Part shown: positions 1 to 64,000 of the stretch, piece after piece
Numbering within the stretch: the first letter of the stretch is position 1
Layout: the number at the start of each line of letters is the position of its first letter
DNA from: a virus
Direction: 5' to 3' (one strand)
Length of the DNA: 64,000 bases
Virus record (IMG/VR): IMGVR_UViG_3300029267_002600
Span: 1-64,000 of that record
Program-made: the position numbers and the translations under genes
The notes under the pieces: generated by a model
Databases searched by the model: none
What the model was told of the DNA's origin: nothing
The model's input: only the letters and a program-made list of their open reading frames with translations

Positions 1-35
1 GCATAGAGATATTGAATTGAAGGAGTTGATTGATT

Positions 36-260
36 ATGAACTTGAAGAAAGCGATTGTGATATGGAAATTTGAAGATGCCCCACCAAAATATCAGGCATT
101 ATCAGATAATTGTGGAGATGAAGATTGGATCGCATTAGTGCCAGAATACTTCAAAGGGCGATACATTGGATTTCTTGATGCTGGAACGCCGTTTGGATGT
201 TGTTGCATTGAGGAACATGAAGTTGCAGATGGAACGATATTTATAGGGTGTCATTCATAG
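36..260 (+). CDS. hypothetical small Cys-rich protein
   Basis: Track ORF 30..260. The in-frame ATG at 36 lies about 10 nt after AGGAG (21-25). C-terminal Cys cluster (FGCCCIEEH...GCH). No family recognised. Confidence 0.5.
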   Translation: MNLKKAIVIWKFEDAPPKYQALSDNCGDEDWIALVPEYFKGRYIGFLDAGTPFGCCCIEEHEVADGTIFIGCHS

Positions 261-282
261 TGATTGGCAAGGAAGTGGCAAT

Positions 283-591
283 ATGGAAGGCAAATTTAGA
301 AAAAGAAGCAATGCGGTATGGTGTCCGAAGCCATCATTGAAGCCAGTTGGTGTAAAGTTCAAGGATGGAGATGAAAGAATTGATAATATCAAGCCAAATC
401 ATAAGATTGTGAGAAAATCCGATAATAGTGAAGTAATTGAAGAAAGGATATTCCGAGAGAAGAAAGTAACTGGATGGGTGAATATGGGTAGGTGTGAGCA
501 TTGTGATCATTGTGAGGAATTTCATGTAGAAGATGAGGGTGTGTATTGCCTTTATCCGAGAACCGTTGCAGATCTGGAAGTGATAGAATGA
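283..591 (+). CDS. hypothetical protein with Cys/His cluster (possible zinc site)
   Basis: ATG 4 nt after GGAAGTGG (271-278). CEHCDHCEEFH near the C-terminus. Confidence 0.55.
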   Translation: MEGKFRKRSNAVWCPKPSLKPVGVKFKDGDERIDNIKPNHKIVRKSDNSEVIEERIFREKKVTGWVNMGRCEHCDHCEEFHVEDEGVYCLYPRTVADLEVIE

Positions 592-923
592 ACAAAGGGC
601 TATATATTGTATTATCTGGAAGTAAGGAATTAGTGGAAGCAAATCAAAAAGAGATTGAACAATTTCTAAACAAATTCACAAGAAAAGTAGGCAAACATGA
701 GAATTGCAGATGTGCCAAAATACATAGAGAGATAGATATTGATAAAGAAACGAATACTGGCAGTAGATTTAAATTAGATGATTTTTCATCAACATTACAA
801 TCCTATCTCAAAGGATATAAAGCAGTTGTATTGAAATATTCACACTATGGAAAAATAGGTAAAATCTTTGTTAGGGGCAGGAGATGGAGAATTAATAAAA
901 AAGGCAAAGAAGTTTATAAATAA
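588..923 (+). CDS. hypothetical basic protein
   Basis: In-frame ATG at 588 overlaps the upstream stop (ATGA). Track ORF 546..923. Confidence 0.5.
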   Translation: MNKGLYIVLSGSKELVEANQKEIEQFLNKFTRKVGKHENCRCAKIHREIDIDKETNTGSRFKLDDFSSTLQSYLKGYKAVVLKYSHYGKIGKIFVRGRRWRINKKGKEVYK

Positions 924-1241
924 ATGATTAATATGAGAATACTGGATAAGGTTTGTGAGAAATGTATGGGTGATAGTAATTTATGTCCAGCACTATCAGA
1001 TGATATAGATTGTTGCATAATGGAATTAAAAATGATTGATCCAGATGCCGATCCAGAATTTATTTTCTTTTATTGTTGCATACTTCAATGTGGGTTCAAC
1101 AAGCATAGGTGTGATAGTTGTTTGATAACAAAGTCAGGGATTATAAAATTTGTTAAAGAGAAACAGGTAGAAGATCCTATGCAAAAGACATTATCGGAAT
1201 TTTCCGAATCAGGCGTGGGCAAAATCGTATTCCATGCCTAA
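924..1241 (+). CDS. hypothetical Cys-rich protein
   Basis: ATG directly after the upstream stop. Many Cys residues (CEKC, CPALSDDIDCC, CCILQC, CDSC). Confidence 0.5.
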   Translation: MINMRILDKVCEKCMGDSNLCPALSDDIDCCIMELKMIDPDADPEFIFFYCCILQCGFNKHRCDSCLITKSGIIKFVKEKQVEDPMQKTLSEFSESGVGKIVFHA

Positions 1242-1464
1242 AAAGTATTAAAAAACGCATGAAATTGCGAAAAATACAAGTGATTGATAGTTACAAATAA
1301 CACATTATGGTATTGTTGGTTGTGTTAGATTACGCAAATGTTAATTTTGAGTTGAGATAGGTTTATAGTCTTTCAACCTTTATGTTTGATTGATAATGAG
1401 GATATACTGGCTACCCCAAAATAGCAGTAAAAACTCATTATTACACTAATAGGAAGTGGAATGC

Positions 1465-1677
1465 ATGAAAATATACAATAAAGAGAGATTGGAAGAAATA
1501 TTGAAGGCACAGCATTTGGAACGCAACCCAAGAGATCAGCAAATCTTCTGTCCGAAGTGTGAGTTCTCAATGTGGATTCACAAGAAGTTCGGCAAGTTAT
1601 GTAGGTTTTGTGGTTTCTCTCAAACCAAGATACTGGATACCCTAACCAAGAAGGAAATCAGGGAGATGGCATCATGA
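1465..1677 (+). CDS. small zinc-ribbon protein
   Basis: ATG at 1465 follows GGAAGTGG (1452-1459). CPKC...CRFC pairs. Track ORF 1456..1677 starts inside the SD-like motif. Confidence 0.55.
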   Translation: MKIYNKERLEEILKAQHLERNPRDQQIFCPKCEFSMWIHKKFGKLCRFCGFSQTKILDTLTKKEIREMAS

Positions 1678-2312
1678 AGAACAGGTATGAACGCATGAAC
1701 CGATCTGAATGGGCGTTGTTTGAGGAAGGCAGGAAATGGTCAAAAAGCCCCCGATTCGTTAAGAACGCCGTTAAACTGATGGCAAAGTATGGTACTTATC
1801 CAAGAACCCCTGCAATGTTGCCAGTAGAGATCTCCAAGCGCATGACGAGTTACTATGGCAGATGTTGTTATGGGAAGTGGATTAAGATCGCACATTATCA
1901 TTGGAAAGGTAGCCCACGAAACAGGGTAATCAGAACATTACGGCATGAATATCTGCATGAATGGATAAGATATAATCACAGGCGAATCAAGGATCAGGTA
2001 TCACTTCGCCAGTTTGAGAAGGAAGCATACTACACATTCGGATTTCAGGGCGATCACAAATCCTACAAGTATCGTTATACTGGCAACAAATGTAGATGCT
2101 GGAGAAAAACAAACAATCTGATGAAGGAATGGATTTGTGGTCATGGTCATGTGTATGTGAAGCCATCCATCTACAAGGAAGCGAAGGCGAATGGTGGCAC
2201 ATACCGATCAAGGCATAAAAGAACAGATGTGCCAGTATCGGAATTGGGCATATTTCGGAAGAAGATTCTGATCAAGGTGTCAAATGGGGGCAATCAAGCC
2301 CCCACTCTTTAA
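1674..2312 (+). CDS. SprT-like zinc metalloprotease domain protein
   Basis: The YYGRCCYGKWIKI...RTLRHEYLHEW (HExxH) layout is typical of SprT-like domains. ATG 1674 overlaps the upstream stop (ATGA). C-terminal Cys/His-rich tail. Confidence 0.55.
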   Translation: MKNRYERMNRSEWALFEEGRKWSKSPRFVKNAVKLMAKYGTYPRTPAMLPVEISKRMTSYYGRCCYGKWIKIAHYHWKGSPRNRVIRTLRHEYLHEWIRYNHRRIKDQVSLRQFEKEAYYTFGFQGDHKSYKYRYTGNKCRCWRKTNNLMKEWICGHGHVYVKPSIYKEAKANGGTYRSRHKRTDVPVSELGIFRKKILIKVSNGGNQAPTL

Positions 2313-2333
2313 ACAGCACAGGAAGGCGATAGA

Positions 2334-2522
2334 ATGGAAGTAGGAGAAGAATATGAATATGTTCCCATGCCAGTATCCGTTAGGGGCTTACTGAAAGCAG
2401 TAAAGAATGGAAGCGCACATGGATTGGAAACGAAGGATGGCAGGGAATTGACAAAGCAGGAAGCGATAGAGTATTTGGAAGATCTACTTGATCGTGGCAT
2501 TACAACATTGCCACAGGAGTAG
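2334..2522 (+). CDS. hypothetical protein
   Basis: 62-aa ORF followed by a hairpin at 2528-2562 and a 600-bp non-coding region. Confidence 0.5.
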   Translation: MEVGEEYEYVPMPVSVRGLLKAVKNGSAHGLETKDGRELTKQEAIEYLEDLLDRGITTLPQE

Positions 2523-2527
2523 CCAGT

Positions 2528-2562
2528 AATGGTGGGTGGGCTTACACCCCCCCACCACCATT
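2528..2562 (+). terminator. GC-rich hairpin after the last gene of the first module
   Basis: AATGGTGGGTGGG ... CCCACCACCATT inverted repeat with a one-nt bulge, immediately after the stop at 2522. No strong T-run follows. Confidence 0.3.
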
Positions 2563-3294
2563 TCCATTGGAACTATTGAAAATAAAAAAAAACGGAAGAA
2601 GGAAATCCGATAGGGATTCGGGAAGGATCAGGAAGGAAGTGGAAAATTCACAAGCCCGATCCATTCCCACGATTTCTGCAAGGAGAGTATTTGGGTTAGA
2701 TATTTTTACAGAAACCGTTCCTTTGGGTTATTACATTCCTATTGTTTATTGTCTATCGCATTTAGCGTATGCTAAACATACATAGAATTACATCTATTAA
2801 TACTTTCACTTTCGTTCCCTTTATAGATATATAATATTGAAATTAATCCGCAATTTTGTTATGGATCATCAAAAAATGGAAAAGTTAGAGTATTCTTTAC
2901 AGATTTAGAGTAAGCATGAAACCGATCTAACCATTCAAAAATTCGTTTTGACCGAATTACTGGATGCCGAATTTCAGGTAATTTATTTTAATAAAAAATC
3001 TATTATGAAAATCGGTTATCAATATCAATACTTAATAGGAGAAGTTAATATAGAGGCACAGGTTGAATTTCCAAATTTCCAAAAAAACGGCGAATAGGAT
3101 TATTTTTTTTACCATCCGAGCATATTTATAGACGTTCTGAATTATTATAAAACACTTTCACAGGTCAATAGCCAGATGGTAGTATATGAACTTCATCCGT
3201 ATGCTTAAAGGTCAGGAAAAACAATCGGTTAGACATTGCATATATGGGAACGGAATAGTATATCGGTATATGCTTCTGAAACATTAGATCGGGA

Positions 3295-3320
3295 TTTATA
3301 ATTATTTAAATAATTATAAA
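3295..3320. repeat. perfect 26-bp palindrome
   Basis: TTTATAATTATTTAAATAATTATAAA equals its own reverse complement. It lies in the 2786-3394 non-coding region, 75 nt upstream of the 3395 start. Confidence 0.85.
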
Positions 3321-3349
3321 TATTATATGGCTATTTTCATACATTATGG

Positions 3350-3367
3350 AAAATGTATTAATATATG
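3350..3367 (+). promoter_or_regulatory. putative promoter element (shared 14-mer AAAATGTATTAATA)
   Basis: The same 14-mer recurs at 47149-47162. Both copies lie 24-32 nt upstream of the first ATG after a non-coding gap. TATA-like TTAATATAT. Confidence 0.3.
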
Positions 3368-3394
3368 TACGTCTTAAAATGTCGTGGTTGATAG

Positions 3395-4078
3395 ATGTAT
3401 AATCAGCAAGGGCAGGAATCATTTAGATCGGTAGTGATGGCACATCTCAAAGACTTATCAAAACTTACTTGCACAGCAGAACCTTTCGATTATCATATGA
3501 ATCATATTTGGGCAATGCTTGATCCTTACACAACTGATGATGATCACAGGAAATGGCAAAGGGAAACTGTCAATAATGATTACAAATCTGGCATGATGAA
3601 AATTAGGATCATATCAATGGTATTGTATCGGGCAGGGGTTTTACCGAAAAGGGATATTAAGAATCGGCAGTTTCCAGTTCAAGTAAAAATTGGCAAGATA
3701 GGTATTAAACAAGGTATGACACGACACGTTAAAGAGGACATTGGATTTATGGACATATTATTTAATCACATGAGAATCATATCAATGCTAACTTCCAGAA
3801 GAATGGATGTAACAATTCATCTTGATGCACTTTGGTTTTTGCTTTCACCTTATATAACACAAGAAGATTATTATCGTTGGCAACAGAACAATGAAACCTT
3901 TGGCAACAAAGGAAGCGATAAATATAAACCGCAAATGTGGAATATCGAAAAGGAACGTATAATTGTTCATTTAATGAATCGTGCCGATTTTCTTTGGAAA
4001 TCCACAGGAATAGATGCCCCTGAAGAATTTGTAGATGGGGATGGAGAAATAAATGTCAGAAGCGCAATCAAAGGATAG
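3395..4078 (+). CDS. hypothetical protein with internal duplication
   Basis: Two similar halves (LDPYTTDDDHRKWQRE vs LSPYITQEDYYRWQQN; RIISMVL vs RIISMLT). First gene after the long non-coding region. Confidence 0.6.
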   Translation: MYNQQGQESFRSVVMAHLKDLSKLTCTAEPFDYHMNHIWAMLDPYTTDDDHRKWQRETVNNDYKSGMMKIRIISMVLYRAGVLPKRDIKNRQFPVQVKIGKIGIKQGMTRHVKEDIGFMDILFNHMRIISMLTSRRMDVTIHLDALWFLLSPYITQEDYYRWQQNNETFGNKGSDKYKPQMWNIEKERIIVHLMNRADFLWKSTGIDAPEEFVDGDGEINVRSAIKG

Positions 4079-5378
4079 AGAAATTGATGAAGATTTCAAT
4101 AAAATGGAATTAGAAATAGAGTATGAAGATGATCATTTTCATGCAAAAGAAGATATTGAAGAAGATTACAGATTATTAATGGAACAATCAAAGATTAAGC
4201 ACAAGTATTGGTTAAGCGATTATGCATTGCGTAGAATCCGCATGAATCAGAATTACATTATATTGATTGTCGGGGGCGTGGGAACTGGAAAATCATATTC
4301 GGGCATTAAACTTGCAGAAGATATTGATCCGTATTTCAATGTGGATCGGATAATCTTCCATCCGAAAGATTTCATTACATTATTAGATAGTTCATTGCCG
4401 AAGGGTTCAGTAATCATGTGGGAAGAAGTTGGTGTATCGCTATCATCAAGGGATTGGTATAAGGAACAGAACAAGATTATTTCATCATTATTTGAAACAT
4501 TCCGAAGGCACAATCTAATATTGATCATGACAGTTCCATTTGTTAAGTTCATTGACAGCAGGATTAGAAGCATGATACATGGATTTGCGGAGATGATAGA
4601 TCCGACATTTACAGGTGGCAAATTCGGTTGGTTGAAGTATTTCCATGTGATTGTAGATCAGCGTTCAGGAAAGATTAGGCACAGGTATCCGAGAATCCGA
4701 GATGATGAGGGTATGGTAATAACAATGCAGGGAACTACCACCGAGCAGGGCAATATGCGATTCTCATTGCCTTCAAAGGAGATACTTCCACTATATGAGC
4801 AGAAGAAGTTAGAGTTTGTTCAATGGCAACAGAAATCGGGGTTATCAAGTTTTGAACCGAAGAAGGTTGCAGGTAGTTTAGAGATAAACGATTTCATCAA
4901 AAAAATGACATCCAATCCGAGAAAGTATAAATTGATAACAGGAAAGGGCAAGAAGAAGGAATCATTAACTAATTTGATTGAGCATAATTGGGTTCTATTC
5001 AAGATAGATTATCCAGATATGAATTTTCAGAAGAAAGATTTAGTTAGCGCATTAAGGTTTGTATTGAGTTCATATGATTACACATTCAAAGGGGCATCCA
5101 AAGAGATTCAGGATAATGAACTTGGCACAGTATATGAGTTAATGGAACTTGTGGGCGATAACAAGAATCAGATAGCCAAGATGCTTAATACGAGTAATCA
5201 CACATTGACAAAAGCAATCAGTAATTGGAAGAAGAACGGAATGTGGCAGGAATATATTGATGATATAGAGTTACAAAAACAGTTGGAAGAAGAAGAAGCA
5301 GAAGCGATCATAATGCCAAGCGATAGAAAAGACCATAAGGAAAATAATGGAGATGAAGAAGATGAAGAAGATGAATGA
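4053..5378 (+). CDS. P-loop NTPase (possible morphogenesis/packaging ATPase), C-terminal HTH-like segment and acidic tail
   Basis: Walker A ILIVGGVGTGKS, Walker-B-like SVIMWEE, and the later NQIAKMLNTSNHTLTKAISNW. No nuclease motifs recognised. Confidence 0.65.
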   Translation: MSEAQSKDREIDEDFNKMELEIEYEDDHFHAKEDIEEDYRLLMEQSKIKHKYWLSDYALRRIRMNQNYIILIVGGVGTGKSYSGIKLAEDIDPYFNVDRIIFHPKDFITLLDSSLPKGSVIMWEEVGVSLSSRDWYKEQNKIISSLFETFRRHNLILIMTVPFVKFIDSRIRSMIHGFAEMIDPTFTGGKFGWLKYFHVIVDQRSGKIRHRYPRIRDDEGMVITMQGTTTEQGNMRFSLPSKEILPLYEQKKLEFVQWQQKSGLSSFEPKKVAGSLEINDFIKKMTSNPRKYKLITGKGKKKESLTNLIEHNWVLFKIDYPDMNFQKKDLVSALRFVLSSYDYTFKGASKEIQDNELGTVYELMELVGDNKNQIAKMLNTSNHTLTKAISNWKKNGMWQEYIDDIELQKQLEEEEAEAIIMPSDRKDHKENNGDEEDEEDE

Positions 5379-5610
5379 GAATCAGCAGTTTGTAGTAGAT
5401 AAGATGAAAGAAGGATATGAGTTGATAAAATCATGGTCATTCGTAGGTCATGATATTAAGGATACATATCACTTAATCAAGAATAAAGATTGGATTAAGG
5501 TTGATGGCAGAACATTTAAATCACTACTGAACAAAGGAGTAATTGCTTATGATCGCAACTGGGAAAAGTATGATGGCAAAGTCATGAAGTTAGTTGAGAT
5601 AGAGGGTTGA
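5347..5610 (+). CDS. hypothetical protein
   Basis: ORF overlapping the end of the NTPase gene. Alternative in-frame ATG at 5371. Confidence 0.55.
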   Translation: MEMKKMKKMNENQQFVVDKMKEGYELIKSWSFVGHDIKDTYHLIKNKDWIKVDGRTFKSLLNKGVIAYDRNWEKYDGKVMKLVEIEG

Positions 5611-5612
5611 AT

Positions 5613-5807
5613 ATGAAAGTGAATAAGATTATTCTATGGAAACTTATCAATAAGAACGGCACAATCCTAAATTCAGGAGTATTGGATCACAGATGCAATA
5701 TTGATAAAGATTGGCTTAAAGAGAATAAATATACGTTGATTGAGAAAGAGTTTGAAATCAATTACGATACCATGAAGATAAACGAAATCGGAGGTAAAGA
5801 TGAGTAA
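5613..5807 (+). CDS. hypothetical protein
   Basis: ATG at 5613 just after the upstream stop. Track ORF 5607..5807. Confidence 0.5.
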   Translation: MKVNKIILWKLINKNGTILNSGVLDHRCNIDKDWLKENKYTLIEKEFEINYDTMKINEIGGKDE

Positions 5808-6162
5808 AAGAAAGAAAATGCAAAGGGATAAAGCATTGAATAGTGATAAGAAGATTTGGGCAATTCAAGTTATTATGAAAGAGTATTGCCAAACATGGAA
5901 TGATGCATGGAAAGACGGCAAGGGCATTATGGTTTATGTCGTTGATAACTCAATGGCAAGAGCAATTCAGAAAGCGATTTATTATTATGGCAGAAAAACA
6001 GGAATAAAATCAATAAAAGTTAAGGAACATTACAAGCATGATAAAATCCAAATTAATTTCAGGAGAGCAACCAAAATGGAGATTATCAATACAAGGGCAG
6101 GTATGGGGCTTGATTTCACAGATGGAGAATCAAAGAGATTTAGATGCTTGGAAGTGATCTGA
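5800..6162 (+). CDS. hypothetical basic protein
   Basis: ORF with an 8-nt overlap to the upstream gene. No family recognised. Confidence 0.5.
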   Translation: MSKRKKMQRDKALNSDKKIWAIQVIMKEYCQTWNDAWKDGKGIMVYVVDNSMARAIQKAIYYYGRKTGIKSIKVKEHYKHDKIQINFRRATKMEIINTRAGMGLDFTDGESKRFRCLEVI

Positions 6163-6510
6163 ATGAGCAAAAGAGATACAAGATTGGATAACATAGATGA
6201 AAAGTTGCAGAAGGCAAAAGAAGAAATTGAAAAGTTGGATAAGACAGTAAGCAAGAGAACGCAAGTATTATTTACGATCTTTGAGTTCCAGAAAGCACAT
6301 GGCAGGGGCATCACATTAAATGAATTAGTTGATTTAAGCGGATTCAATAGGGATGTGGTATCCAAATCATTTGATAGTTTGTATGATATGCGAATCATAG
6401 AAGATGATTGGAAATGTGTGAGGGGTGATTATACGAAGGTCATATCAGTTGTAAAGGATTCAATGGCATTCGTGGAGAAGATCTATAATGAAATAAAGGA
6501 AGGTGATTAA
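6163..6510 (+). CDS. putative winged-helix DNA-binding protein with N-terminal coiled coil
   Basis: GITLNELVDLSGFNRDVVSKSFDSLYDMRIIE resembles MarR/TrmB-type wHTH. The call is by eye only. Confidence 0.4.
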   Translation: MSKRDTRLDNIDEKLQKAKEEIEKLDKTVSKRTQVLFTIFEFQKAHGRGITLNELVDLSGFNRDVVSKSFDSLYDMRIIEDDWKCVRGDYTKVISVVKDSMAFVEKIYNEIKEGD

Positions 6511-7069
6511 TTTGGATTGGAAAGGGCATTTAAAGTGGGGCTTCATTGGAACGGTGATGCTATTGATAGCATTACTAATCTTGGAATTTCTGAAGTTACC
6601 TTTCTTTATTGAGTATGAAAGTTTATTTGCCAGTTCAAGATTCATAATACTTGGAATTACGATCCCGAACATAATAATAGCATTTGTGGGTGGGCTATAT
6701 GGATCATTATTTCCAGATGTAGATGTAGGCACATCAAAGGCGTTTGCAATCACATATATGATACTGATACTTTTATGTTTATATTTCACCTATTCTGGCT
6801 ATGTCATGGGCTTATTTGTAGGCTTGATTTTAATGGCATTTATAATTGGTTTAAAGCACAGGGGAGTTATGCACAAACCCTATACGGCGATCATACTTGG
6901 CATAGTAATATGGATATTTTTTGAGAGCATTTTTATTGCCACATTTTTCACATATGGTTACTTGATTCATTTGGTTTGTGATATTCCACCGAAAGCCAGA
7001 TGTAAAGAATGCGGAAGGAAATTTAACCCCAAATCTGCCAATCAGAAATATTGTAATCGGTGTAGATAA
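6503..7069 (+). CDS. polytopic membrane protein, DUF457/YdjM-like putative metal-dependent hydrolase with C-terminal zinc ribbon
   Basis: Several TM helices. LFPDVDVG, HRGVMHKP and HLVCD motifs recall the DUF457 family. C-terminal CKECG...CNRC. GTG 6503 or TTG 6512 start after GGTGA. Confidence 0.4.
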   Translation: MINLDWKGHLKWGFIGTVMLLIALLILEFLKLPFFIEYESLFASSRFIILGITIPNIIIAFVGGLYGSLFPDVDVGTSKAFAITYMILILLCLYFTYSGYVMGLFVGLILMAFIIGLKHRGVMHKPYTAIILGIVIWIFFESIFIATFFTYGYLIHLVCDIPPKARCKECGRKFNPKSANQKYCNRCR

Positions 7070-7070
7070 T

Positions 7071-7511
7071 ATGAATATGAGAGAAGCAGTAATGGGCGAT
7101 CTCAAGCAGATATTATACATATATCATGCCACATTCAACGATACAATCAGGAATCCAGAAAAATACTACAAGAAATATATCAAGCAAGGCAATGTGATGG
7201 TTCTGGATAAGAACGGAATCATCTATGGGGCATATGTTTGGGAAATCAACAGAATGAGAAATATATTCAATTCAAAATCATTATGCGGAAGCAGATTCCT
7301 TTGGTTACGGCAGGTCATGGTAGATCCAGAACATCAAGGTCATGGCTTGGGCAGGATGCTAATGCTTGATTTTATGATGAAATCGAATTATCAAATGCGG
7401 TTAGTTTGTGAGCAACATTTGGTAGAATGGTATAAGCGATTTTCATTTCTATGTGATCAGGTTTGTTACCATAATAAAAAAGAATTATATCTTATGAGAA
7501 AGGATGGATAG
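7071..7511 (+). CDS. GNAT-family N-acetyltransferase
   Basis: RQVMVDPEHQGHGLGRMLM matches GNAT motif A (Q/R-x-x-G-x-G/A). ATG at 7071 right after the upstream stop. Confidence 0.6.
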   Translation: MNMREAVMGDLKQILYIYHATFNDTIRNPEKYYKKYIKQGNVMVLDKNGIIYGAYVWEINRMRNIFNSKSLCGSRFLWLRQVMVDPEHQGHGLGRMLMLDFMMKSNYQMRLVCEQHLVEWYKRFSFLCDQVCYHNKKELYLMRKDG

Positions 7512-7520
7512 AAATGATAG

Positions 7521-7540
7521 CAAAGTATAAATTTATATAC
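7521..7540 (+). promoter_or_regulatory. putative promoter (CAAAGTATAA + TATA-like TTTATATA)
   Basis: The exact 10-mer CAAAGTATAA also occurs at 19008-19017, and TAAAGTATAA at 58052-58061. Each copy is 30-45 nt upstream of a start codon. Confidence 0.3.
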
Positions 7541-7565
7541 ATTTTAATAGGTGAAGGTGAAAGCC

Positions 7566-7835
7566 ATGAGTGAAAAGAAAAAGTTAAGTGATAAGGAGAA
7601 GGTTTTGAGAGCAGGATGGATAGTAGCCATAGGATTGATTGTAATCTGTTTTGCAACCACAATCATATTTTGGTTCAATGGCATCACATCTTTTAAAGTG
7701 CCAATGGGTGTCATGATGCTATTGACATTCGTATATCCGATCTTATTCTTCTTCTTGGGAATGTGGATTGTAATGAAGAAGAAACTATTTCCCATGAAGA
7801 AGCCAAAGCCAGATCCAGAAATACCACAGGAGTAA
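7566..7835 (+). CDS. small membrane protein (2 TM)
   Basis: ATG 7566 after GGTGAAGGTGA. Two hydrophobic helices. Confidence 0.55.
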   Translation: MSEKKKLSDKEKVLRAGWIVAIGLIVICFATTIIFWFNGITSFKVPMGVMMLLTFVYPILFFFLGMWIVMKKKLFPMKKPKPDPEIPQE

Positions 7836-7839
7836 TTTA

Positions 7840-8148
7840 ATGGAATATAGTAATGGATTTCATACAATGATGTATGCGGTTTGGGAACTACTTGATAAGG
7901 TCAATATAGAATCCAACAGCATAAGTATGAATGCATTCAAATTAGGCAAGTTGATTAAACGGCAGAAGATAAAATCCAAGCATACTTTAGATCAGAAAGA
8001 AATCTATTACTATTCCCAATCTTTAAAAGAGATATACAAGGAATGGGCAAGGCATGGGCATCCTGATTGGTCAGTAAGGGAAAAGGAAATAAGTTCAGTA
8101 TTTACAGTAATATTTGAACGCAAGGAATTTAAAAGGAAGGGATGCTAA
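7840..8148 (+). CDS. hypothetical protein
   Basis: 102-aa ORF in tight spacing. No family recognised. Confidence 0.5.
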   Translation: MEYSNGFHTMMYAVWELLDKVNIESNSISMNAFKLGKLIKRQKIKSKHTLDQKEIYYYSQSLKEIYKEWARHGHPDWSVREKEISSVFTVIFERKEFKRKGC

Positions 8149-8582
8149 TGGAGATAACGACAGCATTTAGATTTTGGGATTGGATTAAGGGAGAATGGAC
8201 AGTTATAAATTATGGCATAATATCAATCGAAGGGCATCCGATCTTTCAATTTATTAAAGATTGTGAAAAAAGCCCAATTGAGATTACGCATTCGATTGGA
8301 GAAACGGATATTAATGGCAAAAGGATATTCGTGGGCGATTGGGTAGAAACGACATCAGATTATGAGAAGGATCTTTATCTGATACTTAATGACGGTGAGA
8401 AGATATTCGCCAGAAGGTTCATCATAGATTACAGATGCCAATGTGAGCAATGCATTGATGAAGATAAGGTAAGCAATTGCTGGACATACGAAGATCTGGA
8501 TATATATTATGCATTGATGAATCCAAAGATCGTAGGCAATCAATTTGAGCATCCAAACTTACACAAGGGGGTAAGAGATTGA
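8142..8582 (+). CDS. YopX-like protein
   Basis: GETDINGKRIFVGDWVE and C-terminal IVGNQFEHPNL resemble the YopX family signature (tG..D.nGk.IyeGD ... iGNi.enpeLl). Confidence 0.5.
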   Translation: MLMEITTAFRFWDWIKGEWTVINYGIISIEGHPIFQFIKDCEKSPIEITHSIGETDINGKRIFVGDWVETTSDYEKDLYLILNDGEKIFARRFIIDYRCQCEQCIDEDKVSNCWTYEDLDIYYALMNPKIVGNQFEHPNLHKGVRD

Positions 8583-8631
8583 AAACAGGTAGGCACGAAG
8601 AATTGATGAAGGGAAGAAAGGAGAAGGAATA

Positions 8632-9120
8632 ATGCAAGAACCAACCAATATCAAGGAGAAGCGATTCAACATTAGCCAAGATGATTTGTTAGTAATATTA
8701 ATTTGCGGATTGATCATATTTGGATTGGCATTGGTTTGGTATTGGAGAATTACATTATGGATCAGCATTCCATTGACGGCGATCTTGGGCTTGTCATTGT
8801 ATTATCAAGTGATGGTGTGGATTAAACAAACAAGCATGGCAATGGTGGGTATGGAGATAGAAGATAAGATGATAAACGAGTTTGCCTATCAAACAATGAA
8901 AAGGGGGCATACAGTAAGGATCTTTAATGTTAGGGATAGTGATGATGCAGATTCAGATAGCCATTACAAGATTACAACAGATATGCCAAAATGGAAAAAG
9001 AAGTATGTGAAAACGATCACAATCATATTTGTGATTCTATTTCCAGCATGGAGATACAGGGAGTTTGAGGGCGAAGATAACATATGGGTTAGTGATATTT
9101 GGGAAGGTGATGTTAGATGA
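8632..9120 (+). CDS. membrane protein
   Basis: At least two N-terminal TM helices and one C-terminal hydrophobic segment. Confidence 0.55.
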   Translation: MQEPTNIKEKRFNISQDDLLVILICGLIIFGLALVWYWRITLWISIPLTAILGLSLYYQVMVWIKQTSMAMVGMEIEDKMINEFAYQTMKRGHTVRIFNVRDSDDADSDSHYKITTDMPKWKKKYVKTITIIFVILFPAWRYREFEGEDNIWVSDIWEGDVR

Positions 9121-9482
9121 ACGGAAAGAATGATGAAGTAAAGACAGCAGATCAGAAGCGAATGGGCATAGCCAAAGAGATAGAGCAGAAGCGATTCAAG
9201 GGCAAGAGGAACAAGATCGTGGATGCCTTTATCGAAGTATTAGAAGAAGATCCTGATATTGTGATAGAATATATCACAGATACAGGAGTTGAATGGAATT
9301 TCAAGCCAGATAGTGATCCAGTAAAGGCGATTGCAGGAGATATAAAATCACTTGCAGATATGGACAAGTTGGAAAGGAAGCAATACGACAGGATGTATAA
9401 GGATTATGAGAAGGAAGCACTAAAGAAGGCGAAGAAGAAGTTGGGAACTATCGGCGTAATGAGGGCGATCATGGGGGAATAA
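9117..9482 (+). CDS. hypothetical Lys/Glu-rich protein
   Basis: ATGA overlap with the upstream gene. Charged and probably helical. Confidence 0.5.
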   Translation: MNGKNDEVKTADQKRMGIAKEIEQKRFKGKRNKIVDAFIEVLEEDPDIVIEYITDTGVEWNFKPDSDPVKAIAGDIKSLADMDKLERKQYDRMYKDYEKEALKKAKKKLGTIGVMRAIMGE

Positions 9483-9483
9483 C

Positions 9484-9621
9484 ATGGGATATACTGATAA
9501 AGAAAAAAAGATTGTAGATCAAATTCAAAACTTCTGCAAGAATGATTGTTCGGTCAATGAAACTTGCGCCGAAGATGAATGCATATTATACAGGATTCTC
9601 AAGATAATCAAGGAGAAATAG
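9484..9621 (+). CDS. small Cys-rich protein (45 aa, below the track threshold)
   Basis: ATG one nt after the upstream stop; the stop lies one nt before the next ATG. MGYTDKEKKIVDQIQNFCKNDCSVNETCAEDECILY... Confidence 0.4.
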   Translation: MGYTDKEKKIVDQIQNFCKNDCSVNETCAEDECILYRILKIIKEK

Positions 9622-9622
9622 A

Positions 9623-10327
9623 ATGGAAATGGAATGGATGATGCCAATAGTCATGATCATGGTCGTGGTCATTATAGTTATGATGGTAGTTAGAATGATC
9701 AAAGACATGGCAGGTAAAAAGAAGCCACAAAAGATTGAGATTGCAAGGGATAGTGATGAACGATTGGAGAAGGCATACACCCGAATGATCAAAAACAAAT
9801 TGAACAAGGATAGAATGCGACACACACTTTGGATTACTGGCGATAAATACATACAGGGTTATAGAGTGGGCGATATAGTTGGCATTCAACCACAGAACGA
9901 GATGTTGAAGATGCACATCAAATCTCATTGGTGGATGTTCTGGAAGAAGGCGTTTCCGATCTATATAGATCCAATCCTTTGTAGTGATTTAAATTGTAAG
10001 GACATTGTAGTTCAATGCAAGGGCTTTGAAGCAGTATCAGAAGGGCTTTATTTTCCCATTCCAGTTGCCGATACAAAGAATCTGGAAGCCATTTATATTG
10101 GCAGGGATAATTGGAGATTATCACGAATATTGAAGCAATCAATGGATGATTTAAATCAGGATACAGATGTAATTACAAAGATGGCAATGCGTGGAGATCT
10201 TGAAAGGGCAGGATTTGAAATAGAAAAACTACACATCATGCCAGAAATAGAAGAAGAAAAGGTCAGGAAGTATCAGCAAAGGGAAGTTAGAGATCGGTAT
10301 TCAGGTTCAGGTGGGGGTGGTTCTTAA
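9623..10327 (+). CDS. N-terminally membrane-anchored protein
   Basis: Met/Val/Ile-rich N-terminal TM helix. C-terminal GSGGGGS tail. Confidence 0.6.
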   Translation: MEMEWMMPIVMIMVVVIIVMMVVRMIKDMAGKKKPQKIEIARDSDERLEKAYTRMIKNKLNKDRMRHTLWITGDKYIQGYRVGDIVGIQPQNEMLKMHIKSHWWMFWKKAFPIYIDPILCSDLNCKDIVVQCKGFEAVSEGLYFPIPVADTKNLEAIYIGRDNWRLSRILKQSMDDLNQDTDVITKMAMRGDLERAGFEIEKLHIMPEIEEEKVRKYQQREVRDRYSGSGGGGS

Positions 10328-11037
10328 TGGCTTACTATTTTTGGGATGCCATTGCGGATTATCCAGTTGAATCCGCAATCATAATCACAATCGGGGCATT
10401 GATCTATATCGGTTGGGTGAAGAAATTTTGGTATTTACATAAGCCATCAATATTTTGCACAAAAATGGGCAAATGGAGAGTTAGGAGATTCAATGGCAGG
10501 ATAGTTCGATTCAAAACCGAGCATGGCAAGAAGATGCTAACTGAAAAATGGAAAGATTTCGAAGATAATAAGGAGATAATGTTATACATCTATATATCAG
10601 GGCAACCAATTAGACCAATGAAAGTAATCAACGGCGATATTTGGTCAATCAAAAGGAATCCGTATAAGTTATTCAAACGAGAAATCACAATGAATAGAAA
10701 GAATCTGATTTGGAATGCGGATAAGAACTATTATGAATATTCAGATGATGATAATGAGATTTACCTTATTAAGCCACATATATTTGAGAAGGCAATGATG
10801 AAAAAGATAGACAATTTGGATATAAAAGCCAGTAGGGGATCAAAGACATCCCCACAATTGATTCATAGCGGTTATTTCAATAATCATCTTCCAATCCCAC
10901 CTGATGAATATCATGAAAAGGATAAATCCATGCAGATAACAGAATACGCCTACTCTACAAAGGATCGTGGGGCATATGGAAAATATGATGATTTGATGGG
11001 TGAAGATGAAGATGAAGAACTGGATGGTGAAGAATGA
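10327..11037 (+). CDS. N-terminally membrane-anchored protein with acidic tail
   Basis: TAATG overlap. TM helix AIIITIGALIYIGWV. C-terminal EDEDEELDGEE. Confidence 0.6.
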   Translation: MAYYFWDAIADYPVESAIIITIGALIYIGWVKKFWYLHKPSIFCTKMGKWRVRRFNGRIVRFKTEHGKKMLTEKWKDFEDNKEIMLYIYISGQPIRPMKVINGDIWSIKRNPYKLFKREITMNRKNLIWNADKNYYEYSDDDNEIYLIKPHIFEKAMMKKIDNLDIKASRGSKTSPQLIHSGYFNNHLPIPPDEYHEKDKSMQITEYAYSTKDRGAYGKYDDLMGEDEDEELDGEE

Positions 11038-11408
11038 ACTACGGTAAAGATGAGCATGAGATAAGACAACTGGAAGAACGCATTGATAAGAAAATGCGTG
11101 ATTTACAATTCAGAAAAGGTGAGATACTTGATCTTAATATTCGACATATTCAGGAATTTGTGTGGTCATTTACAAAGGCTTATGAGAACGGCGATATGCA
11201 AAGGTGTGGTAGAATATTAGACATTATGATAACACTATCGCATAATAAAGAGCAGATACCAACATTGCAGGAGTATTTTGGTGGAGAAAGAATAGCCAGA
11301 TACAAAGGCACGATCCATATTGATAAGGCATCAGAATGGATAACATACATAGGAGAAATAATAATTGGAATGACAGAATGGAGAATAGAAGCAGAACCGA
11401 TAGATTAG
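11034..11408 (+). CDS. hypothetical protein
   Basis: ATGA overlap. No family recognised. Confidence 0.55.
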   Translation: MNYGKDEHEIRQLEERIDKKMRDLQFRKGEILDLNIRHIQEFVWSFTKAYENGDMQRCGRILDIMITLSHNKEQIPTLQEYFGGERIARYKGTIHIDKASEWITYIGEIIIGMTEWRIEAEPID

Positions 11409-11420
11409 GAGTTGAAAAAT

Positions 11421-11936
11421 ATGGGTAATGATGATGAAGTAAGGAAATCAAGAGTTGCGAGAACAAGAGCAAGACCGATTACGGATGATGATGAAGAAAT
11501 ACAGCAAAGAACGACAGAACCAAATTGCCCTAATTATTGTCCGAGATTTGAATGCGTTCTCAAAGGTGATTGTAATATGGAATGCGAAAAACTTGACATG
11601 GCAAAAGCATTGATTTGCGAATTATGTGCCAACCCATGCGAAACAGAAAAGCAAAAGATTCTAATGCTGAATACGAAATATTATGATCAGAAAAAGAAGG
11701 AGTTCTCCAAGAACATTTTGGATGGGGTTCATAAGGTTAAAGATCGGCATAATTATCTGGAAACAAGATACAATGAATTGAAGAAAGAGCAATTACAAAC
11801 ATCCATGTGGAAATTCTGGAAGAAAACCGAGATTGCAAAGAAAGGCAAAAAGATCAGGTATGAGATGGAATTAATAAGGCAGTTCATGGATTGGCTTGAA
11901 ATTCCTTATAAGCAAGAGATTGATTTAGACACATAG
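11421..11936 (+). CDS. hypothetical Cys-rich / coiled-coil protein
   Basis: ATG 11421 about 10 nt after TAGGAG; the track starts at TTG 11412. Cys cluster CPNYCPRFECVLKGDCNMEC...CELCANPC. Confidence 0.55.
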   Translation: MGNDDEVRKSRVARTRARPITDDDEEIQQRTTEPNCPNYCPRFECVLKGDCNMECEKLDMAKALICELCANPCETEKQKILMLNTKYYDQKKKEFSKNILDGVHKVKDRHNYLETRYNELKKEQLQTSMWKFWKKTEIAKKGKKIRYEMELIRQFMDWLEIPYKQEIDLDT

Positions 11937-11964
11937 GAAATTATAAATAAAAGGTTGCAGATTT

Positions 11965-14388
11965 ATGTGTGTGATAATGCGAAAGTATCTTGCATTTGCG
12001 GTTTTCATCATCATCATAGGGGTTCTTTTTCAATCTCCAGTAGCCAAAGCACAGGAAGATTCTGCCCATTCTTTTGATGCCGAATTTCAAGCGCAAACAC
12101 TACCTGATGGAAGCCCTGTAATTGAGAATAATCTTGCCGAGCAAGGTGAAATCAGAACGGAAATTGATATTTGGGAAAACGACATGGGCAAGGAAGTAAC
12201 TGATGGATCTTATGTCGGTGGTATTTTTGAATCATCATTGATGGAAGTTGATTATGAACCATTAAAAATTAATGATTCATATTCATATGATGTAAAACTA
12301 TATGATAATCTTTTACCAAGTTTTTATAGGGATGATTATGGAACACCATTATTTCCACCACCACCAATCCCATTAGTTGCAATAGGGGATGAATATGGTG
12401 GCAGGTATCAAGATAATTTTCCGATTGCAAAAAAAAGATCAATTATAACGATTTCTAACGTAATGAATTTTACTAATAGAATGATTATGTCGGGGGCAAC
12501 AGAATTTTATGTAAAAATACCACTAAACCCAAGTTGCATTAATTTTGATGAAATTACACCAACCATGTGTGCATTTAAAATTGAGAATGAAAATTCCACT
12601 CAAATATATCAATCTATAAATAATGGGCATCTATATTTAGAACCAAATTTTTCGATTATTTATGATCCATTTCCATTTCGTTGGCAATCGTATGATAATG
12701 GAACTGTATATGATGTTCAACAAGATTCTGGATTAATAAGACAGGATATTAATGTGGGTGAAATTTTATTTCCATATTATCGTGGAAATATACCAAATAT
12801 AATTCAACCTATTAGGAACAAAAACATAGTAAATGATGGATTATATGCAAGAGTTTTAGGAACAATTGAACCAAACACAAATTATTTATTTACATTCAAT
12901 TGTATTTTAGAATCACAACCATTAGTATATCTTACAGAAGATGATATTTGTTCCAATGGCAGAAATTCTTCAATCATGGTTTCCGATCTAAATTTTGTAT
13001 TAGAACCATCTGGATCAACATGGTGGGATGGAACATTTGAAATAACAGCATCACATGGTTGGCATCAACTTGTAAAGGTTAATGTTAATGAAACAAATTT
13101 TCCATTAATAAATGAAACGATTGATGTTCCAGTAGATATAGCATTCTCATTTATATTTAAAAGTGGTAGAGGGAATTATGGGATGTTTGGTCATAAATTC
13201 CATTTCAATAAAAATGATGCACTTGTATTTTATGATAGATTAGAAGCCCCAACAACTGATAAATTCGTTTCAGTTATGTTACCTTTCATTGCAGATAGTG
13301 GTATATTTATAAACCTAACAGTTTGGCTTTTAGATCCCACTAACAAATATGAACCAACTGGCGTTTTAAGTGAATATGGTAATGAATATGTATATGTAAA
13401 TACAAATGTTTGGCATTCAAATGAACAAATTGACTATACAGATTACATCATTTTTACAGTTCCTTATAGAATTAATGCAACAACTGTTAGAACAGATTAT
13501 ATTGATATTAAAGTGATGGTAACATTTGAAAAAGAAGCAGATGTTACATTTATGTTCTCTACCCCTGATAATGCAAAAACTGGCATTGATGATTCATATA
13601 TAGAGCAGAATCCAAGTTTATGGGATAGCACAACTGAATATGATACATTTCAATCATACATTCCATATTACAAACCAAGAAGAAATTTAACTTATATATA
13701 TGAGGATGTTAGAACAATTCAATTTGGTCATTATACATGGTATGATTATGAAGGATTCATTAAGAAAGTATTTCCAACTCAAAATGTATCAAGTTCAAAG
13801 ATAAAAGTTCCAAGAGATTATTCAGATGCCACAATAATGCATTATGAACTTTTCAGATCGGTTCAATTAACAGATGGAATCTGGCATGAATTAGTAACAT
13901 CAGCAGAAGGATTCCAGTATGCCACACACTTCTTTGAGAGAAGGATTTCTATTGGATTGATTAACTTATGGGTTGATACAACAGATAACGATACCGAAGA
14001 ACAAGTTGCATGGTATGATGATGGATTGCAGAAGTGGGGTAAAGCATGGGAATCATTGACAAAATTAGATATTATCAATGCGATCTATTATGCAGTATCG
14101 GGAACAATATCGTTAATCTGGAATGGCTTACAAGCATTTCTTGGCTTCATTGTTGGCATATTCTATAAAGTTTGGGATGGGCTTGTAAAGGTGGGAAAGT
14201 TTGTCTATTCTGTATTATCTTCATTCGTAGGAAAAATTTTAGAAATTGTGGGGGATATTGTCAATAGTCTTGAGAATATTTTGGAAGTAATGCTATATAT
14301 CATTGCCATAATCATTTTTGCATATGTGGTAAGTTGGTCAGGAAGATTCATCTATAAGAAAATCAGTTTAAGGGGGCTTGGAATATAA
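11965..14388 (+). CDS. large secreted, C-terminally membrane-embedded glycoprotein candidate (virion/envelope spike?)
   Basis: Signal peptide (AFAVFIIIIGVLFQSPVAKA/QED). Many N-x-S/T sequons. About 130-aa C-terminal region with several hydrophobic helices. Confidence 0.7.
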   Translation: MCVIMRKYLAFAVFIIIIGVLFQSPVAKAQEDSAHSFDAEFQAQTLPDGSPVIENNLAEQGEIRTEIDIWENDMGKEVTDGSYVGGIFESSLMEVDYEPLKINDSYSYDVKLYDNLLPSFYRDDYGTPLFPPPPIPLVAIGDEYGGRYQDNFPIAKKRSIITISNVMNFTNRMIMSGATEFYVKIPLNPSCINFDEITPTMCAFKIENENSTQIYQSINNGHLYLEPNFSIIYDPFPFRWQSYDNGTVYDVQQDSGLIRQDINVGEILFPYYRGNIPNIIQPIRNKNIVNDGLYARVLGTIEPNTNYLFTFNCILESQPLVYLTEDDICSNGRNSSIMVSDLNFVLEPSGSTWWDGTFEITASHGWHQLVKVNVNETNFPLINETIDVPVDIAFSFIFKSGRGNYGMFGHKFHFNKNDALVFYDRLEAPTTDKFVSVMLPFIADSGIFINLTVWLLDPTNKYEPTGVLSEYGNEYVYVNTNVWHSNEQIDYTDYIIFTVPYRINATTVRTDYIDIKVMVTFEKEADVTFMFSTPDNAKTGIDDSYIEQNPSLWDSTTEYDTFQSYIPYYKPRRNLTYIYEDVRTIQFGHYTWYDYEGFIKKVFPTQNVSSSKIKVPRDYSDATIMHYELFRSVQLTDGIWHELVTSAEGFQYATHFFERRISIGLINLWVDTTDNDTEEQVAWYDDGLQKWGKAWESLTKLDIINAIYYAVSGTISLIWNGLQAFLGFIVGIFYKVWDGLVKVGKFVYSVLSSFVGKILEIVGDIVNSLENILEVMLYIIAIIIFAYVVSWSGRFIYKKISLRGLGI

Positions 14389-14519
14389 GATATACTGTCA
14401 TATTTGTAGCAATTATAATATTAATATTACCTTTAAATCAGGTTGTTCAAGCGGATGTAGTTGAGGAAGAAAGAACATTATTTATCCAAGCAGATCCAGA
14501 TATTGAATATGATTGTGTT

Positions 14520-17500
14520 TTGAACATAATAAATACAAGCAATGATCAATACACAAACGATAAGTTATTGATTGAACAATTTGAACAGGATACTGGCATA
14601 TCGGGTGGTTTTTCAGGATCGTTTTTGCCCCCTGCAAAGTTTCAACTAAATGATGCAAATACATCTGCATCCAATAATCATCTTGTTATGGCATCCATAG
14701 TAGAATTTAATCGTAAGAATCTACTTTCAGGGGCTTCAATATCTTGGTGGAGATGCCCCTACTTCTATAACTCATCCTTTTCTACAAGCAGGGATTGGAA
14801 TTTAAATATGTCAATCTATCATGTAGATCTTCCAAGAGTAGTTAATTTTTCATTTGATTATGCAGGTGGTGGAAATAATTATCCAGTAGTGCCAACAGCA
14901 TCATCACATCCATCACTTATATTCCAGAAATCATTTACAAATTGCGGATCTACACAGAATGATGAGCAATGGAACTTTACGAAAACAGCAATCATTCCAG
15001 CAAACGATACATTAGTTGATCCAGAATTGCCTTACAATGAAACTACAAATCCACATCTATATAATAATTCACTTCAGTATAGTTTTGCTTGGTTCAATGT
15101 TTCTGCCCCGATCTATCCGAATGAATCATACATGGTCATTTGGGATGTGCAAGATGTAGCAATGGGCGTTAATGATGCAGGAAGTATGTGGCTAACAGCA
15201 TCCGATATAGGAAACAATGCATACGGCAGAACATTATTCTGTTGGAATAACAGAACAGTATATGAACTGCCAATTGATTTAGATAGTTCTGTAATATTCC
15301 AGATAGGCATGGGGGCAGGAATTTCAGGAACAAAATTGGCTTATAACGATCCTGATTATATAGATCATACTTCCAGATTTGATCACACAAATTTTGGTTC
15401 AGGGGGATATAATTTTCAATCCGATTTCAGCAATTCCTTTGCAACTGATGGCTTTACAACAAGCGTTTCAACAAGTTCAGATGCATGGGTTAGACGAAAT
15501 GCAACATTAGAAAGAGCAGATTTTATACTTAATAGAACAGGATCGGTATCATCAAATTTTGGTGGGGCAGGAACAGATGGAACAAATAGTGGAGAATGGG
15601 GGGAATTAATATATGATAGGGGGTTAAGTAAATGGGATTCAGAAGGAGTTACTTTCAAATTTGATGTAAATATGTATGGTGGCATTGTTGATCTAACAAG
15701 CCCCGATAGAACAGTAGTAAGTTCAGAATTAAAAATAGCATTATACGATACTACATCAGAACAATGCAGATTTGCAATAGCAAGATACAAGGAGATTTCA
15801 GCAACAGGAGTAAATTTTAGCAATGAAATTAGATATTATGATAGCGGAAGCGTATATTCTACAATACCTTTGCCCGATTCATTTCCACAACATTTTCATC
15901 TTTCAGTATCAGTAGATATACCCAAAGGAGAAGTATATATCCACATATATCATCCAGATATTCCAAACAGAATATATTTTGCACATATGTATTCCAATAG
16001 ATTTGTGGGTTCAAGCACAATTAATGGCTTATTATTGGCAGGTTGTGTGTTAGAAACTGCATTAGCAGATACAAGAACAGATGGAGAAGTTGTAATTTCA
16101 GTAACCAAACTATCAGGAACTAATAGAAAAAACACATTACTTTGGACAATAAACAATCCATTTAACCGACAATCTTTATCTATTCATGATTTCTATTCAG
16201 GTTACGAAACATTAGTTCCAGATGTGAATTTTTCTTCTCCAGATACAAGGTGTATAGGATTTACTCATAGATTTCCAATTGGTTCAGCAGTAGATATTCA
16301 ACAAACCCAATCATTTTCTGTTGGAATAAACAGAAGGGTGTTTGCGACAGGATATTATAGGATGCTTTTCAATGACAGCACAGATTCTTATGCAGGATCG
16401 GACAGTTATTTCTATTTCCAAGTTGAAGGATGGGATGGCTTCAATTGGATTGCTTCAATCAATGAGAAATATTATGCTCTTGATGGAACATGGCATCAGG
16501 TCAGCACAGGTCATATAACTGGCACATTCTATCAAATAAGAATAACAGTAGGATTTAGATTCCCAAGCCCTGATGATACAAGTAGGGCAGATTTAAAACT
16601 TGGATTTTTTGATAATTTAAAAGTATTCAGTATTGATAATTCCAGTTTGAAGCATCATATATTCTATCAGGATGTGGATCAGCAGGATTGGAATGCCACA
16701 AATTACTACACATTCATGCTTCCATTTAGACAGGTTGAAGATCCTGATTTTACTCCATTCTGCAAGTTAGAGTTCAAAAATTCAGGTGGAACAACTGTTT
16801 ATACAAGTCTAACTTATCCAACAGATTTTCATGATGATTTCATAATAGCAGGTATTAAAACATCCAGCATTCCAAGTTCTTCAGCATTTATAAAAATCAC
16901 ATTGTATAATTTCGGTAATCAATCATATTTATTCTTGCACGATAGAAATAGTGATTTCGATCTAAATACGGATAGAATGTTCAGAAATAATTACTTTACA
17001 GATAATGATGCATCAGGAACAATGCTAAACGAAACATATTTTTCGCCTTACTATTCATTGAAAACCACAGAAGGCGAATGGCTTAATGCTGATTCATATT
17101 TCACTACAAGTTATTTCTATTTTGTAGTTGTCAGATTCATAGAATGGAACGATAATGATCCAGAAGTGATATTGATTCAATTTGATGCAGTTGATGTTGA
17201 AGATATTGATGTTTATAGGGTTAAATTAAGCGCATTTGGAGATGTCTATGATGATGAGGAATGGAAGATGTATCTGGATATACGGAATCGCCCATCATGG
17301 TTAGATAAGATTGTAGATTGGTTCTTAAATTCTCCATTAGGTCAGTTCTTTGGTATGATCGGCAAGTTTATTCATAAAGTTATAAGTTTTCTTGCGCCCT
17401 ATGTTCAATCATTACTTCATTTAATGCTGGAAGCATTTGTATTTATAGTATCAGTAGCCATATTTTTCTTTGCCATGTTTGTGATGTGGAATCTTGTTCA

Positions 17501-17612
17501 ATTTACTATATTAATGGCACAAAACAAGCCAGAAGAAGCCATAGATCAATTAACAGATTTCACAGGTAAGGTATCAGCATTAGTTGGTAAAGCAGTAAGC
17601 GTGGTAAGGTGA
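14520..17612 (+). CDS. very large glycoprotein candidate with C-terminal membrane helices; true start probably upstream
   Basis: 1030-aa ORF from TTG 14520. The in-frame upstream stretch 14358-14519 encodes a signal-peptide-like YTVIFVAIIILILPLNQVVQA/D but has no ATG/GTG/TTG. Many sequons. C-terminal TM helices. Confidence 0.65.
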   Translation: MNIINTSNDQYTNDKLLIEQFEQDTGISGGFSGSFLPPAKFQLNDANTSASNNHLVMASIVEFNRKNLLSGASISWWRCPYFYNSSFSTSRDWNLNMSIYHVDLPRVVNFSFDYAGGGNNYPVVPTASSHPSLIFQKSFTNCGSTQNDEQWNFTKTAIIPANDTLVDPELPYNETTNPHLYNNSLQYSFAWFNVSAPIYPNESYMVIWDVQDVAMGVNDAGSMWLTASDIGNNAYGRTLFCWNNRTVYELPIDLDSSVIFQIGMGAGISGTKLAYNDPDYIDHTSRFDHTNFGSGGYNFQSDFSNSFATDGFTTSVSTSSDAWVRRNATLERADFILNRTGSVSSNFGGAGTDGTNSGEWGELIYDRGLSKWDSEGVTFKFDVNMYGGIVDLTSPDRTVVSSELKIALYDTTSEQCRFAIARYKEISATGVNFSNEIRYYDSGSVYSTIPLPDSFPQHFHLSVSVDIPKGEVYIHIYHPDIPNRIYFAHMYSNRFVGSSTINGLLLAGCVLETALADTRTDGEVVISVTKLSGTNRKNTLLWTINNPFNRQSLSIHDFYSGYETLVPDVNFSSPDTRCIGFTHRFPIGSAVDIQQTQSFSVGINRRVFATGYYRMLFNDSTDSYAGSDSYFYFQVEGWDGFNWIASINEKYYALDGTWHQVSTGHITGTFYQIRITVGFRFPSPDDTSRADLKLGFFDNLKVFSIDNSSLKHHIFYQDVDQQDWNATNYYTFMLPFRQVEDPDFTPFCKLEFKNSGGTTVYTSLTYPTDFHDDFIIAGIKTSSIPSSSAFIKITLYNFGNQSYLFLHDRNSDFDLNTDRMFRNNYFTDNDASGTMLNETYFSPYYSLKTTEGEWLNADSYFTTSYFYFVVVRFIEWNDNDPEVILIQFDAVDVEDIDVYRVKLSAFGDVYDDEEWKMYLDIRNRPSWLDKIVDWFLNSPLGQFFGMIGKFIHKVISFLAPYVQSLLHLMLEAFVFIVSVAIFFFAMFVMWNLVQFTILMAQNKPEEAIDQLTDFTGKVSALVGKAVSVVR

Positions 17613-17619
17613 TAATTCT

Positions 17620-17973
17620 ATGGTGATTCAGGAACTTCCATTTTTTGCGATTCTTCTTCTAACGATACTCCCCATTACGATAGGAATAATTATATTCGCA
17701 AGGATTCTTGGAATCGCAAGGGGATTAATTACAAAATTCAAATCCAAAGAAGTATCTACATTGATGGATTTTGGAGAATTATATCTATTTGTAACCTTTT
17801 TGGTTATCATAATTGGTATTGTTTATTACATCATGGGTTCTCAACCATCTGGCTTTTCGATCTTCGATTTTTTAATAGTAGAGATGTTGCCAATAGCGTG
17901 GTATTCAATATTATTATATGGCATAATTGTTCAGTTAGTAATCATGCTTGGCAGGGGTGAGAATATTGGTTGA
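17620..17973 (+). CDS. integral membrane protein (3-4 TM)
   Basis: Hydrophobic throughout. Confidence 0.6.
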   Translation: MVIQELPFFAILLLTILPITIGIIIFARILGIARGLITKFKSKEVSTLMDFGELYLFVTFLVIIIGIVYYIMGSQPSGFSIFDFLIVEMLPIAWYSILLYGIIVQLVIMLGRGENIG

Positions 17974-17983
17974 TCTTGATATA

Positions 17984-18058
17984 ATGATTGGATTATTAGC
18001 CACATTATTTGGGCTTATGATTATCAACTTTCTTGATCGCTTATTCTGGAGAAAATAG
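17984..18058 (+). CDS. tiny single-TM peptide (24 aa), tentative
   Basis: MIGLLATLFGLMIINFLDRLFWRK. Below the track threshold. Confidence 0.3.
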   Translation: MIGLLATLFGLMIINFLDRLFWRK

Positions 18059-18215
18059 TAGAAGTATTTAAATCTTATGCGTTAGGTTATATATAAGTGA
18101 ATGAAATTTATGAGTAACTAATGCTTACTACAAAATACAGCGACAACGGAAACATCTGCCCCGAAGATGTAAAAACATACTGGGGAAGAACTGGAAATTT
18201 GGGGGTGTATTAGTA

Positions 18216-18326
18216 ATGACCGATTTTTCGGAAATTACGACACTTGTTATTTCACTTCTGCCTGTTTTGGTGATATTGATCGTTTTCAAGTGGATCATCA
18301 AGACATTCAGCGAGATGGAGTTCTAA
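18216..18326 (+). CDS. tiny single-TM peptide (36 aa), tentative
   Basis: MTDFSEITTLVISLLPVLVILIVFKWIIKTFSEMEF, preceded by GGGGGTG. Below the track threshold. Confidence 0.35.
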   Translation: MTDFSEITTLVISLLPVLVILIVFKWIIKTFSEMEF

Positions 18327-18358
18327 TAGCCCAACATACAATCTAATAGGTGATGTAA

Positions 18359-18937
18359 ATGAAGAAATTCATTTCATTCCTTTTGATAGGATTGATGTTG
18401 TCGGCGTTAGCCACACCACTTGCTTGTGCATCAAGTGAAACAGGATCAGGTTCATCCAGAACTGTAACATTCCATGATTCATTTCAGGATTGTAACACTT
18501 CTGTAATCGTTCCAACCGTTCTCAACAATGAAACAAACAATTCCTTTGCCTTTGTGGTAATGGATGAATCAGGTAATTGGGGGAACAACTACACATTTAA
18601 CATCACGATATACGACAACAATGTTACTTGGTGGAACGGAACGGTTGATATTGATGGAGTTCCCAATGATAACACTACTGGATACATCAACTATTCCGCA
18701 AACACATTTGATGTAGTGGATAATGCCAATATCACAATCACTATGCAATGGCAGAACTTCACAGCAACGAATGATGATGTTTGGTATGGAGAAGTTGATA
18801 TTGTTGATGAAGCCACATATACAATCCGAGTTGTAACAACAGAATTGATGGTATCTATTCTGGCAATGGGATTAGTGATACTCTTTATCGGCAAGATCTT
18901 GGGATCTATGAAGATGGATGAAAAGAAAAAGAAGTAA
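18359..18937 (+). CDS. small sequon-rich, C-terminally anchored surface protein (candidate abundant virion/envelope protein)
   Basis: SD GGTGAT. Signal peptide. At least 11 N-x-S/T sequons by my count in about 150 aa. C-terminal TM followed by KKKK. A strong hairpin follows. Confidence 0.7.
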   Translation: MKKFISFLLIGLMLSALATPLACASSETGSGSSRTVTFHDSFQDCNTSVIVPTVLNNETNNSFAFVVMDESGNWGNNYTFNITIYDNNVTWWNGTVDIDGVPNDNTTGYINYSANTFDVVDNANITITMQWQNFTATNDDVWYGEVDIVDEATYTIRVVTTELMVSILAMGLVILFIGKILGSMKMDEKKKK

Positions 18938-18953
18938 TTTCATACCTGAAAAT

Positions 18954-18985
18954 AAAGGGGAGATGAACTTCTCCCCTTTCCTTTT
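18954..18985 (+). terminator. intrinsic-terminator-like hairpin
   Basis: AAAGGGGAG (18954-18962) pairs with CTCCCCTTT (18971-18979), followed by CCTTTTACATTTCTT. Confidence 0.55.
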
Positions 18986-19007
18986 ACATTTCTTGATCAG
19001 AAATGGG

Positions 19008-19028
19008 CAAAGTATAAGAATATATAAC
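19008..19028 (+). promoter_or_regulatory. putative promoter of the leader-family array (CAAAGTATAA + TATATAA)
   Basis: Same 10-mer as at 7521. It lies between the terminator hairpin and the first family gene (ATG 19047). Confidence 0.3.
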
Positions 19029-19046
19029 ACATAAGGAAGATCGCAA

Positions 19047-19649
19047 ATGTCTTGGAAAGGCGAATCAAGAAGGCATTCGTTAGCCAGAAAGGGCGTTAAG
19101 ACTAATGTTGATAATCGAAGGCAATTTGATAATAGTAAATTAATAGGAGAAGGAGTTTATAATAAAAGAACATATTTGAATATTTTTACTAATCATATTA
19201 AGAATTTGAGGGTTGAAGATGCAATTATGTTAAGAGATATTATGGAAAGCAGATTAATAAACGCATTATTTGATCATCAATATAGAAAAACGAATAACTA
19301 TCCATCACGATCAGAACAAAAACGGATTCATCAAAAAATACAACTAATGGATATGGATGAATTGGTAGAAAATCTTCAAAAGTATCAAAATTATGGAACT
19401 TCTAATATCTACAAAGTAAAAGATCATGCGGAATATCTTATAGATATAGAAAAACAATCAACAGATATTGTGCATTTAGGAAATACAAAGAAATTGAGAT
19501 GGGGAGATACATTAGTTTATATTCAGGGATCGCCAGATAATACGGCATGGGTAATTCATAAAGGGCTGATTGGAAAACATAACTATGGGGCATATGGTGG
19601 AATAGATAAAGATCCAAATTTAGAAAGAATGTTAATTAGGGATGATTGA
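19047..19649 (+). CDS. WKGESRRHSLARKG-leader family protein 1/25
   Basis: MSWKGESRRHSLARKGVKTNVDNRRQFDNSKLIGEG (degenerate second module). Unique body. Confidence 0.85.
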   Translation: MSWKGESRRHSLARKGVKTNVDNRRQFDNSKLIGEGVYNKRTYLNIFTNHIKNLRVEDAIMLRDIMESRLINALFDHQYRKTNNYPSRSEQKRIHQKIQLMDMDELVENLQKYQNYGTSNIYKVKDHAEYLIDIEKQSTDIVHLGNTKKLRWGDTLVYIQGSPDNTAWVIHKGLIGKHNYGAYGGIDKDPNLERMLIRDD

Positions 19650-19650
19650 G

Positions 19651-20649
19651 ATGGCAGGAAAAGGAAGCGGTTGGAAGAACGAATCAAGAAGGCATTCGTT
19701 GGCAAGGAAGGGCGTAAAGACTAACATAGATCAGGGAAAACGATTTGATGTTTCTAATTTTGTCGCAAGGGGAGAAGGATTATCCAAAAAACTTGATGAT
19801 CTTGATGGTTTAGTATATGAGAGATTCATAATTATAGAAGAAGATCTGAAAGGGTTTATTCGATACAAGGATGAATGGGTTGAATATATACAAACAGAAT
19901 TATCCAAGATGGGCTATGATGAGGGCGATATTGATGATATGAATATTGAAGGATGGACAATCAGGTTACTTCTTGATTATATTGATGATAGATTAGATGT
20001 TCAAACAGGGCAGGAAGTAGATGATCTATCTGTTTGGATAGAAGATTATACTGGAGAGAAGATAGATACAGATGATATTACAGAATTAATATACAATAGC
20101 GTTATACTATTAGATCCAGAATTTAATAGCATTGTAAGGGTAAGAGATGGCTTGGAAGTAGATGTTGAAAGAGAATTGAGCAAGTTAGGATTTGATGAAG
20201 GTCAAATAGAAGATATATATATTGAAGATTGGGCAAGTCAAAGATTATTGGATGAGATTGAAGATGAGATCGGTTGGCAAAGATTATTTTCAAGAACGGA
20301 CACATTAGAAAGTTGGATTAGAGATCGCATAAGGATTAGGGATGAATCACAATTCAAGAGTTCGGGCAAGAGAAAGGACATAGATTTGCCCCAATCCAAC
20401 TTATATTTGAAAGGATTCGGTATGGATAGGAACGGCAATAAGGTAATCAAATTAACCTATCCGAATGGCAGGGGGTTCAGCATACAAACGAATATGAATC
20501 TTCCGATCATACACAGCATGAAACTTGGCAATAAGGATTTGCAGAATTTAACGAAATCAGAATTGAAAGCAATAGAAAGCGAAGTGATAGATTACATTGA
20601 GGGATATGGAAGTAAAGGTCAGCAAGATAGATTGAGGAAATTTAGGTGA
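19651..20649 (+). CDS. leader family protein 2/25, acidic body with internal duplication
   Basis: MAGKGSGWKNESRRHSLARKGVKTNIDQGKRFDVSNFVARG. Duplicated ELSKMGYDEGDIDDMNIEGW / ELSKLGFDEGQIEDIYIEDW. Confidence 0.85.
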   Translation: MAGKGSGWKNESRRHSLARKGVKTNIDQGKRFDVSNFVARGEGLSKKLDDLDGLVYERFIIIEEDLKGFIRYKDEWVEYIQTELSKMGYDEGDIDDMNIEGWTIRLLLDYIDDRLDVQTGQEVDDLSVWIEDYTGEKIDTDDITELIYNSVILLDPEFNSIVRVRDGLEVDVERELSKLGFDEGQIEDIYIEDWASQRLLDEIEDEIGWQRLFSRTDTLESWIRDRIRIRDESQFKSSGKRKDIDLPQSNLYLKGFGMDRNGNKVIKLTYPNGRGFSIQTNMNLPIIHSMKLGNKDLQNLTKSELKAIESEVIDYIEGYGSKGQQDRLRKFR

Positions 20650-20654
20650 TTTAA

Positions 20655-21143
20655 ATGGCATGGAAAGGCGAGAGCAGAAGGCACAGTTTGGCACGAAAGG
20701 GCGTAAAGACTAACATAGATGGTGGCAGAAGGTTTGATGTATCTAACTTTGTTGCAAGGGGGAAGTTAGATTTAAAGGAGTTTCCACCACAGAAGTATGT
20801 GGGAGATGGCAAACTTCCCAATATGTATTGGGTAAGTATCTCCAATCATTACTATTATTTTGATGAAGATTCAAATTCATTAGAAAGCATTACAGAAAGA
20901 GATCCAGATTTCAAGATTGAAGGTGGAACTGTTGCGGTATTTTCAACATTCAGGGAAGCACTTGAATTTGCCGATAAAAACAGTTGGCAGGGAGATGATA
21001 TTACCATAGAAGATAGATTAACAGGTCAAATTTGGGAACAATTTAAGTTTGTTCATATGATAGAAAAGGAAGAATACGAAACCCATGATGATACAAGATG
21101 GACAAAAGAACATATGAAAGAATTAGGAGTTGAGTTTGAATGA
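20655..21143 (+). CDS. leader family protein 3/25
   Basis: MAWKGESRRHSLARKGVKTNIDGGRRFDVSNFVARG. 95 nt are identical to the next copy. Confidence 0.85.
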   Translation: MAWKGESRRHSLARKGVKTNIDGGRRFDVSNFVARGKLDLKEFPPQKYVGDGKLPNMYWVSISNHYYYFDEDSNSLESITERDPDFKIEGGTVAVFSTFREALEFADKNSWQGDDITIEDRLTGQIWEQFKFVHMIEKEEYETHDDTRWTKEHMKELGVEFE

Positions 21144-21778
21144 GTTGGAAAGGCGAGAGCAGAAGGCACAGTTTGGCACGAAAGGGCGTAAAGACTAACA
21201 TAGATGGTGGCAGAAGGTTTGATGTATCTAACTTTGTTGCCAAAGGCGAAGATAGACCAAAAGTAAAATTCATGGGGGAAGGCAGAAGTATGCATGGCTA
21301 TATTGATAGATCGTGGGATGAATACCTATTTGAAGAAGAAGATGGCACGAATATAGAAGTAGTGGTATTTTCTGAACCCGATTGGGATATGTTAAGAGAA
21401 GTTGGAGAAGAAGAAGAAATCAAAGAACAAGATTGGGATGAATTTGTTCTTGATAGAGAAGAAGAATTTTATCAAGAAGGCAATGGAGAAGTTCATGTCA
21501 TATGGGCAGGGGCTTTGGATTTCACAGGAACAGAAAATGAATTTGCAGGTAGGTATCCAGAATTGAACGAGTATTTGAATCTTGGAGATTTATCTGGAAC
21601 ATGGGTTGTAGAAGATATGCCACATGAATTAAAATATCATGCAGAAAAAATGCCACAAGGTCATTATAAAGTAGTTGCAGAAGATAAATCAGGTAGATAT
21701 AGGATAGGATATACAAGCGATCCAGAAGCAATGATTAGAGAAACAGCGAAGGGTTATGACATTAGGAAGGTTAGGTGA
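21140..21778 (+). CDS. leader family protein 4/25, acidic body
   Basis: MSWKGESRRHSLARKGVKTNIDGGRRFDVSNFVAKG. ATGA overlap. Confidence 0.85.
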   Translation: MSWKGESRRHSLARKGVKTNIDGGRRFDVSNFVAKGEDRPKVKFMGEGRSMHGYIDRSWDEYLFEEEDGTNIEVVVFSEPDWDMLREVGEEEEIKEQDWDEFVLDREEEFYQEGNGEVHVIWAGALDFTGTENEFAGRYPELNEYLNLGDLSGTWVVEDMPHELKYHAEKMPQGHYKVVAEDKSGRYRIGYTSDPEAMIRETAKGYDIRKVR

Positions 21779-21783
21779 TTAAA

Positions 21784-22884
21784 ATGGCAGGAAAAGGAAG
21801 CGGTTGGCATGGAGAATCCCGAAGGCATTCTCTTGCAAGGAAAGGCGTAAAGACAACTCCACAAGGGGCAAGAATGAAAACAGTTCCGAAAGGAAGGATT
21901 ATAGATGCCTATGGCATTAAGTTTGATGCACATGGGCAACCAATGGTTGCCGAAGGCATATTGGGAGATCTTTGGGATAAGGCGAAATCCACGATAACAC
22001 AATCCAAATTAACACAGAAGATAAAGGATGTTGGTGGCACGATCAAGCAGAAAGTAACTGGCGTAGGTCAAAAAATAAAAGAAACTGGCGCAAAGATAAA
22101 AGAGAAGGTAACACCATCAAAAGATAAGGTAAAAACATCAACGGTGAAAGCGGATCATCCAATGAGAAGGGGGATGGAAATTCCCAAAGAAACACCGAAA
22201 GGTAAGCATCCAGCAAGGAGAGAGAACGAAGCATTAGCCAAGCAGATGGATAAGGTTGAAAGACAAAAGATAAGTTCAACAGAAGAAGAACTTGAACAAG
22301 CATCCCATTTCGGCAGGAAACCGAGCAAGGAAGAAGTAGATATAGATAACAAGGGCAGGGTTGGGGCATTAAAATCCAAGATTGCTTCGGAAGAAAAGAA
22401 AGTTCCGAGAGAGCAACTTACCGATATGCCAGAAGAAGTCTTTGAAAGCCCTGATGCCGATTCATTGATAGCCATTGCAGAAAATAGTGAAAAACTGATA
22501 GATTACAAGAATGAATTACAGTATGACATCAACATGATAAAGACAGAAGCGAAGCGATTGAAAAAGCGGTTTGAAACTGATGAACGGAAAGAGATTGCGG
22601 ATTTGAATGCTGACAGGGATAAAGCAAGGGCAAATTTCAAGAAGTTCAAAGATAATATAAAAATGAGTGGCATGGATGAAAGCAAGGCGAAGCACAAAAC
22701 CCAATCTAAATTGAATGAGTTAAAGCAAGAGTTTGAGCAAAGGAAGGTAGAGATTGGGGCATTAAAAATGCGAAATAAGGTTACGATAGATTTCTTAAAT
22801 GATCTTACTGACGATCTAACAAGGAATGTAGTAAAGATGGATAAGAAAGTCAAGCAAATGACAGCATCAGGGAAGGTGAAGTAA
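21784..22884 (+). CDS. leader family protein 5/25, Lys-rich coiled-coil body
   Basis: MAGKGSGWHGESRRHSLARKGVKTT. Ends ...MTASGKVK. Confidence 0.85.
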   Translation: MAGKGSGWHGESRRHSLARKGVKTTPQGARMKTVPKGRIIDAYGIKFDAHGQPMVAEGILGDLWDKAKSTITQSKLTQKIKDVGGTIKQKVTGVGQKIKETGAKIKEKVTPSKDKVKTSTVKADHPMRRGMEIPKETPKGKHPARRENEALAKQMDKVERQKISSTEEELEQASHFGRKPSKEEVDIDNKGRVGALKSKIASEEKKVPREQLTDMPEEVFESPDADSLIAIAENSEKLIDYKNELQYDINMIKTEAKRLKKRFETDERKEIADLNADRDKARANFKKFKDNIKMSGMDESKAKHKTQSKLNELKQEFEQRKVEIGALKMRNKVTIDFLNDLTDDLTRNVVKMDKKVKQMTASGKVK

Positions 22885-22885
22885 T

Positions 22886-23443
22886 ATGGCATGGAAAGGC
22901 GAGAGCAGACGGCACAGTTTGGCAAGGAAAGGCGTAAGGACAGCAAAGGGTTGCCCCCAGAAAAAGATGGTGGCAAGGGGCAATGAAGATGATGATCGTA
23001 GGGAATACATAAATAGGCAGGTTGCAGAATTTCAAAGGGATTTCTGCCCATATGGTTATCTTGATATAGAACAAGCATTGCTACATTTAGAAGCTTATGG
23101 TCATGGTATAGGATACTTGTTTGAAGCACTTGAAGAATTTGTTGAAAGCACAGGTACAGATAGAAATGATGTAGATATTACATGGATAGCATACGATAGC
23201 ATTCTTCAAGAAATTAGGCAGAAAATAGATTCTGAAATTGGCTTTGACATTATGAATGATGCTGATTATTACGCCTATGGAAATTACATGGCAACATCAT
23301 ACGATTGGAGTTCAGAAGATCAGGAAGCATTGAAATCAGCAATTAAGAATGCAGATATGGAATCAAAACACAACTTGCTTTCGGATGATGATGTAGTAAC
23401 TTGGCTTTCAGAAGTTGATATTGATATTAAGGAGTTGAGTTAA
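22886..23443 (+). CDS. leader family protein 6/25
   Basis: MAWKGESRRHSLARKGVRTAKG. Confidence 0.85.
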   Translation: MAWKGESRRHSLARKGVRTAKGCPQKKMVARGNEDDDRREYINRQVAEFQRDFCPYGYLDIEQALLHLEAYGHGIGYLFEALEEFVESTGTDRNDVDITWIAYDSILQEIRQKIDSEIGFDIMNDADYYAYGNYMATSYDWSSEDQEALKSAIKNADMESKHNLLSDDDVVTWLSEVDIDIKELS

Positions 23444-23868
23444 TGGCATGGAAAGGCGAGAGCAGAAGGCATAGTCTTGCCAGAAAGGGCGTAAAGACAG
23501 CAAAGCCAAGAATGAGGGCATCAGGGAAGAAAGAATTTGGAAATGCATTATCGCCAGAAGGTAAGGCATTATTAAAATCAGAAGGGTTTTCAGAAGATTA
23601 CATAATATTCATTTGGAAATCAGAAATGGATTCCCCACCAAATGTTCCACATTACATGACAATTGATTTTGTATTAGATTCTGAAATGAGAAAAGAATAC
23701 AATGAATTGAGAGAAGATGAAGATGGTATTACTGGAGAATGGTTAAGCCATAATCTTTGGACATTAATAGATAGGGGTTTAGTGGTTGATGTGTATGATG
23801 GTATTAATAGCCCCGAAGAATTGAAAGATAAATATGATGATATAGTATTAATTTATGGAAGGGGATAA
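23443..23868 (+). CDS. leader family protein 7/25
   Basis: MAWKGESRRHSLARKGVKTAKPRMRASGKK. TAATG overlap. Confidence 0.85.
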   Translation: MAWKGESRRHSLARKGVKTAKPRMRASGKKEFGNALSPEGKALLKSEGFSEDYIIFIWKSEMDSPPNVPHYMTIDFVLDSEMRKEYNELREDEDGITGEWLSHNLWTLIDRGLVVDVYDGINSPEELKDKYDDIVLIYGRG

Positions 23869-23869
23869 C

Positions 23870-24622
23870 ATGAGTTGGCATAGAGAATCAAGAAGGCACA
23901 GTTTGGCAAGGAAGGGCATTAAAACGGCGAAAGGGCATTTCATGGATACAGATGAAGGCAAAAGAGAAATGAGAGAACCATTACACACAGATCCATTTGC
24001 CACAGGAGATTCACTTCGGGATTATCTTGATTCTCCAGCAGGAGAAGAATATCTTGAACTGCATTGGGAAAGTTTATATGAAGTTCCATTTAATTCATTT
24101 GAAGAAGGCATTCCATATTGGATAGATCATTATGAGAATCTATTGTTAGAAGAAGAAGTATATAGCCGAGAATATACTGATGAATTAATTGAACATGAAC
24201 TTGGCTATCATGATGGCTATGAGATTGGAGAATACAGAACCTTTGATGGCAAGGATTATTATTATGTTGGAAGCGTTTCGGGTGGAAGTGGAGAATTAGA
24301 GTTACAAGCAGATAACGGCGATCTTGTTTATGATGGCATTGGTGATAGTTTCTTCCGCATTTGGAAGCCATTCCCCGAAACATACATTTCATTGGAAGAA
24401 GATAGTTATGAATTAATTCATAACCATAAGACAGTTGCAGAAACCGAAAAAATATCTGAAATGAACAATCCAGATAAAGCATTACAAGATTTAAAAAATA
24501 GGGCATTAAAGAATGGTTGGAAACTTGAACCTATAATATGGGATGATGCAGAAAATAGATTTGAAAAACAGAAATCAATTCCAAGTTATAAGCCAGATAT
24601 ATATGAAGATATGTTTAATTAG
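23870..24622 (+). CDS. leader family protein 8/25, acidic body
   Basis: MSWHRESRRHSLARKGIKTAKG. Track ORF 23855..24622. Confidence 0.85.
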   Translation: MSWHRESRRHSLARKGIKTAKGHFMDTDEGKREMREPLHTDPFATGDSLRDYLDSPAGEEYLELHWESLYEVPFNSFEEGIPYWIDHYENLLLEEEVYSREYTDELIEHELGYHDGYEIGEYRTFDGKDYYYVGSVSGGSGELELQADNGDLVYDGIGDSFFRIWKPFPETYISLEEDSYELIHNHKTVAETEKISEMNNPDKALQDLKNRALKNGWKLEPIIWDDAENRFEKQKSIPSYKPDIYEDMFN

Positions 24623-24632
24623 GAGATAAAAC

Positions 24633-25085
24633 ATGAGTTGGTGGAAACAAAGCGAAAGGCATAGTCTTGCCAGAAAGGGCATCAAGACAGCACAACAGGG
24701 TAAGCCCAAGATCACTAAAGGTATTGCGAATGAGCAAGTGATCAAGCACAAGTTATCCAACAACATTCACAAGAATATTACGGCGTTAGATCGTAAATTG
24801 CGTAAGGTAGCCAATCTTGAAAGCCAGAAAGACATTCAAAGGAATCTTGAAGATGCCATGAAGTTGTATGATTCATTAGGCGAAAAGATAAAAAATCACA
24901 AGCAACGGTATGGCAATATGCCAGATTGGATACAGCATGATTGGGTTCATAATGAAACATTCGACAAGAACGGCAAGATAAAGAAGCAGATGCAGAAGAT
25001 GAGGGAATTAGATCCAAAGAACTTGAAGAAAGAGCAGAACAAGATGTGGAATTTGATAGCGTTAAAGACGGAAAGGAGAAGGTGA
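24633..25085 (+). CDS. leader family protein 9/25 (most divergent leader)
   Basis: MSWWKQSERHSLARKGIKTAQQGKPK. Basic body. Confidence 0.8.
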   Translation: MSWWKQSERHSLARKGIKTAQQGKPKITKGIANEQVIKHKLSNNIHKNITALDRKLRKVANLESQKDIQRNLEDAMKLYDSLGEKIKNHKQRYGNMPDWIQHDWVHNETFDKNGKIKKQMQKMRELDPKNLKKEQNKMWNLIALKTERRR

Positions 25086-25089
25086 TAAT

Positions 25090-25299
25090 ATGCCATATAA
25101 GAAAGCAAGATATACACATAAAAGATATACAAATCCAAGAAATATCGTGAAAGGAACATTCAGAACAGTTCCATTATCGCATACGAGATCAAAGAGAAAG
25201 ATAAAAAATGCAAAAGCGATAGTAGGGAAATCCAAGAAAACAGGTAAGAACATCATTCAATCGGTATTAATACCGAAGAAAAATAGGAAGGTGAAGTAG
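25090..25299 (+). CDS. very basic small protein (not a family member)
   Basis: 69 aa, Lys/Arg-rich. It ends KKNRKVK, as does the mini-ORF at 37966-38073. Confidence 0.6.
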   Translation: MPYKKARYTHKRYTNPRNIVKGTFRTVPLSHTRSKRKIKNAKAIVGKSKKTGKNIIQSVLIPKKNRKVK

Positions 25300-25300
25300 G

Positions 25301-26113
25301 ATGGCATGGAAGAACGAATCTCGAAGGCATTCGTTGGCAAGGAAAGGCATAAGAACAAACATAGATGATGGCAGAAGGTTTGATGTATCCAACTTTGTTG
25401 CGAAGGGCAAGGGCAGATATACATATCATGGAAGGAAATTAGAATTAGGGGAATTACTTCAGGATGGATACAAATCAGGTAATGATTATTTTCTAATTAT
25501 CCAGTTACAAGATGGTTTCATAATCGGTGGATACATAGATCTTGATGAATACTGGAAAGATGCTGAATATATTAATGAAATCATAGTAGAACCCATGATA
25601 TTCACAGTAGAAGAATTTGATGAAAGACCAATGGAACAGTTATCAAGTGGTTGGGATTTAAGAACAAAGGAAGGAAAAGAGTATTTAAATAGGCACATAA
25701 AGAAGATAGAAGATTTACTGAAAGATTCAAGAGATTTCGAAACAAAAGCCAGATATGAGATAATCAATAAAACCGATTATGCGAAGGATGTTGCAATTGC
25801 TTACAATCAGAACTATGACAATGTGAAGCACACGAAATGGTTTATGAATGCGGTTGAAACAGAATTAGAATCTGATTTCAAATCCGAACAAAGATGGAAG
25901 GAACTGAAGCAAATGGAGAAGAAAAAGGCATCAGGAAAACATCTTTCAGTAAGAAAATTCAATGGAGAAGAATATTACTATACAGGAATAATGGATTCAG
26001 AATCAAAAGAAAGATTAGAAGCGACAGCAAAAGTAATGGGTAGAGGAAAACCATTCAAAATAGTAAGATTAAAGGATGGTTATCATCTTTATGCAAAAAA
26101 GAAGGTGATGTAG
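25301..26113 (+). CDS. leader family protein 10/25
   Basis: MAWKNESRRHSLARKGIRTNIDDGRRFDVSNFVAKG. Internal KKKASG. Confidence 0.85.
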   Translation: MAWKNESRRHSLARKGIRTNIDDGRRFDVSNFVAKGKGRYTYHGRKLELGELLQDGYKSGNDYFLIIQLQDGFIIGGYIDLDEYWKDAEYINEIIVEPMIFTVEEFDERPMEQLSSGWDLRTKEGKEYLNRHIKKIEDLLKDSRDFETKARYEIINKTDYAKDVAIAYNQNYDNVKHTKWFMNAVETELESDFKSEQRWKELKQMEKKKASGKHLSVRKFNGEEYYYTGIMDSESKERLEATAKVMGRGKPFKIVRLKDGYHLYAKKKVM

Positions 26114-26893
26114 ATGGGTTGGAAAGGCGAATCCCGAAGGCATTCGTTGGCAAGGAAAGGCATAAGAACAAACATAGATGATGGCAGAAGGTTTGATGTA
26201 AGTTCTTTTGTTGCAAAGGGCAAGAAGTTGCCAGAAGTGGATTATGGCACAGATGTATGGGAGTTCAGGGTGAATCCAGATGGTTCTATGCGTTTAAGAT
26301 TGGGCAATATGACAACAGCAGGATGGTATTGGACAGGGGATGAAACCGATCTTGGAACATTCTTGGTTAGAATTGTTAATTTCGGAGAGATGGATGAATT
26401 TAAGGAAGCAATGGCAGAAGCAGGAATATCCTTTGATATGTTGAAGCCATTTTTATTGAAGAACATTGATGAACCTGATGGAAATGGTATGTATTCTATT
26501 ACAGGGGATAATGTTAGATGGAAATTTGGAGAAGCGTATGATATTGATGTAGATGAAGAAGTCGAATATTTAACAAGTATGTATGAATTATCTGATGAAG
26601 ATAAGCAGGAGATAAAAGATGAGCATTATTGGAATCTTACAAGAGTTAGTATAGATGATTTTGAGAAAACAAAAGATTATGAGGAAATCAAAGGAGATCT
26701 GGAAGAAGCATTTAAATTATCAGATGATTTTGATGATTTTTCAAGCAATATAAAAGAATTAAAAGAAAATGTATTCTGGCAAATGATAGAATACGATCAA
26801 GAAGTAGAATTTGAAGATTTTGAGAGGGCATTCGATATTTGGAAGGGGAAAAAGAAGAAAGAAGGCAGAACCGTTAAGAAGATCAAGGGGTGA
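26114..26893 (+). CDS. leader family protein 11/25, acidic body
   Basis: MGWKGESRRHSLARKGIRTNIDDGRRFDVSSFVAKG. Confidence 0.85.
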   Translation: MGWKGESRRHSLARKGIRTNIDDGRRFDVSSFVAKGKKLPEVDYGTDVWEFRVNPDGSMRLRLGNMTTAGWYWTGDETDLGTFLVRIVNFGEMDEFKEAMAEAGISFDMLKPFLLKNIDEPDGNGMYSITGDNVRWKFGEAYDIDVDEEVEYLTSMYELSDEDKQEIKDEHYWNLTRVSIDDFEKTKDYEEIKGDLEEAFKLSDDFDDFSSNIKELKENVFWQMIEYDQEVEFEDFERAFDIWKGKKKKEGRTVKKIKG

Positions 26894-26897
26894 TAAA

Positions 26898-27968
26898 ATG
26901 AGTAAAGGTTGGAAGAACGAATCTCGAAGGCATAGTCTTGCCAGAAAAGGAGTTAAAACCAATGTAGATGAGAGCAGAAGATTTGATGTCAGCACATTTG
27001 TTGCGAAGGGCATGGTTCATGGCTATGATATAGATGAGATTTACAATGGCTTTATTGAAGCAATGCTTTGGGCTACGCAAGATCCAGATCATAAAGATGA
27101 AGTATTTTTAGAAAATAATTATAGTATCTATGATGTTGATAAAGACACAGCAAGAGCAATCAAATTCCTTATTGAAGATTTCATGAATGAAAACCATGAA
27201 TTATTTGAAGAAATAGAAATAAACGAAGGAATAAGAATATCAGAAGAAATGATAGGTAATGATCTATTCTTGGACACACAAGGTCATGGGGTAGGATTTT
27301 GGAGTAGAGATTATGGGCTTAATGGCAAACTATTAAGCAAAGAAGCAAAAAAGTTCTTTGATGATAGTATGTATGCCTATGCTGGAGATGATGGCAAGAT
27401 TTACTTTGAAGGAGTAACTAAATTGAAGGCATCAGGAAGAAGCAAATTCACGATTGTTAGAGATCTAATGAGAAAGGAAGGCGTAGATCCAGAATATGCT
27501 TCTCCAAATTTCGTTAAGGATTTTGCAGATAATAGAGGAATTAAACTAACATCAGAACAAGTAGTTGATATTTCCAATAGATATACAAGTTCAGGAGAAT
27601 ACAAACAGAAAAAATGGGAAGTTGTAATGATTTCACCACATGGCAGAACTGCAATAGAAGAAGTAACACTTGGCAGGAAATCAAACAAATTTGATGTCAT
27701 TCAATCATTAAAAAGACAGGGAATAAAGGGAGAAATTATTCAGATAAAGGAATTGAAGGCATCAGGAGTATCGGCAGATGTTAGCAGGATAAAAAGAAAT
27801 CTAATAAACAAAGCGAAAAAGAGAGGCATCTATGAAAATTTCGGACAAGTTGAAATTAACCGATTGAGAGATAAATATTCTGATTACAGATATGGTTCAG
27901 AAGAACAAAGAAAACAATGGGCAAATATAGAAGCATTAGACGAATGGGCAATGAATTATACAGGGTGA
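26898..27968 (+). CDS. leader family protein 12/25, three-part body
   Basis: MSKGWKNESRRHSLARKGVKTNVDESRRFDVSTFVAKG. GNDLFLDTQGHGVGFWSRD motif. Two internal LKASG motifs. Confidence 0.85.
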   Translation: MSKGWKNESRRHSLARKGVKTNVDESRRFDVSTFVAKGMVHGYDIDEIYNGFIEAMLWATQDPDHKDEVFLENNYSIYDVDKDTARAIKFLIEDFMNENHELFEEIEINEGIRISEEMIGNDLFLDTQGHGVGFWSRDYGLNGKLLSKEAKKFFDDSMYAYAGDDGKIYFEGVTKLKASGRSKFTIVRDLMRKEGVDPEYASPNFVKDFADNRGIKLTSEQVVDISNRYTSSGEYKQKKWEVVMISPHGRTAIEEVTLGRKSNKFDVIQSLKRQGIKGEIIQIKELKASGVSADVSRIKRNLINKAKKRGIYENFGQVEINRLRDKYSDYRYGSEEQRKQWANIEALDEWAMNYTG

Positions 27969-27973
27969 TTAAC

Positions 27974-28444
27974 ATGGCAATAAAAGGAAAAGGTTGGAAG
28001 AACGAATCAAGAAGGCATAGTCTTGCGAGAAAGGGCATTAGAACAACGGATAATTCCATGTCGGGAGTAAGGGTTGATGAAAGTTCAGGATTATGGTTTG
28101 AATCGCAAGGAGTAGTATCCGAGATGGTTTCATTGGTTCAATTAATAGGATTTGATGATCTTATCAAAGAAAAGAAAGCAAGTGGCATTTCAAGAGATCA
28201 ATATGAAGCAGATGGAGAGAAGATTATAGTATTTCCATCAGAAGAAAGCAAGAAAACAGTTAAATGGCTATTGAACGAATACATCAATGGAGATCGCAAA
28301 AGAAGGAAGCAGGTAAAAAGGATGCTAAACATTGCCATCAAGGAAATAGATAGAAGATTGGGCAAGGAGAACATCATAGACATTAGAGTTGATCTTCACA
28401 AGAGCAGAAAGATGTTTAGAGAACTTGAACAGGAGTTGAGTTAA
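27974..28444 (+). CDS. leader family protein 13/25
   Basis: MAIKGKGWKNESRRHSLARKGIRTTDNS. Internal KKASG. Confidence 0.85.
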   Translation: MAIKGKGWKNESRRHSLARKGIRTTDNSMSGVRVDESSGLWFESQGVVSEMVSLVQLIGFDDLIKEKKASGISRDQYEADGEKIIVFPSEESKKTVKWLLNEYINGDRKRRKQVKRMLNIAIKEIDRRLGKENIIDIRVDLHKSRKMFRELEQELS

Positions 28445-29280
28445 TGGCTTGGAAAGGCGATAGCAGAAGGCATTCTTTGGCAAGGAAGGGCATCAAGACC
28501 AACATAGATCAGGGCAGAAGGTTTGATGTTTCTACATTTGTCGCAAGGGGTAATGATATTGGTAGATATTTCGATAGCGAACCTGAAAATGATGAACTTT
28601 TGGAATATTGGGATATAGCAATATGGTTTGAAGATTTGCCGAGAGATCCAAAAGAACAAGAAAAAGAAATAAGGGAATGGGTTGAATTACTTGAAAAGAG
28701 AACAAATATGCATTTCCAAGATTTAGTAGATAAAGCATATAAGGTAGATCCAAACGATTCAAAATATTCTATGCTTTTCACACCAATTGATGAACTTTTC
28801 AAGAAGATAGGAATGAGATTGCTAAATTATGGTCATGATGTTTATGAATCAGATACAAGAATGATTGTTTGGAGAAAAGGAACAATACCGAGATGGTATG
28901 ATACAGATTTTGATGAAATAGCAAATGTAATTAGCATTCCATTAATGAACAAATCTCAAATAGAAGGGAACATTGATTATCTTGATGAAAAATATGAAGC
29001 AGATGTTTTTGAAGGATACAATATGGAATTGGCAGGGGTAGATGAAGCAGGTAAAAGAAGGGAACAACTTGTTAGATGGCTTTCATTACCTGATAAAAAG
29101 AAAAAGATATTCAAGGAGTTACATGAAACAGATGAAAATCTATTCCATTCACAATTATTGGGTTCGACATATGAGCATTTGCATCCATCAGCAGAAAAAC
29201 TTGCGGAAGCATACAATCTTCCAATGGATGAAGCCAAAGAGATATTTGCAGAATATGAATCTGGATGGTGGTGGAAGTAA
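28444..29280 (+). CDS. leader family protein 14/25
   Basis: MAWKGDSRRHSLARKGIKTNIDQGRRFDVSTFVARG. TAATG overlap. Confidence 0.85.
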   Translation: MAWKGDSRRHSLARKGIKTNIDQGRRFDVSTFVARGNDIGRYFDSEPENDELLEYWDIAIWFEDLPRDPKEQEKEIREWVELLEKRTNMHFQDLVDKAYKVDPNDSKYSMLFTPIDELFKKIGMRLLNYGHDVYESDTRMIVWRKGTIPRWYDTDFDEIANVISIPLMNKSQIEGNIDYLDEKYEADVFEGYNMELAGVDEAGKRREQLVRWLSLPDKKKKIFKELHETDENLFHSQLLGSTYEHLHPSAEKLAEAYNLPMDEAKEIFAEYESGWWWK

Positions 29281-30245
29281 TGGCATGGAAAGGCGATTCA
29301 CGAAGGCATTCATTGGCAAGGAAGGGCGTTAAGACAGCATCAGGAAGATTCAAGTTAAAAGATTATCGTGGTATTGATGGTCGTTTAAAGAAGCCCGACA
29401 TGGTAATGAATCTTGAAGTTGCATTAAAACAGGAAGGGCTTCCAGAATTTGCATGGGATAAGGGCGCAATAGATGGAGAACCATTTGGATGGATAGATTT
29501 CGGTTGGGAAGATGATTATGGTATTGGAATTGGAACATATGTTATAGTAATGAACGGAGATGAATTTGAAGTATATGATCAGAATGGGAATATGCTATTC
29601 AGAACGGATAGCGTTTCAAGGGCAGAATATATTGTAAAGCAATTGACAATTCAGAAATGGAGAGATGATATGCTTGAAAGCCCATATGGAGATCTCATGG
29701 ATTATGTTAAGGATGGGGAACTAACCGAGAAAGGTTTAATGGAATATGATCGGTTTGCAAAATTGATCATGGCTTCGGGGAAAGATAAAAAAAGAGCAGA
29801 ATTAACGGATAAAGAGGAAGGGGCATGGAATTTTGCAATGGAATATTATTTAAATGAAGGCAAATCTGATGAGGAAGCGGATGAGTTGGCATGGAAAGAT
29901 ATTCAGCAGGAGTTTCCAAGATTGAAGAAATATAAAGGGATCATCAACAATAAATCATTGAAATCTAAAGGGCAATTACAGTTCAAAACACCTATCAACG
30001 AATATCAAAGGTTCATGGATAAACTATCAGCAGAAACAATGGCAGATTTGGGTTCAGATGCAGATTACTCCGATCCAAATAAATTTGTTACTGTAATTGT
30101 AGATATTCCTGACAAATGGGATTATACAGAAATAGATGGTTTTAATTACTATGATCACACAAGAAATAGAATCATGCGGTATGCGAAGGAATATAATGCA
30201 AGATTAAAATATGAAGAAAAGGAAGGAAAGGAGAAATATTACTGA
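29280..30245 (+). CDS. leader family protein 15/25
   Basis: MAWKGDSRRHSLARKGVKTASGRFK. Track ORF 29265..30245. Confidence 0.85.
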   Translation: MAWKGDSRRHSLARKGVKTASGRFKLKDYRGIDGRLKKPDMVMNLEVALKQEGLPEFAWDKGAIDGEPFGWIDFGWEDDYGIGIGTYVIVMNGDEFEVYDQNGNMLFRTDSVSRAEYIVKQLTIQKWRDDMLESPYGDLMDYVKDGELTEKGLMEYDRFAKLIMASGKDKKRAELTDKEEGAWNFAMEYYLNEGKSDEEADELAWKDIQQEFPRLKKYKGIINNKSLKSKGQLQFKTPINEYQRFMDKLSAETMADLGSDADYSDPNKFVTVIVDIPDKWDYTEIDGFNYYDHTRNRIMRYAKEYNARLKYEEKEGKEKYY

Positions 30246-31609
30246 TGAATCGCAAAGTATATAGGTATATAGGTAATAATCGCCCAAGTGCAAGGGGTAT
30301 CAGTATGAAAAAAGCAATGAATATACTATTAATGATAGGAATAGTGGCAATGATTTGTATGCCAATAGTGAATGCAATCCAAACGGATAAGATATATGTC
30401 GGCACGACAGGGGCTATTGGTGGTTACAATACCTATGACTATGATTGTTATAGGTATGGAGATTATATCGTATGGGTAAGGTCATTGGATATTTATGATA
30501 GTGGTGGGAATGTCAATCCAGATGGTGATACAATTGATATGTATGATCCGAGTTGGATTATGCTTCATCAAATCTCCACAGGAGAATCATGGAACATAAC
30601 GCCAGATTATGATGCAGGATTGAAAATTGCGCCCAACTACTATTATCATTCACAATCTCCCACGATTTCCAACAATAAGATATTATATGAAGAAGTGTAT
30701 GGTGATGATAATTGGGAAAGAACATTATATATGTATAATATTTCCACAGATGAACATTGGCAAATCCCACATGGTTCATTATCACAATATACAGCAGGGT
30801 ATGAGCATATGATCTATGGAGATTGGATTTATTTCACACATTATGGTGGTGGTGGAAGGCAAATATTTGTATATAATTACGATACAGGGGAAGGTAGAAG
30901 AATTGATGATGGTGTGGTATTAAATTCAAATTTAGGAATGAACGAAGATTTTATGTGGTTTAGTGATACAAGCGGAAGCCCCCACGATCTTATGATATAC
31001 TCATTGGAAACTGATAAATTAACGGAAATCACAGGAGTAAATGTTGGATATAATATCTATGCATCAGATAAATCATCAATGGATGGATTATTGGGCATAA
31101 CCATAAAAAGTGGAGTAGATTTCGATTCATATATAATTGATATGGAAGGCATGAATATCACATCCGAAGGTGGAACGGAATTAATATATTGGGAAAACAT
31201 TGCAGAAGAAAACATTATCGTGGTAGATACTGACGATTCATATAATTCATATGCGCCTTACACAGATGGCAATTATGCGATTTACCAATATTATGAGAAT
31301 GAAGCAGATATAATGATACACGATATTGACGATAATTCAAGCACAGTATTCATAAATTCGGATAATGATGAGGATCTTTATGATTATTATAATACAATGA
31401 TTCTATATTCGACAAATCAGAACAGTTTTACGCACAACAATGATGCAACAGATGATTACGATATTTACAGATCAGAAAGCGAAACCGAGAACATTGGTAA
31501 TACAATAACCGAGATGATACCGTTAATAATTATCATCATGGTTATCGGCGCAATCTTGGGCGCATTTGCAATGTTTGGTGGATCGGCAGGTGATGGGGGT
31601 ATGCTTTGA
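30245..31609 (+). CDS. secreted, C-terminally anchored beta-propeller-like protein (paralogue of 47434..48594)
   Basis: Signal peptide from the alternative ATG at about 30305 (MKKAMNILLMIGIVAMICMPIVNA). Shares PSWIM[LV]H..G.SWNIT, L[YF]MYNIS and DWI.[YF]TH with 47434..48594. C-terminal TM. Confidence 0.7.
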   Translation: MNRKVYRYIGNNRPSARGISMKKAMNILLMIGIVAMICMPIVNAIQTDKIYVGTTGAIGGYNTYDYDCYRYGDYIVWVRSLDIYDSGGNVNPDGDTIDMYDPSWIMLHQISTGESWNITPDYDAGLKIAPNYYYHSQSPTISNNKILYEEVYGDDNWERTLYMYNISTDEHWQIPHGSLSQYTAGYEHMIYGDWIYFTHYGGGGRQIFVYNYDTGEGRRIDDGVVLNSNLGMNEDFMWFSDTSGSPHDLMIYSLETDKLTEITGVNVGYNIYASDKSSMDGLLGITIKSGVDFDSYIIDMEGMNITSEGGTELIYWENIAEENIIVVDTDDSYNSYAPYTDGNYAIYQYYENEADIMIHDIDDNSSTVFINSDNDEDLYDYYNTMILYSTNQNSFTHNNDATDDYDIYRSESETENIGNTITEMIPLIIIIMVIGAILGAFAMFGGSAGDGGML

Positions 31610-34218
31610 TGAAAAGGTTGTTATCAATGATGATAATAATAACAGTATTATTAATGCCATTTACAGCAATAGGGGAAAGCCAAGATAATCTTGTAGAGAA
31701 CGGCACGTTTGATACAGATATGGATGGATGGAATACACAAACTTCACAGAACTTCAGCATCACATCAAATGCAGGAGTATGTGATGTAAATACGACACAC
31801 ACAGATTGGATGCTTGATTTTGATAATACTATGATGAATGCAACCTTATATAATATGACATTAAAAAATGGAGATCCAAGCGAATCTTTCCTGAACAACT
31901 ATACAGAATTGGATGGTTATCAATATCAAGTATTGAATAATACTTTCGATAATTATTCATTGAACGGTTGGGAATATCTTGAACAGCAACCATCAGTATC
32001 GCCTTTCTTGAGAACGAATTTCAGTTCAGCATATAATTTATCTGCCAATTTGAGTTTGGGGGCAGAATCAATTAAATTGCATAATATTACTGATTTTGAT
32101 GATAATTTAACCACAGAAAGATCATCAATAGGATATGAAAATGCTTCCACAGATTTTGTATATAAAACAGGGCATTACGAATGCAATTATACAAATAGCA
32201 GATATGCAGTTAGATGCTGGAATATATCAGAAAGGCGAGTTATAAGCGGAATAAATTCTAATGAATTTGGAATGAATGTCAGCATAATATCAAACGAAAG
32301 TGGATTGCAACAAAATAATGCGTGGATATTAATCGGATATGGTAATAGAGATGAACTGGAATCAAGCCCACAGAATCCACTAAATCATATGACCGTTTAT
32401 ATTAGAAGATACAATTCAACCCATATGCGAAGCCATATGCTATTAAGAAATGCAACAGGTTCAGCATATAATGTTGGATATTCTTACTGGAATTATAGTA
32501 ATTTTACTAACGGTATAAATGTATCAATATATTCTTCTTCACAATCAGAAGTGGGTTATTCAATTAAAGATATATCAACAGATCATATTTTAGCATCAAC
32601 AAAAGGTGGTGGCAGGATAAATTTCATTATAAATTGCATACACACAAGATCTTATCACACAGGAACGGAAAGCATATCTGCCAATATAACACACATGAAA
32701 TCATGGTTAGCCCCGAACAACTTGCCAACATCTGCATCCAGCACATTCAATAAGACGATCAACATAGCTAATGAATCAGTAAGATTGGATATAGAAACTA
32801 ACAGATTGCACTATCATAATGCATTCAATGGATTAGTAAAATCCGCAATTGGAATAAATTCATCACATGGTTCATCAGAATTAAGCAATATATCCACATC
32901 ATCAACATCCTCTTGGTTATCAACGGATGATACAATTAGGAATGTAACTGGCAACTTCACACTATCATCATGGAATTACTTTTCATTGAGTGAAGGTCAA
33001 ACAAGTTTTCCAGCAAAGGCAGTATATTACGATAATCTGACGATTACTGCAACAGAATATGATTGGAACGGAACATACGAATCACAGATTTTTGATAGAA
33101 GTTATTATGCGGATTGGCAAACGATAGAACTTTATTTTAATGATACTGATGGAACATATTCTCCATCATATCCATTTCAAACATTCTTTAATATATCTGT
33201 ATATACAAGAGTAGGCGATCATGCGGTAGTTGATGGCACATGGAGTAGTTGGCAACAAACCGAAAATCAGCAATATTCGTATATTGGTTACTTATTTTGG
33301 CAGGGCAATATTGCATCCAAGAACGGTGAATTTTTCCAATATAAGATAGATATAGATTTATGGAAAAGAGGATTAGAACCGCCGAGATTTTTATTCTCAC
33401 AATTCAGTTCCATCCCTATAAACACATCAATGGAATGGGGTAGTTTTGATCAGAACATTACGAAGCCCTACACTAACTACACTACTTTAAAATACGATTA
33501 CAAAATTCAGGAATTGAATAATACAATCAACGGCACGATTCAGGTATTCATTAATGGATCGTTGATCAATCAGCACAATTACACATTTTTTGAAACAGGA
33601 TGGAACAATGTTGAGATAGATTTAGATTCAATATATAATGTTTCTGGAACTTATAACCTTAACTTTACGATTATAACAAATTTCAACTCAACGAATGGCA
33701 GTTCAACAGTTTGGTTTGATAATGTAGAGATGTTAATTACAAAACAAGCCCCGACAATCACATCCTTTGAAATTCATAATGAAACAGATATTAGGTTTAG
33801 CGGTAACTTTACCGATTTATCAAGGGGTTCAGATTATCAATATCTTGGGGCAGATGGTATAGAATCGGTGAATATAACTGTCGGAGATGTCGTTCTTGAA
33901 ATTGATGATTATACTTATTTAGGTGATGGTAATTTTTCATTCAACTATACTTGGGAAAATACGCCTTTTGAGATAGGGGGGAATATAACTTATGATGCTA
34001 CTTTAACCGTATTGGACATTACAGATCTTCAGGATCAGGAAGTTCAGGAAGTATTAATGCCATCAGCAACAGGATTCATGGTTGCAATCTTATCGGCAGG
34101 ATTAGTAGTTATATTTGTAGTATTGATAATAGGAAGGCATTTGGGAACAGAATGGGATACTATTAAGCCCAAGCATGAAGGTATAATGCCTACAACTTTG
34201 ACAGGAAAAGGGAGATGA
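31609..34218 (+). CDS. large surface glycoprotein with CBM/jelly-roll-like ends and C-terminal TM anchor
   Basis: Signal peptide. NLVENGTFDTDMDGWNTQ and VWFDNVEM resemble CBM_4_9-type modules. Very many sequons. TM near the C-terminus. Confidence 0.65.
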   Translation: MKRLLSMMIIITVLLMPFTAIGESQDNLVENGTFDTDMDGWNTQTSQNFSITSNAGVCDVNTTHTDWMLDFDNTMMNATLYNMTLKNGDPSESFLNNYTELDGYQYQVLNNTFDNYSLNGWEYLEQQPSVSPFLRTNFSSAYNLSANLSLGAESIKLHNITDFDDNLTTERSSIGYENASTDFVYKTGHYECNYTNSRYAVRCWNISERRVISGINSNEFGMNVSIISNESGLQQNNAWILIGYGNRDELESSPQNPLNHMTVYIRRYNSTHMRSHMLLRNATGSAYNVGYSYWNYSNFTNGINVSIYSSSQSEVGYSIKDISTDHILASTKGGGRINFIINCIHTRSYHTGTESISANITHMKSWLAPNNLPTSASSTFNKTINIANESVRLDIETNRLHYHNAFNGLVKSAIGINSSHGSSELSNISTSSTSSWLSTDDTIRNVTGNFTLSSWNYFSLSEGQTSFPAKAVYYDNLTITATEYDWNGTYESQIFDRSYYADWQTIELYFNDTDGTYSPSYPFQTFFNISVYTRVGDHAVVDGTWSSWQQTENQQYSYIGYLFWQGNIASKNGEFFQYKIDIDLWKRGLEPPRFLFSQFSSIPINTSMEWGSFDQNITKPYTNYTTLKYDYKIQELNNTINGTIQVFINGSLINQHNYTFFETGWNNVEIDLDSIYNVSGTYNLNFTIITNFNSTNGSSTVWFDNVEMLITKQAPTITSFEIHNETDIRFSGNFTDLSRGSDYQYLGADGIESVNITVGDVVLEIDDYTYLGDGNFSFNYTWENTPFEIGGNITYDATLTVLDITDLQDQEVQEVLMPSATGFMVAILSAGLVVIFVVLIIGRHLGTEWDTIKPKHEGIMPTTLTGKGR

Positions 34219-34222
34219 TAAT

Positions 34223-37200
34223 ATGAAAAGTAAAATAGTGGCAATGTTGATTGTGATCGGAATATTCGGAATGAACTTCGCAACAATCAGCATGGGCATA
34301 ACGCCCATTGATAATAAGATAATAGCAGAACCAAATCAAAAATCTATTTTAAGTCTAAACCAAATATTATTTTATGATGATGGCACAAATGAAACATGGG
34401 AGAAAAATGAAGAAAAAGATGGTGGAAATATTACACTTAATACAACTTTTGATGGTAGAACTTGTCATAGATTATCTGGCAATCAATCAACATCAGTTGC
34501 ATATGCAATCCAAAACGAAACATTCACAACAGAATATGATAAAATTGAGATATTTTGGATACAAAATACTACAATGAACAATACAGATGATAAAGCAGAT
34601 ATAGGTTTTTATTCAAGGAATTGTTTTGTTGGTACAGGGGTTCAAGAACATAATTCTACACATGATGCTATGTGGGTTCAAAATGGAACTGGAGTTCCTA
34701 TAATATATGAATATATTGAAAAAAACAGAAATCAATGGGTAAATTATAGTTTGAGAGCAGAATGGAATGGAACAGGTTATACTTATGATGTATATGACAA
34801 TGGAACTTATGTAATGTCAGGGGCATCATATAATTTAAGTGTATTTGGTGGATGGATTTCTAACATAACAATTCTCCAATATTCTATCGGCACAGGATCT
34901 TCAGATTCTCATATTTGGTTTGATGAGATTAGTTTCCAAAGTATAACACATATACATTCACCGATAAGGATCAATTCAAATACAGATTTCACTTTTGATA
35001 ATGGAGTAACATCAGGAACAGGGGTTTGGAACGATCCCTACATAATAGATAATTGGATTATCAATGGAACAGGATATGGATCTGGAATATATATAGGCAA
35101 TACAACAAAACATTTTATCATCAGAAATTGCACGATATATAATTCAACAAATTATTCATCATCAGTTTATTATGGTGAATCTGGAATCTGTATATATGAA
35201 ACATATAATGCGACAATCCATAATAATACATTTTGGAATAATACAAGGCAAATTTATATGGAAAATAGCGTTCAGGATGAATATAATATTACCATAACTA
35301 AAAATAAATTCTCTAATTTAGATGAAAGTTTAATTAATTATGGGATTTATATTGAAAATGCAAATAATATAACGATAGATAATAATAATGCCACAGATCT
35401 TTATGGATTCGGAATGGATTTAGATACAATAAATAATGCAACGATAATAAATAATGAAATGAATAATGTTGGAAAAGGATCGCCAGTAATGAGATTTTTT
35501 GTAATGGAAAATTTTACTGTAAGCAATAATACAATCTTAATAGGTTCAATGGTGAATGCAAACGGTATGCTACTTACTGATATAAAAAATGGTCAAATTG
35601 ATTCTAATTATATATTTGATATGCTTATTGCTGGAATGATTATTGCTTCAGGTGGTGGTGGGGTTGATAATGTAACTGTATTTCATAATGAGATAGAAGA
35701 TTGCCAATACGGATTAAGGATTACAACCCCATCAGTAAATAATGTTACGATCTATCATAATAATTTCATAGATAATTCAGTATCACACATAGAAAGTATT
35801 TATTCTTCAACATCAAACAAATTTCATCTTGGGCATCAATTTGGTGGAAATTATTATAATGATTTGATTACCGAAGATTTTTATCATGGTATCAATCAAA
35901 ATCTTGTTGGGATAGATAATTTAAATGATACTGGAATAACCGTTAGTGCCAATGTTAATGATGCTTATCCATTGATTTATCCCTTTGAAACTAACAATAC
36001 TCCAGTTGCGGAAGCAGGGGCAGATAATTACACTCAAAGAGTTCATTATATTTCGGCATACAATTCATCAGATGCAGGTGGATCGGCATTGAATTATACT
36101 TGGAACTTCACATACAATTCTAATCCATACACCTATTACACAATGAATTTCAGTTTTAACTTTGCCATTCAAGGCAATTATACAGTAACATTGAATGTAA
36201 CTGATATTGATGGCAATTGGGATATAGATACAATGACCGTTTATGCCCAACCATTAACAGCAAATGCAGGGGCAGATGATAGTGTTTATCGTGGAAATTC
36301 ATATCAATTTAATGCTTCAGGATCTTTAGGGGCAATTAATAATTGGACATGGAATTTCACACACAATTCAACATCAGAATATCTTTACGGCGAAACACCA
36401 TCCTTTGAATTTTGGGAACTTGGAATAATTAATGTAACATTAAATGTAACAGATGTTTATGGAAGCTATGATTTAGATTGGATGAATCTAACTGTATTGA
36501 ATAATCCACCAACGGCAAATGCAGGAGTTAATCAAGCAGGATTGAAGGGCATCTACACATTAGATGGTTCAGGATCTTCCGATATAGATGGAACGATTCA
36601 GAACTATACATGGAATTTCACATACAACGGCAATCCGCAAACACTTTATCTGACATATCCCATGTTTAACTTCCAGATATTAGGCAACTACTTTATAACT
36701 TTAAATGTAACAGATAATGATGGTGGATATGATCATGATACCACTTGGGTTAATATATCTAATGCAAATCCAGTAGCCAATGCAGGAACGGATATAATAG
36801 GCAAGAGATTGATCACATTTGATGGTTCTTTATCATCTGATGTTGATGGTTCGATTGTAAATTATACTTGGACATTTTCAGATGATGGAACGCCAGTAAC
36901 ATTGTATGGGGTTAGCCCAAGTTATGATTTCAACATATCTCAAGCCCCGATCACAGTAACATTGAATGTAACTGATGATGAGGGTGGCACAGATGAAGAT
37001 ACAGTTCTTGTAACTTTAGTATTTCAATTACCGATAGCGGATGCAGGAGAAGATCAGGGAACTAACAAAGGAACATTCATATTGGATGGTTCTGGATCTT
37101 CCGATCCTGATGGTAGCATAATCAACTGGACATGGACATTCACCTATGATGGTTCTCCAGAAACATTATGGGGAGATCAACCCACATTTGACTTCTTACT

Positions 37201-37966
37201 TGAAGGCAATTATCAGATAACATTGAACGTAACTGATGATGATTGGAGATATGATGAAGATACCACATGGGTTAATATCACATTCAAGAAGCCAGTAGCC
37301 AGTTTTACAATAAACCCATCTGGAACATTGAAGGGTTGGAGATTAGTTGATGGCAATCCATCATCTGATGCAGATGGCACGATAGTTAATTACACATACG
37401 AATGGGAATACAATTCGATCACATATTATCGTTATGTTGCACAGTTCTCATTCAATTTCCTACTTGAAGGCACATATAATATCACATTGAATATCACAGA
37501 TGATGATGGATTACAGGATGAAACATACAGGACATTTAGCATAGTATTTGTAGATCCTGTTGCGGTCATATCTGACATCCCCTCTTTTATTATAACAGAT
37601 AATGTAACAAAAGTATTACAAGGTAATGAAATCGAATTTGATGGAAGCGAATCATATGATCTGGATGGCACGATTGCAAATTACACATGGAGTTTCACTT
37701 ACAACAATGTAAGTTATGAATACTATGGGGTTAGTTTCAATTTCACATTTAGCGAATCGGAAGAAAATATTACAATCACGTTGAATGTAACAGATGATGA
37801 TGGCTTATCTGACGAAACATCAATAATTATTACAGTAAGAAGCGCAAGTGAATATCTTGCCGATCTATTATTATTGCTTATCCCATTGTTCATAGTTCTA
37901 ATGTTAGTCATGATAGTAATCGCATATGTTAAGAAAACGACAAACCAACAGGAAGGTGATATTTAA
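34223..37966 (+). CDS. giant surface protein: lectin-like N-domain, parallel beta-helix repeats, seven PKD-like domains, C-terminal TM anchor
   Basis: Signal peptide. Repeated [IV]xNNxF/I.N.T beta-helix-like units (IIRNCTIYNSTN, ATIHNNTFWNNT, VTIYHNNFIDNS). Seven units of about 85 aa with ANAG..DGS.S.D.DG.I.NYTW.F...G.Y.ITLNVTDDDG. TM at the end. Confidence 0.75.
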   Translation: MKSKIVAMLIVIGIFGMNFATISMGITPIDNKIIAEPNQKSILSLNQILFYDDGTNETWEKNEEKDGGNITLNTTFDGRTCHRLSGNQSTSVAYAIQNETFTTEYDKIEIFWIQNTTMNNTDDKADIGFYSRNCFVGTGVQEHNSTHDAMWVQNGTGVPIIYEYIEKNRNQWVNYSLRAEWNGTGYTYDVYDNGTYVMSGASYNLSVFGGWISNITILQYSIGTGSSDSHIWFDEISFQSITHIHSPIRINSNTDFTFDNGVTSGTGVWNDPYIIDNWIINGTGYGSGIYIGNTTKHFIIRNCTIYNSTNYSSSVYYGESGICIYETYNATIHNNTFWNNTRQIYMENSVQDEYNITITKNKFSNLDESLINYGIYIENANNITIDNNNATDLYGFGMDLDTINNATIINNEMNNVGKGSPVMRFFVMENFTVSNNTILIGSMVNANGMLLTDIKNGQIDSNYIFDMLIAGMIIASGGGGVDNVTVFHNEIEDCQYGLRITTPSVNNVTIYHNNFIDNSVSHIESIYSSTSNKFHLGHQFGGNYYNDLITEDFYHGINQNLVGIDNLNDTGITVSANVNDAYPLIYPFETNNTPVAEAGADNYTQRVHYISAYNSSDAGGSALNYTWNFTYNSNPYTYYTMNFSFNFAIQGNYTVTLNVTDIDGNWDIDTMTVYAQPLTANAGADDSVYRGNSYQFNASGSLGAINNWTWNFTHNSTSEYLYGETPSFEFWELGIINVTLNVTDVYGSYDLDWMNLTVLNNPPTANAGVNQAGLKGIYTLDGSGSSDIDGTIQNYTWNFTYNGNPQTLYLTYPMFNFQILGNYFITLNVTDNDGGYDHDTTWVNISNANPVANAGTDIIGKRLITFDGSLSSDVDGSIVNYTWTFSDDGTPVTLYGVSPSYDFNISQAPITVTLNVTDDEGGTDEDTVLVTLVFQLPIADAGEDQGTNKGTFILDGSGSSDPDGSIINWTWTFTYDGSPETLWGDQPTFDFLLEGNYQITLNVTDDDWRYDEDTTWVNITFKKPVASFTINPSGTLKGWRLVDGNPSSDADGTIVNYTYEWEYNSITYYRYVAQFSFNFLLEGTYNITLNITDDDGLQDETYRTFSIVFVDPVAVISDIPSFIITDNVTKVLQGNEIEFDGSESYDLDGTIANYTWSFTYNNVSYEYYGVSFNFTFSESEENITITLNVTDDDGLSDETSIIITVRSASEYLADLLLLLIPLFIVLMLVMIVIAYVKKTTNQQEGDI
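36002..37840 (+). repeat. seven tandem PKD-like domain repeats (coding)
   Basis: Units start PVAEAGADN, PLTANAGADD, PPTANAGVNQ, PVANAGTDI, PIADAGEDQ, PVASFTINP and PVAVISDIP. Each ends ..LNVTD.DG..D. Confidence 0.7.
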
Positions 37967-38073
37967 TGGCAAGAAAAGGCATTCCCAAAAGGGATGGATC
38001 GGGTAAAGGAAAGGGTTTGAATAAAGGAAGGGGTGGATGCAAACCACCGAAGAAAAATAGGAAGGTGAAGTAG
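37966..38073 (+). CDS. 35-aa basic Gly-rich mini-protein (DUF5320-like?), below the track threshold
   Basis: MARKGIPKRDGSGKGKGLNKGRGGCKPPKKNRKVK. TAATG overlap upstream. Its last 27 nt plus the next gene start repeat 25273-25342. Confidence 0.45.
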   Translation: MARKGIPKRDGSGKGKGLNKGRGGCKPPKKNRKVK

Positions 38074-38074
38074 G

Positions 38075-38599
38075 ATGGCATGGAAGAACGAATCTCGAAG
38101 GCATTCATTGGCAAGGCGTGGTATTAAAACAGCAGATGGTTCATATGGAAGAAGCCCTAACCAATATACAAAATATTGGTATGAGATGCAAATTGCATTA
38201 GACCGTTATCTTGGATTAACAGAAATAGGATTGGATGTTGAAAAGGTAAAAAGGATTAAAGATCCAACTCAACCACAAGATCTGGAATATACATTCAAGA
38301 TAGATGGTAGGGAATTTACGGTTCAATTCACATTTTTGAGAAGGGAAGGAATAACCGATCTGAAATTTGTTCCTGAATCGGATCTTGAAATATTTGATGA
38401 AATGCATTGGAATATTGAGCAAGGAAAGAAAGCATCAGGAATCTTACCTGCACATATTACAACCATGAGTTCAAGACAAAGAAAAGAAGAACAAGAAAGG
38501 AAAAATCTATTAGAATTAGAAAGAAAAATTAAAGAAATGAGTGATGAAGAAAGAAGGGAAATGTTAGAAATACTCAAAAAATATAAAGAATGGGATTAA
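38075..38599 (+). CDS. leader family protein 16/25
   Basis: MAWKNESRRHSLARRGIKTADGSYG. Internal KKASG. Confidence 0.85.
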   Translation: MAWKNESRRHSLARRGIKTADGSYGRSPNQYTKYWYEMQIALDRYLGLTEIGLDVEKVKRIKDPTQPQDLEYTFKIDGREFTVQFTFLRREGITDLKFVPESDLEIFDEMHWNIEQGKKASGILPAHITTMSSRQRKEEQERKNLLELERKIKEMSDEERREMLEILKKYKEWD

Positions 38600-38601
38600 T
38601 C

Positions 38602-39144
38602 ATGGCATGGAAGGGCGAGAGCAGAAGGCATAGTCTTGCAAGGAAAGGTGTAAGTACAGCACATGGTTTAAATCCAGATCTGGAGAGAATATCACAGAAT
38701 TATGAGGAAAGACTTCAAGCAATACAGGAATTTTTGGATAATCCAACGACAGAAGATCCCGAAACCAACTATTACAACTATCTTGAATTATTAATGGGCT
38801 TACCATACACAAGAAGAATACTTGATAAAACAGCATCAGCAAAAGAGCAGTTTAGTTTTAAAGAGATGGGAAAAACGATTGAGTTATATGATCTCCATTT
38901 CTATGATAAACAATTACCACTTCAGAAGTTAAATTATGATGAATATATCGAAATGATAAACCTAATGGCTTCAGAACCAAGAATAACAAGGGATATTCAC
39001 ATGAAATTAGCCAAGAAAGGTTGGGTATCATTGTATGATGGGTATTATGATGCAGTAATTCCATCATATCGTGCATACCGACAGTTAAAGGAATATGATC
39101 TTCAGGATTATGTATGGGATGAAGAAAAAAGGTGGTTGCAATAG
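38602..39144 (+). CDS. leader family protein 17/25
   Basis: MAWKGESRRHSLARKGVSTAHG. Track ORF 38590..39144. Confidence 0.85.
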   Translation: MAWKGESRRHSLARKGVSTAHGLNPDLERISQNYEERLQAIQEFLDNPTTEDPETNYYNYLELLMGLPYTRRILDKTASAKEQFSFKEMGKTIELYDLHFYDKQLPLQKLNYDEYIEMINLMASEPRITRDIHMKLAKKGWVSLYDGYYDAVIPSYRAYRQLKEYDLQDYVWDEEKRWLQ

Positions 39145-39752
39145 GTTGGAAAGGTGAAAGCCGAAGGCATAGTCTTGCCAGAAAGGGAGTTAAGACAGCG
39201 AAAGGCATCACAAATTCCAAGTATAATGTAATCAACAGCAAGGGTAAGCCCAAGTTGAAGATCGGATTGCCCGATTACAGCAGGGATCAGATAAAGCATC
39301 TATGCCAATTAGCGAATGGCAAAGAATGGATTGCCGAGTTAAATATGGTTAATGGAGATATTCTTATAGATGATATTCAGGTATCGAAGGAAGTTGATCA
39401 TTCTTATTTGCGTTGGAATAAGGGGGATGAAAGCCATAATGTTGGCTACATTCACTTTCATCCCAAGACTTTAATCCCTGAATTTTCCGCACAGGATTTC
39501 GTATTGGCAATAGAGATTCATGATATTCGTGGAAATAAGGGGAATTATCCATATACGATAATGGGCTTGGTATATCCAGATGATAACGATAAGTTACATT
39601 TGAGAATGTATGCGATCAATCCCAAGCAAGATTACAAGCCAATGCTTGAAGGCAGGGAAGTAACAGAAAGGGATTTGAAGGAAGAAATTGATGTCATGAT
39701 CAGCAATCAGGAGTTAATCAAATTGAACAACATAAGTGGAGATATATCATGA
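39132..39752 (+). CDS. leader family protein 18/25 with possible JAB/MPN-like metalloprotease body
   Basis: GTG start, (M)VAIGWKGESRRHSLARKGVKTAKG. HFHPKTLIPEFSAQD approximates the JAMM H-x-H-x7-S-x2-D motif but has one extra residue. A Glu lies upstream (EWIAELNMVNG). Confidence 0.8.
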   Translation: MVAIGWKGESRRHSLARKGVKTAKGITNSKYNVINSKGKPKLKIGLPDYSRDQIKHLCQLANGKEWIAELNMVNGDILIDDIQVSKEVDHSYLRWNKGDESHNVGYIHFHPKTLIPEFSAQDFVLAIEIHDIRGNKGNYPYTIMGLVYPDDNDKLHLRMYAINPKQDYKPMLEGREVTERDLKEEIDVMISNQELIKLNNISGDIS

Positions 39753-40987
39753 AGTCGGGCAAAGGAGAAGTTAGGAACGGCAAAAGAATGAAAGCGATAA
39801 CCATTATGGTATCGTTAGCCATGCTATTTTCTGGATTAATGACAGTAAATGCAACAGCAGGAAATGTTTGGTGGAATAGCAGTTGGAATTACAGTAAAGA
39901 ATTAACATTCGATAATTCCGATCAATCCGAGAATCTAACGAACTTTCCAGTAATGGTTAGATTGACCACATCAAACTTTGATTATTCAAAGTGCAATGCA
40001 GATGGTTCAGATATTAGATTTGTTGATGGCTTAACCGAATTAAGTTACGAATTTGACTTATGGAACAATACTGGAGAAAGCATCTTATGGGTTAATGTGC
40101 CACAAATAGATGGTGAAAGTTACACAGATTCGATAGATCTTTATTACGGCAATGAGAATGCCGTTTCAGGTGAAGATAAGGAAGGCACATGGCATGAAGA
40201 TTATACGATAGTCTATCACATGGGAGAAGCCAATCTCACTCATAACGATAGCACAGCAAATGAATTAGATGGTACTCCATCAGGATTTAATGGAAGTGAA
40301 ACAACAGATGGTATTGTTGGATTAGCAGATGAATTTGATGGTGTAGATGATTGGATTAATATAACTGGAACAGATCTGTTTCCACCAATGCAAAATTGCA
40401 CACAATCCTTTTGGTTTAAATGGAAAGGAACATTCACTCAATGGATTATTGTAATGGGATGTGGAGATTCAGGTTGGGGAAACACAAGCATAGCCATTAA
40501 TCAGGATGATGGTTGGGCGTTATGTGTTCGAAAAAATATTACTGGCACATCTACTTACAACGGACATTATGGAGATTCATTATATGCAGAAGGAGAATGG
40601 ACAAATATCGTGTGCCGACACGATTATCTGAACAATAATTTTTCAATGTTTGTTAATGGAGAACATATAAAAAGTGTCGAATCATATGGTTTAGGTAGTA
40701 ATGTAGGGCATACTTTGAAACTTGGGGCTTTTGGGAATCCAACTGACGATTATTTTAACGGAACATTGGATGAAGTTAGAAGATCCAATAATGTTCAAAG
40801 TGATGATTGGATAAAGGCCGAATATCTATCTATAACAGACAATTTCATAACATTTGGTAATGAGAATCAAGCCCCATTCAGTTGGTTGCCATCACTTGTA
40901 CCACTTGGATTTGCAGTTATTTTAATGATTGTGATCGTAAATTACTTCAATGAATCAATGGGCATGAAAAAGAAAGGTGGTAGATAG
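39749..40987 (+). CDS. DUF2341 + LamG (concanavalin-A-like lectin) surface protein with C-terminal TM anchor
   Basis: WWNSSWNYSKELTFDN...NLTNFPVMVRL...GSDIRFVD...ILWVNVP...IDLYYGNENA matches the DUF2341 pattern. FDGVDDWINI...FWFKW...MFVNGEHI...FNGTLDEVRRSNNVQSDDWIKAEY matches Laminin_G_3. Confidence 0.75.
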   Translation: MKSGKGEVRNGKRMKAITIMVSLAMLFSGLMTVNATAGNVWWNSSWNYSKELTFDNSDQSENLTNFPVMVRLTTSNFDYSKCNADGSDIRFVDGLTELSYEFDLWNNTGESILWVNVPQIDGESYTDSIDLYYGNENAVSGEDKEGTWHEDYTIVYHMGEANLTHNDSTANELDGTPSGFNGSETTDGIVGLADEFDGVDDWINITGTDLFPPMQNCTQSFWFKWKGTFTQWIIVMGCGDSGWGNTSIAINQDDGWALCVRKNITGTSTYNGHYGDSLYAEGEWTNIVCRHDYLNNNFSMFVNGEHIKSVESYGLGSNVGHTLKLGAFGNPTDDYFNGTLDEVRRSNNVQSDDWIKAEYLSITDNFITFGNENQAPFSWLPSLVPLGFAVILMIVIVNYFNESMGMKKKGGR

Positions 40988-42974
40988 GTTGAACAGTTTC
41001 CGAAAATACGGTTTAGGAATCATAATATTATCTATGATTATGCCGTTATTTTCTGGAATTACATTAGGTAAAGATCTCCCACAACCACAAACACAAGCGG
41101 TATTATATTCTGAAGATTTTGATGGTTACAATGATGGTGATATTCCAACCACAGCAGAATGGCATCAGGGAACTGGAAACTATGATCCACAGGTATTTGA
41201 AGTTGATGATGATCAGCAATGGCAATCTGCCCCTAATTCGTTATGGATGAAAAGTTGGAGTTCATGGTTTGCATTTTGTAGATACACAAACAGCACATCA
41301 TTTTCAGATTATACAATCACATTTGATATATATATTAATGCCAGTAATGGATTATATTATTTTTCTACAACAGAAGGAACAAATGAGTGGCATCAGGAAC
41401 AAAGTTTGCATCAACAGGTATTTAGATTACAATTTATGGCAGATGGCACAATTAAATACAATAGTGGTGGATGGATAGATACAGGAATGACATATACTGT
41501 TGGTTGGTATAATTTTACAATTCGACATAATGATACAGATGATAAGGTAGATATTTGGATAAATAACAATCATATAATGAATTGGGCTAATTATAGATGG
41601 GCTTGTGATGGAATAAGAGGAATGCATTTTGGCATATCAGCAAGTGGATCTGTAATTAGAGATATATTCATTGATAATTTTAAAATCGAATCTGAAGAAT
41701 TACCGCAACCGCAATTTAGCAATGTAATAATAACTCCCGATTCAGCAGAATATGATGTAGATTACGTTAATATCACTTGCAATATTACAAATGGAGTGGG
41801 GATAGATAGTGCATATGTAAATATAACAGGATTGGGTAATTACTCTATGGTACAAGGATCGGGAGATATTTGGTATCTGAACCAAACATATTCAAAACTT
41901 GGAACAAATTCATTTTTTATTACTGCCAATGACACATCAAACAATTGGAATAATACAGGTAATTTTTCATTTATAATATATGATACTTTAGCCCCACAGA
42001 TTACCCTTATTAGCGTAAGCCCTGTTCCTCAAGAGTATGATGAAGCAGTTAATGTTACTGCCACAATTCAGAATCATGTTGCAGTAAGTAGTGCATATGT
42101 AAATATAACAGGATTGGGTAATTATTCTATGGTACAAGGATCGGGATATTTATGGCATTTCAATCAATCATTATCTGCCCCTGTTGATATATACACATTC
42201 CATATCGCAAGTAATGACACATCAAACAATTGGAATAATTCAGGGGTTTATTTCTTTGAATTAAAAGATACTACTCCACCCGAAATAATAAATATAGTAT
42301 CTACTCCAAACGAGATCGAATCGGGTTGCAATATGAATATTACAGCAGAAGTAACAGATTTTAGTGGTGTAAATGCAACCATTATTCATTTGCAAATAAT
42401 AACTCCAATCGGAACTACAAACCATACTATGACAAAAGGATCAGGGGATGAATATTATTACAATAATACTTTCGTTTTAAATTCAGAAGTTCAATATTTA
42501 TTATGGAGTAATGATTCGTGGGATAATGTGAATCAATCAGGTTGGAGTTCTTTTTGGGTGAATGATACCACACCACCTGATCTGGATGTATTATATACAC
42601 CATCAACTGAAACTACAAGAACGGATTCGATAAATATCACATTCAACATTACGGATCTTGGAGATATTGATGAAGTTTGGATTAATTTATTCTATCCAGA
42701 TGGTTCAAGCCAAAACATCAGCATGAAGGAAGGGGTAGATGGTTGGTTCTTCAATCAAACCTTTGATGATGTTGGAGAATATCATTATTTTATTGTAGCC
42801 AAAGATAGTAGTAATAATTGGGGCAGATCATCAGAATATTCGTTTGAAATAGAAATGACACAGAACGATTTCATTTGGTCATTAATATTATTTCTGGCAA
42901 TTATGTTTGGGGCAATTGTAGTTACAAAAGGCGTATTGTATGGTGATAAATTTGGGGTGGAAAGGCGAAAGTAG
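40977..42974 (+). CDS. surface protein: jelly-roll/lectin-like N-domain plus four Ig-like repeats and C-terminal TM anchor
   Basis: GTG 40977 or TTG 40989 start. Signal peptide. LYSEDFDGYNDGDIP...IFIDNFKIE. Four units of about 95 aa containing NIT...MV/TKGSGD.WY.N.T...A.D.S.NWNN. Confidence 0.7.
   Translation: MVDRLNSFRKYGLGIIILSMIMPLFSGITLGKDLPQPQTQAVLYSEDFDGYNDGDIPTTAEWHQGTGNYDPQVFEVDDDQQWQSAPNSLWMKSWSSWFAFCRYTNSTSFSDYTITFDIYINASNGLYYFSTTEGTNEWHQEQSLHQQVFRLQFMADGTIKYNSGGWIDTGMTYTVGWYNFTIRHNDTDDKVDIWINNNHIMNWANYRWACDGIRGMHFGISASGSVIRDIFIDNFKIESEELPQPQFSNVIITPDSAEYDVDYVNITCNITNGVGIDSAYVNITGLGNYSMVQGSGDIWYLNQTYSKLGTNSFFITANDTSNNWNNTGNFSFIIYDTLAPQITLISVSPVPQEYDEAVNVTATIQNHVAVSSAYVNITGLGNYSMVQGSGYLWHFNQSLSAPVDIYTFHIASNDTSNNWNNSGVYFFELKDTTPPEIINIVSTPNEIESGCNMNITAEVTDFSGVNATIIHLQIITPIGTTNHTMTKGSGDEYYYNNTFVLNSEVQYLLWSNDSWDNVNQSGWSSFWVNDTTPPDLDVLYTPSTETTRTDSINITFNITDLGDIDEVWINLFYPDGSSQNISMKEGVDGWFFNQTFDDVGEYHYFIVAKDSSNNWGRSSEYSFEIEMTQNDFIWSLILFLAIMFGAIVVTKGVLYGDKFGVERRK
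41703..42855 (+). repeat. four tandem Ig-like domain repeats (coding), two with near-identical DNA
   Basis: 41808-41864 and 42090-42146 are identical at 56 of 57 nt (agtgcatatgtaaatataacaggattgggtaatta[c/t]tctatggtacaaggatcggga). Confidence 0.75.
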
Positions 42975-43365
42975 AAGGCATAGTCTTGCCAGAAAAGGAA
43001 TAAAAACAGGTGGTAAAAGCATGGGCATAAAGATAAAGCCATCAAAGGATACAATAGAGGGCATTCCATTAAGTAAAAATATTGATGGGCATAAATTCAC
43101 ATTAAGAAAGAGCGGTCAATATCAGAAAGATTTCAAGATTAAGATCTCAATTACAGAAGAAGAATACACTAAATGGAAGGAATTACTTGAAAGAAAAGGA
43201 AATCCAAAAGATATGGCAAATCAGATAGCATTCTTCGACATGATAGATTTTGAATTATCGGCAATAAGGGGCGAGGGAGAGATAGATGAAAAGGAATATG
43301 AGATCAATGAAAGAATCAAGAAGGAAATGGAAATGATAAGGCACAAGTTAAATTTGGATGAGTAA
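42952..43365 (+). CDS. leader family protein 19/25
   Basis: TTG start 4 nt after GGTGAT gives (M)GWKGESRRHSLARKGIKTGGKS. Track ORF 42940..43365. Overlaps the end of the upstream surface-protein gene. Confidence 0.8.
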   Translation: MGWKGESRRHSLARKGIKTGGKSMGIKIKPSKDTIEGIPLSKNIDGHKFTLRKSGQYQKDFKIKISITEEEYTKWKELLERKGNPKDMANQIAFFDMIDFELSAIRGEGEIDEKEYEINERIKKEMEMIRHKLNLDE

Positions 43366-43366
43366 T

Positions 43367-43972
43367 ATGTCATGGAAGGGCGAAAGTAGAAGGCATTCAC
43401 TTGCAAGGAAGGGCATCAAGACAGCACAGCAACCAATGATAGCAAGTGCCATGAACCGATCTCAATCAGATACTTCTCCATATTTTGATATGGATCTATC
43501 AGAACATAATCTTCCTTTCATAGCAGATTTGCACGAAGATCCAGAATATAACGATAGGCGAAGGGAGAGAACGCACGAAGTCATTCTAATGACATCAGAT
43601 GAATATCTTCAAGCCATAGATGTGGGTTCAAAGGGCAGGAGTATTCAGATTCATGATTTCAAGTTAGATCCAATCAAAGAAGATATGGAGAAGGGCGATA
43701 AATTCTCCATGCCGTTCTTGGAGTATGATATGGGATACTCAAAGCCAATATTAAGACAGGAAGGCATTCATAGGGCAGTAGCATCAAAAGAGATGGGGCA
43801 TGAACTGATTCCAGTTGTAGTTGTATATCCAAGCACGATTGGAAAATACAGAAAAGTCAGTATGTTAATGTCAGATCTCATAGCAGGAACAATAGATAAG
43901 ACTAAAATTAGATCGAAAGAACAAAGAAGGCAGGAGTATGAGAAGATTTATGGTGAAAGGTGGGATTTATAA
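43367..43972 (+). CDS. leader family protein 20/25 with ParB-like nuclease (ParB/Srx fold) body
   Basis: MSWKGESRRHSLARKGIKTAQQ. PFLEYDMGYSKPILRQEGIHRAVASKEMGHELIPVVVV fits the ParB N-terminal domain pattern (..dG.HR..A....G...iPv.v). Confidence 0.8.
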   Translation: MSWKGESRRHSLARKGIKTAQQPMIASAMNRSQSDTSPYFDMDLSEHNLPFIADLHEDPEYNDRRRERTHEVILMTSDEYLQAIDVGSKGRSIQIHDFKLDPIKEDMEKGDKFSMPFLEYDMGYSKPILRQEGIHRAVASKEMGHELIPVVVVYPSTIGKYRKVSMLMSDLIAGTIDKTKIRSKEQRRQEYEKIYGERWDL

Positions 43973-43993
43973 TGTTCAGAATGAACTTCTCCA

Positions 43994-44046
43994 TTGGGGG
44001 TAGTTTTGGTTGTTGCCACTTCCAACGAATCCCCCTTTTTTATTTT
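43994..44046 (+). terminator. hairpin plus T-run terminator inside the family array
   Basis: TTGGGGG ... CCCCC long imperfect stem followed by TTTTTTATTTT. Confidence 0.5.
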
Positions 44047-44065
44047 CAATCAGGGGGGCTAACTG

Positions 44066-44185
44066 ATGGAACGGTGTGATAGATGCAACAGGGCAGTTCC
44101 CGATTTTCTTCTTAATAGAGTTGGCAAAATCATGTTATGTGATAATTGTAAGGAGAAGAAGGAGAGATCACAGGGGGCAGTATAG
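44066..44185 (+). CDS. 39-aa zinc-ribbon mini-protein (below the track threshold)
   Basis: MERCDRCNRAVPDFLLNRVGKIMLCDNCKEKKERSQGAV. The stop abuts the TTG start of the next family gene. Confidence 0.45.
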   Translation: MERCDRCNRAVPDFLLNRVGKIMLCDNCKEKKERSQGAV

Positions 44186-44698
44186 TTGGCATGGAAGGGC
44201 GAATCCAGAAGGCATAGTCTTGCAAGGAAGGGGATCAAGACGGCGAAGCCAGTAATAGCAAGTGGTGTTAGCATTGATAAATTAAAACTCCATAAGAGAT
44301 TACCAAAAGATAAATTAGATAAAAAAATGCAAAATTTATTTTATTATGATGTTGAAGGATTAGAATGTTTTGTAAAGCAATATTTGGAAGAAATGTTCTT
44401 TGATGAAGATAAAAGCGTGATAGATATTGTTGATGTTGTATTATGGGGTAGTTATACTAAAAACGAAGAAAAAGTAGGTTCTGATCTTGATTTCTTATTG
44501 ACATATAATGGAACAGCAAGAGAAGATGGCTTATTCAATTGGATTAATCATGATAATCCAGAAGGGCAACTTATGATAATAGATAGATATGGGAATGAAG
44601 TTAAGATAGATATTACTCCTGTTAATCTACATAGGGAATCAACTACTGAAGAAGAATTAATTAATTATTCAAAAATGGAACAAAGGAGAATTAGATAA
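44186..44698 (+). CDS. leader family protein 21/25 with minimal nucleotidyltransferase (Pol-beta superfamily) body
   Basis: TTG start, (M)AWKGESRRHSLARKGIKTAKPVIASG. VVLWGSYTKNEEKVGSDLDFLL is the G-S-x(9-10)-D-x-D NTase signature. Confidence 0.8.
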   Translation: MAWKGESRRHSLARKGIKTAKPVIASGVSIDKLKLHKRLPKDKLDKKMQNLFYYDVEGLECFVKQYLEEMFFDEDKSVIDIVDVVLWGSYTKNEEKVGSDLDFLLTYNGTAREDGLFNWINHDNPEGQLMIIDRYGNEVKIDITPVNLHRESTTEEELINYSKMEQRRIR

Positions 44699-45150
44699 TG
44701 GCATGGAAGGGCGAATCAAGAAGGCATAGTCTTGCAAGGAAGGGCATCAAGACGGCGAACAAGCCATTAAAATCAGCAGGAAAGAAGTTCAAAAGCCAAG
44801 CAGATCCAGAAGTGTATAAAAAATGGGATAAATTAGTCAATATGAGTTATTCCGAATTGAAGCGATTCATTGATACTGAAGAAGGAAGGAAGGCAGGATT
44901 GAGCAAAGAACAAGCCCGAAAGCAAGGCATCAAATACGGAAGGGAAAGTGCCAAATGGATACTGAAGATGAAGAAAACCCCTGTTAATGAATGGACAGAA
45001 ACCATGTGGGAGTGGGCAAGAAGGCAGAATAGTTTCATAAGCAGAATGCGTGGAAATAAGGGAAAATTGTATGATGAAGAAGGCAATAAAACGAGAAAGC
45101 ACACTTCATTATTGATTTGGGGGCATGATCCCACAAAGGAGAATAAGTAA
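44698..45150 (+). CDS. leader family protein 22/25 with DUF3140-like body
   Basis: MAWKGESRRHSLARKGIKTANKP. VNMSYSELKRFIDTEEG...HTSLLIWGHDP recalls DUF3140 (VNMS..EL..WL ... W.YSLMNWGHDP). This rests on memory only. Confidence 0.8.
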   Translation: MAWKGESRRHSLARKGIKTANKPLKSAGKKFKSQADPEVYKKWDKLVNMSYSELKRFIDTEEGRKAGLSKEQARKQGIKYGRESAKWILKMKKTPVNEWTETMWEWARRQNSFISRMRGNKGKLYDEEGNKTRKHTSLLIWGHDPTKENK

Positions 45151-45731
45151 TGGCTTGGAAGGGCGAATCACGAAGGCATAGTCTTGCAAGGAAGGGGATT
45201 AAGACAGTAATTAGTGATAAACGAAAGGTTGATGTATCTACATTTGTTGCGAAAGGCAAATTACATCCACAATTATTTACATTTAAGAACAACCCATATA
45301 TGATTGATCAGGGCTATAAAATGAAAGAAATACGGTGGAGTTATCCTGAAGATAAATCAGAAAATTATTTTTTTCATGCAACATTTTTACCAAAATTAGA
45401 ATCAATCAAAAAGGAAGGTTTAAAAGTAGATACAGAAAAATTATGGGATATTTCAGGATCAGGAAAATCATATTTCACTCATATTCCAATAACAGCAATA
45501 GGTTGGGTGATGGGATATATGTATGGGGAAGATGAATATGATGATGAAGAAGATATTTCAATAGTGTTATTAAGGATTCCACCGAAATATAAGATGGAAT
45601 ACGATCACAAAGGAACTTTGAATAGCACACCAAGAAGTAACAATTATTTCACAGAAGAAAATGTTGATCCAAACGATATTGAGATAAAAACAAAGGGTGG
45701 TTGGATTCCTTTAAAGGAGTTTGATATATGA
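45150..45731 (+). CDS. leader family protein 23/25, tentative ADP-ribosyltransferase-like body
   Basis: MAWKGESRRHSLARKGIKTVISDKRKVDVSTFVAKG. FFHAT..I.KEGL, GSGKSYFT and YFTEENV are arranged like an H-Y-E ART fold. This is very tentative. Confidence 0.8.
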   Translation: MAWKGESRRHSLARKGIKTVISDKRKVDVSTFVAKGKLHPQLFTFKNNPYMIDQGYKMKEIRWSYPEDKSENYFFHATFLPKLESIKKEGLKVDTEKLWDISGSGKSYFTHIPITAIGWVMGYMYGEDEYDDEEDISIVLLRIPPKYKMEYDHKGTLNSTPRSNNYFTEENVDPNDIEIKTKGGWIPLKEFDI

Positions 45732-46309
45732 GTTGGAAAGGCGAGAGCAGAAGGCATAGTCTTGCAAGGAAGGGCATTAAGACGGCGAAAGGAGTAAATG
45801 TAGTTGGAAAAACAGATGTTTTATATCCAAGCGTTCAAGATTATTGGCACACAATATTCCCTTTAAAAGTATTCAGATGTGGAGATTCGGAAGAAAAATC
45901 AAAGGTAAGATTCTTTTCAGATGGAGATACAGCAGAAGGATATTGTGATGCGTTTGGTGGAGAGATATATGAAGAAATAATAACAATGAAGAACCCATTA
46001 ATATTACATTCGGGATTGAAAAATAGTTTAACAAAAGAAGAAATGAAAAAATTATTCAAAATATTATTTATAGATAGAGAAAAGAACTACAAAGAGTTGA
46101 TAAAATATAGAAAAGAACAGGGGAAATATACATCAGAATGGGAAGATCTTGAAGAACATGATTTGGGTTTGAGAATAAGAGGGGATGGTTGGAAACCGAT
46201 CATTGAATATGCTATGAAGGAAGGTTATGATGGAATAATAACAAGAGATACAGATGCATTATTAACACATGGAACTGTTAGTTATATAACTTGGAAAGGA
46301 GATAATTAA
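45728..46309 (+). CDS. leader family protein 24/25
   Basis: MSWKGESRRHSLARKGIKTAKGVNV. ATGA overlap. Confidence 0.85.
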   Translation: MSWKGESRRHSLARKGIKTAKGVNVVGKTDVLYPSVQDYWHTIFPLKVFRCGDSEEKSKVRFFSDGDTAEGYCDAFGGEIYEEIITMKNPLILHSGLKNSLTKEEMKKLFKILFIDREKNYKELIKYRKEQGKYTSEWEDLEEHDLGLRIRGDGWKPIIEYAMKEGYDGIITRDTDALLTHGTVSYITWKGDN

Positions 46310-47145
46310 TGGCATGGAAGGGCGAATCACGAAGGCATAGTCTTGCAAGGAAAGGCGTTAAAACAGCATCAGGAAGAAAGAGATCGGATTATTATTCAAA
46401 GGAAAATATTGAGAAAAGGGCAAAGGAAATGGAAGAAATGTACAACAAACAAACCGAAGATAGATTAGAATATCTAAAGAAATACAATCCAGATTGGTTT
46501 GTTGATAAATTAAATGTAGTAAAATGGGGGGATCGGAAATATCGTGAAGATTGGTTAGAGATAACAGGAAGGAACAGAAAAAAGAGATTGCCAGAAGCCA
46601 TTGGAGAAACGGTTGGAATATCAATGGGTTGGGTATCTGACCATTCAGGGTTGGTTCTTCTTACAGATGCAAAATTACTTGAAATTAAAGATAATGGTTA
46701 TGTAATTGTTGAAGTTGATGGAAATGAAGTTGAATTACCATCATACAGAATCAAATGGATTAAAAGAAAAGAGAAGAAGAAAGAACCGAAGAAAAGACCG
46801 AAGAAGATTCCAAAGAATATATCTGGATTAAAATTTAAATTAGAATCAGATACTTACAAAATTGAACAATATACGGCGAATACAGAATGGAATGGCATTC
46901 CGATCTCATTTCATGTTACCATGCGATATGGCACATTTGTAAAATCATGGTATGTAACTTACGGCATCAGTTACATGGAGAAATCTGGATGGATGGGTAT
47001 TGGAGAATTACTTAAAGGCAAGAGTGGAATCAAAAGTAGAAAAGAAGCAAGAGAACTGGCACATGAATTGATAGAAAATGCTTCGATAGAAGAATTAGAA
47101 TCATTATCTGAAGGATATAAGCGGAAAATACAAGAACGAGTTTAA
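46309..47145 (+). CDS. leader family protein 25/25
   Basis: MAWKGESRRHSLARKGVKTASGRKR. TAATG overlap. Internal poly-Lys linker KRKEKKKEPKKRPKKIPK. Confidence 0.85.
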   Translation: MAWKGESRRHSLARKGVKTASGRKRSDYYSKENIEKRAKEMEEMYNKQTEDRLEYLKKYNPDWFVDKLNVVKWGDRKYREDWLEITGRNRKKRLPEAIGETVGISMGWVSDHSGLVLLTDAKLLEIKDNGYVIVEVDGNEVELPSYRIKWIKRKEKKKEPKKRPKKIPKNISGLKFKLESDTYKIEQYTANTEWNGIPISFHVTMRYGTFVKSWYVTYGISYMEKSGWMGIGELLKGKSGIKSRKEARELAHELIENASIEELESLSEGYKRKIQERV

Positions 47146-47148
47146 TCC

Positions 47149-47170
47149 AAAATGTATTAATAGATATAAT
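47149..47170 (+). promoter_or_regulatory. putative promoter (AAAATGTATTAATA + TATAAT)
   Basis: The 14-mer is shared with 3350-3363. TATAAT at 47165-47170, 16 nt before ATG 47186. Confidence 0.3.
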
Positions 47171-47185
47171 CGTTAAGCATAACTG

Positions 47186-47452
47186 ATGAACAGAAGAAAG
47201 ATTGCAGGTATGGTTGTCTTAATACTATTAGGTTCATTTTTCATAGTAAATCAGATTGGCAATGATACTTGGGATGATACCCATTGGGGTGGGGATACTG
47301 GAGAAGAAGAATATCATGTTCCACAGCAAAGTGATGGCACAAGAGATGGAGATGGTGGAGAAGTTTGTAGTATGATCTTTTTCATTGGTTTCATTGGTGG
47401 AACAGGTTATTATATCAAATGGAAGCGGAATAAATGTGTAAATCAGGATTAA
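47186..47452 (+). CDS. small membrane protein (2 TM)
   Basis: N- and C-terminal hydrophobic helices with an acidic Gly-rich loop. Confidence 0.55.
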   Translation: MNRRKIAGMVVLILLGSFFIVNQIGNDTWDDTHWGGDTGEEEYHVPQQSDGTRDGDGGEVCSMIFFIGFIGGTGYYIKWKRNKCVNQD

Positions 47453-48594
47453 TTCTGATAATGTTCGGCATTATACTGATTGCAACAATTCCAGTTCAAG
47501 CACAGGAAATAACGATAAAATCAATAGATCCATCCGAGTATTATGATTCCAAGCCATGCATTTGGGGGAATTACATTGTTTGGAGAAGGGCGATCAATCA
47601 GAATGACAATGAGTATATCGAATTGAGAGAACCATCATGGATAATGGTTCATGACATTGATAAAGGAAGGTCTTGGAACATTACCGAGAAAAACTTGCTT
47701 ATGTATGGATCAGATATTTATTGCCATGCCGAAGCCCCTGAAATTCAAGACGGCAGAATCATCTATGAGGCACAGGGAAGCGGAAATTCGTGGGATACTC
47801 GTTTATTCATGTATAATATATCCAGCAAGAAAACTTGGGAGATTCCATTGAAATCCACAGATTACGCACATGGGCATCTGCATCTTATACATGACGATTG
47901 GATTGCCTACACCCACAAGGAGAATGGAAAACGTCAAGCATACTTGCTGAACTATGCGGATGGTAATTACAGAACGATAGTTGGCAAGAACGAGAATTAT
48001 AGTGTTTATGGCATGGTCATGTGGGAAGATACTGTTGTGATCACAGCATTGAACAATTCTGATGGTTTTGAGATCTTGACATATGACATAGGCACAACAA
48101 TGAGAGAAAGCATAGGGATTGGCTTCAATTACAGCAAGGCGATTGCCACCACGATCCACGAAGATAGGGTTGGCATCAATATTCTGGAAGAACAGGACAA
48201 TTCAACCCAATGGAATTGCTACATTTACGATCTTGAAAGCGATACATTAACCAAATTGCAAGATGGGATATACGGATTGCTTATTTGGGGCAATCAGATG
48301 GCTTACGAGCATGATGGCAATATCTTTATTCAGAATCAAGGTCAGGATATTGTAATCACTTCGATAGGAAAGCAGTATTTGGGCGATATTTACGATAATG
48401 CATTGGTTTGGATGGACAATAGCAATTCCGAAGGCGATCATGGTGATGCAAGGGATAATACAGATGTCTTTGTTAGGAAGCGGATCACTCCCGAAGAAAT
48501 CTTTTGGAACAATTGGTATTTCATCTTGATTCTGATAGTGATAATTGTGATCGGATTATTGTTTAGAGGAAGCGGAAAGGAAGGGATGGTGTAA
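47434..48594 (+). CDS. secreted, C-terminally anchored beta-propeller-like protein (paralogue of 30245..31609)
   Basis: Signal peptide ...IATIPVQA/QE. Shared motifs with 30245..31609. C-terminal TM FILILIVIIVIGLLF. Confidence 0.7.
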   Translation: MCKSGLILIMFGIILIATIPVQAQEITIKSIDPSEYYDSKPCIWGNYIVWRRAINQNDNEYIELREPSWIMVHDIDKGRSWNITEKNLLMYGSDIYCHAEAPEIQDGRIIYEAQGSGNSWDTRLFMYNISSKKTWEIPLKSTDYAHGHLHLIHDDWIAYTHKENGKRQAYLLNYADGNYRTIVGKNENYSVYGMVMWEDTVVITALNNSDGFEILTYDIGTTMRESIGIGFNYSKAIATTIHEDRVGINILEEQDNSTQWNCYIYDLESDTLTKLQDGIYGLLIWGNQMAYEHDGNIFIQNQGQDIVITSIGKQYLGDIYDNALVWMDNSNSEGDHGDARDNTDVFVRKRITPEEIFWNNWYFILILIVIIVIGLLFRGSGKEGMV

Positions 48595-48651
48595 ATCGGG
48601 GTATTTCATGGGCGAAATTAATGCGGTAGGCATATACAGGGGCTTGATAGC

Positions 48652-49167
48652 GTGAATAACTCAAGGATAAAGGCAGGAACATATGCCGATCCCCAAGATA
48701 GTGCCGTAAAACGCCTAAAAACGCCCTTTAAAGAGCAACAGGCACGAAATAAGGAGAAAATCATCATAATTACCCTGCAAGGCACGATTCTGAACGAAAA
48801 TCAGGAAATACCTAATACGGCAGTATTCTTGAGCATGATGAAAAAGACAACTGGCTTGAAGATGATATATTTGGGTGGAATCCCTGCAAAAGAGAAGAAG
48901 CAGATCAAGAAGTTCATGCGAAATAATCAGTTCCCACAGGGCAGGATCTATTTGCAGAAGAAGAATACGGAACTTGATGATCATTATCTGGAAGTATTGC
49001 TGGAACATAAGTTGTATTACGATTGCATGGTGATTACGAGCAATGAGAAGATCTTGTCATATTGCGGAATATTGGGGATTTCAAGCGTGAAAACTCCAGA
49101 AAACACAGAATGGGATTGTGGGAAACGGCAAGAGATAATACGGAAATGCGGTTGTATCGGCGGTTAG
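48652..49167 (+). CDS. hypothetical protein
   Basis: GTG start. 171 aa. No confident family. Confidence 0.45.
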   Translation: MNNSRIKAGTYADPQDSAVKRLKTPFKEQQARNKEKIIIITLQGTILNENQEIPNTAVFLSMMKKTTGLKMIYLGGIPAKEKKQIKKFMRNNQFPQGRIYLQKKNTELDDHYLEVLLEHKLYYDCMVITSNEKILSYCGILGISSVKTPENTEWDCGKRQEIIRKCGCIGG

Positions 49168-49240
49168 CCCGAATAGGCAAAAGTATATATATTTGTAATG
49201 AGATACACCTTTTGCTATTTGTTAGCAGGAAGTGGAATAA

Positions 49241-49735
49241 ATGGAAAGAAAAGATTGCTGGAGATGTGGTGGTAGTGGTCAGATACAACATCCACATCAT
49301 GTAGGTGAGAATGTTGATTGCCCAAGTTGTGCAATAACATCAGAAGAACAGGAAGTGAGCAAGATAGAGAATGCCAAGATGGGTGATTTCTGCCCATTCT
49401 GTTTGGAAATGACCGTTCATCATGGTATGCTGAAGGGTGGAGATGAATTATTGTGGGTATATAATTGCACGAATTGTAATTTCCACATTGAGTATCCAGT
49501 AGTATCATCCTACAATGTTGCGGATATGGATGGAACTGTTGGTGAGATCATAGCGATAAACAAGAGGAAGCCAATCAACTGGAATGAAAGTCAGGGAGAG
49601 ATAGATTATTCATTGGAGAGTTTCACAATAAGATGGAAGGATGGGGCAGTTCATGAAAAAGTATGTCCAGAAGCAGTATTTGTGATGGGGGATATAAGAA
49701 CGATAAGAGAAGAATTGAAAAAGGAAGTGGAATAA
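49241..49735 (+). CDS. protein with N-terminal DnaJ-type CxxCxGxG zinc finger
   Basis: CWRCGGSGQ...CPSC, then CPFC...CTNC. Ends KKEVE, overlapping the next SD-like GGAAGTGG. Confidence 0.55.
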   Translation: MERKDCWRCGGSGQIQHPHHVGENVDCPSCAITSEEQEVSKIENAKMGDFCPFCLEMTVHHGMLKGGDELLWVYNCTNCNFHIEYPVVSSYNVADMDGTVGEIIAINKRKPINWNESQGEIDYSLESFTIRWKDGAVHEKVCPEAVFVMGDIRTIREELKKEVE

Positions 49736-50002
49736 ATGGGAGAACAGCAGTTTAAAAAAGTGAGAAAGGGAAGGCGAATTACCTGTATCTATTACAATGG
49801 ATATGGGCAATTGCGTAAGCAACAGAAATGGTCATGGATTTGTGAATGTGGTAAGGAATACCAATCTATGAATGGGGCAAAATATTGTTGCTATCCGAAA
49901 AAGACAAAGAAAGATATATCTTATGTTAAAGATTCATTTCTTTGCATGGAAGGGGGAAAACTGCCAGAATGGGCAGAACCACAAGAAAAGGAAGTGAAAT
50001 AA
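49736..50002 (+). CDS. small Cys-rich (zinc-ribbon-like) protein
   Basis: WICECG...CCYPKK. Ends EKEVK. Confidence 0.5.
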   Translation: MGEQQFKKVRKGRRITCIYYNGYGQLRKQQKWSWICECGKEYQSMNGAKYCCYPKKTKKDISYVKDSFLCMEGGKLPEWAEPQEKEVK

Positions 50003-50112
50003 TGACGGATGAAGAAGCATATGGGTGTAAGGGTTGCGGAAAGAAAGGAATGACATATGATGAATTAATAGAACATCTTTTTGAAGAATTTGCAGTAAAG
50101 GAAGTGGAATAA
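50002..50112 (+). CDS. 36-aa mini-protein with CxxC (below the track threshold)
   Basis: MTDEEAYGCKGCGKKGMTYDELIEHLFEEFAVKEVE. TAATG overlap. The stop abuts the next ATG. Confidence 0.4.
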   Translation: MTDEEAYGCKGCGKKGMTYDELIEHLFEEFAVKEVE

Positions 50113-50457
50113 ATGGTAAGGAAAGGAGAAAGGATAGGATACACAACCGAAGAAGCAATCAAAGGCAAAGAATATGCTTGGAAAGATGAATACGGTGAGT
50201 ATCACACAAAGAAGAATTACTGGCATTGTGGGGTATGCAATAAGAAATTCATTGCAAGGAGAGATGCCCAAACTTGTGAAGATTTACACAATGCGAAATG
50301 TTCTATTTGTGGTAATCCTGCAACAGTTCAGATAATATTAAGAAGGGAATATTTTTGTGATAAACATTACAATAACCAACCAATATATGCCAAATTATCA
50401 GAATTAAGAGATGAACATCAAAAAAGATCAGTAGTATATAAAAAGGAAGTGGATTAA
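50113..50457 (+). CDS. double zinc-ribbon protein
   Basis: CGVCNKKF...CEDLH and CSICGN...CDKH. Ends KKEVD. Confidence 0.55.
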   Translation: MVRKGERIGYTTEEAIKGKEYAWKDEYGEYHTKKNYWHCGVCNKKFIARRDAQTCEDLHNAKCSICGNPATVQIILRREYFCDKHYNNQPIYAKLSELRDEHQKRSVVYKKEVD

Positions 50458-50613
50458 ATGACGGCGATAGCGAAGATAATGAATAAGGCGTTCAGGAAAC
50501 TGGACAGCAAGAGATGTTGGGTGTGCAATGGAAGTGGAACGATAATAACCTTTATTGGCATTGGCATACCATGTGCCAAGTGTCATGGAGAAGGGCTTGT
50601 TAGGGTGGTTTAA
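50458..50613 (+). CDS. 51-aa stand-alone DnaJ-type zinc-finger mini-protein
   Basis: CWVCNGSGT and CAKCHGEGL (two CxxCxGxG). Below the track threshold. Confidence 0.5.
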   Translation: MTAIAKIMNKAFRKLDSKRCWVCNGSGTIITFIGIGIPCAKCHGEGLVRVV

Positions 50614-50748
50614 ATGGGTTTTGAGGGCAAAACCGAATATGTGTGCCAGAACTGTTGGCACAAACACTTCCAGAACAAGAGAACAGGAGAAGCACTTGAT
50701 TGTTCGTATGCAGGTTGCGATTGCAAGGATTATGATGATGGTGAGTAA
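50614..50748 (+). CDS. 44-aa Cys-rich mini-protein
   Basis: MGFEGKTEYVCQNCWHKHF...CSYAGCDCKDY. The ATG abuts the upstream stop. Confidence 0.4.
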   Translation: MGFEGKTEYVCQNCWHKHFQNKRTGEALDCSYAGCDCKDYDDGE

Positions 50749-50749
50749 A

Positions 50750-51049
50750 ATGGATACCCATGAGATAGACACATTGGAGAAAGTCATGGATGATACCTTT
50801 GAAACGCCAGAAGATAACCGAACAACCATGCCAATCCATGAGAACATCAAGAAGGAGTATGTGTATAGCAGATACAGGGAAGTTCTTCTATACGTTCTGC
50901 ATGAAGCGACAGAAGAAGGATATGCATTTGTAGTGCATTATACACCGACAGGGGAGATCTATGGTTTCAAGACATGGCAGGAAGCGGATGGCTTTGCGAA
51001 GGGCAGGAAAGCCCATGTAGGCGCATTCAATCAGTTGTGGGGGGAGTAG
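50750..51049 (+). CDS. hypothetical protein
   Basis: In-frame ATG at 50750 within track ORF 50555..51049. The upstream part of that ORF is occupied by the two mini-genes. Confidence 0.5.
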   Translation: MDTHEIDTLEKVMDDTFETPEDNRTTMPIHENIKKEYVYSRYREVLLYVLHEATEEGYAFVVHYTPTGEIYGFKTWQEADGFAKGRKAHVGAFNQLWGE

Positions 51050-51051
51050 AG

Positions 51052-51192
51052 ATGGCAGATGATAGGATCAGATTAGAACGGCATGAACCCCCATACACAA
51101 AGGAATGCCCTGATTGTAAGGGCAAAGGAACGGTCAAGAAGGGATGGCAGAAGTGTTTGAGATGCAATGGAGAAGGCAGGGTGTATGTATGA
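51052..51192 (+). CDS. 46-aa stand-alone DnaJ-type zinc-finger mini-protein
   Basis: CPDCKGKGT and CLRCNGEGR. In-frame ATG inside track ORF 50974..51192. Confidence 0.5.
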   Translation: MADDRIRLERHEPPYTKECPDCKGKGTVKKGWQKCLRCNGEGRVYV

Positions 51193-51314
51193 AGAAACTC
51201 AAATACAGGTGTAACAAGTGCGGTTGGGCAACCTACTTTTACAAGTTGGTTAGCGGAAGAACTTGCCGAAACCCCGAAAAGAATTGTGATGGGCTTTTGA
51301 TGAGGGTGAAGTAA
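51189..51314 (+). CDS. 41-aa zinc-ribbon mini-protein
   Basis: CNKCG...CRNPEKNC. ATGA overlap. Confidence 0.4.
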   Translation: MKKLKYRCNKCGWATYFYKLVSGRTCRNPEKNCDGLLMRVK

Positions 51315-51439
51315 TGAACAAGAGATCACAACAACAAAAAATATGTGGTTGCGGAACAAAAATGACCATTACAACATCTACAACTCCCAAAGAAGATGGT
51401 TCTGATGAATTGTGGTATTGCAAAAAGTGTGATCATTGA
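51314..51439 (+). CDS. 41-aa zinc-ribbon mini-protein
   Basis: CGCG...CKKC. TAATG overlap. Confidence 0.4.
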   Translation: MNKRSQQQKICGCGTKMTITTSTTPKEDGSDELWYCKKCDH

Positions 51440-51482
51440 ATTTAGATTCAATGATGATGGTAGTGTAGTGGTGGTGAGTTAA

Positions 51483-52040
51483 GTGGTTCAAGCATGGGAA
51501 TGTGATAGTTGCGATAAGAGATGCAGAAGATATACAGATAATGATGGAGATTTTCCAGTAATAGATGGAAGATTATGCAAAGAAGCGGAATATCCTAATA
51601 CCAATGCCCATTTTGTTCCGATAGATTTTCATGAAATCACAGAAGAACAATACATAGAAGCCCTGAATATCTATCTGGATATTGCCTATCCTGATGATAA
51701 GCGGATATGGAGAATCATAGTAGGTCAGCGAATGGAATCAGGAGAAATTTCTGGAGAGCATCAAAGACGATCTATTTTTGTTAGTGTATGCGAAGAACCA
51801 CACCGTTCAGCATTCTTTAGGCATGGCATCCCATCCTCTATCACATTCGGCAGTTGGATTCAACCGCACATGAAATTGCGATATGATGATTGTGGTTATA
51901 AGGATAAGAAGGAACTTTGGGTAGAATCCAATGAGAGATCCGAAGATGGAGAAGTGGCTTGTGAATTGAGCAGGGAAATAGCCCAAGAGATTGAGAAGGC
52001 ATGGAGAGAACAATTGGATTGGTTTGAGGAAGGCGATTGA
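51483..52040 (+). CDS. hypothetical protein
   Basis: GTG start. N-terminal CDSCDKRC. Confidence 0.55.
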   Translation: MVQAWECDSCDKRCRRYTDNDGDFPVIDGRLCKEAEYPNTNAHFVPIDFHEITEEQYIEALNIYLDIAYPDDKRIWRIIVGQRMESGEISGEHQRRSIFVSVCEEPHRSAFFRHGIPSSITFGSWIQPHMKLRYDDCGYKDKKELWVESNERSEDGEVACELSREIAQEIEKAWREQLDWFEEGD

Positions 52041-52218
52041 GTTGGATAAAGAAAAGATTGGTGTGATCATATTCTTTGGTGGTGGGTTAATTGCATTTCC
52101 AATAACATTAGTTAATGTTGCCTTTGGCTGTTTGGCTATTGCGATCACAACAATATCTGGATTCTCTATTGTTTATTATGAACGAGAAATCAAGCATTTG
52201 AGAAAGAAGGGTGATTGA
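51991..52218 (+). CDS. small membrane protein (2 TM); start probably internal
   Basis: The hydrophobic core GVIIFFGGGLIAFPITLVNVAFGCLAIAITTISGF lies after the upstream stop (52040). Confidence 0.4.
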   Translation: MRRHGENNWIGLRKAIELDKEKIGVIIFFGGGLIAFPITLVNVAFGCLAIAITTISGFSIVYYEREIKHLRKKGD

Positions 52219-53013
52219 ATGACTTTGAAGGTACATTACACAGAAAAGCCACTATCAATTGGCAAACTTCATAAGGTATTTTGTGGCAGGATGGTAAGGG
52301 CAGTTCATACAGATACAGATCTGAATGAAGTAACTTGTAAATCATGTTTAAACAAACTGAAGAAAAGAGAACAGATAGAAACCAATCCATATGTGATATG
52401 CAGAAGCAACGGTCAGATTTGCATGGATTGTGGCAAGAAGATTAAGATCGGTGAGGAATATTGGTATTACACATCATCCAATAAGAAGTTGAAGAAAAAG
52501 AAGAAGAAATACACATATTGTAAGCCCTGCAAGGAGAAGCCAGAACATAACCGAGATCGGTTGGATTATGAGGGCATGGCATTCACATTATTGAACAAGC
52601 CCCTTTTCAAGCACGAATTTGAGCAGAAGTTTGAGTTATCCAACAGATGCCAAAGCAATGAGATTATCAACCGATTGTTCAATCTTGGCTTCCCGATCAG
52701 GAAGTTCAGATGGTTCAAGAGATCACGATACAACAGCAGGATAGGTGAGAATCCAAATTGGAATCATGGCTTTCAACCTAATAAATTCACAATCTACTAT
52801 CATGAAGGCACAGAAAATAAGGTAGTAAAGCGATTACTGGAAGAATTTGGATTTGATTCAATCAAGTGGAAGGATCTGATACAATCGTTATACGGTTGCA
52901 GGTTGCCAACAGAAGTAAGAAGTAAGGAAGCATTAGTTGATTGGTCAAACCACAATGTTTATAATTTTATACCGAATAAAGCAAATGAAAAAGGAGATGA
53001 AGAAAATGAGTAA
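52219..53013 (+). CDS. zinc-ribbon-containing protein
   Basis: CKSC, CMDCGKK...CKPC. Poly-Lys run. Confidence 0.55.
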   Translation: MTLKVHYTEKPLSIGKLHKVFCGRMVRAVHTDTDLNEVTCKSCLNKLKKREQIETNPYVICRSNGQICMDCGKKIKIGEEYWYYTSSNKKLKKKKKKYTYCKPCKEKPEHNRDRLDYEGMAFTLLNKPLFKHEFEQKFELSNRCQSNEIINRLFNLGFPIRKFRWFKRSRYNSRIGENPNWNHGFQPNKFTIYYHEGTENKVVKRLLEEFGFDSIKWKDLIQSLYGCRLPTEVRSKEALVDWSNHNVYNFIPNKANEKGDEENE

Positions 53014-53410
53014 GATAGATAAGGAGAAGTTTGGAAAAATACTGAAAAGTAAGAAAGCCATGCGGAAGATAATGATGGCTTTTTTGATGTGTGCGGTGGC
53101 ATTCTATGGAATTGCGTTCATGCTTGGACACTTTGGCATAGAATACGGAACGGATATAATCATGCAATGGGGTAACATCTTTGTTTTGATTGTGATCTTG
53201 ATATTTGCCTATGAGATGTTCTTCTTTGATGAGGATTTCCAGAAGATAATGAGGGGCAATAAAAAGGATAGATGCCCAAAGTGTAAATCAAAGGAATATA
53301 TTGTCATGATCAAACCCTATGAACTTGATGGAAATCCGAAAGAGAAACGACAATGTAAGAAATGCGCCCATGTTTATGATGTGGAAGTGGCAAAAAAGGT
53401 GAAATCATGA
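53006..53410 (+). CDS. membrane protein with C-terminal zinc ribbon
   Basis: ATG 53006 (MSKIDKEKF). Two TM helices. CPKC...CKKC. Confidence 0.55.
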   Translation: MSKIDKEKFGKILKSKKAMRKIMMAFLMCAVAFYGIAFMLGHFGIEYGTDIIMQWGNIFVLIVILIFAYEMFFFDEDFQKIMRGNKKDRCPKCKSKEYIVMIKPYELDGNPKEKRQCKKCAHVYDVEVAKKVKS

Positions 53411-53494
53411 TGTTTGTAACACATGGTAATGCCCCATTAAACGAAGTGATGATGGGGATGGGCAGATGTGTTACTTATGAACAGGAGGTTTCCG

Positions 53495-54223
53495 ATGTCA
53501 AATAATGAAACCCATCCAACAGATGCCTCGTCTGTAGCGGAAGTGAGTTACAAACTGGGGGACTGTTATGAGTTAATTAAAGACTTACCAGATAATTCGG
53601 TTGACTTGATACTCACAGACCCGCCATATGGGATTAACAAAGAGGGTGTTATCGGTGACGACTCATTAGATACCTTTAAGAATATCCAAGATGAATTATA
53701 CAGGGTATTAAAGACAGATAGGTGGGCGGTGTTTTTTGTTCCAAATGGTAGGTTGCCCGAAGTATTAGAGTTCATGCCTTTTGATTATGTGTGGTCATGT
53801 ATGGTGTTTTATTCAAATATGCAACGGGTAAACCACATCCCTATCGGGCGTTGCATGACCTCCATGTATATAGTTTTCAAAAAGGGCAACCCAAAAACAA
53901 ATAGAAAGATATGGGATATTCAAAAGTATGTATATCGTGGAGAGGACATCGTAAAACACCCCAGTCCAAAACCAATAGTGGTCTGTGAAAGAATTGTTAC
54001 TGCTTTTAGCAAACCGAATGACATGGTTTTCGACCCATTTTTAGGTAGTGGCACGACATTAATGGCTTGTCGTAACACTGGTCGAAATGGATTGGGCTAT
54101 GAAATAAACGAAGAATATGAACAAGTAATCAAGGAACGCATAAAAGAGTCAGTCCCCGAATTAATGAAGTACGACTCACTTCCGCAAGGGCGGGGAGGTG
54201 TAGGGAATGAGCGAAGCGAATGA
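53495..54223 (+). CDS. DNA methyltransferase (N6-adenine/N4-cytosine, beta-class motif order)
   Basis: DLILTDPPYG (motif IV) precedes FDPFLGSGTT (motif I). ATG 53495 lies 6 nt after a canonical AGGAGG. Codon usage differs from the neighbouring genes (many GAC, CTC, TCG, CCC codons). Confidence 0.85.
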   Translation: MSNNETHPTDASSVAEVSYKLGDCYELIKDLPDNSVDLILTDPPYGINKEGVIGDDSLDTFKNIQDELYRVLKTDRWAVFFVPNGRLPEVLEFMPFDYVWSCMVFYSNMQRVNHIPIGRCMTSMYIVFKKGNPKTNRKIWDIQKYVYRGEDIVKHPSPKPIVVCERIVTAFSKPNDMVFDPFLGSGTTLMACRNTGRNGLGYEINEEYEQVIKERIKESVPELMKYDSLPQGRGGVGNERSE

Positions 54224-54256
54224 TTGGACAGTCACTTTTAATGGTGGCGGTCAGTA

Positions 54257-54379
54257 ATGGTAAGTGAGATTACCTTTCAAACGAGTTCTACAAACGAAGG
54301 AGATATAGATAAGTTCATAAAGTTAGCAAATAAATTAAAACTTGGCTATTATTGTGAGGAAGTGGAAATCGGTGGATAA
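54257..54379 (+). CDS. 40-aa mini-protein, tentative
   Basis: MVSEITFQTSSTNEGDIDKFIKLANKLKLGYYCEEVEIGG. Contains GGAAGTGG ahead of the next ATG. Confidence 0.3.
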   Translation: MVSEITFQTSSTNEGDIDKFIKLANKLKLGYYCEEVEIGG

Positions 54380-54380
54380 T

Positions 54381-54518
54381 ATGCCCATGAAAAACTTGCC
54401 AATATGCCCGAAATGTGAGCATTGGATAGGTAGTATCTATCACTTATATTTTTGTCAGCATTGGCACAAGCGAAGAAAAAAGGAAGTGGCAAATGAACAA
54501 GAAAGTTCTACTAATTGA
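54381..54518 (+). CDS. 45-aa zinc-ribbon mini-protein, tentative
   Basis: MPMKNLPICPKCEHW...FCQHWH. Overlaps the start of the radical-SAM gene. Confidence 0.35.
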   Translation: MPMKNLPICPKCEHWIGSIYHLYFCQHWHKRRKKEVANEQESSTN

Positions 54519-55485
54519 TGTTGATTCCAAAATTCCCAACATAGCCCTGATGAAAATCTCCGCATGGCATAAGCAACAGGGCGATCAGGTTTCATGGGAT
54601 GCTAAAGATCCTGATATTGTTTATGCCAGTATAATTTTTACTGAAAATCGTGATAAACTCTACTTTCTGAAGCAAAATTATCCAAATGCGGAGATCCATA
54701 TTGGTGGATCAGGATACTCATTGGATATAGAACTGCCCAAAGAAATTGATAAAATGAAGCCCGATTATTCGATCTACAAAGAACGATATTCAATAAATTT
54801 CACTACAAGGGGTTGCCCCAACAAATGCAAGTGGTGTATTGTGGGCGAAAAGGAAGGGCATAAGGTAGTGCCATATCAAAAGATAGAGCAGTTCCATGAT
54901 CCGAAACACAAGAAGGTAGTATTGCTGGATAACAACATATTAGCCCTGAAAGATTGGTTCAGGGAGAACATGGGGTATGTGAAGAAGCACAATCTGAAGG
55001 TGGATTTCAATCAGGGCTTGGATATTCGATTGGTGGATGAAGAAATTATCGAAATTTTGAAGTCAGTAAATTACCATGAGTTGCGATTCGCATGGGATAG
55101 CATGGAAGTTAGCAAGATCGTGAAGAAGAAACTCAAATTGATAGAGAAGCATTTCCATCATGAAATTCATGTATATCATGCGATCACATTCTACATTTTA
55201 GTGGAATGCGATACAAACATTGTAGAAGATCTGGAAAGGGTTCATTACTTGAGAGAAAGGAACATTCCATCCTACATAATGCCCTATCAGAAGATCTACA
55301 AGAAACAACCCGATCCTGTAAGGCAGAAGCATACGAAATCATTGGAACGATACTGCAATAAGCGTGATGAATATTTCCGATATGATAATTATTGGGAATA
55401 CCTGAAGGGATACTATTCATTGAGTTACTATCTGAAGATCAAGGCGAAATATGATAAATTGAAAGGTGAGAACAATGGAAAATGA
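54493..55485 (+). CDS. radical SAM domain protein
   Basis: TTRGCPNKCKWCIV contains CxxxCxxC. The N-terminal KVLLIDVDSKIPNIALMKISAW looks like a Rossmann/B12-binding-like lead-in. Confidence 0.7.
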   Translation: MNKKVLLIDVDSKIPNIALMKISAWHKQQGDQVSWDAKDPDIVYASIIFTENRDKLYFLKQNYPNAEIHIGGSGYSLDIELPKEIDKMKPDYSIYKERYSINFTTRGCPNKCKWCIVGEKEGHKVVPYQKIEQFHDPKHKKVVLLDNNILALKDWFRENMGYVKKHNLKVDFNQGLDIRLVDEEIIEILKSVNYHELRFAWDSMEVSKIVKKKLKLIEKHFHHEIHVYHAITFYILVECDTNIVEDLERVHYLRERNIPSYIMPYQKIYKKQPDPVRQKHTKSLERYCNKRDEYFRYDNYWEYLKGYYSLSYYLKIKAKYDKLKGENNGK

Positions 55486-55735
55486 ACTGATACTGATAAC
55501 AAAGGTAGATTGTCAGAAGTGTGATTGGTTGAAGAACAAGTTAGAGAAGGAGAGCATTGAGATCGAAACCCATGATGCAAAATCGGTTGATGGCATGGTT
55601 CATCTGGCTTTTCATGGATTACTGGATGATGATGTCCATATGCCAGTATTGTTGATCAATGACGATAGGCACATTGCAGGGAAAACGCTTGAAATGTTGA
55701 AGGAGATCCGACAGAATAACGGCGCAAAAGTTTAA
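55475..55735 (+). CDS. glutaredoxin/NrdH-like small redox protein
   Basis: LILITKVDCQKCDWLKNKL (CxxC after beta1) ...PVLLIND. About 86 aa. Confidence 0.55.
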   Translation: MENELILITKVDCQKCDWLKNKLEKESIEIETHDAKSVDGMVHLAFHGLLDDDVHMPVLLINDDRHIAGKTLEMLKEIRQNNGAKV

Positions 55736-55766
55736 ATTTATATACTGTTTAAGGGATATTGTTAGA

Positions 55767-55979
55767 ATGGGAAAAAAGGATGAAGAAATCAAAGAGCAAT
55801 TGCTTGTAGAAAGTTTGGGCTATGTCAAAATCCCAAAACGAGTTAGAGATCAGTATGGCAACCCGAAGAAGTATCCCAATCCTGATGTATCGGCGCATGA
55901 GCAGGATGGCAAACTGATAGTATGCTATGAGTTTGAACTGGATGAGTTGCCGAAGAAGGAGAAGAAGGAAGTGGAATAG
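55767..55979 (+). CDS. AbrB/SpoVT-type DNA-binding domain protein, putative
   Basis: GYVKIPKRVRDQYG resembles the looped-hinge-helix core (G.v.IPk.vR..lg). Confidence 0.45.
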   Translation: MGKKDEEIKEQLLVESLGYVKIPKRVRDQYGNPKKYPNPDVSAHEQDGKLIVCYEFELDELPKKEKKEVE

Positions 55980-56192
55980 ATGGTTGAAGCAATAATTGAA
56001 TTGGGTAAAGAAAATCCATTCATTTTAAGAGTTAAAGATGTAAGCATTTACCATTTTTCAAAAACAGTAGATATATTATCAGAAATTCATGGAGAAAGAA
56101 CAGTTAATCAGGAAGAATTGGACAAGTTACTTGAATTAATGGGTAAAGTTGAAAATTATTATTTAACTTTACCAAAGAAGGAAGTGGAGTAA
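55980..56192 (+). CDS. hypothetical protein
   Basis: 70-aa ORF ending KKEVE. Confidence 0.5.
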   Translation: MVEAIIELGKENPFILRVKDVSIYHFSKTVDILSEIHGERTVNQEELDKLLELMGKVENYYLTLPKKEVE

Positions 56193-56558
56193 TTGGAGAA
56201 GATAGTTGAAGTCAAAGGCGATAGATTCTTTATTAAAGGTTGTTTAAATTTAAAACTGAAAAGTTTGTTGCCATGCCAAAAGTGTGGTTTTTGGAATGGA
56301 GAAAAATGCGAAAATCCAGATTATAATCATGAAGAAATGGATGGGATATTGCATGGCAGATGGGAGATCATGAAATTTGAAATTCCACATGAGGAAATTA
56401 TAATTGATACAATGCCGATCCCAACAAATAAAGTATCAAAATTAAAATGTAAGCATTGTGGGATGGAAATAGAATGTAAGATTCCAAAATGGAAAGAAGG
56501 CGAATGTCCATCAGGAGAACTTCAGCACGAATTTAGGGCATTAAAGGAAGAAGATTAA
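56193..56558 (+). CDS. zinc-ribbon-containing protein
   Basis: TTG start after GGAAGTGG. CQKCG...C and CKHCG...C. Confidence 0.5.
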   Translation: MEKIVEVKGDRFFIKGCLNLKLKSLLPCQKCGFWNGEKCENPDYNHEEMDGILHGRWEIMKFEIPHEEIIIDTMPIPTNKVSKLKCKHCGMEIECKIPKWKEGECPSGELQHEFRALKEED

Positions 56559-57302
56559 ATGGCAGGAAATATGTATGCAGGAGTAAAGCCCATTAATGAT
56601 ATGGGTGGCAGATGCAAACATGAATGTGTCTATTGCAGTTCCATATTGCTTCGACATCAATACCCTGCAAGTAGAGAAAAATACAATGGAGAATACAGGA
56701 TATACGAGCATGAACTGAAGAAGAACTACAAGAACAAAGTATTGTTTGTTTGCGGTCAGAATGATTTGTTTGAAGCATCAGTTCCCGAAGAAATCATAGT
56801 CAGGATACTTGAGAGATGCAGGAAACGAGATCAAAGTAATCTGTTTATGTTCCAAACGAAGAATCCTGAAAGAATCAACGACTTTCATAAACTTTTACCT
56901 GAAAATCATATGATCGGCACAACAATCGAAACCAACCGAGAAGAATACATATCAAAATACAGCAATGCCTCATCAATAAAAGACAGAATGGAAGCAATGA
57001 TTCTTCTAAACTTTTTCGGGCATCCTATTTATATAACAATTGAACCGATCTTGGATTTTGACTTGGAAGAATTTGTGGAGATAATCAAAAGAATCAAGCC
57101 AGATAAGGTTTATATCGGGGCAGATAGCAAGGTTCATAAGTATCCGAAGATTTACAATAATTTGAAACTCCCTGAACCCAATGGAGAAAAGGTTCTCAAA
57201 CTGATTGAAGAATTGGAGAAATTTACGGAAGTAGAAATAAAGAAAAATTTAATTAGGATATTAAAAGGAAGTGGCAAAGATGAAGAAGGGAACAGTAACT
57301 AA
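56559..57302 (+). CDS. radical SAM domain protein (second)
   Basis: GGRCKHECVYCSS contains CxxxCxxC near the N-terminus. About 247 aa. Confidence 0.6.
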   Translation: MAGNMYAGVKPINDMGGRCKHECVYCSSILLRHQYPASREKYNGEYRIYEHELKKNYKNKVLFVCGQNDLFEASVPEEIIVRILERCRKRDQSNLFMFQTKNPERINDFHKLLPENHMIGTTIETNREEYISKYSNASSIKDRMEAMILLNFFGHPIYITIEPILDFDLEEFVEIIKRIKPDKVYIGADSKVHKYPKIYNNLKLPEPNGEKVLKLIEELEKFTEVEIKKNLIRILKGSGKDEEGNSN

Positions 57303-57855
57303 ATTTACGATAGACTTGGAAAGAGTTGAGCAAAGCGTATTTGATAGACTTCTAAAATTAGGAGAATTTGAATCATTGGGTTTCAGCACGAATAGATGGA
57401 CATTCCCTATAATTCATATCAGGGAAGTGGAGAAGATAATCGGAGATCGCATTTCTTTCGATATGAGATATATCAGGGAACATATTGTTGGCATGGAATC
57501 TGTTGAGGGTGGAAAACTATACATTACAAAGGGCTTGAAGGATAGTAAGGTTGAAGAAGTCTTGAAGATGAAAGACAGGGTAGAATCAATTCTGAAGCGT
57601 GATCCGAGAGCAAGGAATAGCGACAAATGGCTTTATCTGAAAGTTCTGGAAGATCTTGGTTATGAAATCTATGCGGATTACGGCGAAGTAACTAATCTTC
57701 CATCATGGGAAACGGTATCAAGAATCCGAAGGAAGTTCCAAGAGTTTGATATGTATCTGCCCAATCCAGAAATTCTTGCGGTCAGGAAGGAAAACGAAGA
57801 ACAAATGCGAAAGAACAACGATTGGTTTGGTATGGGCGAAGCGGAATACCAATAA
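57280..57855 (+). CDS. hypothetical protein
   Basis: ATG 57280 after GGAAGTGG. No family named. Confidence 0.55.
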   Translation: MKKGTVTKFTIDLERVEQSVFDRLLKLGEFESLGFSTNRWTFPIIHIREVEKIIGDRISFDMRYIREHIVGMESVEGGKLYITKGLKDSKVEEVLKMKDRVESILKRDPRARNSDKWLYLKVLEDLGYEIYADYGEVTNLPSWETVSRIRRKFQEFDMYLPNPEILAVRKENEEQMRKNNDWFGMGEAEYQ

Positions 57856-57930
57856 ATTTATATATCTAAAAATATATATCGGTTTGCTTGGAACATCTTG
57901 GCGCATATCCCAAGTGCAAAGGAATCCCAT

Positions 57931-57955
57931 CCCTTTATTTTTTTATTTTTTTTAA
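57931..57955 (+). terminator. oligo-T tract terminator candidate
   Basis: CCCTTTATTTTTTTATTTTTTTTAATT lies 75 nt after the stop at 57855. Confidence 0.4.
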
Positions 57956-58008
57956 TTCTTTAATGCCCCCCACCCCCCTATATTTCGTATGGAACTTTAT
58001 TCGATAGT

Positions 58009-58046
58009 AAATCGGGCAGTTGCCGATTTCGTTTGAAGCGTTTTTT
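58009..58046 (+). terminator. hairpin plus T6
   Basis: AAATCGGGCA / TGCCGATTT stem, then GCGTTTTTTG. Confidence 0.3.
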
Positions 58047-58051
58047 GATGA

Positions 58052-58071
58052 TAAAGTATAAATGTTTATAA
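58052..58071 (+). promoter_or_regulatory. putative promoter (TAAAGTATAA + TTTATAA)
   Basis: Third copy of the AAAGTATAA element. It overlaps the annotated ATG 58062, and the alternative in-frame ATG 58095 lies 25-40 nt downstream. Confidence 0.3.
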
Positions 58072-58994
58072 TGAAAATAAGGGTTGGAAATTTCATGAAA
58101 AGGGACAGAAGGGACAAAAAGCATTCCCTAAAGGCAGGGGATAAGAGCAGTATCCAAGCACAAGTTCATGCCTTTTTACAAGCAACATACCCTGCAAGTT
58201 GGATGCCCAAGATTATAGCGAAAGAACTTGGGCTTGATAGTGATAAAGATTATGAAACGGTTAAGAAAGGATGTCAGCGATTACTCAAATCTGGAGATTG
58301 CCAAAGACCAACTGGAATGAAAAGAAATTGGTATATGGGCATTCCAACGGCAGATAATGTAGCATCAATTGACGATCCCCCTGTTGAGATTCACAATTTA
58401 TCCTTTGTTGCCGAAATTGATGAGAAAATCATGAAGCAATTAAAAAAAGGGACAAAAGATAGGGGTAGTGCCACTCTTTTATATACTCAAAGGGACACAA
58501 TGAAAAAATTAGGCAGGGCGATTGAATACACCAAGCATTCCGACAGGGTTTGGTATCTCTACAAAACTTATTGGGTTGCAGATGGCAATCATTTTGATGT
58601 TAGTTTCCATTGTCATGATGAGATAGTTGAAGTCAATCTAAATGCAAGTAAGAATCCTTTATCAGAAATGCAGTTTGCAAGTTTTTACAGTTGGTTACAT
58701 GGAATGCTACAAGGATTGGGTGTAAATGTCCCAATAATTCAACTCAAGATCACAAAGGCAGAACTTAACAAAGATTATACAAAGATAACTATTACGCCGA
58801 AGATGTTGGAGATAAGGGAATTGCTGGAAGGATCGTGGTTGCGAATTTACCGTAAATATAGGAACTTACACAGATTGGAGATCGGAACGACATATGAGGG
58901 AGATAAACAACTGTATGAACTGTTTGAGAACTTTGGCAAAGCCAAGACAAAAGAAGGAAAGCCAATGATAGATGAGGGTGGAATGTTCCGTTGA
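58062..58994 (+). CDS. hypothetical protein with N-terminal winged-helix-like region (regulator/replication initiator candidate)
   Basis: AFLQATYPASWMPKIIAKELGLDSDKDYETVKKGCQRLLKSGD. The start could be 58095. First gene of a new transcription unit, 1.2 kb upstream of the iterons. Confidence 0.55.
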   Translation: MFIMKIRVGNFMKRDRRDKKHSLKAGDKSSIQAQVHAFLQATYPASWMPKIIAKELGLDSDKDYETVKKGCQRLLKSGDCQRPTGMKRNWYMGIPTADNVASIDDPPVEIHNLSFVAEIDEKIMKQLKKGTKDRGSATLLYTQRDTMKKLGRAIEYTKHSDRVWYLYKTYWVADGNHFDVSFHCHDEIVEVNLNASKNPLSEMQFASFYSWLHGMLQGLGVNVPIIQLKITKAELNKDYTKITITPKMLEIRELLEGSWLRIYRKYRNLHRLEIGTTYEGDKQLYELFENFGKAKTKEGKPMIDEGGMFR

Positions 58995-60154
58995 AAACGA
59001 TTGCCATAGATCCGAGCAGATTATCCGAGATGGAGATTTGCCCTTATCAATTTTTTTTAAAATATGAATATGATGCCAAATATCCGAAGGAATATCAAGA
59101 TTACGGAAATGAGCAAGAACTGATAGAAAGAAGCATCCGAGATCTACTATCCGAGCAGGGAACTGTAAAGGAAGTAGTTGCGAAGAATCTTGAGGAAATG
59201 GACAGGGTATTTCGCCCTGATTCTGTTAAGGAAGCGGTATTGTTGCTTGATAATTGGCTTGATAGAAGGCGATTTCAGGGCGATTTGCAGGAGATCAACC
59301 AATCTTTCACAGAAACATACACATTAGGCAAAGAAACGGTTGCTATTAGCGGTTTAATCCATCAAATAGAAAAGATAGAAGGCGAAGGCACGATCAAGGC
59401 AACGGTATTCAAGGGAGAGAACCGATTATACACACATGATTGGATGGTTAAGACTTACTTACCGATTATTTATGCTTTAGTTATCAGAAGGTTATACAAT
59501 GCCGATAAGATAATTATAAGTTATTTCATGATCAAGCACGATTCTGAAGTGTGGGTTGAGTTCAAGGATACAGATTGGGATTACATGAAGCGATTGGTTG
59601 CCATCCAGTTGAAAGGTTTGATGCACAGCAGGGGAGAGAAGGCGATCACAGGTAGCCATTGTGCCTACTGCCCCCGAAAGACCGTATGCAATGACTACAA
59701 GAAATTGATCATGGATGCCTTTGAGATAGAGAAGTTCCATGAGTTATTCAAATTGAGCATGGAAGAAATCATTGCGTTCATTGATGCCATTGATAGCCAA
59801 AGAACCGTTCTGAAGGGCAGATCCGAAGAATTGAAGAACATCCTGATCCAAGAATTGCTTGAGAACGGCAATGATTGTGCCGATTACGGTAAGTTTTCAG
59901 TTGGGATAGAGCAGAAGAAAACGATTGATTGTGATCTGGAGAAGATTCTGAAGGAAATCAAGCCCGATCTCCACAGCAAGATTACGAAAATAGACAGGAA
60001 GAAATTGGAGAAATATCTTGATGGCTTATCTGATGAAGATAAGGTCAAGTTGATGATGCATTGCAGTATCCGATTCTACAAGCCCAATTTGAGAATCAGG
60101 GAGAAGAAGGAAGAATTTGATAAGGGCAAGTTATCAGATTTGCTTGGATTCTAA
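58991..60154 (+). CDS. Cas4-like / RecB-family PD-(D/E)XK nuclease with 4-Cys cluster
   Basis: N-terminal Cys in MEICPYQFFLKYEY and C-terminal CAYCPRKTVC (C-x2-C-x5-C), the Cas4-type Fe-S arrangement. TTG start. Confidence 0.55.
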   Translation: MKTIAIDPSRLSEMEICPYQFFLKYEYDAKYPKEYQDYGNEQELIERSIRDLLSEQGTVKEVVAKNLEEMDRVFRPDSVKEAVLLLDNWLDRRRFQGDLQEINQSFTETYTLGKETVAISGLIHQIEKIEGEGTIKATVFKGENRLYTHDWMVKTYLPIIYALVIRRLYNADKIIISYFMIKHDSEVWVEFKDTDWDYMKRLVAIQLKGLMHSRGEKAITGSHCAYCPRKTVCNDYKKLIMDAFEIEKFHELFKLSMEEIIAFIDAIDSQRTVLKGRSEELKNILIQELLENGNDCADYGKFSVGIEQKKTIDCDLEKILKEIKPDLHSKITKIDRKKLEKYLDGLSDEDKVKLMMHCSIRFYKPNLRIREKKEEFDKGKLSDLLGF

Positions 60155-60177
60155 CTTACCTATAACTTACTTCAATT

Positions 60178-60320
60178 TGTAATACTGGCTATTTAATGGT
60201 ACATATAATTCTGAATTAAAGGTACATGAAATTAATTATGTGTATTACAAATTGTATTACAATCCGTAATACAACTTCAAGAATAATTGTATTACAAAAT
60301 GTATTACAAACTGTAATACA
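60178..60320. repeat. iteron array: seven copies of TGTATTACA / TGTAATACA in both orientations
   Basis: Direct copies at 60241, 60253, 60288 and 60300. Inverted copies at 60178, 60265 (CGTAATACA) and 60312. Two [direct, direct, inverted] modules with 12-bp spacing, set 47 bp apart. Confidence 0.85.
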
Positions 60321-60335
60321 AGATACTGGCTATTT
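60182..60335. repeat. 13-bp direct repeat ATACTGGCTATTT flanking the iteron array
   Basis: Copies at 60182-60194 and 60323-60335. Confidence 0.8.
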
Positions 60336-60583
60336 TCATCCCGATATATGACACAAGGGCAGAATAGTTTTCACCTATCGGGTATTATTTGCAGTTCCAT
60401 TTATAATACTTACTATTTGTTAAGCACAAATCTTAATCTAATTATCCATCATGGCTAAATGGAGTTAAATTAAAACTATGTGTTTTCGTGCAAAAAATGA
60501 ACTACATATGCAAACGACACACATCATATTTAAGGTTGATGTAATGCGTAAGTGCATTGAATCCGCATTGTTTAATTTGTTGA

Positions 60584-60612
60584 AAAAGTTTAAATAGAAC
60601 AGTTGTATTACA
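60584..60612 (+). promoter_or_regulatory. putative promoter with an eighth iteron copy as operator
   Basis: AAAAAGTTTAAATAG (TATA-like) is followed by TGTATTACA at 60604-60612, then GGAAGTGG and ATG 60635. Confidence 0.35.
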
Positions 60613-60634
60613 TTTGAATTAGGAAGTGGCAACA

Positions 60635-60808
60635 ATGGTTGAAGAAAATCAGAAAAAGGAAAAATTCTGCCCATTCAAGAAATCGGATTGTTTGGGCGAT
60701 CTTTGTGCGTTATGGATACCAAGATACAATGATAAAGGGATATGGGAAGGCGATTGTGCATTTGCAGTATTGGGGCAGGATGCACAGGAACGGTTGAATC
60801 TATTGTAG
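60635..60808 (+). CDS. small Cys-containing protein
   Basis: ATG 60635 after AGGAAGTGG. Track ORF 60626..60808. Confidence 0.5.
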   Translation: MVEENQKKEKFCPFKKSDCLGDLCALWIPRYNDKGIWEGDCAFAVLGQDAQERLNLL

Positions 60809-60817
60809 GTGAGCATA

Positions 60818-61105
60818 ATGGAAATAAAACTATTGAATATCATTGCAATGTGGTGTGATCTGGAAAAGGAAATAACTATTGTTCTCAAACACAAAACAAT
60901 CAATCAAGGGATTTTTAAAGGCAAGATTACAGCAAGTGGGGATGATTATATTGAATTTACAAGCAATGATGGTTTTCCAAAAGACATTGTAATTCCAATA
61001 GATGAAATCATGATGTTCATACCGAGTGAAAAAAATAAATCAATGCCACTTAAAAAAAAAAGATCAGGTAAAGATATTAGATGGGCAAAAAGGGAAGGGA
61101 AGTAA
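60818..61105 (+). CDS. hypothetical protein
   Basis: ATG 60818 after TAGGTGA. Track ORF 60809..61105. Confidence 0.5.
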   Translation: MEIKLLNIIAMWCDLEKEITIVLKHKTINQGIFKGKITASGDDYIEFTSNDGFPKDIVIPIDEIMMFIPSEKNKSMPLKKKRSGKDIRWAKREGK

Positions 61106-61321
61106 ATGGCAGAACAAAATCATGAATATGGCACGATTGGAGAACCAATCTTCATCTGTTCAAAGAATTTCAATCAACCAATCAAGCAATCATGTATTCC
61201 AGATTATCCATTAGATGAAACAGAACCATGTGGGCATCATCAAGCGGATCTATGGTGTATCATTAACGGTCATGTTTGCCCATATCTGATAATGGGCTTG
61301 AAGCCAAAGGAGAATGATTAG
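61106..61321 (+). CDS. hypothetical small protein
   Basis: ATG directly after the upstream stop. Confidence 0.5.
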   Translation: MAEQNHEYGTIGEPIFICSKNFNQPIKQSCIPDYPLDETEPCGHHQADLWCIINGHVCPYLIMGLKPKEND

Positions 61322-61350
61322 ATGCCAGATGAGAACAGGGGGTTGTGGGA

Positions 61351-61620
61351 ATGAAAACGCATTATATATTCGGCAAAGTGCCAGAACATATCGGCATTCC
61401 CAAGTTGGATACAACATGGGCGCAATGTGGTAAGGAGATTCCTTTAGATAACCTAACAAACGAATTGAACAAGGTTACTTGTAAGAATTGCTTGAAGGCG
61501 TTCATCAGCAACGAGCATTGGATTATCCGAGAAAGTAGCAGGGCAATATCAGAATCATCTAAAGAGATAAAGGAAGCACAAAAACAATTGGATAAATTGA
61601 GGGCAGGTGAATTAAAATGA
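61351..61620 (+). CDS. small zinc-ribbon-like protein
   Basis: CGKE...CKNC. ATG 61351 within track ORF 61345..61620. Confidence 0.5.
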   Translation: MKTHYIFGKVPEHIGIPKLDTTWAQCGKEIPLDNLTNELNKVTCKNCLKAFISNEHWIIRESSRAISESSKEIKEAQKQLDKLRAGELK

Positions 61621-62090
61621 ACGAGCATGAATATACTCCAGAATTTTACGAGTTGGTAACAGCAGATGGCAAGAGATATTTATCATATCATTGCTTTAGT
61701 TGTAATTGCAAACATCTAATCCGATCCACAGCAAACGAGATTGCAAGAATCAGGGCATCATTACGCATGGTGGAAAAGGCATGGCAACAGGATGAAGTTC
61801 TGATCCTGCATTGCGGTAAGAAGAAAATCCCAAAATATGAGGGGGATGGCATTCTCATTGTGATTACGCCCAAGACGATCATTCCAAAGAGAGAAGCGGA
61901 TAAAATCAGAAAGCGAATAGCCAGAATTATAGAGGAATTGCCATACGTTTATTATGACAATGAGGAAATCACATCCACCGAGAAGATGATTCTGGATAAG
62001 GTATTAAAGTTTGAAAACTTGGAAGAAAAGATTAGCAAAGCAAAGAAGGAATTGAAGAAAGATCTGGAGAAGTTGAAAAGGATTGATTGA
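61617..62090 (+). CDS. hypothetical protein
   Basis: ATGA overlap. CFSCNCKH...C. C-terminal coiled coil. Confidence 0.55.
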   Translation: MNEHEYTPEFYELVTADGKRYLSYHCFSCNCKHLIRSTANEIARIRASLRMVEKAWQQDEVLILHCGKKKIPKYEGDGILIVITPKTIIPKREADKIRKRIARIIEELPYVYYDNEEITSTEKMILDKVLKFENLEEKISKAKKELKKDLEKLKRID

Positions 62091-62091
62091 T

Positions 62092-62622
62092 ATGGGTAAA
62101 GAGATTCATAAATCAAGCGGTTGTGAAGTAATAGATAACGCCAGAAAAATGCAAAAAGAGGGGATTGCATTTGAAGAAATCGGGAAATATACCGAAGGCA
62201 ATTGTTCTGGCGATTGTGATAACTGCCAGTTCAATACATTCAAGAGGGATAAGCCCAAGATATATTTTCTATCTCATGGAGATCCAGAAGTGAAGATAAT
62301 CGAATATGATAATGTAGAAACCGAAGAACAATTCCAAAACATGATGGCAATGGCATTGATGATCGGCAATGAAGATGGATCATTCAATGATAAGGCATTT
62401 GGCTATTGGAATGGCATATGGTATCATTCAGTTCCAAGCCCAAAGGAAGATAAAGAAGAACAGGAGATACCCAACGAAATTCCCGATCAATGCTTGGCTT
62501 GTGATGGCATAGACTTTGATTTTGCATTCTTTCACGAAGGCAAGAAAGTAATCAAATGCATGGATTGTGGCAATTTACAGTATGAGAATCCAAAGGAGAT
62601 AATAGATGAAGGAACAGATTAG
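62092..62622 (+). CDS. hypothetical Cys-rich protein
   Basis: ATG 62092 after the upstream stop. CSGDCDNC, CLAC...CMDC. Confidence 0.55.
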   Translation: MGKEIHKSSGCEVIDNARKMQKEGIAFEEIGKYTEGNCSGDCDNCQFNTFKRDKPKIYFLSHGDPEVKIIEYDNVETEEQFQNMMAMALMIGNEDGSFNDKAFGYWNGIWYHSVPSPKEDKEEQEIPNEIPDQCLACDGIDFDFAFFHEGKKVIKCMDCGNLQYENPKEIIDEGTD

Positions 62623-63619
62623 GAACTGGAAGCCAAGACAGAAGATAAAGGTCAAGTATCAGATTGATAAGGGGCATTATGCCTATTGGGAAACCACAGC
62701 AAATGATCTTTACACAATCATTTCAGCAGTAGTAGATGCCTATATAAGAAAGGGCATCAAACTATCGAATAGGCAGTTATATTACAGATTAGTGGGCAAG
62801 GATCTAATACCAAATTACATTGAGATTTATAAACGAGTTTGCAAGTTCCTAACCGATCTCAAATACGGTGGATACATAGATTGGGATGCCATTGAAGATC
62901 GTGGTAGAGTTCCCAAGAGAAAATCAGAATGGGATACCATTCAGGATTTGATAGATTCAGCAGTTTCATCATACAGATTACCGAGATGGCAGGATCAGGA
63001 TTTCTACATTGAATTGTATTGTGAAAAGGAAGCAATGGAAAGTGTGTTAAGACCGATTGCCGACAAGTATCATATTTATTTCGGTTACAACAAAGGATAC
63101 AGCAGTTCATCCACCATGTATGAATTAGCGAAAAGGGTTGATAAGGCATTGGATGATGAAAAAATTGTAACAATCTTGTATTTAGGCGATCACGATCCAT
63201 CAGGGCTTGATATGGTCAGGGATGTGGAAGAAAGGATAAAGGAATTTCTGATGGCTTGGAGATATGGGCTTGATATTGATGATGAAGAATATCCAAGATG
63301 GCAAACAGAAGAATGGATTGACGATAATTTTTCAGTTGAAGCGGTTGCCCTAACAAAAATACAGATTGAGAAATACAAGCCCCCACCGAATCCTGCAAAA
63401 ATAACAGATCCAAGAGCAAAGGATTACATTGCCGAGCATGGCAGGATAAGTTGGGAATTGGATTCAATAGAACCTGAAATATTAATGGAGATAACCGAGA
63501 ATGCGATTTTGGATTATCTGATAGTGGATAGATACAATGCATGGATAGAGAAGGAGAAGGAAGAATCGAAGGCATTGGTTGAGTTTGGCAAATCATTGAA
63601 GGAATGTGATAAAGAATGA
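62606..63619 (+). CDS. Topoisomerase VI subunit A / Spo11-like protein (mini-A-like: 5Y-CAP + Toprim)
   Basis: LSNRQLYYRLV (catalytic-Tyr wHTH motif), ELYCEKEAMESV (Toprim Glu) and ILYLGDHDPSGLDM (DxDxxG). 337 aa and no partner B subunit seen. Confidence 0.55.
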   Translation: MKEQIRNWKPRQKIKVKYQIDKGHYAYWETTANDLYTIISAVVDAYIRKGIKLSNRQLYYRLVGKDLIPNYIEIYKRVCKFLTDLKYGGYIDWDAIEDRGRVPKRKSEWDTIQDLIDSAVSSYRLPRWQDQDFYIELYCEKEAMESVLRPIADKYHIYFGYNKGYSSSSTMYELAKRVDKALDDEKIVTILYLGDHDPSGLDMVRDVEERIKEFLMAWRYGLDIDDEEYPRWQTEEWIDDNFSVEAVALTKIQIEKYKPPPNPAKITDPRAKDYIAEHGRISWELDSIEPEILMEITENAILDYLIVDRYNAWIEKEKEESKALVEFGKSLKECDKE

Positions 63620-63969
63620 AACAAGAGGAAATTGATAGATTAATCAAAAAAGGAATCTTAATTCCAGATTATTTTTTGGAAGATAAATATGTTCTCGTAG
63701 AAACAAACGAAATGGTTGGCTTGGTAAAGAAATGCATTGATTTAAAAAGAGAAGGTAAAGAACCTGTTGTTGTATTTTTTGATGGATTACCTGTAAGAGA
63801 ACGGATTACAAGAGAACATTACACAAAAAATATGATAGAATATAGAAATCTAACGCATATTACAAGACACATAATAATTCTTGATGGAGATAGATTAACA
63901 ATAAATGAATATGAAGAATTAAAAAGAGAATGGAAAATCAAAAGTATAGTAGGTGATGGGAATGGCTAA
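63616..63969 (+). CDS. hypothetical protein
   Basis: ATGA overlap. 117 aa. Confidence 0.5.
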   Translation: MKQEEIDRLIKKGILIPDYFLEDKYVLVETNEMVGLVKKCIDLKREGKEPVVVFFDGLPVRERITREHYTKNMIEYRNLTHITRHIIILDGDRLTINEYEELKREWKIKSIVGDGNG

Positions 63970-64000
63970 ATGCATGGGCAAATGGTCAGAAAAGACGATT
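63962..64000 (+). CDS. 5' fragment of a further ORF running off the window
   Basis: ATG overlapping the upstream stop region. MAKCMGKWSEKTI... Confidence 0.25.
   Translation, partial: MAKCMGKWSEKTI

Follow-up and report, generated by a model that had tools for sequence, protein, structure and literature searches.

In Pleolipoviridae of the HRPV-1 type, the virion resembles a membrane vesicle and contains a spike glycoprotein, an internal membrane protein and a putative NTPase associated with the virion. Release occurs without lysis, and the genomes measure 7-17 kb. The circular genomes of the large spindle viruses span 45-100 kb and are divided into one structural and one enzymatic arm; among these viruses, the Itzamnaviridae and Tepeuviridae of ANME-1 carry auxiliary genes of the PAPS-reductase type (PMC9894754). 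The Haloferax virus LSV-48N (PP151251) is lemon-shaped by electron microscopy and lacks a known capsid gene; the proteome of virus-containing supernatant included its Zot-annotated ATPase as well as the product of the upstream gene (PMC12714723). The IME1 elements of Dehalococcoides, proposed to be budding viruses, encode a pI-like ATPase followed by several small proteins with transmembrane (TM) segments and signal peptides, and are devoid of tailed-virus hallmark genes (bioRxiv 10.64898/2026.09.15.751708).

The window analysed here comprises 64,000 nucleotides, positions 1 to 64,000 of the IMG/VR virus entry IMGVR_UViG_3300029267_002600. The element is a complete circular virus-like genome of ~74 kb (74.35 kb), with a 144-bp terminal direct repeat, a CheckV completeness of 100% and 119 ORFs on the plus strand. 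Within 3395-18937, 21 ORFs of at least 50 aa were found, all on the plus strand, as are the other features described below. This 15.5-kb block is read, with a probability of about 0.55, as the virion-formation core of non-tailed, membrane-associated viruses, probably archaeal, that form an undescribed lineage. The components listed in the original prediction were all recovered. The P-loop NTPase with the motif GGVGTGKS is encoded by ORF 4053-5378. At least eight TM-containing proteins had been noticed; a Kyte-Doolittle scan located membrane helices in nine ORFs, starting at 6503 (six helices), 7551 (two), 8632, 9623, 10327, 11965, 14520, 17620 (three) and 18359, and two further conserved TM mini-ORFs lie inside a supposed gap at 17974-18358, giving about a dozen membrane proteins. 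The small sequon-rich anchored protein has 192 aa, and the terminator noticed after it corresponds to a terminator-like hairpin at 18954-18979 (10-bp stem with 5 GC pairs, T-rich tail), which closes the block. The left third of the block includes accessory genes, namely YdjM, GNAT, YopX-like and HTH proteins.

The element matches the large spindle viruses in its two-arm layout and in carrying a PAPS reductase. It differs from them in that no family B polymerase was seen, their hydrophobic major capsid protein (MCP) family was not detected and, LSV-48N excepted, deposited viruses gave no sequence match. Neither the NTPase nor the 807-aa protein described below matched any deposited pleolipovirus genome in tblastn. 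The IME1 elements resemble the block in their described gene content; their host is bacterial, their genomes are much smaller and no giant glycoproteins are reported.

The search for related contigs revealed syntenic relatives in metagenomes. The whole block was collinear in contigs L003, L008 and L006 and in the G001 contigs L002 and C217; in C217 it is followed by a leader-tagged gene array, as in the window. Since the gene order is kept in these relatives, the block is more than a chance arrangement. The families of the NTPase, the 234-aa protein at 9623 and the 807-aa protein co-occur on the same contigs. More distant ATPase relatives (35-43% identity; L012, L020, L009 and L010) adjoin giant anchored proteins rich in sequons and small proteins with 2-3 TMs. 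Neither a terminase nor an HK97 capsid was detected in three complete DTR genomes with the broader ATPase family. Against an archaeal host, one relative was located within a bacterial WOR-3 bin, although matches were present in only 4 of 272 WOR-3 genomes.

The NTPase (4053-5378, 441 aa) is Zot/pI-like and consists of an ATPase domain at residues about 45-270, with Walker A (residues 74-81) and Walker B (VIMWEE, residues 120-125), and a C-terminal helix-turn-helix (HTH) domain at about 340-400. The Zot family PF05707, to which the filamentous-phage pI/Zot proteins of Inoviridae belong, was matched by 18 of 19 ATPase family members (best E 9.7e-10), the window's own protein scoring 17.7 bits, below the cut-off of 20.3. 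Structural neighbours of its AF2 model (pLDDT 67.5) in BFVD were ORF286 of the spindle-shaped Acidianus two-tailed virus (ATV, Bicaudaviridae), which ranked best (E 1.6e-6, TM 0.50 by target), Inoviridae Zot models and A32-type packaging ATPases of giant viruses (E about 5e-4). As in Inoviridae, the ATPase is accompanied by short hydrophobic proteins and, presumably, by non-lytic release. Unlike inovirus pI, it has no TM helix or periplasmic domain and bears the HTH domain instead; furthermore, the element is dsDNA-like, roughly ten times larger than inovirus genomes and equipped with giant glycoproteins. Five ATPase relatives contain inteins exactly within the Walker A loop, and as such inteins are typical of indispensable ATPases, they were counted in favour of a particle-formation core. 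Judging by synteny, the 227-aa soluble protein with an internal duplication (3395-4078) is an obligate partner, its gene lying directly upstream of an NTPase homologue in 9 related loci (25-62% identity). This partner had no sequence match in Pfam, PHROG or PDB, and no similarity to the product of the gene upstream of the LSV-48N ATPase.

The ATPase could instead be a replication initiator. The block would then comprise two modules, one from 3395 to about 9500 (NTPase, partner and small HTH genes) for replication initiation or regulation and one at about 9600-18937 for envelope or surface proteins. Such a division is considered unlikely. The NTPase matched phrog_5484, named 'DnaA-like replication initiation protein', at 1.7e-10, and a P-loop with a C-terminal HTH fits an initiator, as do weak PDB Foldseek matches of the model, which include DnaA, ORC/Cdc6 and RFC chains. 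However, 18 of the 19 family members match Zot and not AAA+ initiator families, and in the model strand 5 is followed by a beta-rich segment in place of the helical lid of AAA+ proteins. On the circular map the gene stands at the border with the replication/enzymatic arm, and in LSV-48N the ATPase (317 aa) is encoded outside the structural operon, transcribed apart, beside integrase and regulators; yet the LSV-48N protein is present in the extracellular virus fraction, and in small distant elements anchored glycoproteins and 2-TM proteins directly flank the ATPase. The neighbours in the Atlas are short proteins with ATPase and HTH parts; their contigs are labelled as tailed viruses, which would not need such a protein for morphogenesis, whereas the sampled loci of the broader family contained no tailed-virus genes.

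Of the 50,697 genomes of deposited phages and viruses, LSV-48N alone encoded a homologue of the ATPase (E 2e-26, 30.7% identity over 192 aa). Like LSV-48N, the element is a circular dsDNA with an integrase and no recognisable capsid gene. The structural block of LSV-48N encodes a protein of 904 aa that has a signal peptide, three C-terminal TMs and 19 sequons, together with a small protein combining signal peptide, sequons and TM, and many 2-3-TM proteins of 74-122 aa; CDS0019 shares the architecture of the 192-aa protein of the window. Thus, both blocks combine giant and small anchored glycoproteins with numerous 2-3-TM proteins. Beyond the ATPase, no shared gene was detected at the sequence or profile level. 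LSV-48N also differs in its genome size (24.9 kb versus 74 kb), its high GC, its haloarchaeal host and the absence of a leader-tagged gene array. Since the only relative in culture is a lemon-shaped virus that infects salt-loving archaea, a tailless, membrane-associated particle is probable. The LSV-48N homologue, ATV ORF286 and the shared architecture support the earlier proposal that the block resembles spindle or pleomorphic archaeal viruses more than tailed phages.

Downstream of the NTPase, four small soluble ORFs (5347-6510; 87, 66, 120 and 115 aa) had no family matches; they are variable and probably regulatory or accessory, and only 6163-6510 was conserved (in L002 and L005). The accessory YdjM-like 6-TM protein (6503-7069; PF04307, E 1.4e-8) was conserved only in L002. 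The GNAT acetyltransferase (6978-7511; PF13508 and PF00583) had homologues in L002-L006 and L008 and is conserved beside the NTPase. The 94-aa protein with two hydrophobic TM helices (7551-7835), conserved in L002, L003, L006 and L008, is a candidate hydrophobic capsid or membrane protein; it had no significant PHROG match, and the SSV1 VP1 profile phrog_11172 did not match it. It is followed by a basic soluble protein of 102 aa (7840-8148), conserved in L002, L003, L005, L006 and L008 with no family match, and by an accessory 146-aa YopX-like protein (8142-8582; phrog_98, E 1.5e-9), conserved in C217, whose C-terminal motif IVGNQFEHPNL we take to be YopX-like. A 162-aa membrane protein with 2-3 hydrophobic helices (8632-9120) was conserved in L003, L005, L006, L008 and C217, and a charged soluble protein of 121 aa (9117-9482) in L003, L008 and C217.

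The 234-aa protein with an N-terminal membrane anchor (9623-10327) is among the best conserved core products, with identities of 65-69% to its L003 and C217 counterparts and of 25% to that of the soda-lake locus L010. Its family comprised 18 clusters in a set of 5.8 billion proteins. The product of the adjacent core gene (10327-11037) has 236 aa, carries a hydrophobic helix at its N-terminus and ends in an acidic tail (60-64% in L003 and C217, 23% in L010). Neither protein had a PDB or PHROG match, and the Atlas model of the former was of low confidence. Two soluble proteins (11034-11936; 124 aa and a Cys-rich one of 174 aa) are conserved in L003, L008 and C217, the 11034 gene also weakly in L010; no family matches were obtained for them.

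Two large glycoprotein candidates had been predicted. Both proteins exist and are anchored, with 807 and ~1075 aa, while the label 'glycoprotein' is moderately supported by their sequon statistics. The 807-aa protein (11965-14388) is secreted and comprises a signal peptide, a pair of beta-sandwich (lectin/CBM-like) domains and a C-terminal helical membrane region. Its 13 sequons exceed the shuffle expectation of 6.6 +/- 2.3 (p about 0.01), and it is a candidate receptor-binding or terminal protein. The ~1075-aa protein (14385-17612) measures 1030 aa when read from TTG at 14520; reading from ATA at 14385 adds a signal peptide. The ATA was unchanged in contigs of four runs, and the C217 homologue has an ATG start and a signal peptide. 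The 1030-aa form has a C-terminal TM anchor, and its 21 sequons exceed the 12.2 +/- 3.0 of shuffled sequences (p about 0.005). Similarity between the two large proteins was weak and confined to the C-terminal helical region.

A 117-aa protein with three hydrophobic helices in the TM scan (17620-17973) follows the giant gene, also in C217, and L012 repeats this arrangement with a giant anchored protein and a ~100-aa 3-TM protein. Three conserved mini-ORFs (17987-18326) recur between the corresponding genes of C217. Two of them, 17987-18058 and 18216-18326, encode TM peptides, the latter of 36 aa and preceded by GGGGGTG; the third, 18121-18213, encodes a peptide of 30 aa. The 192-aa protein (18359-18937) has a signal peptide, a sequon-rich domain and a C-terminal TM with a KKKK tail. 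Its 11 sequons exceed the 3.7 +/- 1.6 expected, and none of 2000 shuffles reached this number. It is 63% identical in C217, and L009 and L010 encode proteins of the same architecture (21-25% identity) directly after the NTPase. Its sequence suggests that it is probably an abundant surface glycoprotein.

It had also been predicted that capsid, portal and terminase are missing, and for profile HMMs this holds across the complete element. Pfam and PHROGs scans found no such family among the block ORFs or all 119 plus-strand ORFs of the 74.35-kb genome. In six-frame searches of the whole genome, in which the positive controls matched, Terminase_6N, Phage_capsid, Phage_portal, PRD1 P3 and NCLDV capsid gave nothing at E <= 10; hence, no canonical MCP of the HK97 or double-jelly-roll type, portal or terminase was detected in the block or elsewhere. 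The SSV1 VP1 profile, representing the hydrophobic MCP family of spindle viruses, had no match, and the small TM proteins of the block had no significant PHROG matches. These results speak against the least probable reading, an icosahedral internal-membrane virus or a tailed virus whose divergent capsid genes lie outside the block, for instance in the leader-tagged array at 19-47 kb. In that case, the block would contribute the packaging ATPase, spikes and proteins of the internal membrane. Numerous small TM proteins also occur in icosahedral viruses that contain a membrane, and fold-level capsid detection covered two proteins. The A32-type ATPases among the BFVD neighbours fit such a virus too, but the closest neighbours are spindle-virus and Zot proteins. 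Moreover, the 9623/10327 pair is N-terminally membrane-anchored, whereas jelly-roll capsid proteins are soluble.

Quite unlikely, too, is a plasmid-like or vesicle-borne element, in which the block would be a membrane transfer apparatus or vesicle coat, with the ATPase pumping or docking DNA and the anchored glycoproteins mediating cell-cell or vesicle-cell contact. The Halorubrum plasmid pR1SE spreads in specialised vesicles. The missing capsid gene and the many membrane and adhesin-like proteins agree with this, and the integrase and the defence or modification genes, identified by Pfam matches of the 119 ORFs, are typical of plasmids as well. However, 72,556 plasmids yielded no archaeal match to the ATPase and a single weak one, on a Virgibacillus plasmid (E 4e-4). 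VirB4, VirD4 and relaxase were absent among the best 25 of the 30 Pfam families matched, and the sole cultured ATPase relative is a true virus. The IMG/VR and CheckV call of a complete virus argues weakly in the same direction.

If the block is the virion-formation core of a non-tailed virus, the ATPase and its partner would bind the genome through the HTH domain and drive its loading at the cell membrane, a role parallel to the pI-driven assembly of filamentous phages. The N-anchored 9623/10327 pair may organise the assembly site, and the small hydrophobic proteins (94 aa with two TMs, 117 aa with three TMs, and the peptides of 24 and 36 aa) may form a hydrophobic alpha-helical shell or membrane layer. 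GNAT, YdjM, the YopX-like gene and the small HTH genes would be passengers. The lectin-like proteins of 807 and ~1075 aa and the 192-aa glycoprotein would decorate the particle and bind the host, and the particles would leave the cell without lysis.

All features listed for the block at positions 3395-18937 (+ strand), namely a P-loop NTPase, TM proteins, giant proteins, a small sequon-rich protein and a hairpin, were found to be present. Hydrophobic helices were counted in nine ORFs, in line with the at least eight TM-containing proteins of the original prediction, and the terminator-like hairpin was confirmed at 18954-18979. A tblastn comparison with all ORFs revealed a common gene order among related metagenomic loci: the 227-aa gene at 3395, the NTPase (4053-5378), a GNAT gene and the genes starting at 7551, 7840, 8632, 9117, 9623, 10327, 11034, 11412 and 11965. 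This order is kept in L003 (a 51.6-kb contig), L008, L006 and L002. Together, L002 and contig C217 of MAG G001 cover the whole block, including the 1030-aa gene and the genes at 17620 and 18359; downstream of the block, C217 carries genes whose N-terminal leader is the same as that in the window at 19-47 kb. The clusters of the NTPase, the 807-aa protein (11965) and the 9623 protein numbered 27, 22 and 18, respectively, and contig sizes of 97,415, 36,449, 66,966, 135,881, 12,472 and 16,046 bp were common to the three. Conservation across the relatives is patchier for YdjM, for the four small ORFs at 5347-6510 and for the YopX-like gene, which are most plausibly passengers. The family profiles of the two N-anchored proteins of about 235 aa (9623 and 10327) gave no PDB sequence match, and for 9623 no usable Atlas neighbour was obtained (pLDDT of the Atlas model, 0.39). 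The 174-aa core protein encoded at 11412-11936 displays a ten-Cys cluster in its first half (CPNYCP...C...C...C...C..C...C), possibly a metal-binding or disulfide-rich domain.

The best-supported reading of the block, with a probability of about 0.55, is as a module for particle formation in a virus lineage that is non-tailed and membrane-associated. In such a module, the membrane would be the site of action of a pI-like ATPase, the small hydrophobic proteins would form a shell or membrane layer, and the anchored glycoprotein candidates would serve as spikes.

The NTPase (441 aa) contains the anticipated Walker A motif GGVGTGKS at residues 74-81 and a Walker B motif VIMWEE at residues 120-125. 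In an alignment of 19 sequences, G74, G77, G79, K80, S81 and E125 were invariant. The window protein scored 17.7 bits (E 0.0025) against PF05707 Zot, for which the cut-off is 20.3, while 18 of the 19 aligned family members matched this profile at E <= 0.01 (best 9.7e-10). The TM helix that follows the ATPase domain in Ff pI is absent, no hydrophobic segment being found in the NTPase, and the C-terminal 60 residues are helical and HTH-like. An AF2 model of moderate quality (pLDDT 67.5) had ORF286 of Acidianus two-tailed virus and further entries as top BFVD neighbours, followed by Inoviridae Zot proteins and A32-type packaging ATPases. When the model was compared with the PDB by Foldseek, only generic P-loop and AAA+ matches were retrieved, DnaA and ORC included; the family profile gave chance-level matches only against PDB sequences, and an IMG/VR scan with the close NTPase alignment gave no match. 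At E <= 1e-3 the superfamily comprised 4,389 representatives at 50% identity. In five relatives (P0003, P0006, P0009, P0010 and P0024; L002 7553-9196) an intein interrupts the Walker A loop after G77. These inteins are of 140-141 aa, or of 381 aa with homing-endonuclease domains, and all five are canonical, with a Cys start and a His-Asn end followed by Ser or Thr. Such a pattern is typically seen in ATPases that are indispensable to an element.

The 227-aa gene at 3395 was located directly 5' of the NTPase gene in all nine loci in which the position was readable. Its product (3395-4078) shows an internal duplication, with two repeats of about 100 aa that each contain a conserved W, L-x-P-Y and W. 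No relatives of this protein were detected outside the element family, and its family profile had no PDB sequence match.

In a set of 50,697 deposited genomes of phages and viruses, the NTPase matched only LSV-48N (PP151251), a Haloferax virus (30.7% identity over 192 aa, E 2e-26). The LSV-48N genome is circular, integrating and 24.9 kb in size; the virus is chronically released, EM shows it to be lemon-shaped, and there is no resemblance to known capsid proteins in any of its ORFs (PMC12714723). The supernatant proteome of that study lists its 317-aa 'Zot' together with the 195-aa protein encoded by the upstream gene. Its structural operon encodes a giant protein of 904 aa that has a signal peptide, 19 sequons and, at its C-terminus, three TM helices; a sequon-rich 143-aa protein with a signal peptide and a C-terminal anchor; and seven small TM proteins (74-122 aa, one to three helices each). 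These architectures are identical in kind to those of the block. The proposed likeness to spindle-type archaeal viruses is thus upheld by the NTPase homologue in a lemon-shaped virus and by the same protein architectures, the ATPase alone being similar in sequence: tblastn with all ORFs of the element against the LSV-48N genome returned the ATPase only, and hhalign of the 3395 and 807-aa families against their LSV-48N counterparts gave probabilities below 1%. Comparable modules have been proposed for the Dehalococcoides IME1 elements (bioRxiv 10.64898/2026.09.15.751708), and a division into a structural and an enzymatic arm is known for large spindle viruses of ANME-1 archaea (PMC9894754).

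A role of the NTPase in particle assembly is predicted, supported indirectly by the occurrence of its LSV-48N homologue in the virus-containing supernatant and by the conserved linkage to membrane-protein and glycoprotein genes. The HTH-like tail and the DnaA and ORC matches would also suit an ATPase that, with its partner, serves replication; given the supernatant listing of the LSV-48N ATPase, this explanation is considered unlikely.

The expectation that capsid, portal and terminase would not be recognisable was borne out at the sequence-profile level. No capsid, portal, terminase or tail family was found by Pfam and PHROGs among the block ORFs or the 119 + strand ORFs of the genome, so that neither the block nor the rest of the element yielded a canonical homologue of this type. 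Six-frame searches at E <= 10, in which the control genomes rang, gave no match for Terminase_6N, Phage_capsid, Phage_portal, PRD1 P3 or NCLDV capsid. The combination of HK97-fold capsid, portal and large terminase that characterizes Caudoviricetes is absent at this level, and the jelly-roll capsid profiles PF09018 and PF04451 had no match in the genome, structure models having been made for two proteins. A divergent icosahedral or tailed capsid could be hidden from profiles of this kind; this explanation is regarded as unlikely. The jelly-roll-like sandwiches seen in the 807-aa protein are part of a protein that is secreted and anchored. A six-frame search at E <= 10 with the SSV1 VP1 profile phrog_11172 (spindle-virus MCP) was negative. 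The 94-aa 2-TM protein (7551) and the 117-aa 3-TM protein (17620) suit spindle-virus VP1 in size and hydrophobicity, and neither has a significant PHROG match, homology of such short proteins being hard to detect.

The two giant proteins (807 aa, and 1030 aa from 14520) show the foreseen C-terminal hydrophobic helical regions, and their sequons are about twice as frequent as expected from composition (p ~0.01 and ~0.005, respectively). For the small anchored protein that precedes the terminator-like hairpin (192 aa, 18359), sequons were three times the expectation, a count reached in 0 of 2000 shuffles. No Pfam domain was found in the 807-aa family. The AF2 model of the 807-aa protein (pLDDT 74.9, pTM 0.69) consists of a signal peptide, beta-sandwiches at 66-401 and 405-638 and long C-terminal helices, and had no credible BFVD match (TM ~0.1). 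The two giant proteins were also compared as possible paralogues; they share a weak C-terminal match and nothing detectable beyond it. The open frame of the 1030-aa gene extends upstream as far as 14358, and a signal peptide is encoded from an ATA at 14385. This codon is identical in contigs from four sequencing runs, and the C217 homologue has ATG at its position, which points either to initiation at a non-canonical codon or to a start codon whose loss has become fixed.

The supposedly non-coding 385-bp gap at 17974-18358 contains three + strand mini-ORFs that are conserved in a relative. They encode a single-TM peptide of about 24 aa (17987-18058), a 30-aa peptide (18121-18213) and a 36-aa single-TM peptide (18216-18326) with GGGGGTG upstream. 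A TATA-like stretch lies at about 18063-18095.

More distant relatives of the ATPase were also inspected. The NTPases of L012 and L020 show about 35-43% identity to their query alignments and are encoded (L012 7481-10246; L020, 12.9 kb) beside a C-anchored protein of 735-1028 aa with 14-50 sequons. Both are small elements that also carry several 2-3-TM proteins and a serine recombinase, and they look like minimal versions of the module. In L009 and L010 a protein like 18359 directly follows the ATPase. In the soda-lake relative L010 (5750-7047), the module is followed by genes with a leader of the GW-R-x-EP-x-RH-x-LA type, the same kind of tag as that at 19047-47145 in the window; tag array and module thus travel together over large distances.

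The nearest ATPase clusters are labelled as tailed viruses ('Uroviricota') in the Atlas. Among 66 ORFs from loci of the Atlas-neighbour type, integrases, resolvases, Peptidase_A24, TrmB, PolB and a Laminin_G_3 giant protein were found, and no tailed-virus genes; likewise, neither Terminase_6N nor HK97 capsid was matched in three complete DTR genomes (31-42 kb) that encode a related ATPase. The label was therefore treated as default metagenomic labelling. In these three genomes (L021 6097-7609, L022 2272-3757 and L023 6693-8187), a Peptidase_A24 (prepilin-peptidase-like) protein with 4-5 TM and a protein of about 360 aa with 5-8 TM are each encoded about 2 kb from the ATPase, which may point to a pilin-like processing step for structural proteins in this branch.

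The source genome is a single contig of 74,350 bp, with the window as its first 64 kb; 144 bp are repeated at both ends of the contig, pointing to a circular genome. IMG/VR lists it as a virus with direct terminal repeats, with a CheckV completeness of 100%. All credible genes are on the + strand, GC is about 35% and no tRNA genes were found. A Pfam scan of the ORFs matched Phage_integrase PF00589; the element thus has a circular dsDNA genome and an integrase, as do Fuselloviridae, Halspiviridae and their allies. A plasmid or vesicle lifestyle would suit an element with no recognisable capsid gene. The search of 72,556 plasmids with the NTPase yielded one weak bacterial match and no archaeal plasmid homologue, and no VirB4/VirD4-type ATPase or relaxase was present among the 25 families listed of the 30 Pfam families matched by the 119 ORFs; this lifestyle is judged quite unlikely.

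An archaeal host is favoured for the 74-kb element because of the ATPase relatives, the TrmB and Topo-VI-A-like genes and the anchored sequon-rich proteins. A sequencing-run search found the block in sediment and seawater metagenomes from several studies, and no RNA runs were listed among the runs containing it. G001, a bacterial MAG labelled WOR-3, includes two contigs of a close relative (C322, which is L002, and C217) and a third, C52, that encodes a more distant NTPase (E 4e-58). Matches were obtained in only 4 of 272 WOR-3 genomes, so the assignment is probably a binning artefact, with low-GC mobile contigs probably gathered in the G001 bin. The 'WOR-3' names that the relatives' proteins bear in public should not be taken as the host.

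No relatives of the other core proteins were detected outside metagenomes; the ATPase is the sole tie of the lineage to anything described. The lineage falls in a known kind, the capsid-gene-less, budding-type archaeal viruses with a Zot-like ATPase, with a modest chance of a novel architecture of the virion. As a tentative and rather improbable extension, the block and the leader-tagged array that always follows it (19-47 kb; also in G001:C217 and L010) may jointly specify a new kind of virion, in which the pI-like ATPase with its HTH tail would load the 74-kb dsDNA, along with two dozen soluble proteins addressed by the tag, into a glycoprotein-studded particle derived from membrane and built without a known capsid fold. 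If true, this would be a lineage of family or higher rank, separate from fusello-, bicauda-, pleolipo- and inoviruses.

To our knowledge, isolation has been almost the only route to the recognition of non-tailed archaeal viruses, because relatives of their structural genes cannot be detected. With the block, a sequence-based handle becomes available, which consists of the Zot/pI-like ATPase with its HTH tail, the obligate partner gene, the pair of N-anchored proteins (about 235 aa) and the conserved lectin-like anchored protein of 800 aa. Complete circular genomes of 13-74 kb without any tailed-virus hallmark are marked by the ATPase superfamily. The block also ties a 74-kb sediment element to LSV-48N, a virus of genetically tractable Haloferax, so that the shared ATPase role, assembly or replication, is directly testable there. 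Finally, it gives the shared-leader protein array a physical context, that of membrane assembly machinery and spikes.

Follow-up and report, generated by a model that had tools for sequence, protein, structure and literature searches.

Spindle-shaped archaeal viruses encode an ATPase related to that of a clade of large, uncultivated, virus-like and probably archaeal elements, one of which we analyse here over a 64-kb stretch (the window). The ATPase of the window is 30.7% identical to that of Haloferax lemon-shaped virus LSV-48N (E=2e-26), and by fold it matches, among others, the Inoviridae Zot, ATV ORF286 and a protein of a Nitrosopumilus spindle-shaped virus. A match to phrog_5484, obtained from one of 51 untagged proteins, is attributed to it as well. 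It is the only untagged protein common to five lineages bearing the tag described below, and is therefore the signature gene of the group. No capsid protein and no protease was recognised among the proteins of the element; the case for its being a virus is built on its gene content, the ATPase and one IMG/VR contig.

A common peptide at the start of 25 genes

The motif W-[KH]-x-[ED]-S-R-R-H-S-L-A-R-[KR]-G-[VI]-x-T (the tag) opens exactly 25 plus-strand genes in three arrays (Table 1), all at the starts given in the preliminary description. A six-frame scan of the 64 kb for RHS.A..G returns 25 matches, all on the plus strand and all at ORF starts, with no further copy in any frame. A looser expression, W.{6}H.[LMA][AS]..G[IVYF], matches the coding strand 379 times and the opposite strand not once across the window and all fetched loci, which excludes a chance origin of the tag. 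The tag is a basic peptide of ~19 residues with a net charge of ~+5, in which W, S, R, H, S, L, A, R, G, and T are invariant within the window. The tagged proteins are 137–366 aa long, and their genes sum to 5,520 codons (~16.6 kb, 26% of the window), close to the quarter estimated earlier. As had been noted, stop and start codons overlap (ATGA and TAATG); within-array junctions range from −13 to +10 nt. GGAGG/GGTGA-type Shine-Dalgarno sequences precede ~22 of the 25 genes by our count, and three genes have non-ATG starts (Table 1). The hairpin with its T-run, followed by the TATA-like box, makes array 1 look like a separate transcription unit.

The preliminary description held that the leader is followed by unrelated sequence. 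Eight of the 25, however, share a second segment, NIDxGRRFDVSNFVA[KR]G, of which the gene at 19047 carries a degenerate copy; the tag thus extends to ~38 aa in one subclass. Likewise, BLASTP detects no similarity among the 25 bodies, as claimed, except between the paralogs 20655 and 21140 (39% over 69 aa beyond the tag). The DNA of two pairs of tag regions is nearly identical: 20650–20755 and 21135–21240 (96%), and 25272–25357 and 38046–38131 (92%, including 29 nt upstream).

Table 1 Features of the window
Feature	Position	Strand	Remarks
P-loop ATPase, Zot/DnaA-like	4053..5378	+	untagged
Conserved untagged block	11965..18937	+	always precedes the arrays in relatives (synteny in L004, L018, L031, L079-L082; hydrophobicity)
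Hairpin, 10-bp stem and T-run	18954..18979	+	upstream of array 1
TATA-like AT-rich box	~19010-19025	+	after the hairpin; by eye
Tagged gene 1	19047..19649	+	200 aa; opens array 1; degenerate extended tag
Tagged gene 2	19651..20649	+	332 aa; MAGKGSG extension; extended tag; acidic body, largest body family; 57% ortholog in L004/L080
Tagged gene 3	20655..21143	+	162 aa; extended tag
Tagged gene 4	21140..21778	+	212 aa; extended tag; gene 3 paralog; 56% ortholog in 166-kb genome
Tagged gene 5	21784..22884	+	366 aa; Lys-rich, coiled-coil-like body
Tagged gene 6	22886..23443	+	185 aa; acidic
Tagged gene 7	23443..23868	+	141 aa
Tagged gene 8	23870..24622	+	250 aa; WHRES variant of tag
Tagged gene 9	24633..25085	+	150 aa; degenerate tag WWKQSERHSLARKGIKT; basic body; conserved ortholog group
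Tagged gene 10	25301..26113	+	270 aa; extended tag; 5' region 92% identical to that of 38075
Tagged gene 11	26114..26893	+	259 aa; extended tag
Tagged gene 12	26898..27968	+	356 aa; extended tag; K-A-S-G joins its three modules, of which the N-module matches phrog_1915
Tagged gene 13	27974..28444	+	156 aa; most widely conserved tagged body (6 elements, including 166-kb genome)
Tagged gene 14	28444..29280	+	278 aa; extended tag
Tagged gene 15	29280..30245	+	321 aa; closes array 1
Untagged membrane/secreted proteins	30245..37966	+	separate arrays 1 and 2; include 1247-aa beta-helix + 7x PKD protein
Tagged gene 16	38075..38599	+	174 aa; opens array 2
Tagged gene 17	38602..39144	+	180 aa
Tagged gene 18	39132..39752	+	206 aa; GTG start; JAMM/MPN+ motif HFHPx7SxxD, by eye; 70% ortholog in L018/L029
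Untagged secreted/anchored proteins	39749..42974	+	separate arrays 2 and 3; DUF2341 + LamG; Ig-like repeats
Tagged gene 19	42952..43365	+	137 aa; TTG start; opens array 3
Tagged gene 20	43367..43972	+	201 aa; ParB/Srx-like motif, by eye; body common to distant lineages
Tagged gene 21	44186..44698	+	170 aa; TTG start; nucleotidyltransferase domain (Pfam NTP_transf_2, E=8.5e-6)
Tagged gene 22	44698..45150	+	150 aa; basic; Pfam DUF3140, E=5e-7
Tagged gene 23	45150..45731	+	193 aa; extended tag
Tagged gene 24	45728..46309	+	193 aa
Tagged gene 25	46309..47145	+	278 aa; closes array 3
Untagged membrane proteins	47186..48594	+	past array 3; 47434-48594 paralogous to 30245-31609

Conservation and distribution of the tag

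Among the 25 copies, pS is 0.64 and pN 0.14. Synonymous sites are thus near saturation, indicating that selection acts on the peptide and not on the DNA. Mean nucleotide identity is 75%, with serine encoded by TCN and AGY, leucine by TTG and CTT, and arginine by AGA and CGA. Across 267 unique tags, from elements of 28–45% GC, at least 70% conservation is found at 12 of 18 positions. The conserved core reads G-W-x-x-E-S-x-R-H-[SA]-[LM]-A-x-[KR]-G-[IV]-x-T and is extended, in a subclass, by x3-8-R-R-F-D-V-S-x-F-V-A-[KR]-G. AlphaFold2, a check suggested in the preliminary description, gave two models of low to moderate confidence. The tag is modelled as coil with a single helical turn at SLAR and a linker of pLDDT <50; in the product of 20655..21143 it is mainly coil, at pLDDT 57–59. 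At this low confidence, the tag is predicted to be a flexible appendage.

The tag is, so far, undescribed. No entry of Pfam, NCBIfam, PHROG or PDB covers it, in accordance with the earlier statement that it is not a named domain, and the motif strings occur in none of the papers searched. A suggested likeness to KGG-type proteins was not borne out (no Pfam match at E≤1). Ribosomal protein eS30 (HGSLARAGK) resembles the tag no more than chance would allow (hhalign probability 8%), and a reading as a Tat signal was not supported. The exhaustive HMM search, also proposed earlier, returned 847 protein clusters with the tag. Arrays of 4–25 tagged genes lie on virus-like contigs of 39–166 kb from cold seeps, anoxic sediments, and saline lakes. 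The tag was not found in 50,697 deposited phage and archaeal-virus genomes or in 72,556 plasmids; it occurs in three of 185,579 species genomes, each time on a mobile-element-like contig. It is confined to uncharacterised mobile elements.

The tag sits at the N-terminus in about 75% of cases, at the C-terminus in ~10% and within the protein in ~15%. Many are flanked by extra K/R runs (e.g. KKKGW...TGRKKK). Tag-only mini-proteins occur, and one 64-aa protein consists of a hydrophobic helix, the tag and a basic tail. The copy at 24633, rightly called degenerate before, is a variant kept as an ortholog in related elements. The view of a constant tag with polymorphic cargo holds: clustering of the bodies of 160 distinct tagged proteins gives 96 groups, and 70 of these have a single member. 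The effector or anti-defence nature suggested earlier for the cargo is hypothetical. Only a handful of bodies can be recognised: nucleotidyltransferase, JAMM, GNAT, RQC, DUF3140, and a ParB-like motif read by eye. A Prok-JAB match, listed beside gene 18, came from one of the 150 top hits. Modules have been exchanged among bodies made of several. Roughly half of the bodies have orthologs conserved throughout the clade, as would also be expected of core proteins in structure or assembly.

Marker proteins of the relatives are 36–72% identical, and their arrays hold 12–14 tagged genes within 8–10 kb. One member is a 166-kb genome, assembled twice as circular permutations, in which 14 of 15 consecutive genes are tagged. 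Gene order within the arrays is shuffled among relatives; what precedes them is conserved: a protein of ~790 aa, a TM protein of ~1100 aa, a hydrophobic one of ~115 aa and a secreted one of ~190 aa, then the tagged array. In the window, 11965..18937 encodes two large proteins (807 and 1030 aa) whose C-termini form TM bundles, a hydrophobic protein of 117 aa and a protein of 192 aa that is secreted and anchored, and is a candidate structural or morphogenetic module.

Protein partition, cysteine exclusion and a proposed role of the tag

In the 18.3–48.6 kb block, soluble proteins are tagged and untagged proteins are membrane-bound or secreted, a strict partition that leaves three ORFs of ≤69 aa out of the count. 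None of the 25 tagged proteins has a TM or signal segment (maximum KD19 ≤1.34). Of the eight untagged proteins, five were scored, all with such segments (≥2.5), and the remaining three (31606, 34223, and 39749) were classed by eye from sequence. Cysteine makes up 0.11% of tagged proteins, versus 2.20% of other soluble and 0.64% of membrane or secreted proteins of the same element. The deficit recurs in six of the eight independent lineage sets with a usable soluble control (0–0.33% versus 1.1–2.4%); the control of L034 has just 368 aa, and the L042 set (0.82% in tagged proteins) comes without a soluble control. The soluble controls are rich in zinc ribbons. The exclusion is roughly 10–20-fold across lineages, and could partly reflect the highly charged bodies. 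Cysteine exclusion is a known mark of proteins working outside the reducing cytoplasm (PMC2823432). Both the partition by tag and the near absence of cysteine are newly seen here, and they lend indirect support to the single destination proposed in the preliminary description, whose interpretation is, overall, partly supported.

Tentatively, we read the tag as a modular addressing peptide by which soluble proteins would leave the reducing cytoplasm, the virion being their most probable, inferred destination. Membrane and surface components of the particle would be placed by ordinary signal peptides and TM anchors, and soluble ones by the tag instead. At the assembly site, the flexible tag may dock on a single conserved partner, for which the packaged genome, the conserved ATPase and the inner face of the particle are candidates. 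Dozens of unrelated soluble proteins, core ones and variable enzymes alike, would be co-assembled through it, exit the cell with the virion, and be ready at entry into the next host. The partition, the cysteine exclusion, the conserved architecture in relatives, the portability, peptide-level selection and predicted flexibility of the tag, its restriction to mobile elements, and the ATPase as sole shared untagged gene count for this reading; the failure to recognise a capsid protein or protease and the low to moderate AlphaFold2 confidence weigh against it. Against packaging, the nucleotidyltransferase, JAMM, GNAT, RQC, and ParB-like bodies could equally be cytoplasmic enzymes, and at least 25 packaged protein species would be unusually many. 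In addition, the tag is highly conserved while other proteins have diverged beyond recognition, which argues for DNA, a host machine or another slow-evolving partner and against a capsid protein, which would evolve fast.

DNA, as a perfectly conserved partner, would account for this extreme conservation if the tag were an AT-hook- or ARM-like, sequence-constrained basic peptide tethering proteins to viral or host DNA or RNA within the cell, such as in a compartment for replication or transcription, with packaging not its purpose. The charge of the tag, the frequent K/R runs, the tag-only mini-proteins, the nucleic-acid-related bodies (RQC, nucleotidyltransferase, HTH, and ParB-like) and the helix–tag–basic-tail protein, which recalls small DNA-contacting coat proteins, are in line with such a hook. 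However, it leaves the cysteine exclusion unexplained, the tag has no detectable similarity to any solved nucleic-acid-binding motif, and it is limited to the structural-type block, the Cys-rich DNA-handling proteins of the replication half being untagged. We consider a hook rather unlikely as a separate explanation; it agrees with the addressing peptide if the bound DNA is the packaged genome.

Slightly more doubtful is a non-classical export signal, read by a dedicated translocase (possibly the Zot-like ATPase with large TM proteins) or a vesicle pathway for virion-independent secretion or injection, in which case we might be dealing with a mobile element of the conjugative or secretion type and not with a virus. 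Low cysteine suits extracellular proteins (PMC2823432), no capsid gene is recognisable, and the tagged proteins, free of Sec/Tat features, are encoded alongside large membrane proteins; in four lineages their genes begin 1–3 kb downstream of the ATPase gene. The tag also occurs at either terminus, like the signals of several secretion systems, but internal tags and tag-only peptides are odd for translocation. Moreover, no known secretion-system component was detected, and the ATPase belongs to the family that spindle-shaped viruses conserve.

It is improbable that the tag is a short linear motif recruiting a host chaperonin, unfoldase/proteasome, ribosome or modification enzyme for folding, timed turnover or modification. 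Its dense position-specific conservation is typical of peptide-in-groove motifs, and its predicted disorder and flexible position are compatible, but neither the restriction to the structural block nor the cysteine exclusion follows. The kinase version, the R-R-x-S site put forward earlier, fails: of the 267 unique tags, only 31% retain R6, its first arginine, and 70% retain S9, with variants such as SARHALA and NRQQHSLA.

A DNA- or RNA-level element, in which the 5' repeat is a cassette-shuffling recombination site or translation-initiation enhancer and the peptide a by-product, would suit the shuffled arrays, the module exchange and the two near-identical tag pairs, but is largely refuted, and very improbable, given the synonymous near-saturation with invariant amino acids and the C-terminal and internal copies; recombination between tags is probably incidental to what they do.

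Tagged genes and their arrays

Twenty-five plus-strand genes in the ORF listing of the 18-48 kb region encode proteins with the tag, a shared basic peptide of ~19 residues. A six-frame scan of the whole 64-kb window for RHS.A..G returns 25 matches, which are these genes, all on the plus strand and all at ORF starts, with no further copy in the window. The array proposed in the preliminary description, including its start positions, is thus confirmed. The genes form three arrays (see the table), in which they measure 137-366 codons and sum to 5,520 codons (~16.6 kb, 26% of the window). Junctions between them range from -13 to +10 nt, and by our own count a GGAGG/GGTGA-type ribosome-binding site precedes ~22 of the 25. 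In an alignment of the 25 N-termini, the residues W, S, R, H, S, L, A, R, G, and T are invariant. The earlier account of the genes and their tag therefore holds, except that three of the starts are not ATG and that a subclass with an extended tag (up to ~38 residues) is present.

Positions of the arrays and of other features of the window
Feature	Position (nt)	Strand	Remarks
Signature ATPase	4053-5378	+	untagged P-loop protein
Hydrophobic protein	17620-17973		117 aa
Hairpin, 10-bp stem, with T-run	18954-18979		array 1 comes after it
Array 1	19047-30245	+	15 tagged genes
Small basic ORF	25090-25299		directly upstream of tagged 25301
Membrane-anchored protein	30245-31609		after array 1
Small basic ORF	37966-38073		directly upstream of tagged 38075
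Array 2	38075-39752	+	3 tagged genes
Array 3	42952-47145	+	7 tagged genes
G5...C5 hairpin with T-run	~43996-44046		found by eye; upstream of the zinc-ribbon ORF
CxxC...CxxC zinc-ribbon ORF	44066-44185		39 aa; immediately ahead of tagged 44186
Membrane-anchored protein	47434-48594		after array 3
AGGAAGTGGAATAAATGG ribosome-binding context	49227-61114		before many genes
AATTGTATTACAA-like tandem units	60250-60321		non-coding gap

The bodies, that is, the remainders of the tagged proteins, had been described as mutually dissimilar. BLASTP between tag-stripped bodies agrees with this apart from two exceptions. A second segment, NIDxGRRFDVSNFVA[KR]G, follows the tag in eight proteins, with a degenerate copy in 19047 (genes are named by their start), and 20655 and 21140 are the sole paralogous body pair. 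Few bodies are recognisable: there is a nucleotidyltransferase in 44186, DUF3140 in 44698, and phrog_1915 in 26898; by eye, 39132 has a JAMM motif and 43367 a ParB/Srx-like motif. Among the best 150 database hits, the only Pfam matches are to DUF5661, NTP_transf_2, RQC, GNAT, Prok-JAB, HTH_63, and ZapA, in one to three proteins each.

The tripeptide A-S-G occurs 36 times in the bodies versus 4.1 expected (~9-fold enrichment), mostly as [KM]-A-S-G at apparent module junctions (26898-27968, 27974-28444, 25301-26113, and 38075-38599, as well as proteins P0050, P0068, and P0075). Modules are exchanged between relatives at the A-S-G junctions, and the motif may serve as a linker or be recognised by a protease. 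FVA[KR]G forms the end of the extended tag, and phi-A-[SRK]-G often appears 8-15 residues after a short tag. Both small basic ORFs terminate in ...PKKNRKVK*, and their ends plus the following tags are 92% identical over 86 nt. The second of them (MARKGIPKRDGSGKGKGLNKGRGGC...) opens like the tail of the tag (ARKGI) and resembles the Gly-rich DUF5320 motif.

Distribution and conservation of the tag

A word-indexed protein search with the tag profile returns six short proteins only, and an exhaustive HMM search was required. Among 1.84 billion cluster representatives, it finds 847 tag-bearing clusters at E<=1e-3 and 90 at E<=1e-10, with nearly all matches lying within residues 1-45. Clustering the bodies of 160 distinct tagged proteins gives 96 groups, 70 of which have a single member, and this bears out the view of a constant tag joined to variable bodies.

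Pattern scans undercount divergent tags because they used the exact pattern RHSLARKG[IV]. They find 65 loci in JGI metagenomes (SMTZ estuary sediment, lake sediments, saline and Antarctic-type lakes, and subsurface), one 61-kb contig in IMG/VR, and, among 185,579 species genomes, only three carriers (a 'WOR-3' bin contig, an unclassified archaeon, and a Methanosarcinales MAG). The first of these three, a 27-kb contig filed in a 'candidate division WOR-3 bacterium' MAG (JAGLYS010000294.1, locus L004), is syntenic with the window and has at least 17 tagged genes or copies in 20 kb; therefore, it is almost certainly mis-binned. By tblastn, no copy of the tag turns up in 50,697 deposited genomes of phages and archaeal viruses or in 72,556 plasmids.

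Almost everywhere the tags stand in same-strand arrays, and a loose regular expression matches 379 times on the coding strand versus 0 on the opposite strand. About 75% of tags lie within 18 residues of a Met, 10% within 25 residues of a stop (pattern ...KKGWxxESxRHSLARKGIKTGRKxxx*), and 15% are internal. Tag-only mini-proteins are also found, as is a recurrent 64-aa protein composed of a hydrophobic helix, the tag, and a basic tail. The core over 267 unique tags reads G (kept in 87%), W, E (85%), S (85%), x, R (94%), H, S (70%), L (89%), A (93%), x, K (71%), G, I (80%), x, T (88%). The first Arg of 'RR', by comparison, survives in just 31% of tags.

The tag had not been recognised as a named domain, and profile searches agree: no Pfam, NCBIfam, or PHROG model covers it in scans of the tagged proteins, and its profile matches nothing among all PDB sequences at E<=10. 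In the literature searched, with subscription journals outside its scope, no paper contains the motif strings (RRHSLA, RHSLARKG, RHALARKG, and related), and a topical search of the same scope returned no description of such tag-bearing elements. Two likenesses suggested earlier do not survive. None of the 25 proteins matches the Pfam model of the KGG stress-protein repeat (PF10685) at E<=1. For a basophilic kinase site (R-R-x-S) at the RRHS core, R6 is kept in only 31% of tags, R7 in 94%, and S9 in 70% (14% Ala), and whole lineages have SARHALA, SHRHRLA, or NRQQHSLA at this position. The N-terminus of ribosomal protein eS30 (HGSLARAGK) was rejected as well, with an hhalign probability of 8.4% over 8 columns. 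A Tat signal peptide is also N-terminal, and its S/T-R-R-x-F-L-K resembles S-R-R-H-S-L-A of the window, but the tag has no hydrophobic h-region after RR. This candidate was rejected on the 31% retention of the first R, the non-hydrophobic S or A at the +2 position, a maximum 19-residue hydropathy of at most 1.34 in all 25 proteins, and the C-terminal (~10%) and internal (15%) tags.

In an AlphaFold2 model of 20655 based on the 25-paralog alignment, the tag is predicted with low confidence as mostly coil with one helical turn at SLAR, and the linker is disordered. The mean pLDDT is 57, so in this one protein the tag is not confidently folded, and the model was left out of the fold search. The tag may, with low confidence, be flexible.

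Solubility, cysteine exclusion, and possible roles of the tag

Between 18.3 and 48.6 kb, the split between tagged and untagged proteins is strict. The 25 tagged proteins are all free of TM and signal segments (maximum 19-residue hydropathy of at most 1.34), and the untagged proteins of at least 88 aa are all membrane-anchored or secreted (the five scored reach at least 2.5; 31606, 34223, and 39749 were assigned by eye). Cysteine accounts for 6 of 5,520 residues (0.11%) in the tagged proteins, versus 2.20% in other soluble and 0.64% in membrane or secreted proteins of the same element. The same is seen in six of eight independent lineage sets, those with a usable control, where the tagged proteins have 0-0.33% Cys versus 1.1-2.4% in the soluble control; of the other two, L042 (tagged 0.82%) lacks an untagged soluble control, and the control of L034 is limited to 368 aa. 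Exclusion of cysteine is a known mark of proteins working outside the reducing cytoplasm (PMC2823432).

As the simplest account, we propose that the tag could be a portable addressing or docking peptide. The envelope and surface parts of a particle would carry Sec-type signals, and the soluble parts would be brought by the tag to one partner at the assembly site and would leave the cell with the particle. This account, whose partner and destination we infer, is plausible but tentative and falls somewhat short of an even chance. The extreme conservation of the tag suggests that the partner is slowly evolving, and it is possibly DNA itself.

A purely intracellular nucleic-acid hook is an unlikely alternative reading of such a peptide. 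Slightly less likely again is that a non-viral element uses the tag as a non-classical signal for export or translocation. That the tag is a motif binding a host machine seems improbable.

The 51-nt segments coding for the tag have a mean identity of 75% (range 57-100%) and use varied codons (Ser TCN and AGY, Leu TTG and CTT, Arg AGA and CGA). With pS of 0.64 versus pN of 0.14 (Nei-Gojobori), the mixed synonymous codons indicate selection on the peptide, and the nucleotide divergence together with pS/pN therefore means that most copies are old. Two pairs have near-identical tag DNA, and the gene order of the array is shuffled relative to one syntenic relative; recombination between tags probably occurs, as a side effect. 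A repeat or recombination site acting at the DNA level is rejected as the primary function on pS >> pN and on the copies that are not N-terminal, and we give a DNA-level element behind the tag almost no weight.

An addressing or docking peptide would, by analogy, follow a logic that has precedents in the T4 capsid-targeting sequence (CTS), the loading peptides of encapsulins and microcompartments, and the effector markers of eCIS and T6SS. In T4, the internal proteins IPI-III and Alt are unrelated soluble proteins with a short shared terminal peptide, encoded near structural genes, and this cargo is delivered with the genome. As proposed for the tag, one address on a terminal peptide serves many unrelated soluble cargos. 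Unlike the CTS, to which it has no sequence similarity, the tag is also C-terminal and internal; the element has no prohead protease or HK97-type capsid genes in Pfam/PHROG scans; and T4 has only a handful of CTS proteins, versus 25 tagged genes here. Encapsulin cargo-loading and microcompartment encapsulation peptides are short and conserved, lie on flexible linkers at either terminus, and dock cargo inside a protein shell. They share portability and disorder with the tag, but differ from it in motif, in its viral mobile-element context, and in its far larger number of cargos; no encapsulin shell (Linocin_M18/HK97 fold) or BMC shell gene has a Pfam match in the window or its relatives. The N-terminal packaging signals of PVC/eCIS and the MIX-type markers of T6SS are also conserved terminal regions on polymorphic effectors, which they mark for loading into a delivery machine. 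These have no sequence similarity to the tag, and no sheath, tube, or baseplate gene is found by Pfam or PHROGs among the untagged window proteins, or by Pfam among those of relatives. BRO-N and KilA-N fusions of large DNA viruses also come as many paralogs per genome with a constant N-terminal module and a variable C-terminal part, but these modules are folded, known DNA-binding domains of ~100 aa, whereas the tag is a 19-38-aa peptide without a Pfam match. The libraries and literature covered contain no description of the peptide family itself, its scale, its host context, or its cysteine-free cargo class.

The element, its ATPase, and its relatives

The window belongs to a 74-kb contig; its genes are all on one strand, and its GC content is ~35%. 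Untagged genes encode a DNA methyltransferase, radical-SAM, PD-(D/E)XK nuclease, topoisomerase-like, SprT, GNAT, and Lar proteins, as well as large surface proteins rich in N-glycosylation sequons with beta-helix, PKD, LamG, and DUF2341 domains. No head-tail (Caudoviricetes) hallmark is listed among the untagged window proteins (59 scanned with Pfam, 51 with PHROGs) or among 82 proteins of relatives (Pfam only). The tRNA and Rfam scans of the window return nothing, and sigma-70 promoters, which are not relevant to archaea, show no excess over shuffles there.

The signature ATPase is the one untagged protein common to five tag-bearing lineages; within 10-kb flanks, which bound the search, there is no other universal untagged partner gene. 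It is 30.7% identical (E=2e-26) to the 'DnaA-like' ATPase of LSV-48N, a lemon-shaped Haloferax virus (PMC12714723). Many of its homologs have a Zot Pfam match, and the one phrog_5484 'DnaA-like' match among 51 untagged proteins is attributed to it. Its AlphaFold2 model (pLDDT 70) gives generic AAA+/P-loop folds in Foldseek (TM-scores 0.2-0.35), among them ATV ORF286, a Nitrosopumilus spindle-shaped virus protein, and inovirus Zot. The model supports a spindle-virus/Zot-like ATPase, and the predicted fold cannot separate a replication from a packaging role. A DnaA/Zot-like AAA+ ATPase, conserved in spindle-shaped archaeal viruses, is thus present in the element. The conserved hydrophobic protein ahead of array 1 is a candidate spindle-virus-type major capsid protein (SSV1 VP1 / His1 VP21) by position only, without a sequence-family match.

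The ATPase and the 1030-aa protein, an untagged structural candidate with a TM bundle, have homologs on 84-166-kb contigs of cold-seep metagenomes from the South China Sea (PMC9357000). Two scaffolds of 166 kb, assembled from different samples, represent the same genome in circularly permuted form, and 14 of 15 consecutive genes in it carry the tag as M[KR]GWYGxRxxH[SGA][LM]ASKG[IV][KR][TS]. In another relative the tag has drifted to GW[KR]xESHRH[RK][LM]AGMGI.T. The order that recurs in relatives is a ~790-aa protein, a ~1100-aa TM protein, a ~115-aa hydrophobic protein, a ~190-aa secreted protein, and then the tagged array. The tagged set is part core and part variable, because relatives have orthologs of ~13 of the 25 bodies (that of 27974 in six elements).

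It is conceivable, though on balance doubtful, that these elements are a clade of large archaeal viruses, including the 166-kb genome, with a genome-wide sorting code. One 19-residue peptide would then define the entire soluble particle cargo, more than 25 proteins and a quarter of the coding capacity, as the soluble counterpart of envelope signal peptides. If true, no earlier cargo-loading signal would be known from an archaeal virus, and the co-packaged, presumably host-delivered, protein set would be the largest in a prokaryotic virus. To our knowledge, little is known about protein sorting into particles of non-head-tail archaeal viruses or about the cargo carried to the next host. The tag offers a way to list, from sequence only, the candidate cargo or effector repertoire (847 protein clusters) of a whole, previously unnoticed virus-like clade. 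It also points to a family of very large archaeal mobile elements, in cold seeps and anoxic sediments, that escape standard viral hallmark searches. It could also serve as a portable loading signal for engineering. Whatever its destination, the tag is a strong lead, being an undescribed motif of this degree of conservation and abundance per genome whose presence goes with near-total exclusion of cysteine.

The ~166-kb genome (L075/L076/L079; ENA ZHAN22-2 scaffolds of 166,021 and 166,051 bp) has a GC content of 29-30%. In the fetched stretches, its called genes are all on one strand and include PCNA-like, Thg1-like, radical-SAM, and TnpB proteins; it would be a very large archaeal virus-like genome. 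Some ATPase homologs are long (565-1023 aa; L006 4593-7661, P0158, P0161, P0164, and P0179), and some of these have intein or homing-endonuclease Pfam matches; therefore, the gene appears to have been invaded by inteins repeatedly. The AATTGTATTACAA-like tandem units of the window could be iterons or a replication origin. In the right-hand replication/accessory half, the ribosome-binding context AGGAAGTGGAATAAATGG is near-identical from gene to gene and differs from the GGTGA/GGAGT contexts of the tagged arrays.

Tagged genes start only 1-3 kb downstream of the ATPase gene in four more distant lineages (L030, L007, L047, and L006), and ~14 kb downstream, after large TM proteins, in the window lineage. 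The two membrane-anchored proteins that follow arrays 1 and 3 are paralogous, which suggests a possible segmental duplication of 'array plus surface protein' units. A protein of this type also follows arrays in L004 and L018.

Follow-up and report, generated by a model that had tools for sequence, protein, structure and literature searches.

N-terminally tagged genes suggest a possible, so far undescribed system of protein targeting in an uncharacterised circular virus or mobile element of 74 kb

Polymorphic effectors carry N-terminal marker motifs, for instance the two-part RxLR-dEER of oomycetes and the MIX motif of type VI effectors, and herpesvirus assemblin and phage prohead proteases cut at sites with the consensus (V/L/I)-x-A↓S. 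The internal proteins of phage T4, divergent and fast-evolving, bear capsid targeting sequences (CTS): they have in common a short N-terminal propeptide, which suffices to load them and which the prohead protease gp21 cleaves at a short consensus, and their locus is hypervariable between relatives (PMC9026906). In poxviruses, the I7L proteinase matures core proteins by cutting at Ala-Gly-X; the sites fall mostly in the first 60 residues of several different structural precursors, and the cuts are made during particle maturation (PMC1959187).

In the window, i.e. the whole stretch of 64,000 nucleotides analysed here, 25 of the ~92 called ORFs (about a quarter) start with tag A, W-K-G-E-S-R-R-H-S-L-A-R-K-G-[VI]-K-T (Table 1). 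Their home is a circular element of 74,206 bp, a complete circle. A six-frame scan of the window found RHSLA at exactly 25 sites, 25/25 on the + strand and 25/25 at an ORF N-terminus. The payloads behind the tag are mutually unrelated within the window, mosaic and mostly acidic, were assembled from shuffled cassettes, and are almost devoid of cysteine (0.11% in tagged proteins versus 1.56% in other window proteins; 0.19% family-wide, with 121 of 150 payloads cysteine-free among the matches listed). Module 1 of the 26898 payload has stand-alone phage homologues of ~130 aa that lack the tag. The likeness to the T4 CTS lies in a short N-terminal propeptide common to divergent proteins; by inspection there is no sequence similarity, T4 has a handful of such proteins versus 25 tagged genes here, and the tag, unlike the CTS, has an optional second module and a cleavage-like motif that recurs inside the payloads. 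With polymorphic effectors the tagged proteins have in common a one- or two-part N-terminal motif, diverse recombining C-terminal domains and clustered genes, but sequence and organisms differ, the tag is not preceded by a signal peptide, and no type VI or other secretion system was detected in the element.

Table 1. Positions in the window of the tagged genes, their tag A copies and extensions, and the neighbouring membrane-protein genes
Feature	Position	Strand	Tag A	Extension, linker or remark
Conserved membrane-protein block	11965..18937	+		directly upstream of first tag array
Block protein 1, 807 aa		+		signal peptide, C-terminal TM segments
Block protein 2, 1030 aa		+		2 C-terminal TM segments
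Block protein 3, 117 aa		+		four hydrophobic TM-like segments
Block protein 4, 192 aa		+		type I protein, rich in N-x-S/T sequons
Tagged gene	19047..19649	+	19053-19103	degenerate B 19104-19154 (NVDNRRQFDNSKLIGEG)
Tagged gene	19651..20649	+	19672-19722	MAGKGSG pre-extension; B 19723-19773, end FVARG
Internal junction FKSSG, gene 19651	20353-20367	+		separates two payload cassettes
Tagged gene	20655..21143	+	20661-20711	B 20712-20762
Tagged gene	21140..21778	+	21146-21196	B 21197-21247
Tagged gene	21784..22884	+	21805-21855	eroded B (TPQGARMKTVPKG); orthologues elsewhere with full B
Junction MTASG, gene 21784	22858-22872	+		3 residues before C-terminus
Tagged gene	22886..23443	+	22892-22942	shortened extension AKGCPQKKMVARG; junction MVARG 22967-22981
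Tagged gene	23443..23868	+	23449-23499	short extension AKPRMRASG; junction 23512-23526
Tagged gene	23870..24622	+	23876-23926	A only, linker AKG
Tagged gene	24633..25085	+	24639-24689	A only, divergent tag (WWKQSERHSLARKGIKT), linker AQQG
Tagged gene	25301..26113	+	25307-25357	B 25358-25408
Tagged gene	26114..26893	+	26120-26170	B 26171-26221
Tagged gene	26898..27968	+	26910-26960	B 26961-27011
Internal junctions LKASG, YTSSG, LKASG, gene 26898	27423-27437, 27582-27596, 27753-27767	+		bound four predicted modules
Tagged gene	27974..28444	+	27995-28045	A only, linker TDNS
Tagged gene	28444..29280	+	28450-28500	B 28501-28551
Tagged gene	29280..30245	+	29286-29336	A only, ASGR
Internal junction IMASG, gene 29280	29766-29780	+		aligned with FVARG leader end of P0044, P0052
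Type I membrane proteins between arrays	30245..37966	+		454, 870, 1247 aa; the last with seven matched PKD_4 stretches and beta-helix
Second block, three tagged genes (38075..39752)	38075-38599, 38602-39144, 39132-39752	+	38081-38131, 38608-38658, 39147-39197	A only
Type I membrane proteins between arrays	39749..42974	+		412 aa with DUF2341 and LamG; 665 aa
Third block, first four tagged genes (42940..45150)	42940-43365, 43367-43972, 44186-44698, 44698-45150	+	42958-43008, 43373-43423, 44192-44242, 44704-44754	A only
Short junction VIASG, third block	44252-44266	+		
Tagged gene	45150..45731	+	45156-45206	degenerate B 45207-45257 (VISDKRKVDVSTFVAKG)
Last two tagged genes (45728..47145)	45728-46309, 46309-47145	+	45734-45784, 46315-46365	A only

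Module B, N[IV]D.[GS][RK]RFDVS.FVA[KR]G, comprises 17 residues directly after tag A. The sequence-only reading had assigned it to seven genes (19651, 20655, 21140, 25301, 26114, 26898 and 28444), and in all of them it follows ...KG[VI][KR]T in the same register and gap-free; the degenerate versions reported for genes 19047 and 45150 and the linkers of the other 16 tagged genes (AKG in four, AKP, ASGR and AQQ in two each, and six singletons) were likewise found. The span given for the pattern, 19104-45260, is right at its start, where B of gene 19047 begins, but runs one codon too far at its end, as B of gene 45150 ends at 45257. Synonymous codons vary in tag and B (Ser TCN/AGY, Leu TTG/CTT, Arg AGA/CGA), so that conservation sits at the peptide level. 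An A+B profile gave 87–92 bits for A+B members versus 31–45 bits for A-only members on L001, a locus with copies of window genes, and a B-only profile matched only directly after tag A, with no B lacking A in the window and five related loci. Because the profile scores separate, the B-only matches follow tag A and the same block occurs in other metagenomes, A+B is not a product of chance. In public metagenomes the A+B profile retrieved 407 representative proteins (E <= 1e-3), and at least 100 representatives among the matches listed carry full A+B at the extreme N-terminus, ahead of unrelated payloads; family composition was drawn from the 150 matches listed of these 407, in which the A-only to A+B proportions are biased by the use of the A+B profile as query. 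Pfam, PHROGs and NCBIfam contained no match to the tag (A+B).

The N-terminal region is modular, tag A alone or tag A plus B, and B is positionally fixed after tag A in the in-register alignment and in the B-only profile matches. B had also been taken to define two subfamilies, and this part did not hold. A second subfamily marked by B, arisen by duplication and with a role distinct from that of the A-only proteins, would fit the partial clustering of B members (19–21.8 kb and 25.3–29.3 kb), the identical leader DNA in neighbouring pairs (95 nt, 20661-20755, between genes 20655 and 21140, and 66 nt in another pair) and the slightly more acidic (p = 0.02) and longer (p = 0.03) A+B payloads. However, no two B members of the window have related payloads, and 12 of the 31 multi-member payload families mix A-only with A+B members; genes 21784, 22886 (orthologue L007_8057), 43367, 44186 and 38602 of the window, for instance, have orthologues elsewhere with full B. 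Tag-A DNA grouped by physical neighbourhood and not by the presence of B (permutation p = 0.09), and 61 identical nt, upstream region included, are common to 25301 (B) and 38075 (A-only). Intermediate, eroded forms of B also occur, and other lineages have different extensions after tag A. Separate subfamilies are thus quite improbable, and already largely refuted. B is an optional, erodible extension of tag A, with gains, losses and erosion inside single payload families. B proper comprises the ~14 residues N[IV]D.G[RK]RFDVS.FV, which separate tag A from a junction motif.

What stays constant is this junction motif, hydrophobic-x-[AS]-[KRS]-G: it forms the end of B, most A-only linkers have a shorter version of it, and it reappears between the domains of payloads, at linkers predicted to be flexible. 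B ends matched [AST]-x-G in 132 of 133 cases, [AGS]xG was found within 12 residues in 37 of 58 A-only linkers (versus ~12% in control windows), and G36 was the only invariant column among 66 aligned sequences. Inside payloads, [LIVMFY].A[KRS]G occurred 24 times (4.6 ± 2.0 expected) and KASG 17 times (0.4 expected), a 5- to 40-fold excess located at predicted inter-domain linkers, and the codons of the motif vary; non-tagged window proteins showed no enrichment (4 vs 2.3). The IMASG of gene 29280 stands 3 residues ahead of the part that aligns with the P0044 payload start, and the BLAST alignment to P0052 opens at it; because of these positions it is the counterpart of the leader-end FVARG of both. 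The proposal that the FVA[KR]G end is a domain boundary was borne out, since payload alignments (PHROG, BLAST) begin ~0–5 residues past the glycine and the fold in the AlphaFold2 model of the 26898 protein begins at about residue 39. In this model, residues 1–37, up to the junction glycine, have pLDDT < 50 and look disordered, the low-confidence segments 174–181 and 229–235 correspond to LKASG and YTSSG, and the third junction, LKASG, lies in a loop. A+B modelled alone, as had been suggested, formed only one helix at residues 8–14 (pLDDT 66), which at low confidence covers RRHSLAR of the tag; the AlphaFold2 models are of modest confidence (pLDDT 66–68).

The recurrence of the motif at inter-domain linkers of payloads and, shortened, in most A-only linkers lends indirect support to the processing site proposed in the sequence-only reading, and judged from sequence the junction is probably a point of cleavage. 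It can be likened to the poxvirus I7L sites as a small-residue motif ending in Gly, with hydrophobic-x-[AS]-[KRS]-G here versus A-G-X there; cleavage is putative here, the precursors, unlike those of poxviruses, have a putative docking tag upstream of the site in common, and no clan CE protease was detected in the element. The internal L-K-A-S-G, M-T-A-S-G and I-M-A-S-G also fit the hydrophobic-x-A then Ser of assemblin and prohead sites, as a resemblance only; the leader-end motifs have Arg or Lys after Ala versus Ser in those sites, and no S21/S78-like protease was found in the element. The motif could instead be just a flexible hinge and recombination joint, with the tag kept as a permanent docking or membrane/partner-binding arm and B as a spacer. 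Its location in predicted linkers and the shuffling of payload cassettes at these points agree with this, as does the occurrence of the A-B unit as internal tandem repeats in proteins of 572–654 aa from another element (P0001, P0068), which shows that the unit can work without an N-terminal place or removal. A generic linker, however, needs no fixed hydrophobic-x-A-[SKR]-G with invariant Gly, the 40-fold excess of KASG would be unexpected, and a motif 3–5 residues from the C-terminus (gene 21784 and orthologues) is hard to account for, so we consider a mere hinge rather unlikely, if a serious alternative.

To the reading of A+B as a docking tag with an optional extension and a cleavable junction, by which a variable set of cargo proteins would be packaged or exported, we assign a little under an even chance. 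Tag A, strengthened or spaced by B, would dock each protein onto a partner of the same element; the docked proteins would be loaded into a particle or vesicle, or exported, and cleavage by a protease at the junction motifs would free the payloads from the tag and the payload cassettes from one another, in the manner of a polyprotein. The best candidate for the partner machinery is the conserved membrane-protein block immediately upstream (11965..18937), whose four genes are syntenic with tag arrays in four lineages, and tag arrays adjoin type I membrane protein genes in every lineage examined. The block had no match in Pfam, PHROGs or NCBIfam, and in searches of the element and related loci neither a protease or receptor nor a capsid, portal or secretion ATPase was identified. 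A small protein of 69 aa and pI 11.9 has its gene within a tag array.

Packaging could also follow the T4 scheme, with the tag attaching to the scaffolding core of a tailed-phage prohead of HK97 fold and a prohead protease taking the tag off. The logic of a short, shared, protease-removed N-terminal propeptide on divergent proteins (PMC9026906) is the same, and the window contains replication genes of phage-like type. Yet no major capsid, portal, terminase or prohead protease gene was recognisable in the complete 74,206-bp circle, nor among 83 neighbouring genes of 11 related loci; unlike T4, the element has no detectable HK97 capsid, scaffold or protease gene, the neighbouring genes encode type I membrane proteins, and the leader motif had no confirmed match in IMG/VR viral contigs or GenBank phages. 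A T4-type route is therefore very unlikely.

That the tag serves as a host secretion signal, be it of the Tat type (S-R-R-x-F-L-K) or a prepilin-like (class III) signal with processing behind [KR]-G, is hardly credible. Tat signal peptides and the tag have in common an S-R-R-x-x-L core near the N-terminus (S-R-R-H-S-L here) and a small-x-small end, the extension closing in small-x-Gly, like the -3/-1 rule, as well as in [KR]-G; the low cysteine content suggests an extracytoplasmic fate. The sequence features nevertheless argue against such a signal: there is no hydrophobic h-region, the stretch from RR to the junction being charged, no hydrophobic stretch follows [KR]-G, and the twin Arg is not conserved in divergent homologues (SREH, SRLH, NRYGH), in which the His is kept. 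With no hydrophobic core and no twin Arg conserved across the family, the tag lacks a defining feature of Tat signal peptides.

The basic character of the tag (pI about 11.7, rich in Arg, Lys and His) raises the alternative that its target is nucleic acid of the element: acidic proteins would travel along with the genome, and B would contribute further Arg contacts. Additional Arg/Gly-rich N-terminal extensions or doubled A motifs with poly-Lys linkers in P0097, P0098, P0119 and P0146, and the small basic protein inside the array, point the same way. We regard this as improbable, since no known DNA-binding family was matched and the exact sequence is kept, including the non-basic positions W3, E6, H10, L12, A13 and G16, which are 3–4 residues apart, as on one helix face by inspection; this conservation suits protein-protein recognition better than electrostatic binding. 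Moreover, position 13 is Ala in 25/25 window copies versus Ser in 25/25 L007/L008 copies, with three codons each, and this element-wide switch, which likewise speaks for recognition by a protein, argues for one common partner.

A six-frame scan of the window, in which the + strand carries nearly all coding and genes are tightly packed, found RHSLA at exactly 25 sites, all of them on the + strand and at ORF N-termini, as part of a shared 17-residue leader (tag A) with the consensus W-[KH]-[GN]-E-S-R-R-H-S-L-A-R-K-G-[VI]-[KR]-T. Module B, the 17-residue block N[IV]D.[GS][RK]RFDVS.FVA[KR]G, continues tag A without a gap in genes 19651, 20655, 21140, 25301, 26114, 26898 and 28444 (named by start coordinate), and degenerate versions are present in genes 19047 and 45150, as the sequence-only reading had described; the linkers of the 16 remaining tagged genes match its counts exactly. 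According to the codon tables, almost all positions of the leader vary synonymously, with changes such as Ser TCN/AGY, Leu TTG/CTT and Arg AGA/CGA; the target of selection is therefore the peptide rather than the DNA or RNA, and conservation at the DNA level, be it as a recombination signal or an RNA element, was rejected in view of the synonymous codons and the six-fold Ser/Leu/Arg switches. Codons also vary at the motif that ends module B (hydrophobic-x-[AS]-[KRS]-G, hereafter the junction). Tag A, module B and the junction are real and under peptide-level selection.

Features of the window by coordinate, with strand and remarks where available
Feature	Coordinates	Strand	Remarks
Tagged-gene blocks (three)	19.0-30.2 kb, 38.1-39.8 kb, 42.9-47.1 kb	+	
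Module B of gene 19047, first base	19104		start chosen by the sequence-only reading
Module B of gene 45150, end	45257		
Alternative upstream starts of tagged genes	19642/19651, 21775/21784, 23855/23870, 27917/27974, 29265/29280, 38590/38602, 43358/43367		
Non-ATG starts of tagged genes	39132, 44186		GTG and TTG, respectively
Gene 26898	26898-27968		356-aa product
FKSSG	20353-20367		upstream of a C-terminal cassette
IMASG	29766-29780		
Identical leader run, 95 nt	20661-20755, 21146-21240		genes 20655 and 21140
Identical leader run, 66 nt	25322-25387, 26135-26200		genes 25301 and 26114
Identical run, 61 nt, upstream region included	25272-25332, 38046-38106		genes 25301 (with B) and 38075 (A-only), 13 kb apart
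Untagged 69-aa ORF	25090-25299		inside the first array; pI 11.9, Lys/Arg-rich; also in near-identical contig L001; product may be a nucleic-acid-binding or core protein
Block directly upstream of the first array			proteins of 807 aa, 1030 aa, 117 aa (with four hydrophobic TM-like segments) and 192 aa (type I, with numerous N-x-S/T sequons)
Proteins between the tag blocks			N-terminal signal peptide, C-terminal TM segment, basic tail; one with seven matched PKD_4 stretches and a beta-helix, another with DUF2341 and LamG
Ten untagged proteins	11965-18937, 30245-37966, 39749-42974, 47186-48594		nine with a signal-like hydrophobic segment at the N-terminus, and all nine with a hydrophobic TM segment at the C-terminus; two C-terminal TM segments are all that the 1030-aa protein has; basic tails after the TM segment and N-x-S/T sequons read by eye
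SprT-like protein	1608-2312		sole HExxH in the + strand ORFs with 60 codons or more
441-aa protein	4053-5378		Walker A motif GGVGTGKS, weak Zot-like match
12-nt tandem repeat TGTATTACAAAT	60241-60321		6.8 copies, in the largest intergenic gap of the + strand ORF list (60155-60625)

By searching 1.84 billion representative proteins with a profile built from nine A+B N-termini, 407 matches were obtained at E <= 1e-3 and 89 at E <= 1e-10. Full A+B stood at the extreme N-terminus in more than 100 of the 150 matches listed, preceded in some of them by a few basic and Gly-rich residues (MKKQGSG, for example), and unrelated payloads (the protein part downstream of the leader) of 85-365 aa followed it in the listed proteins. 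A basic pre-extension of the MAGKGSG type was seen in two tagged genes of the window and is common in other lineages. Module B varied within the family (NLPDGRRFDVSKFVA[NRK]G, VIDDxRRLPVNRFVARG, IDxxKRLSVRNFVARG), and divergent forms of the tag occurred among the matches (GWFGDHRRHVLAGKGVST). A further 48 metagenome loci were retrieved; similar arrays, i.e. runs of tagged genes, in which A-only and A+B members are mixed, were found on other contigs (at least 10 members on L006, 17 on L007 and 11 on L008). In another element (104-kb contig GCA_905333815.1), the proteins P0001 (654 aa; L004 10001-11965) and P0068 (572 aa) carry internal tandem A-B-like units, at least three of the form GW.GE.RRH..A.KG…KR.D.SK[YF]V, which alternate with a second A-like/B-like pair, Y..Q.RRH.HSARGG … YKRLRFDKFV, suggesting a multivalent binder of the tag's own partner. 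A PHROGs scan of the large proteins around P0001 on L004 yielded weak coiled-coil-type matches only.

No model in Pfam-A, PHROGs v4 or NCBIfam 20 spans tag A or module B (residues 1-38 of all members scanned), and a PDB profile search with A+B gave just one match, a gapless alignment to RyR3 residues 1643-1682 (17.5 bits, E = 0.022) that is probably due to chance. Tblastn of the leader against GenBank phages returned noise only, IMG/VR viral contigs gave 0 exact matches and 0 confirmed relatives, and searches of the accessible literature for leader motif strings, accession and sample identifiers found nothing relevant, nor did tRNA and tandem-repeat scans find anything relevant to the tag. Among GTDB genomes the leader occurred on two contigs only, both from a single MAG that is labelled WOR-3 and probably mis-binned, so that these matches give no reliable host. 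Resemblances of tag A to short known motifs were also considered: a PKA-like phospho-site (R-R-x-S-L) was discarded because many homologues have Gly, Val or Ala in place of the Ser. G-E-S-R-R-H resembles the ParB box G-E-R-R-x-R-A, and H-S-L-A-R-K-G resembles ribosomal eS30; both were dropped since no profile match supports either.

The sequence-only reading had proposed that the N-terminal region is modular, with A alone or A plus B and what looks like a domain boundary or processing site at the end of B, and that B divides the family into two subfamilies. The modularity and the boundary hold, and in the window and five related loci a profile of B only matched solely directly downstream of tag A; B is thus a facultative module that requires A. 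The subfamily division is not supported: payload clusters are mixed, and tag-A DNA does not sort by B. The 25 payloads in the window are mutually unrelated by BLAST, and when 204 family members were clustered by payload, with the 22 residues after KT removed, 12 of the 31 multi-member clusters contained both A-only and A+B proteins. For instance, window protein 21784 has TPQGARMKTVPKG where its orthologues P0026 and L007_9111 have full B, 22886 has AKGCPQKKMVARG where L007_8057 has full B, and 43367, 44186 and 38602 likewise have orthologues elsewhere with full B; in P0073 (…VNRYVARGKPHEFA) and P0150 (…NSKYYAKGKRHEFA) B is eroded in place. The 51-nt tag-A DNA was not clustered by B status (permutation p = 0.09; mean differences of 12.6 for B-B, 12.3 for A-A and 13.1 for B-A pairs) and clustered instead by physical neighbourhood. 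Three long identical runs (table) lie beside unrelated payloads, indicating that gene conversion or recombination has recently run through the leader.

With this, the question about module B shifts away from what separates two subfamilies. Other extensions follow tag A elsewhere (AVNNPKEKAMMK in 8 of the 12 genes of L046, ANKLP in L032, AVD[HN]KP in L041 and ARG in L020), and this homogenisation per lineage suggests lineage-specific tuning of the tag. Payloads behind A+B were slightly more acidic (p = 0.02) and longer (p = 0.03) in a sample biased by the A+B query. Recast in this way, the question about module B points to affinity tuning or spacing, not to a separate function.

What stays constant is the junction: the terminal Gly of B is the sole invariant column in a 66-sequence alignment, and 132 of 133 non-redundant copies of B close with [AST]-x-G, in most of them as FVARG, YVARG or FVAKG. 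Ala directly follows KT in 34 of 58 A-only proteins, and [AGS]-x-G starts within 12 residues in 37 of the 58, compared with ~12% in deeper control windows of the same proteins; in the A-only linkers of the window, examples are AKG, ASG, AHG, ADG, MVARG, MRASG and VIASG. The motif also recurs inside payloads, where [LIVMFY].A[KRS]G was observed 24 times against 4.6 +/- 2.0 in composition-preserving shuffles and KASG 17 times against 0.4 expected (maximum 3 in 200 shuffles), whereas no enrichment was found in the untagged window proteins (4 vs 2.3). As for position, the cassette downstream of FKSSG is paired with unrelated upstream parts in P0038 and L007_6808, LKASG stands upstream of a C-terminal cassette common to the 26898 protein, P0041 and P0157, and the alignment places the payload starts of P0044 and P0052 just downstream of IMASG, which thus corresponds to their leader-end FVARG. 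In the 21784 protein MTASG lies 3 residues short of the C-terminus, and the orthologues of this protein have kept it. Together with the structure predictions below, the junction marks the edges of predicted modules and shuffled cassettes.

The isolated A+B peptide was predicted by AlphaFold2 (66-sequence alignment) at pLDDT 66 with a lone short helix at residues 8-14, RRHSLAR. The most conserved non-basic positions, W3, E6, H10, L12/A13 and G16, are spaced by 3-4 residues, as would be expected for one helix face (assigned by inspection). A reading of the tag as a nucleic-acid-binding tail, for which speaks the Arg/Lys/His-rich composition of the tag and against which stands the conservation of these non-basic positions, is improbable in our estimate. 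In the AlphaFold2 model of the 26898 product, residues 1-37, i.e. A+B up to the junction Gly38, had pLDDT below 50, low-confidence stretches at 174-181 and 229-235 coincided with LKASG (176-180) and YTSSG (229-233), and a third LKASG (286-290) fell in the loop that joins a strand to a helix, so that the four motifs delimit four predicted modules. Module 1 resembled stand-alone untagged, uncharacterised phage proteins of ~130 aa (Foldseek E = 3e-5, target-normalised TM-score 0.77) and matched phrog_1915 from residue 41 onward. The place of the motifs in predicted linkers would suit a non-cleaved hinge; that the junction is a hinge and the tag a permanent docking arm is, in our judgement, a doubtful but serious alternative.

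Tagged proteins share a peculiar composition. Their payloads are mostly acidic, and cysteine makes up 6 of 5,450 residues (0.11%) in the 25 tagged proteins compared with 1.56% in the other window proteins; family-wide it is 0.19%, and 121 of 150 payloads among the matches listed have none. Many untagged window proteins are CxxC zinc-finger-like. Recognised payload domains were rare among 146 family members: DUF6876, DUF7447, GNAT, DUF5661, DUF5419, HTH_63 and Prok-JAB in one member each, and phrog_1915 in four. The arrays also share a neighbourhood, as the 807/1030/117/192-aa block is syntenic with arrays in four lineages, and in a second lineage group they likewise adjoin type I surface proteins, which hhalign did not link to the 807-aa or 1030-aa families. 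The tagged proteins thus have in common both an unusual composition and a neighbourhood of membrane proteins. Relatives of the 1030-aa family lie on contigs of 97-166 kb, none of them annotated, and a profile search with this protein found no solved relative. The signal plus C-terminal TM proteins have an archaeal-style surface-protein architecture, a label that covers the architecture and not the host domain.

Tag position 13 is Ala in 25 of 25 window copies (GCA, GCC, GCG) and Ser in 25 of 25 copies on L007 and L008 (TCA, TCG, TCC), so uniform per element with differing codons that all paralogues must have changed in concert at the peptide level. This would be expected if all tags had to match a single receptor; alternatively, gene conversion may have been followed by drift. 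We infer a mechanism in which the tag would dock cargo onto machinery that the element encodes, so that the cargo is loaded into a particle or vesicle or is exported, module B would lengthen or strengthen the docking peptide, and the junction would be a putative protease site whose cutting removes the tag and separates the cassettes. We also tentatively propose, as a possible reading, an undescribed element or virus group (a 74-kb circle, with relatives' contigs of 97-166 kb) in which docking tag A, its lineage-specific optional extensions such as B and a reusable cleavage junction (hydrophobic-x-A-x-G) load or export a large and fast-shuffling set of polyprotein-like effectors via the conserved unannotated membrane proteins encoded upstream. 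This would be a new system for packaging or secretion that has a signal and a protease specificity of its own. If this is true, one peptide code addresses 25 genes, around one in four of the window's ORFs (roughly 92 called), and is simple enough for testing and reuse: a tag of 17-37 residues could direct a protein of choice into a particle or to export, and the five-residue junction could release the cargo. It would also give the first functional handle on at least 407 representative protein clusters, none annotated, and on the membrane proteins conserved beside the arrays.

Two known systems come closest: the T4 capsid targeting sequence, which is processed by gp21 (PMC9026906), and the maturation of poxvirus proteins at Ala-Gly-X (PMC1959187). 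With the former the element shares a short N-terminal leader on divergent proteins, here 25 tag-A genes with unrelated payloads, but unlike a T4-type system it has no recognisable HK97-fold capsid, portal, terminase or prohead protease: Pfam and PHROGs revealed no capsid, portal, terminase or prohead/maturation protease in 63 untagged window proteins, and HK97-type morphogenesis genes were likewise absent from the separately scanned large membrane proteins (Pfam), the remaining 10.2 kb of the circle (precomputed Pfam) and 83 neighbours from 11 related loci (PHROGs), although very divergent versions may have escaped these profiles. In poxvirus core proteins the motif is A-G-X, whereas here it is A-x-G, and Peptidase_C57, C5 and C48 (clan CE) had no match in the window. 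Membership in either system was therefore rejected. The wider system is apparently a new, unannotated form of the principle of a shared targeting propeptide plus cleavage site, the cleavage being putative.

Three other classes of leader were rejected. A Tat signal carries a conserved twin arginine in (S/T)-R-R-x-F-L-K; the window tags read S-R-R-H-S-L, and divergent homologues drop one or both Arg and keep the His (SREH, SRLH, RYGH). The hydrophobic h-region of ~12-20 residues that a Tat signal has between RR and the cleavage site is missing, since after RR the window leaders continue with the charged and polar ARKGVKT(NIDGGRRFDVSNFV). A class III (archaeal prepilin-like) signal has a [KR]-[GA] site and then a hydrophobic segment, whereas FVA[KR]G is followed by K, N, E, Q or other polar residues and then by soluble domains. 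RiPP precursors combine a short core peptide of tens of residues with adjacent modification enzymes; the tagged proteins, at 135-359 aa from the tag Trp and with four predicted folded modules in the one modelled member, are too long for core peptides, and no RiPP enzyme is adjacent, the radical SAM matches being untagged window ORFs not mapped beside the arrays.

The window makes up 86% of an element that measures 74,206 bp and is circular or has terminal redundancy: locus L010 continues from the window end, L012 runs into window position 283, and the length of the ENA contig, 74,347 bp, is the sum of 74,206 bp and a k-mer overlap of 141 bp, the contigs from two assemblies measuring 74,347 and 74,350 bp. 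Besides the tagged and membrane proteins, the element has genes for replication and modification, which encode a phage-common topoisomerase-like protein, methyltransferases, a PD-(D/E)XK nuclease, radical SAM and PAPS reductase. The SprT-like protein is the only obvious protease candidate, and no observation ties it to the junction. With one exception, a 155-aa call on the minus strand within the 10.2 kb beyond the window, all called genes of the element lie on one strand; GC is ~36%, and GC skew climbs steadily. The 12-nt repeat region may be an iteron or origin.
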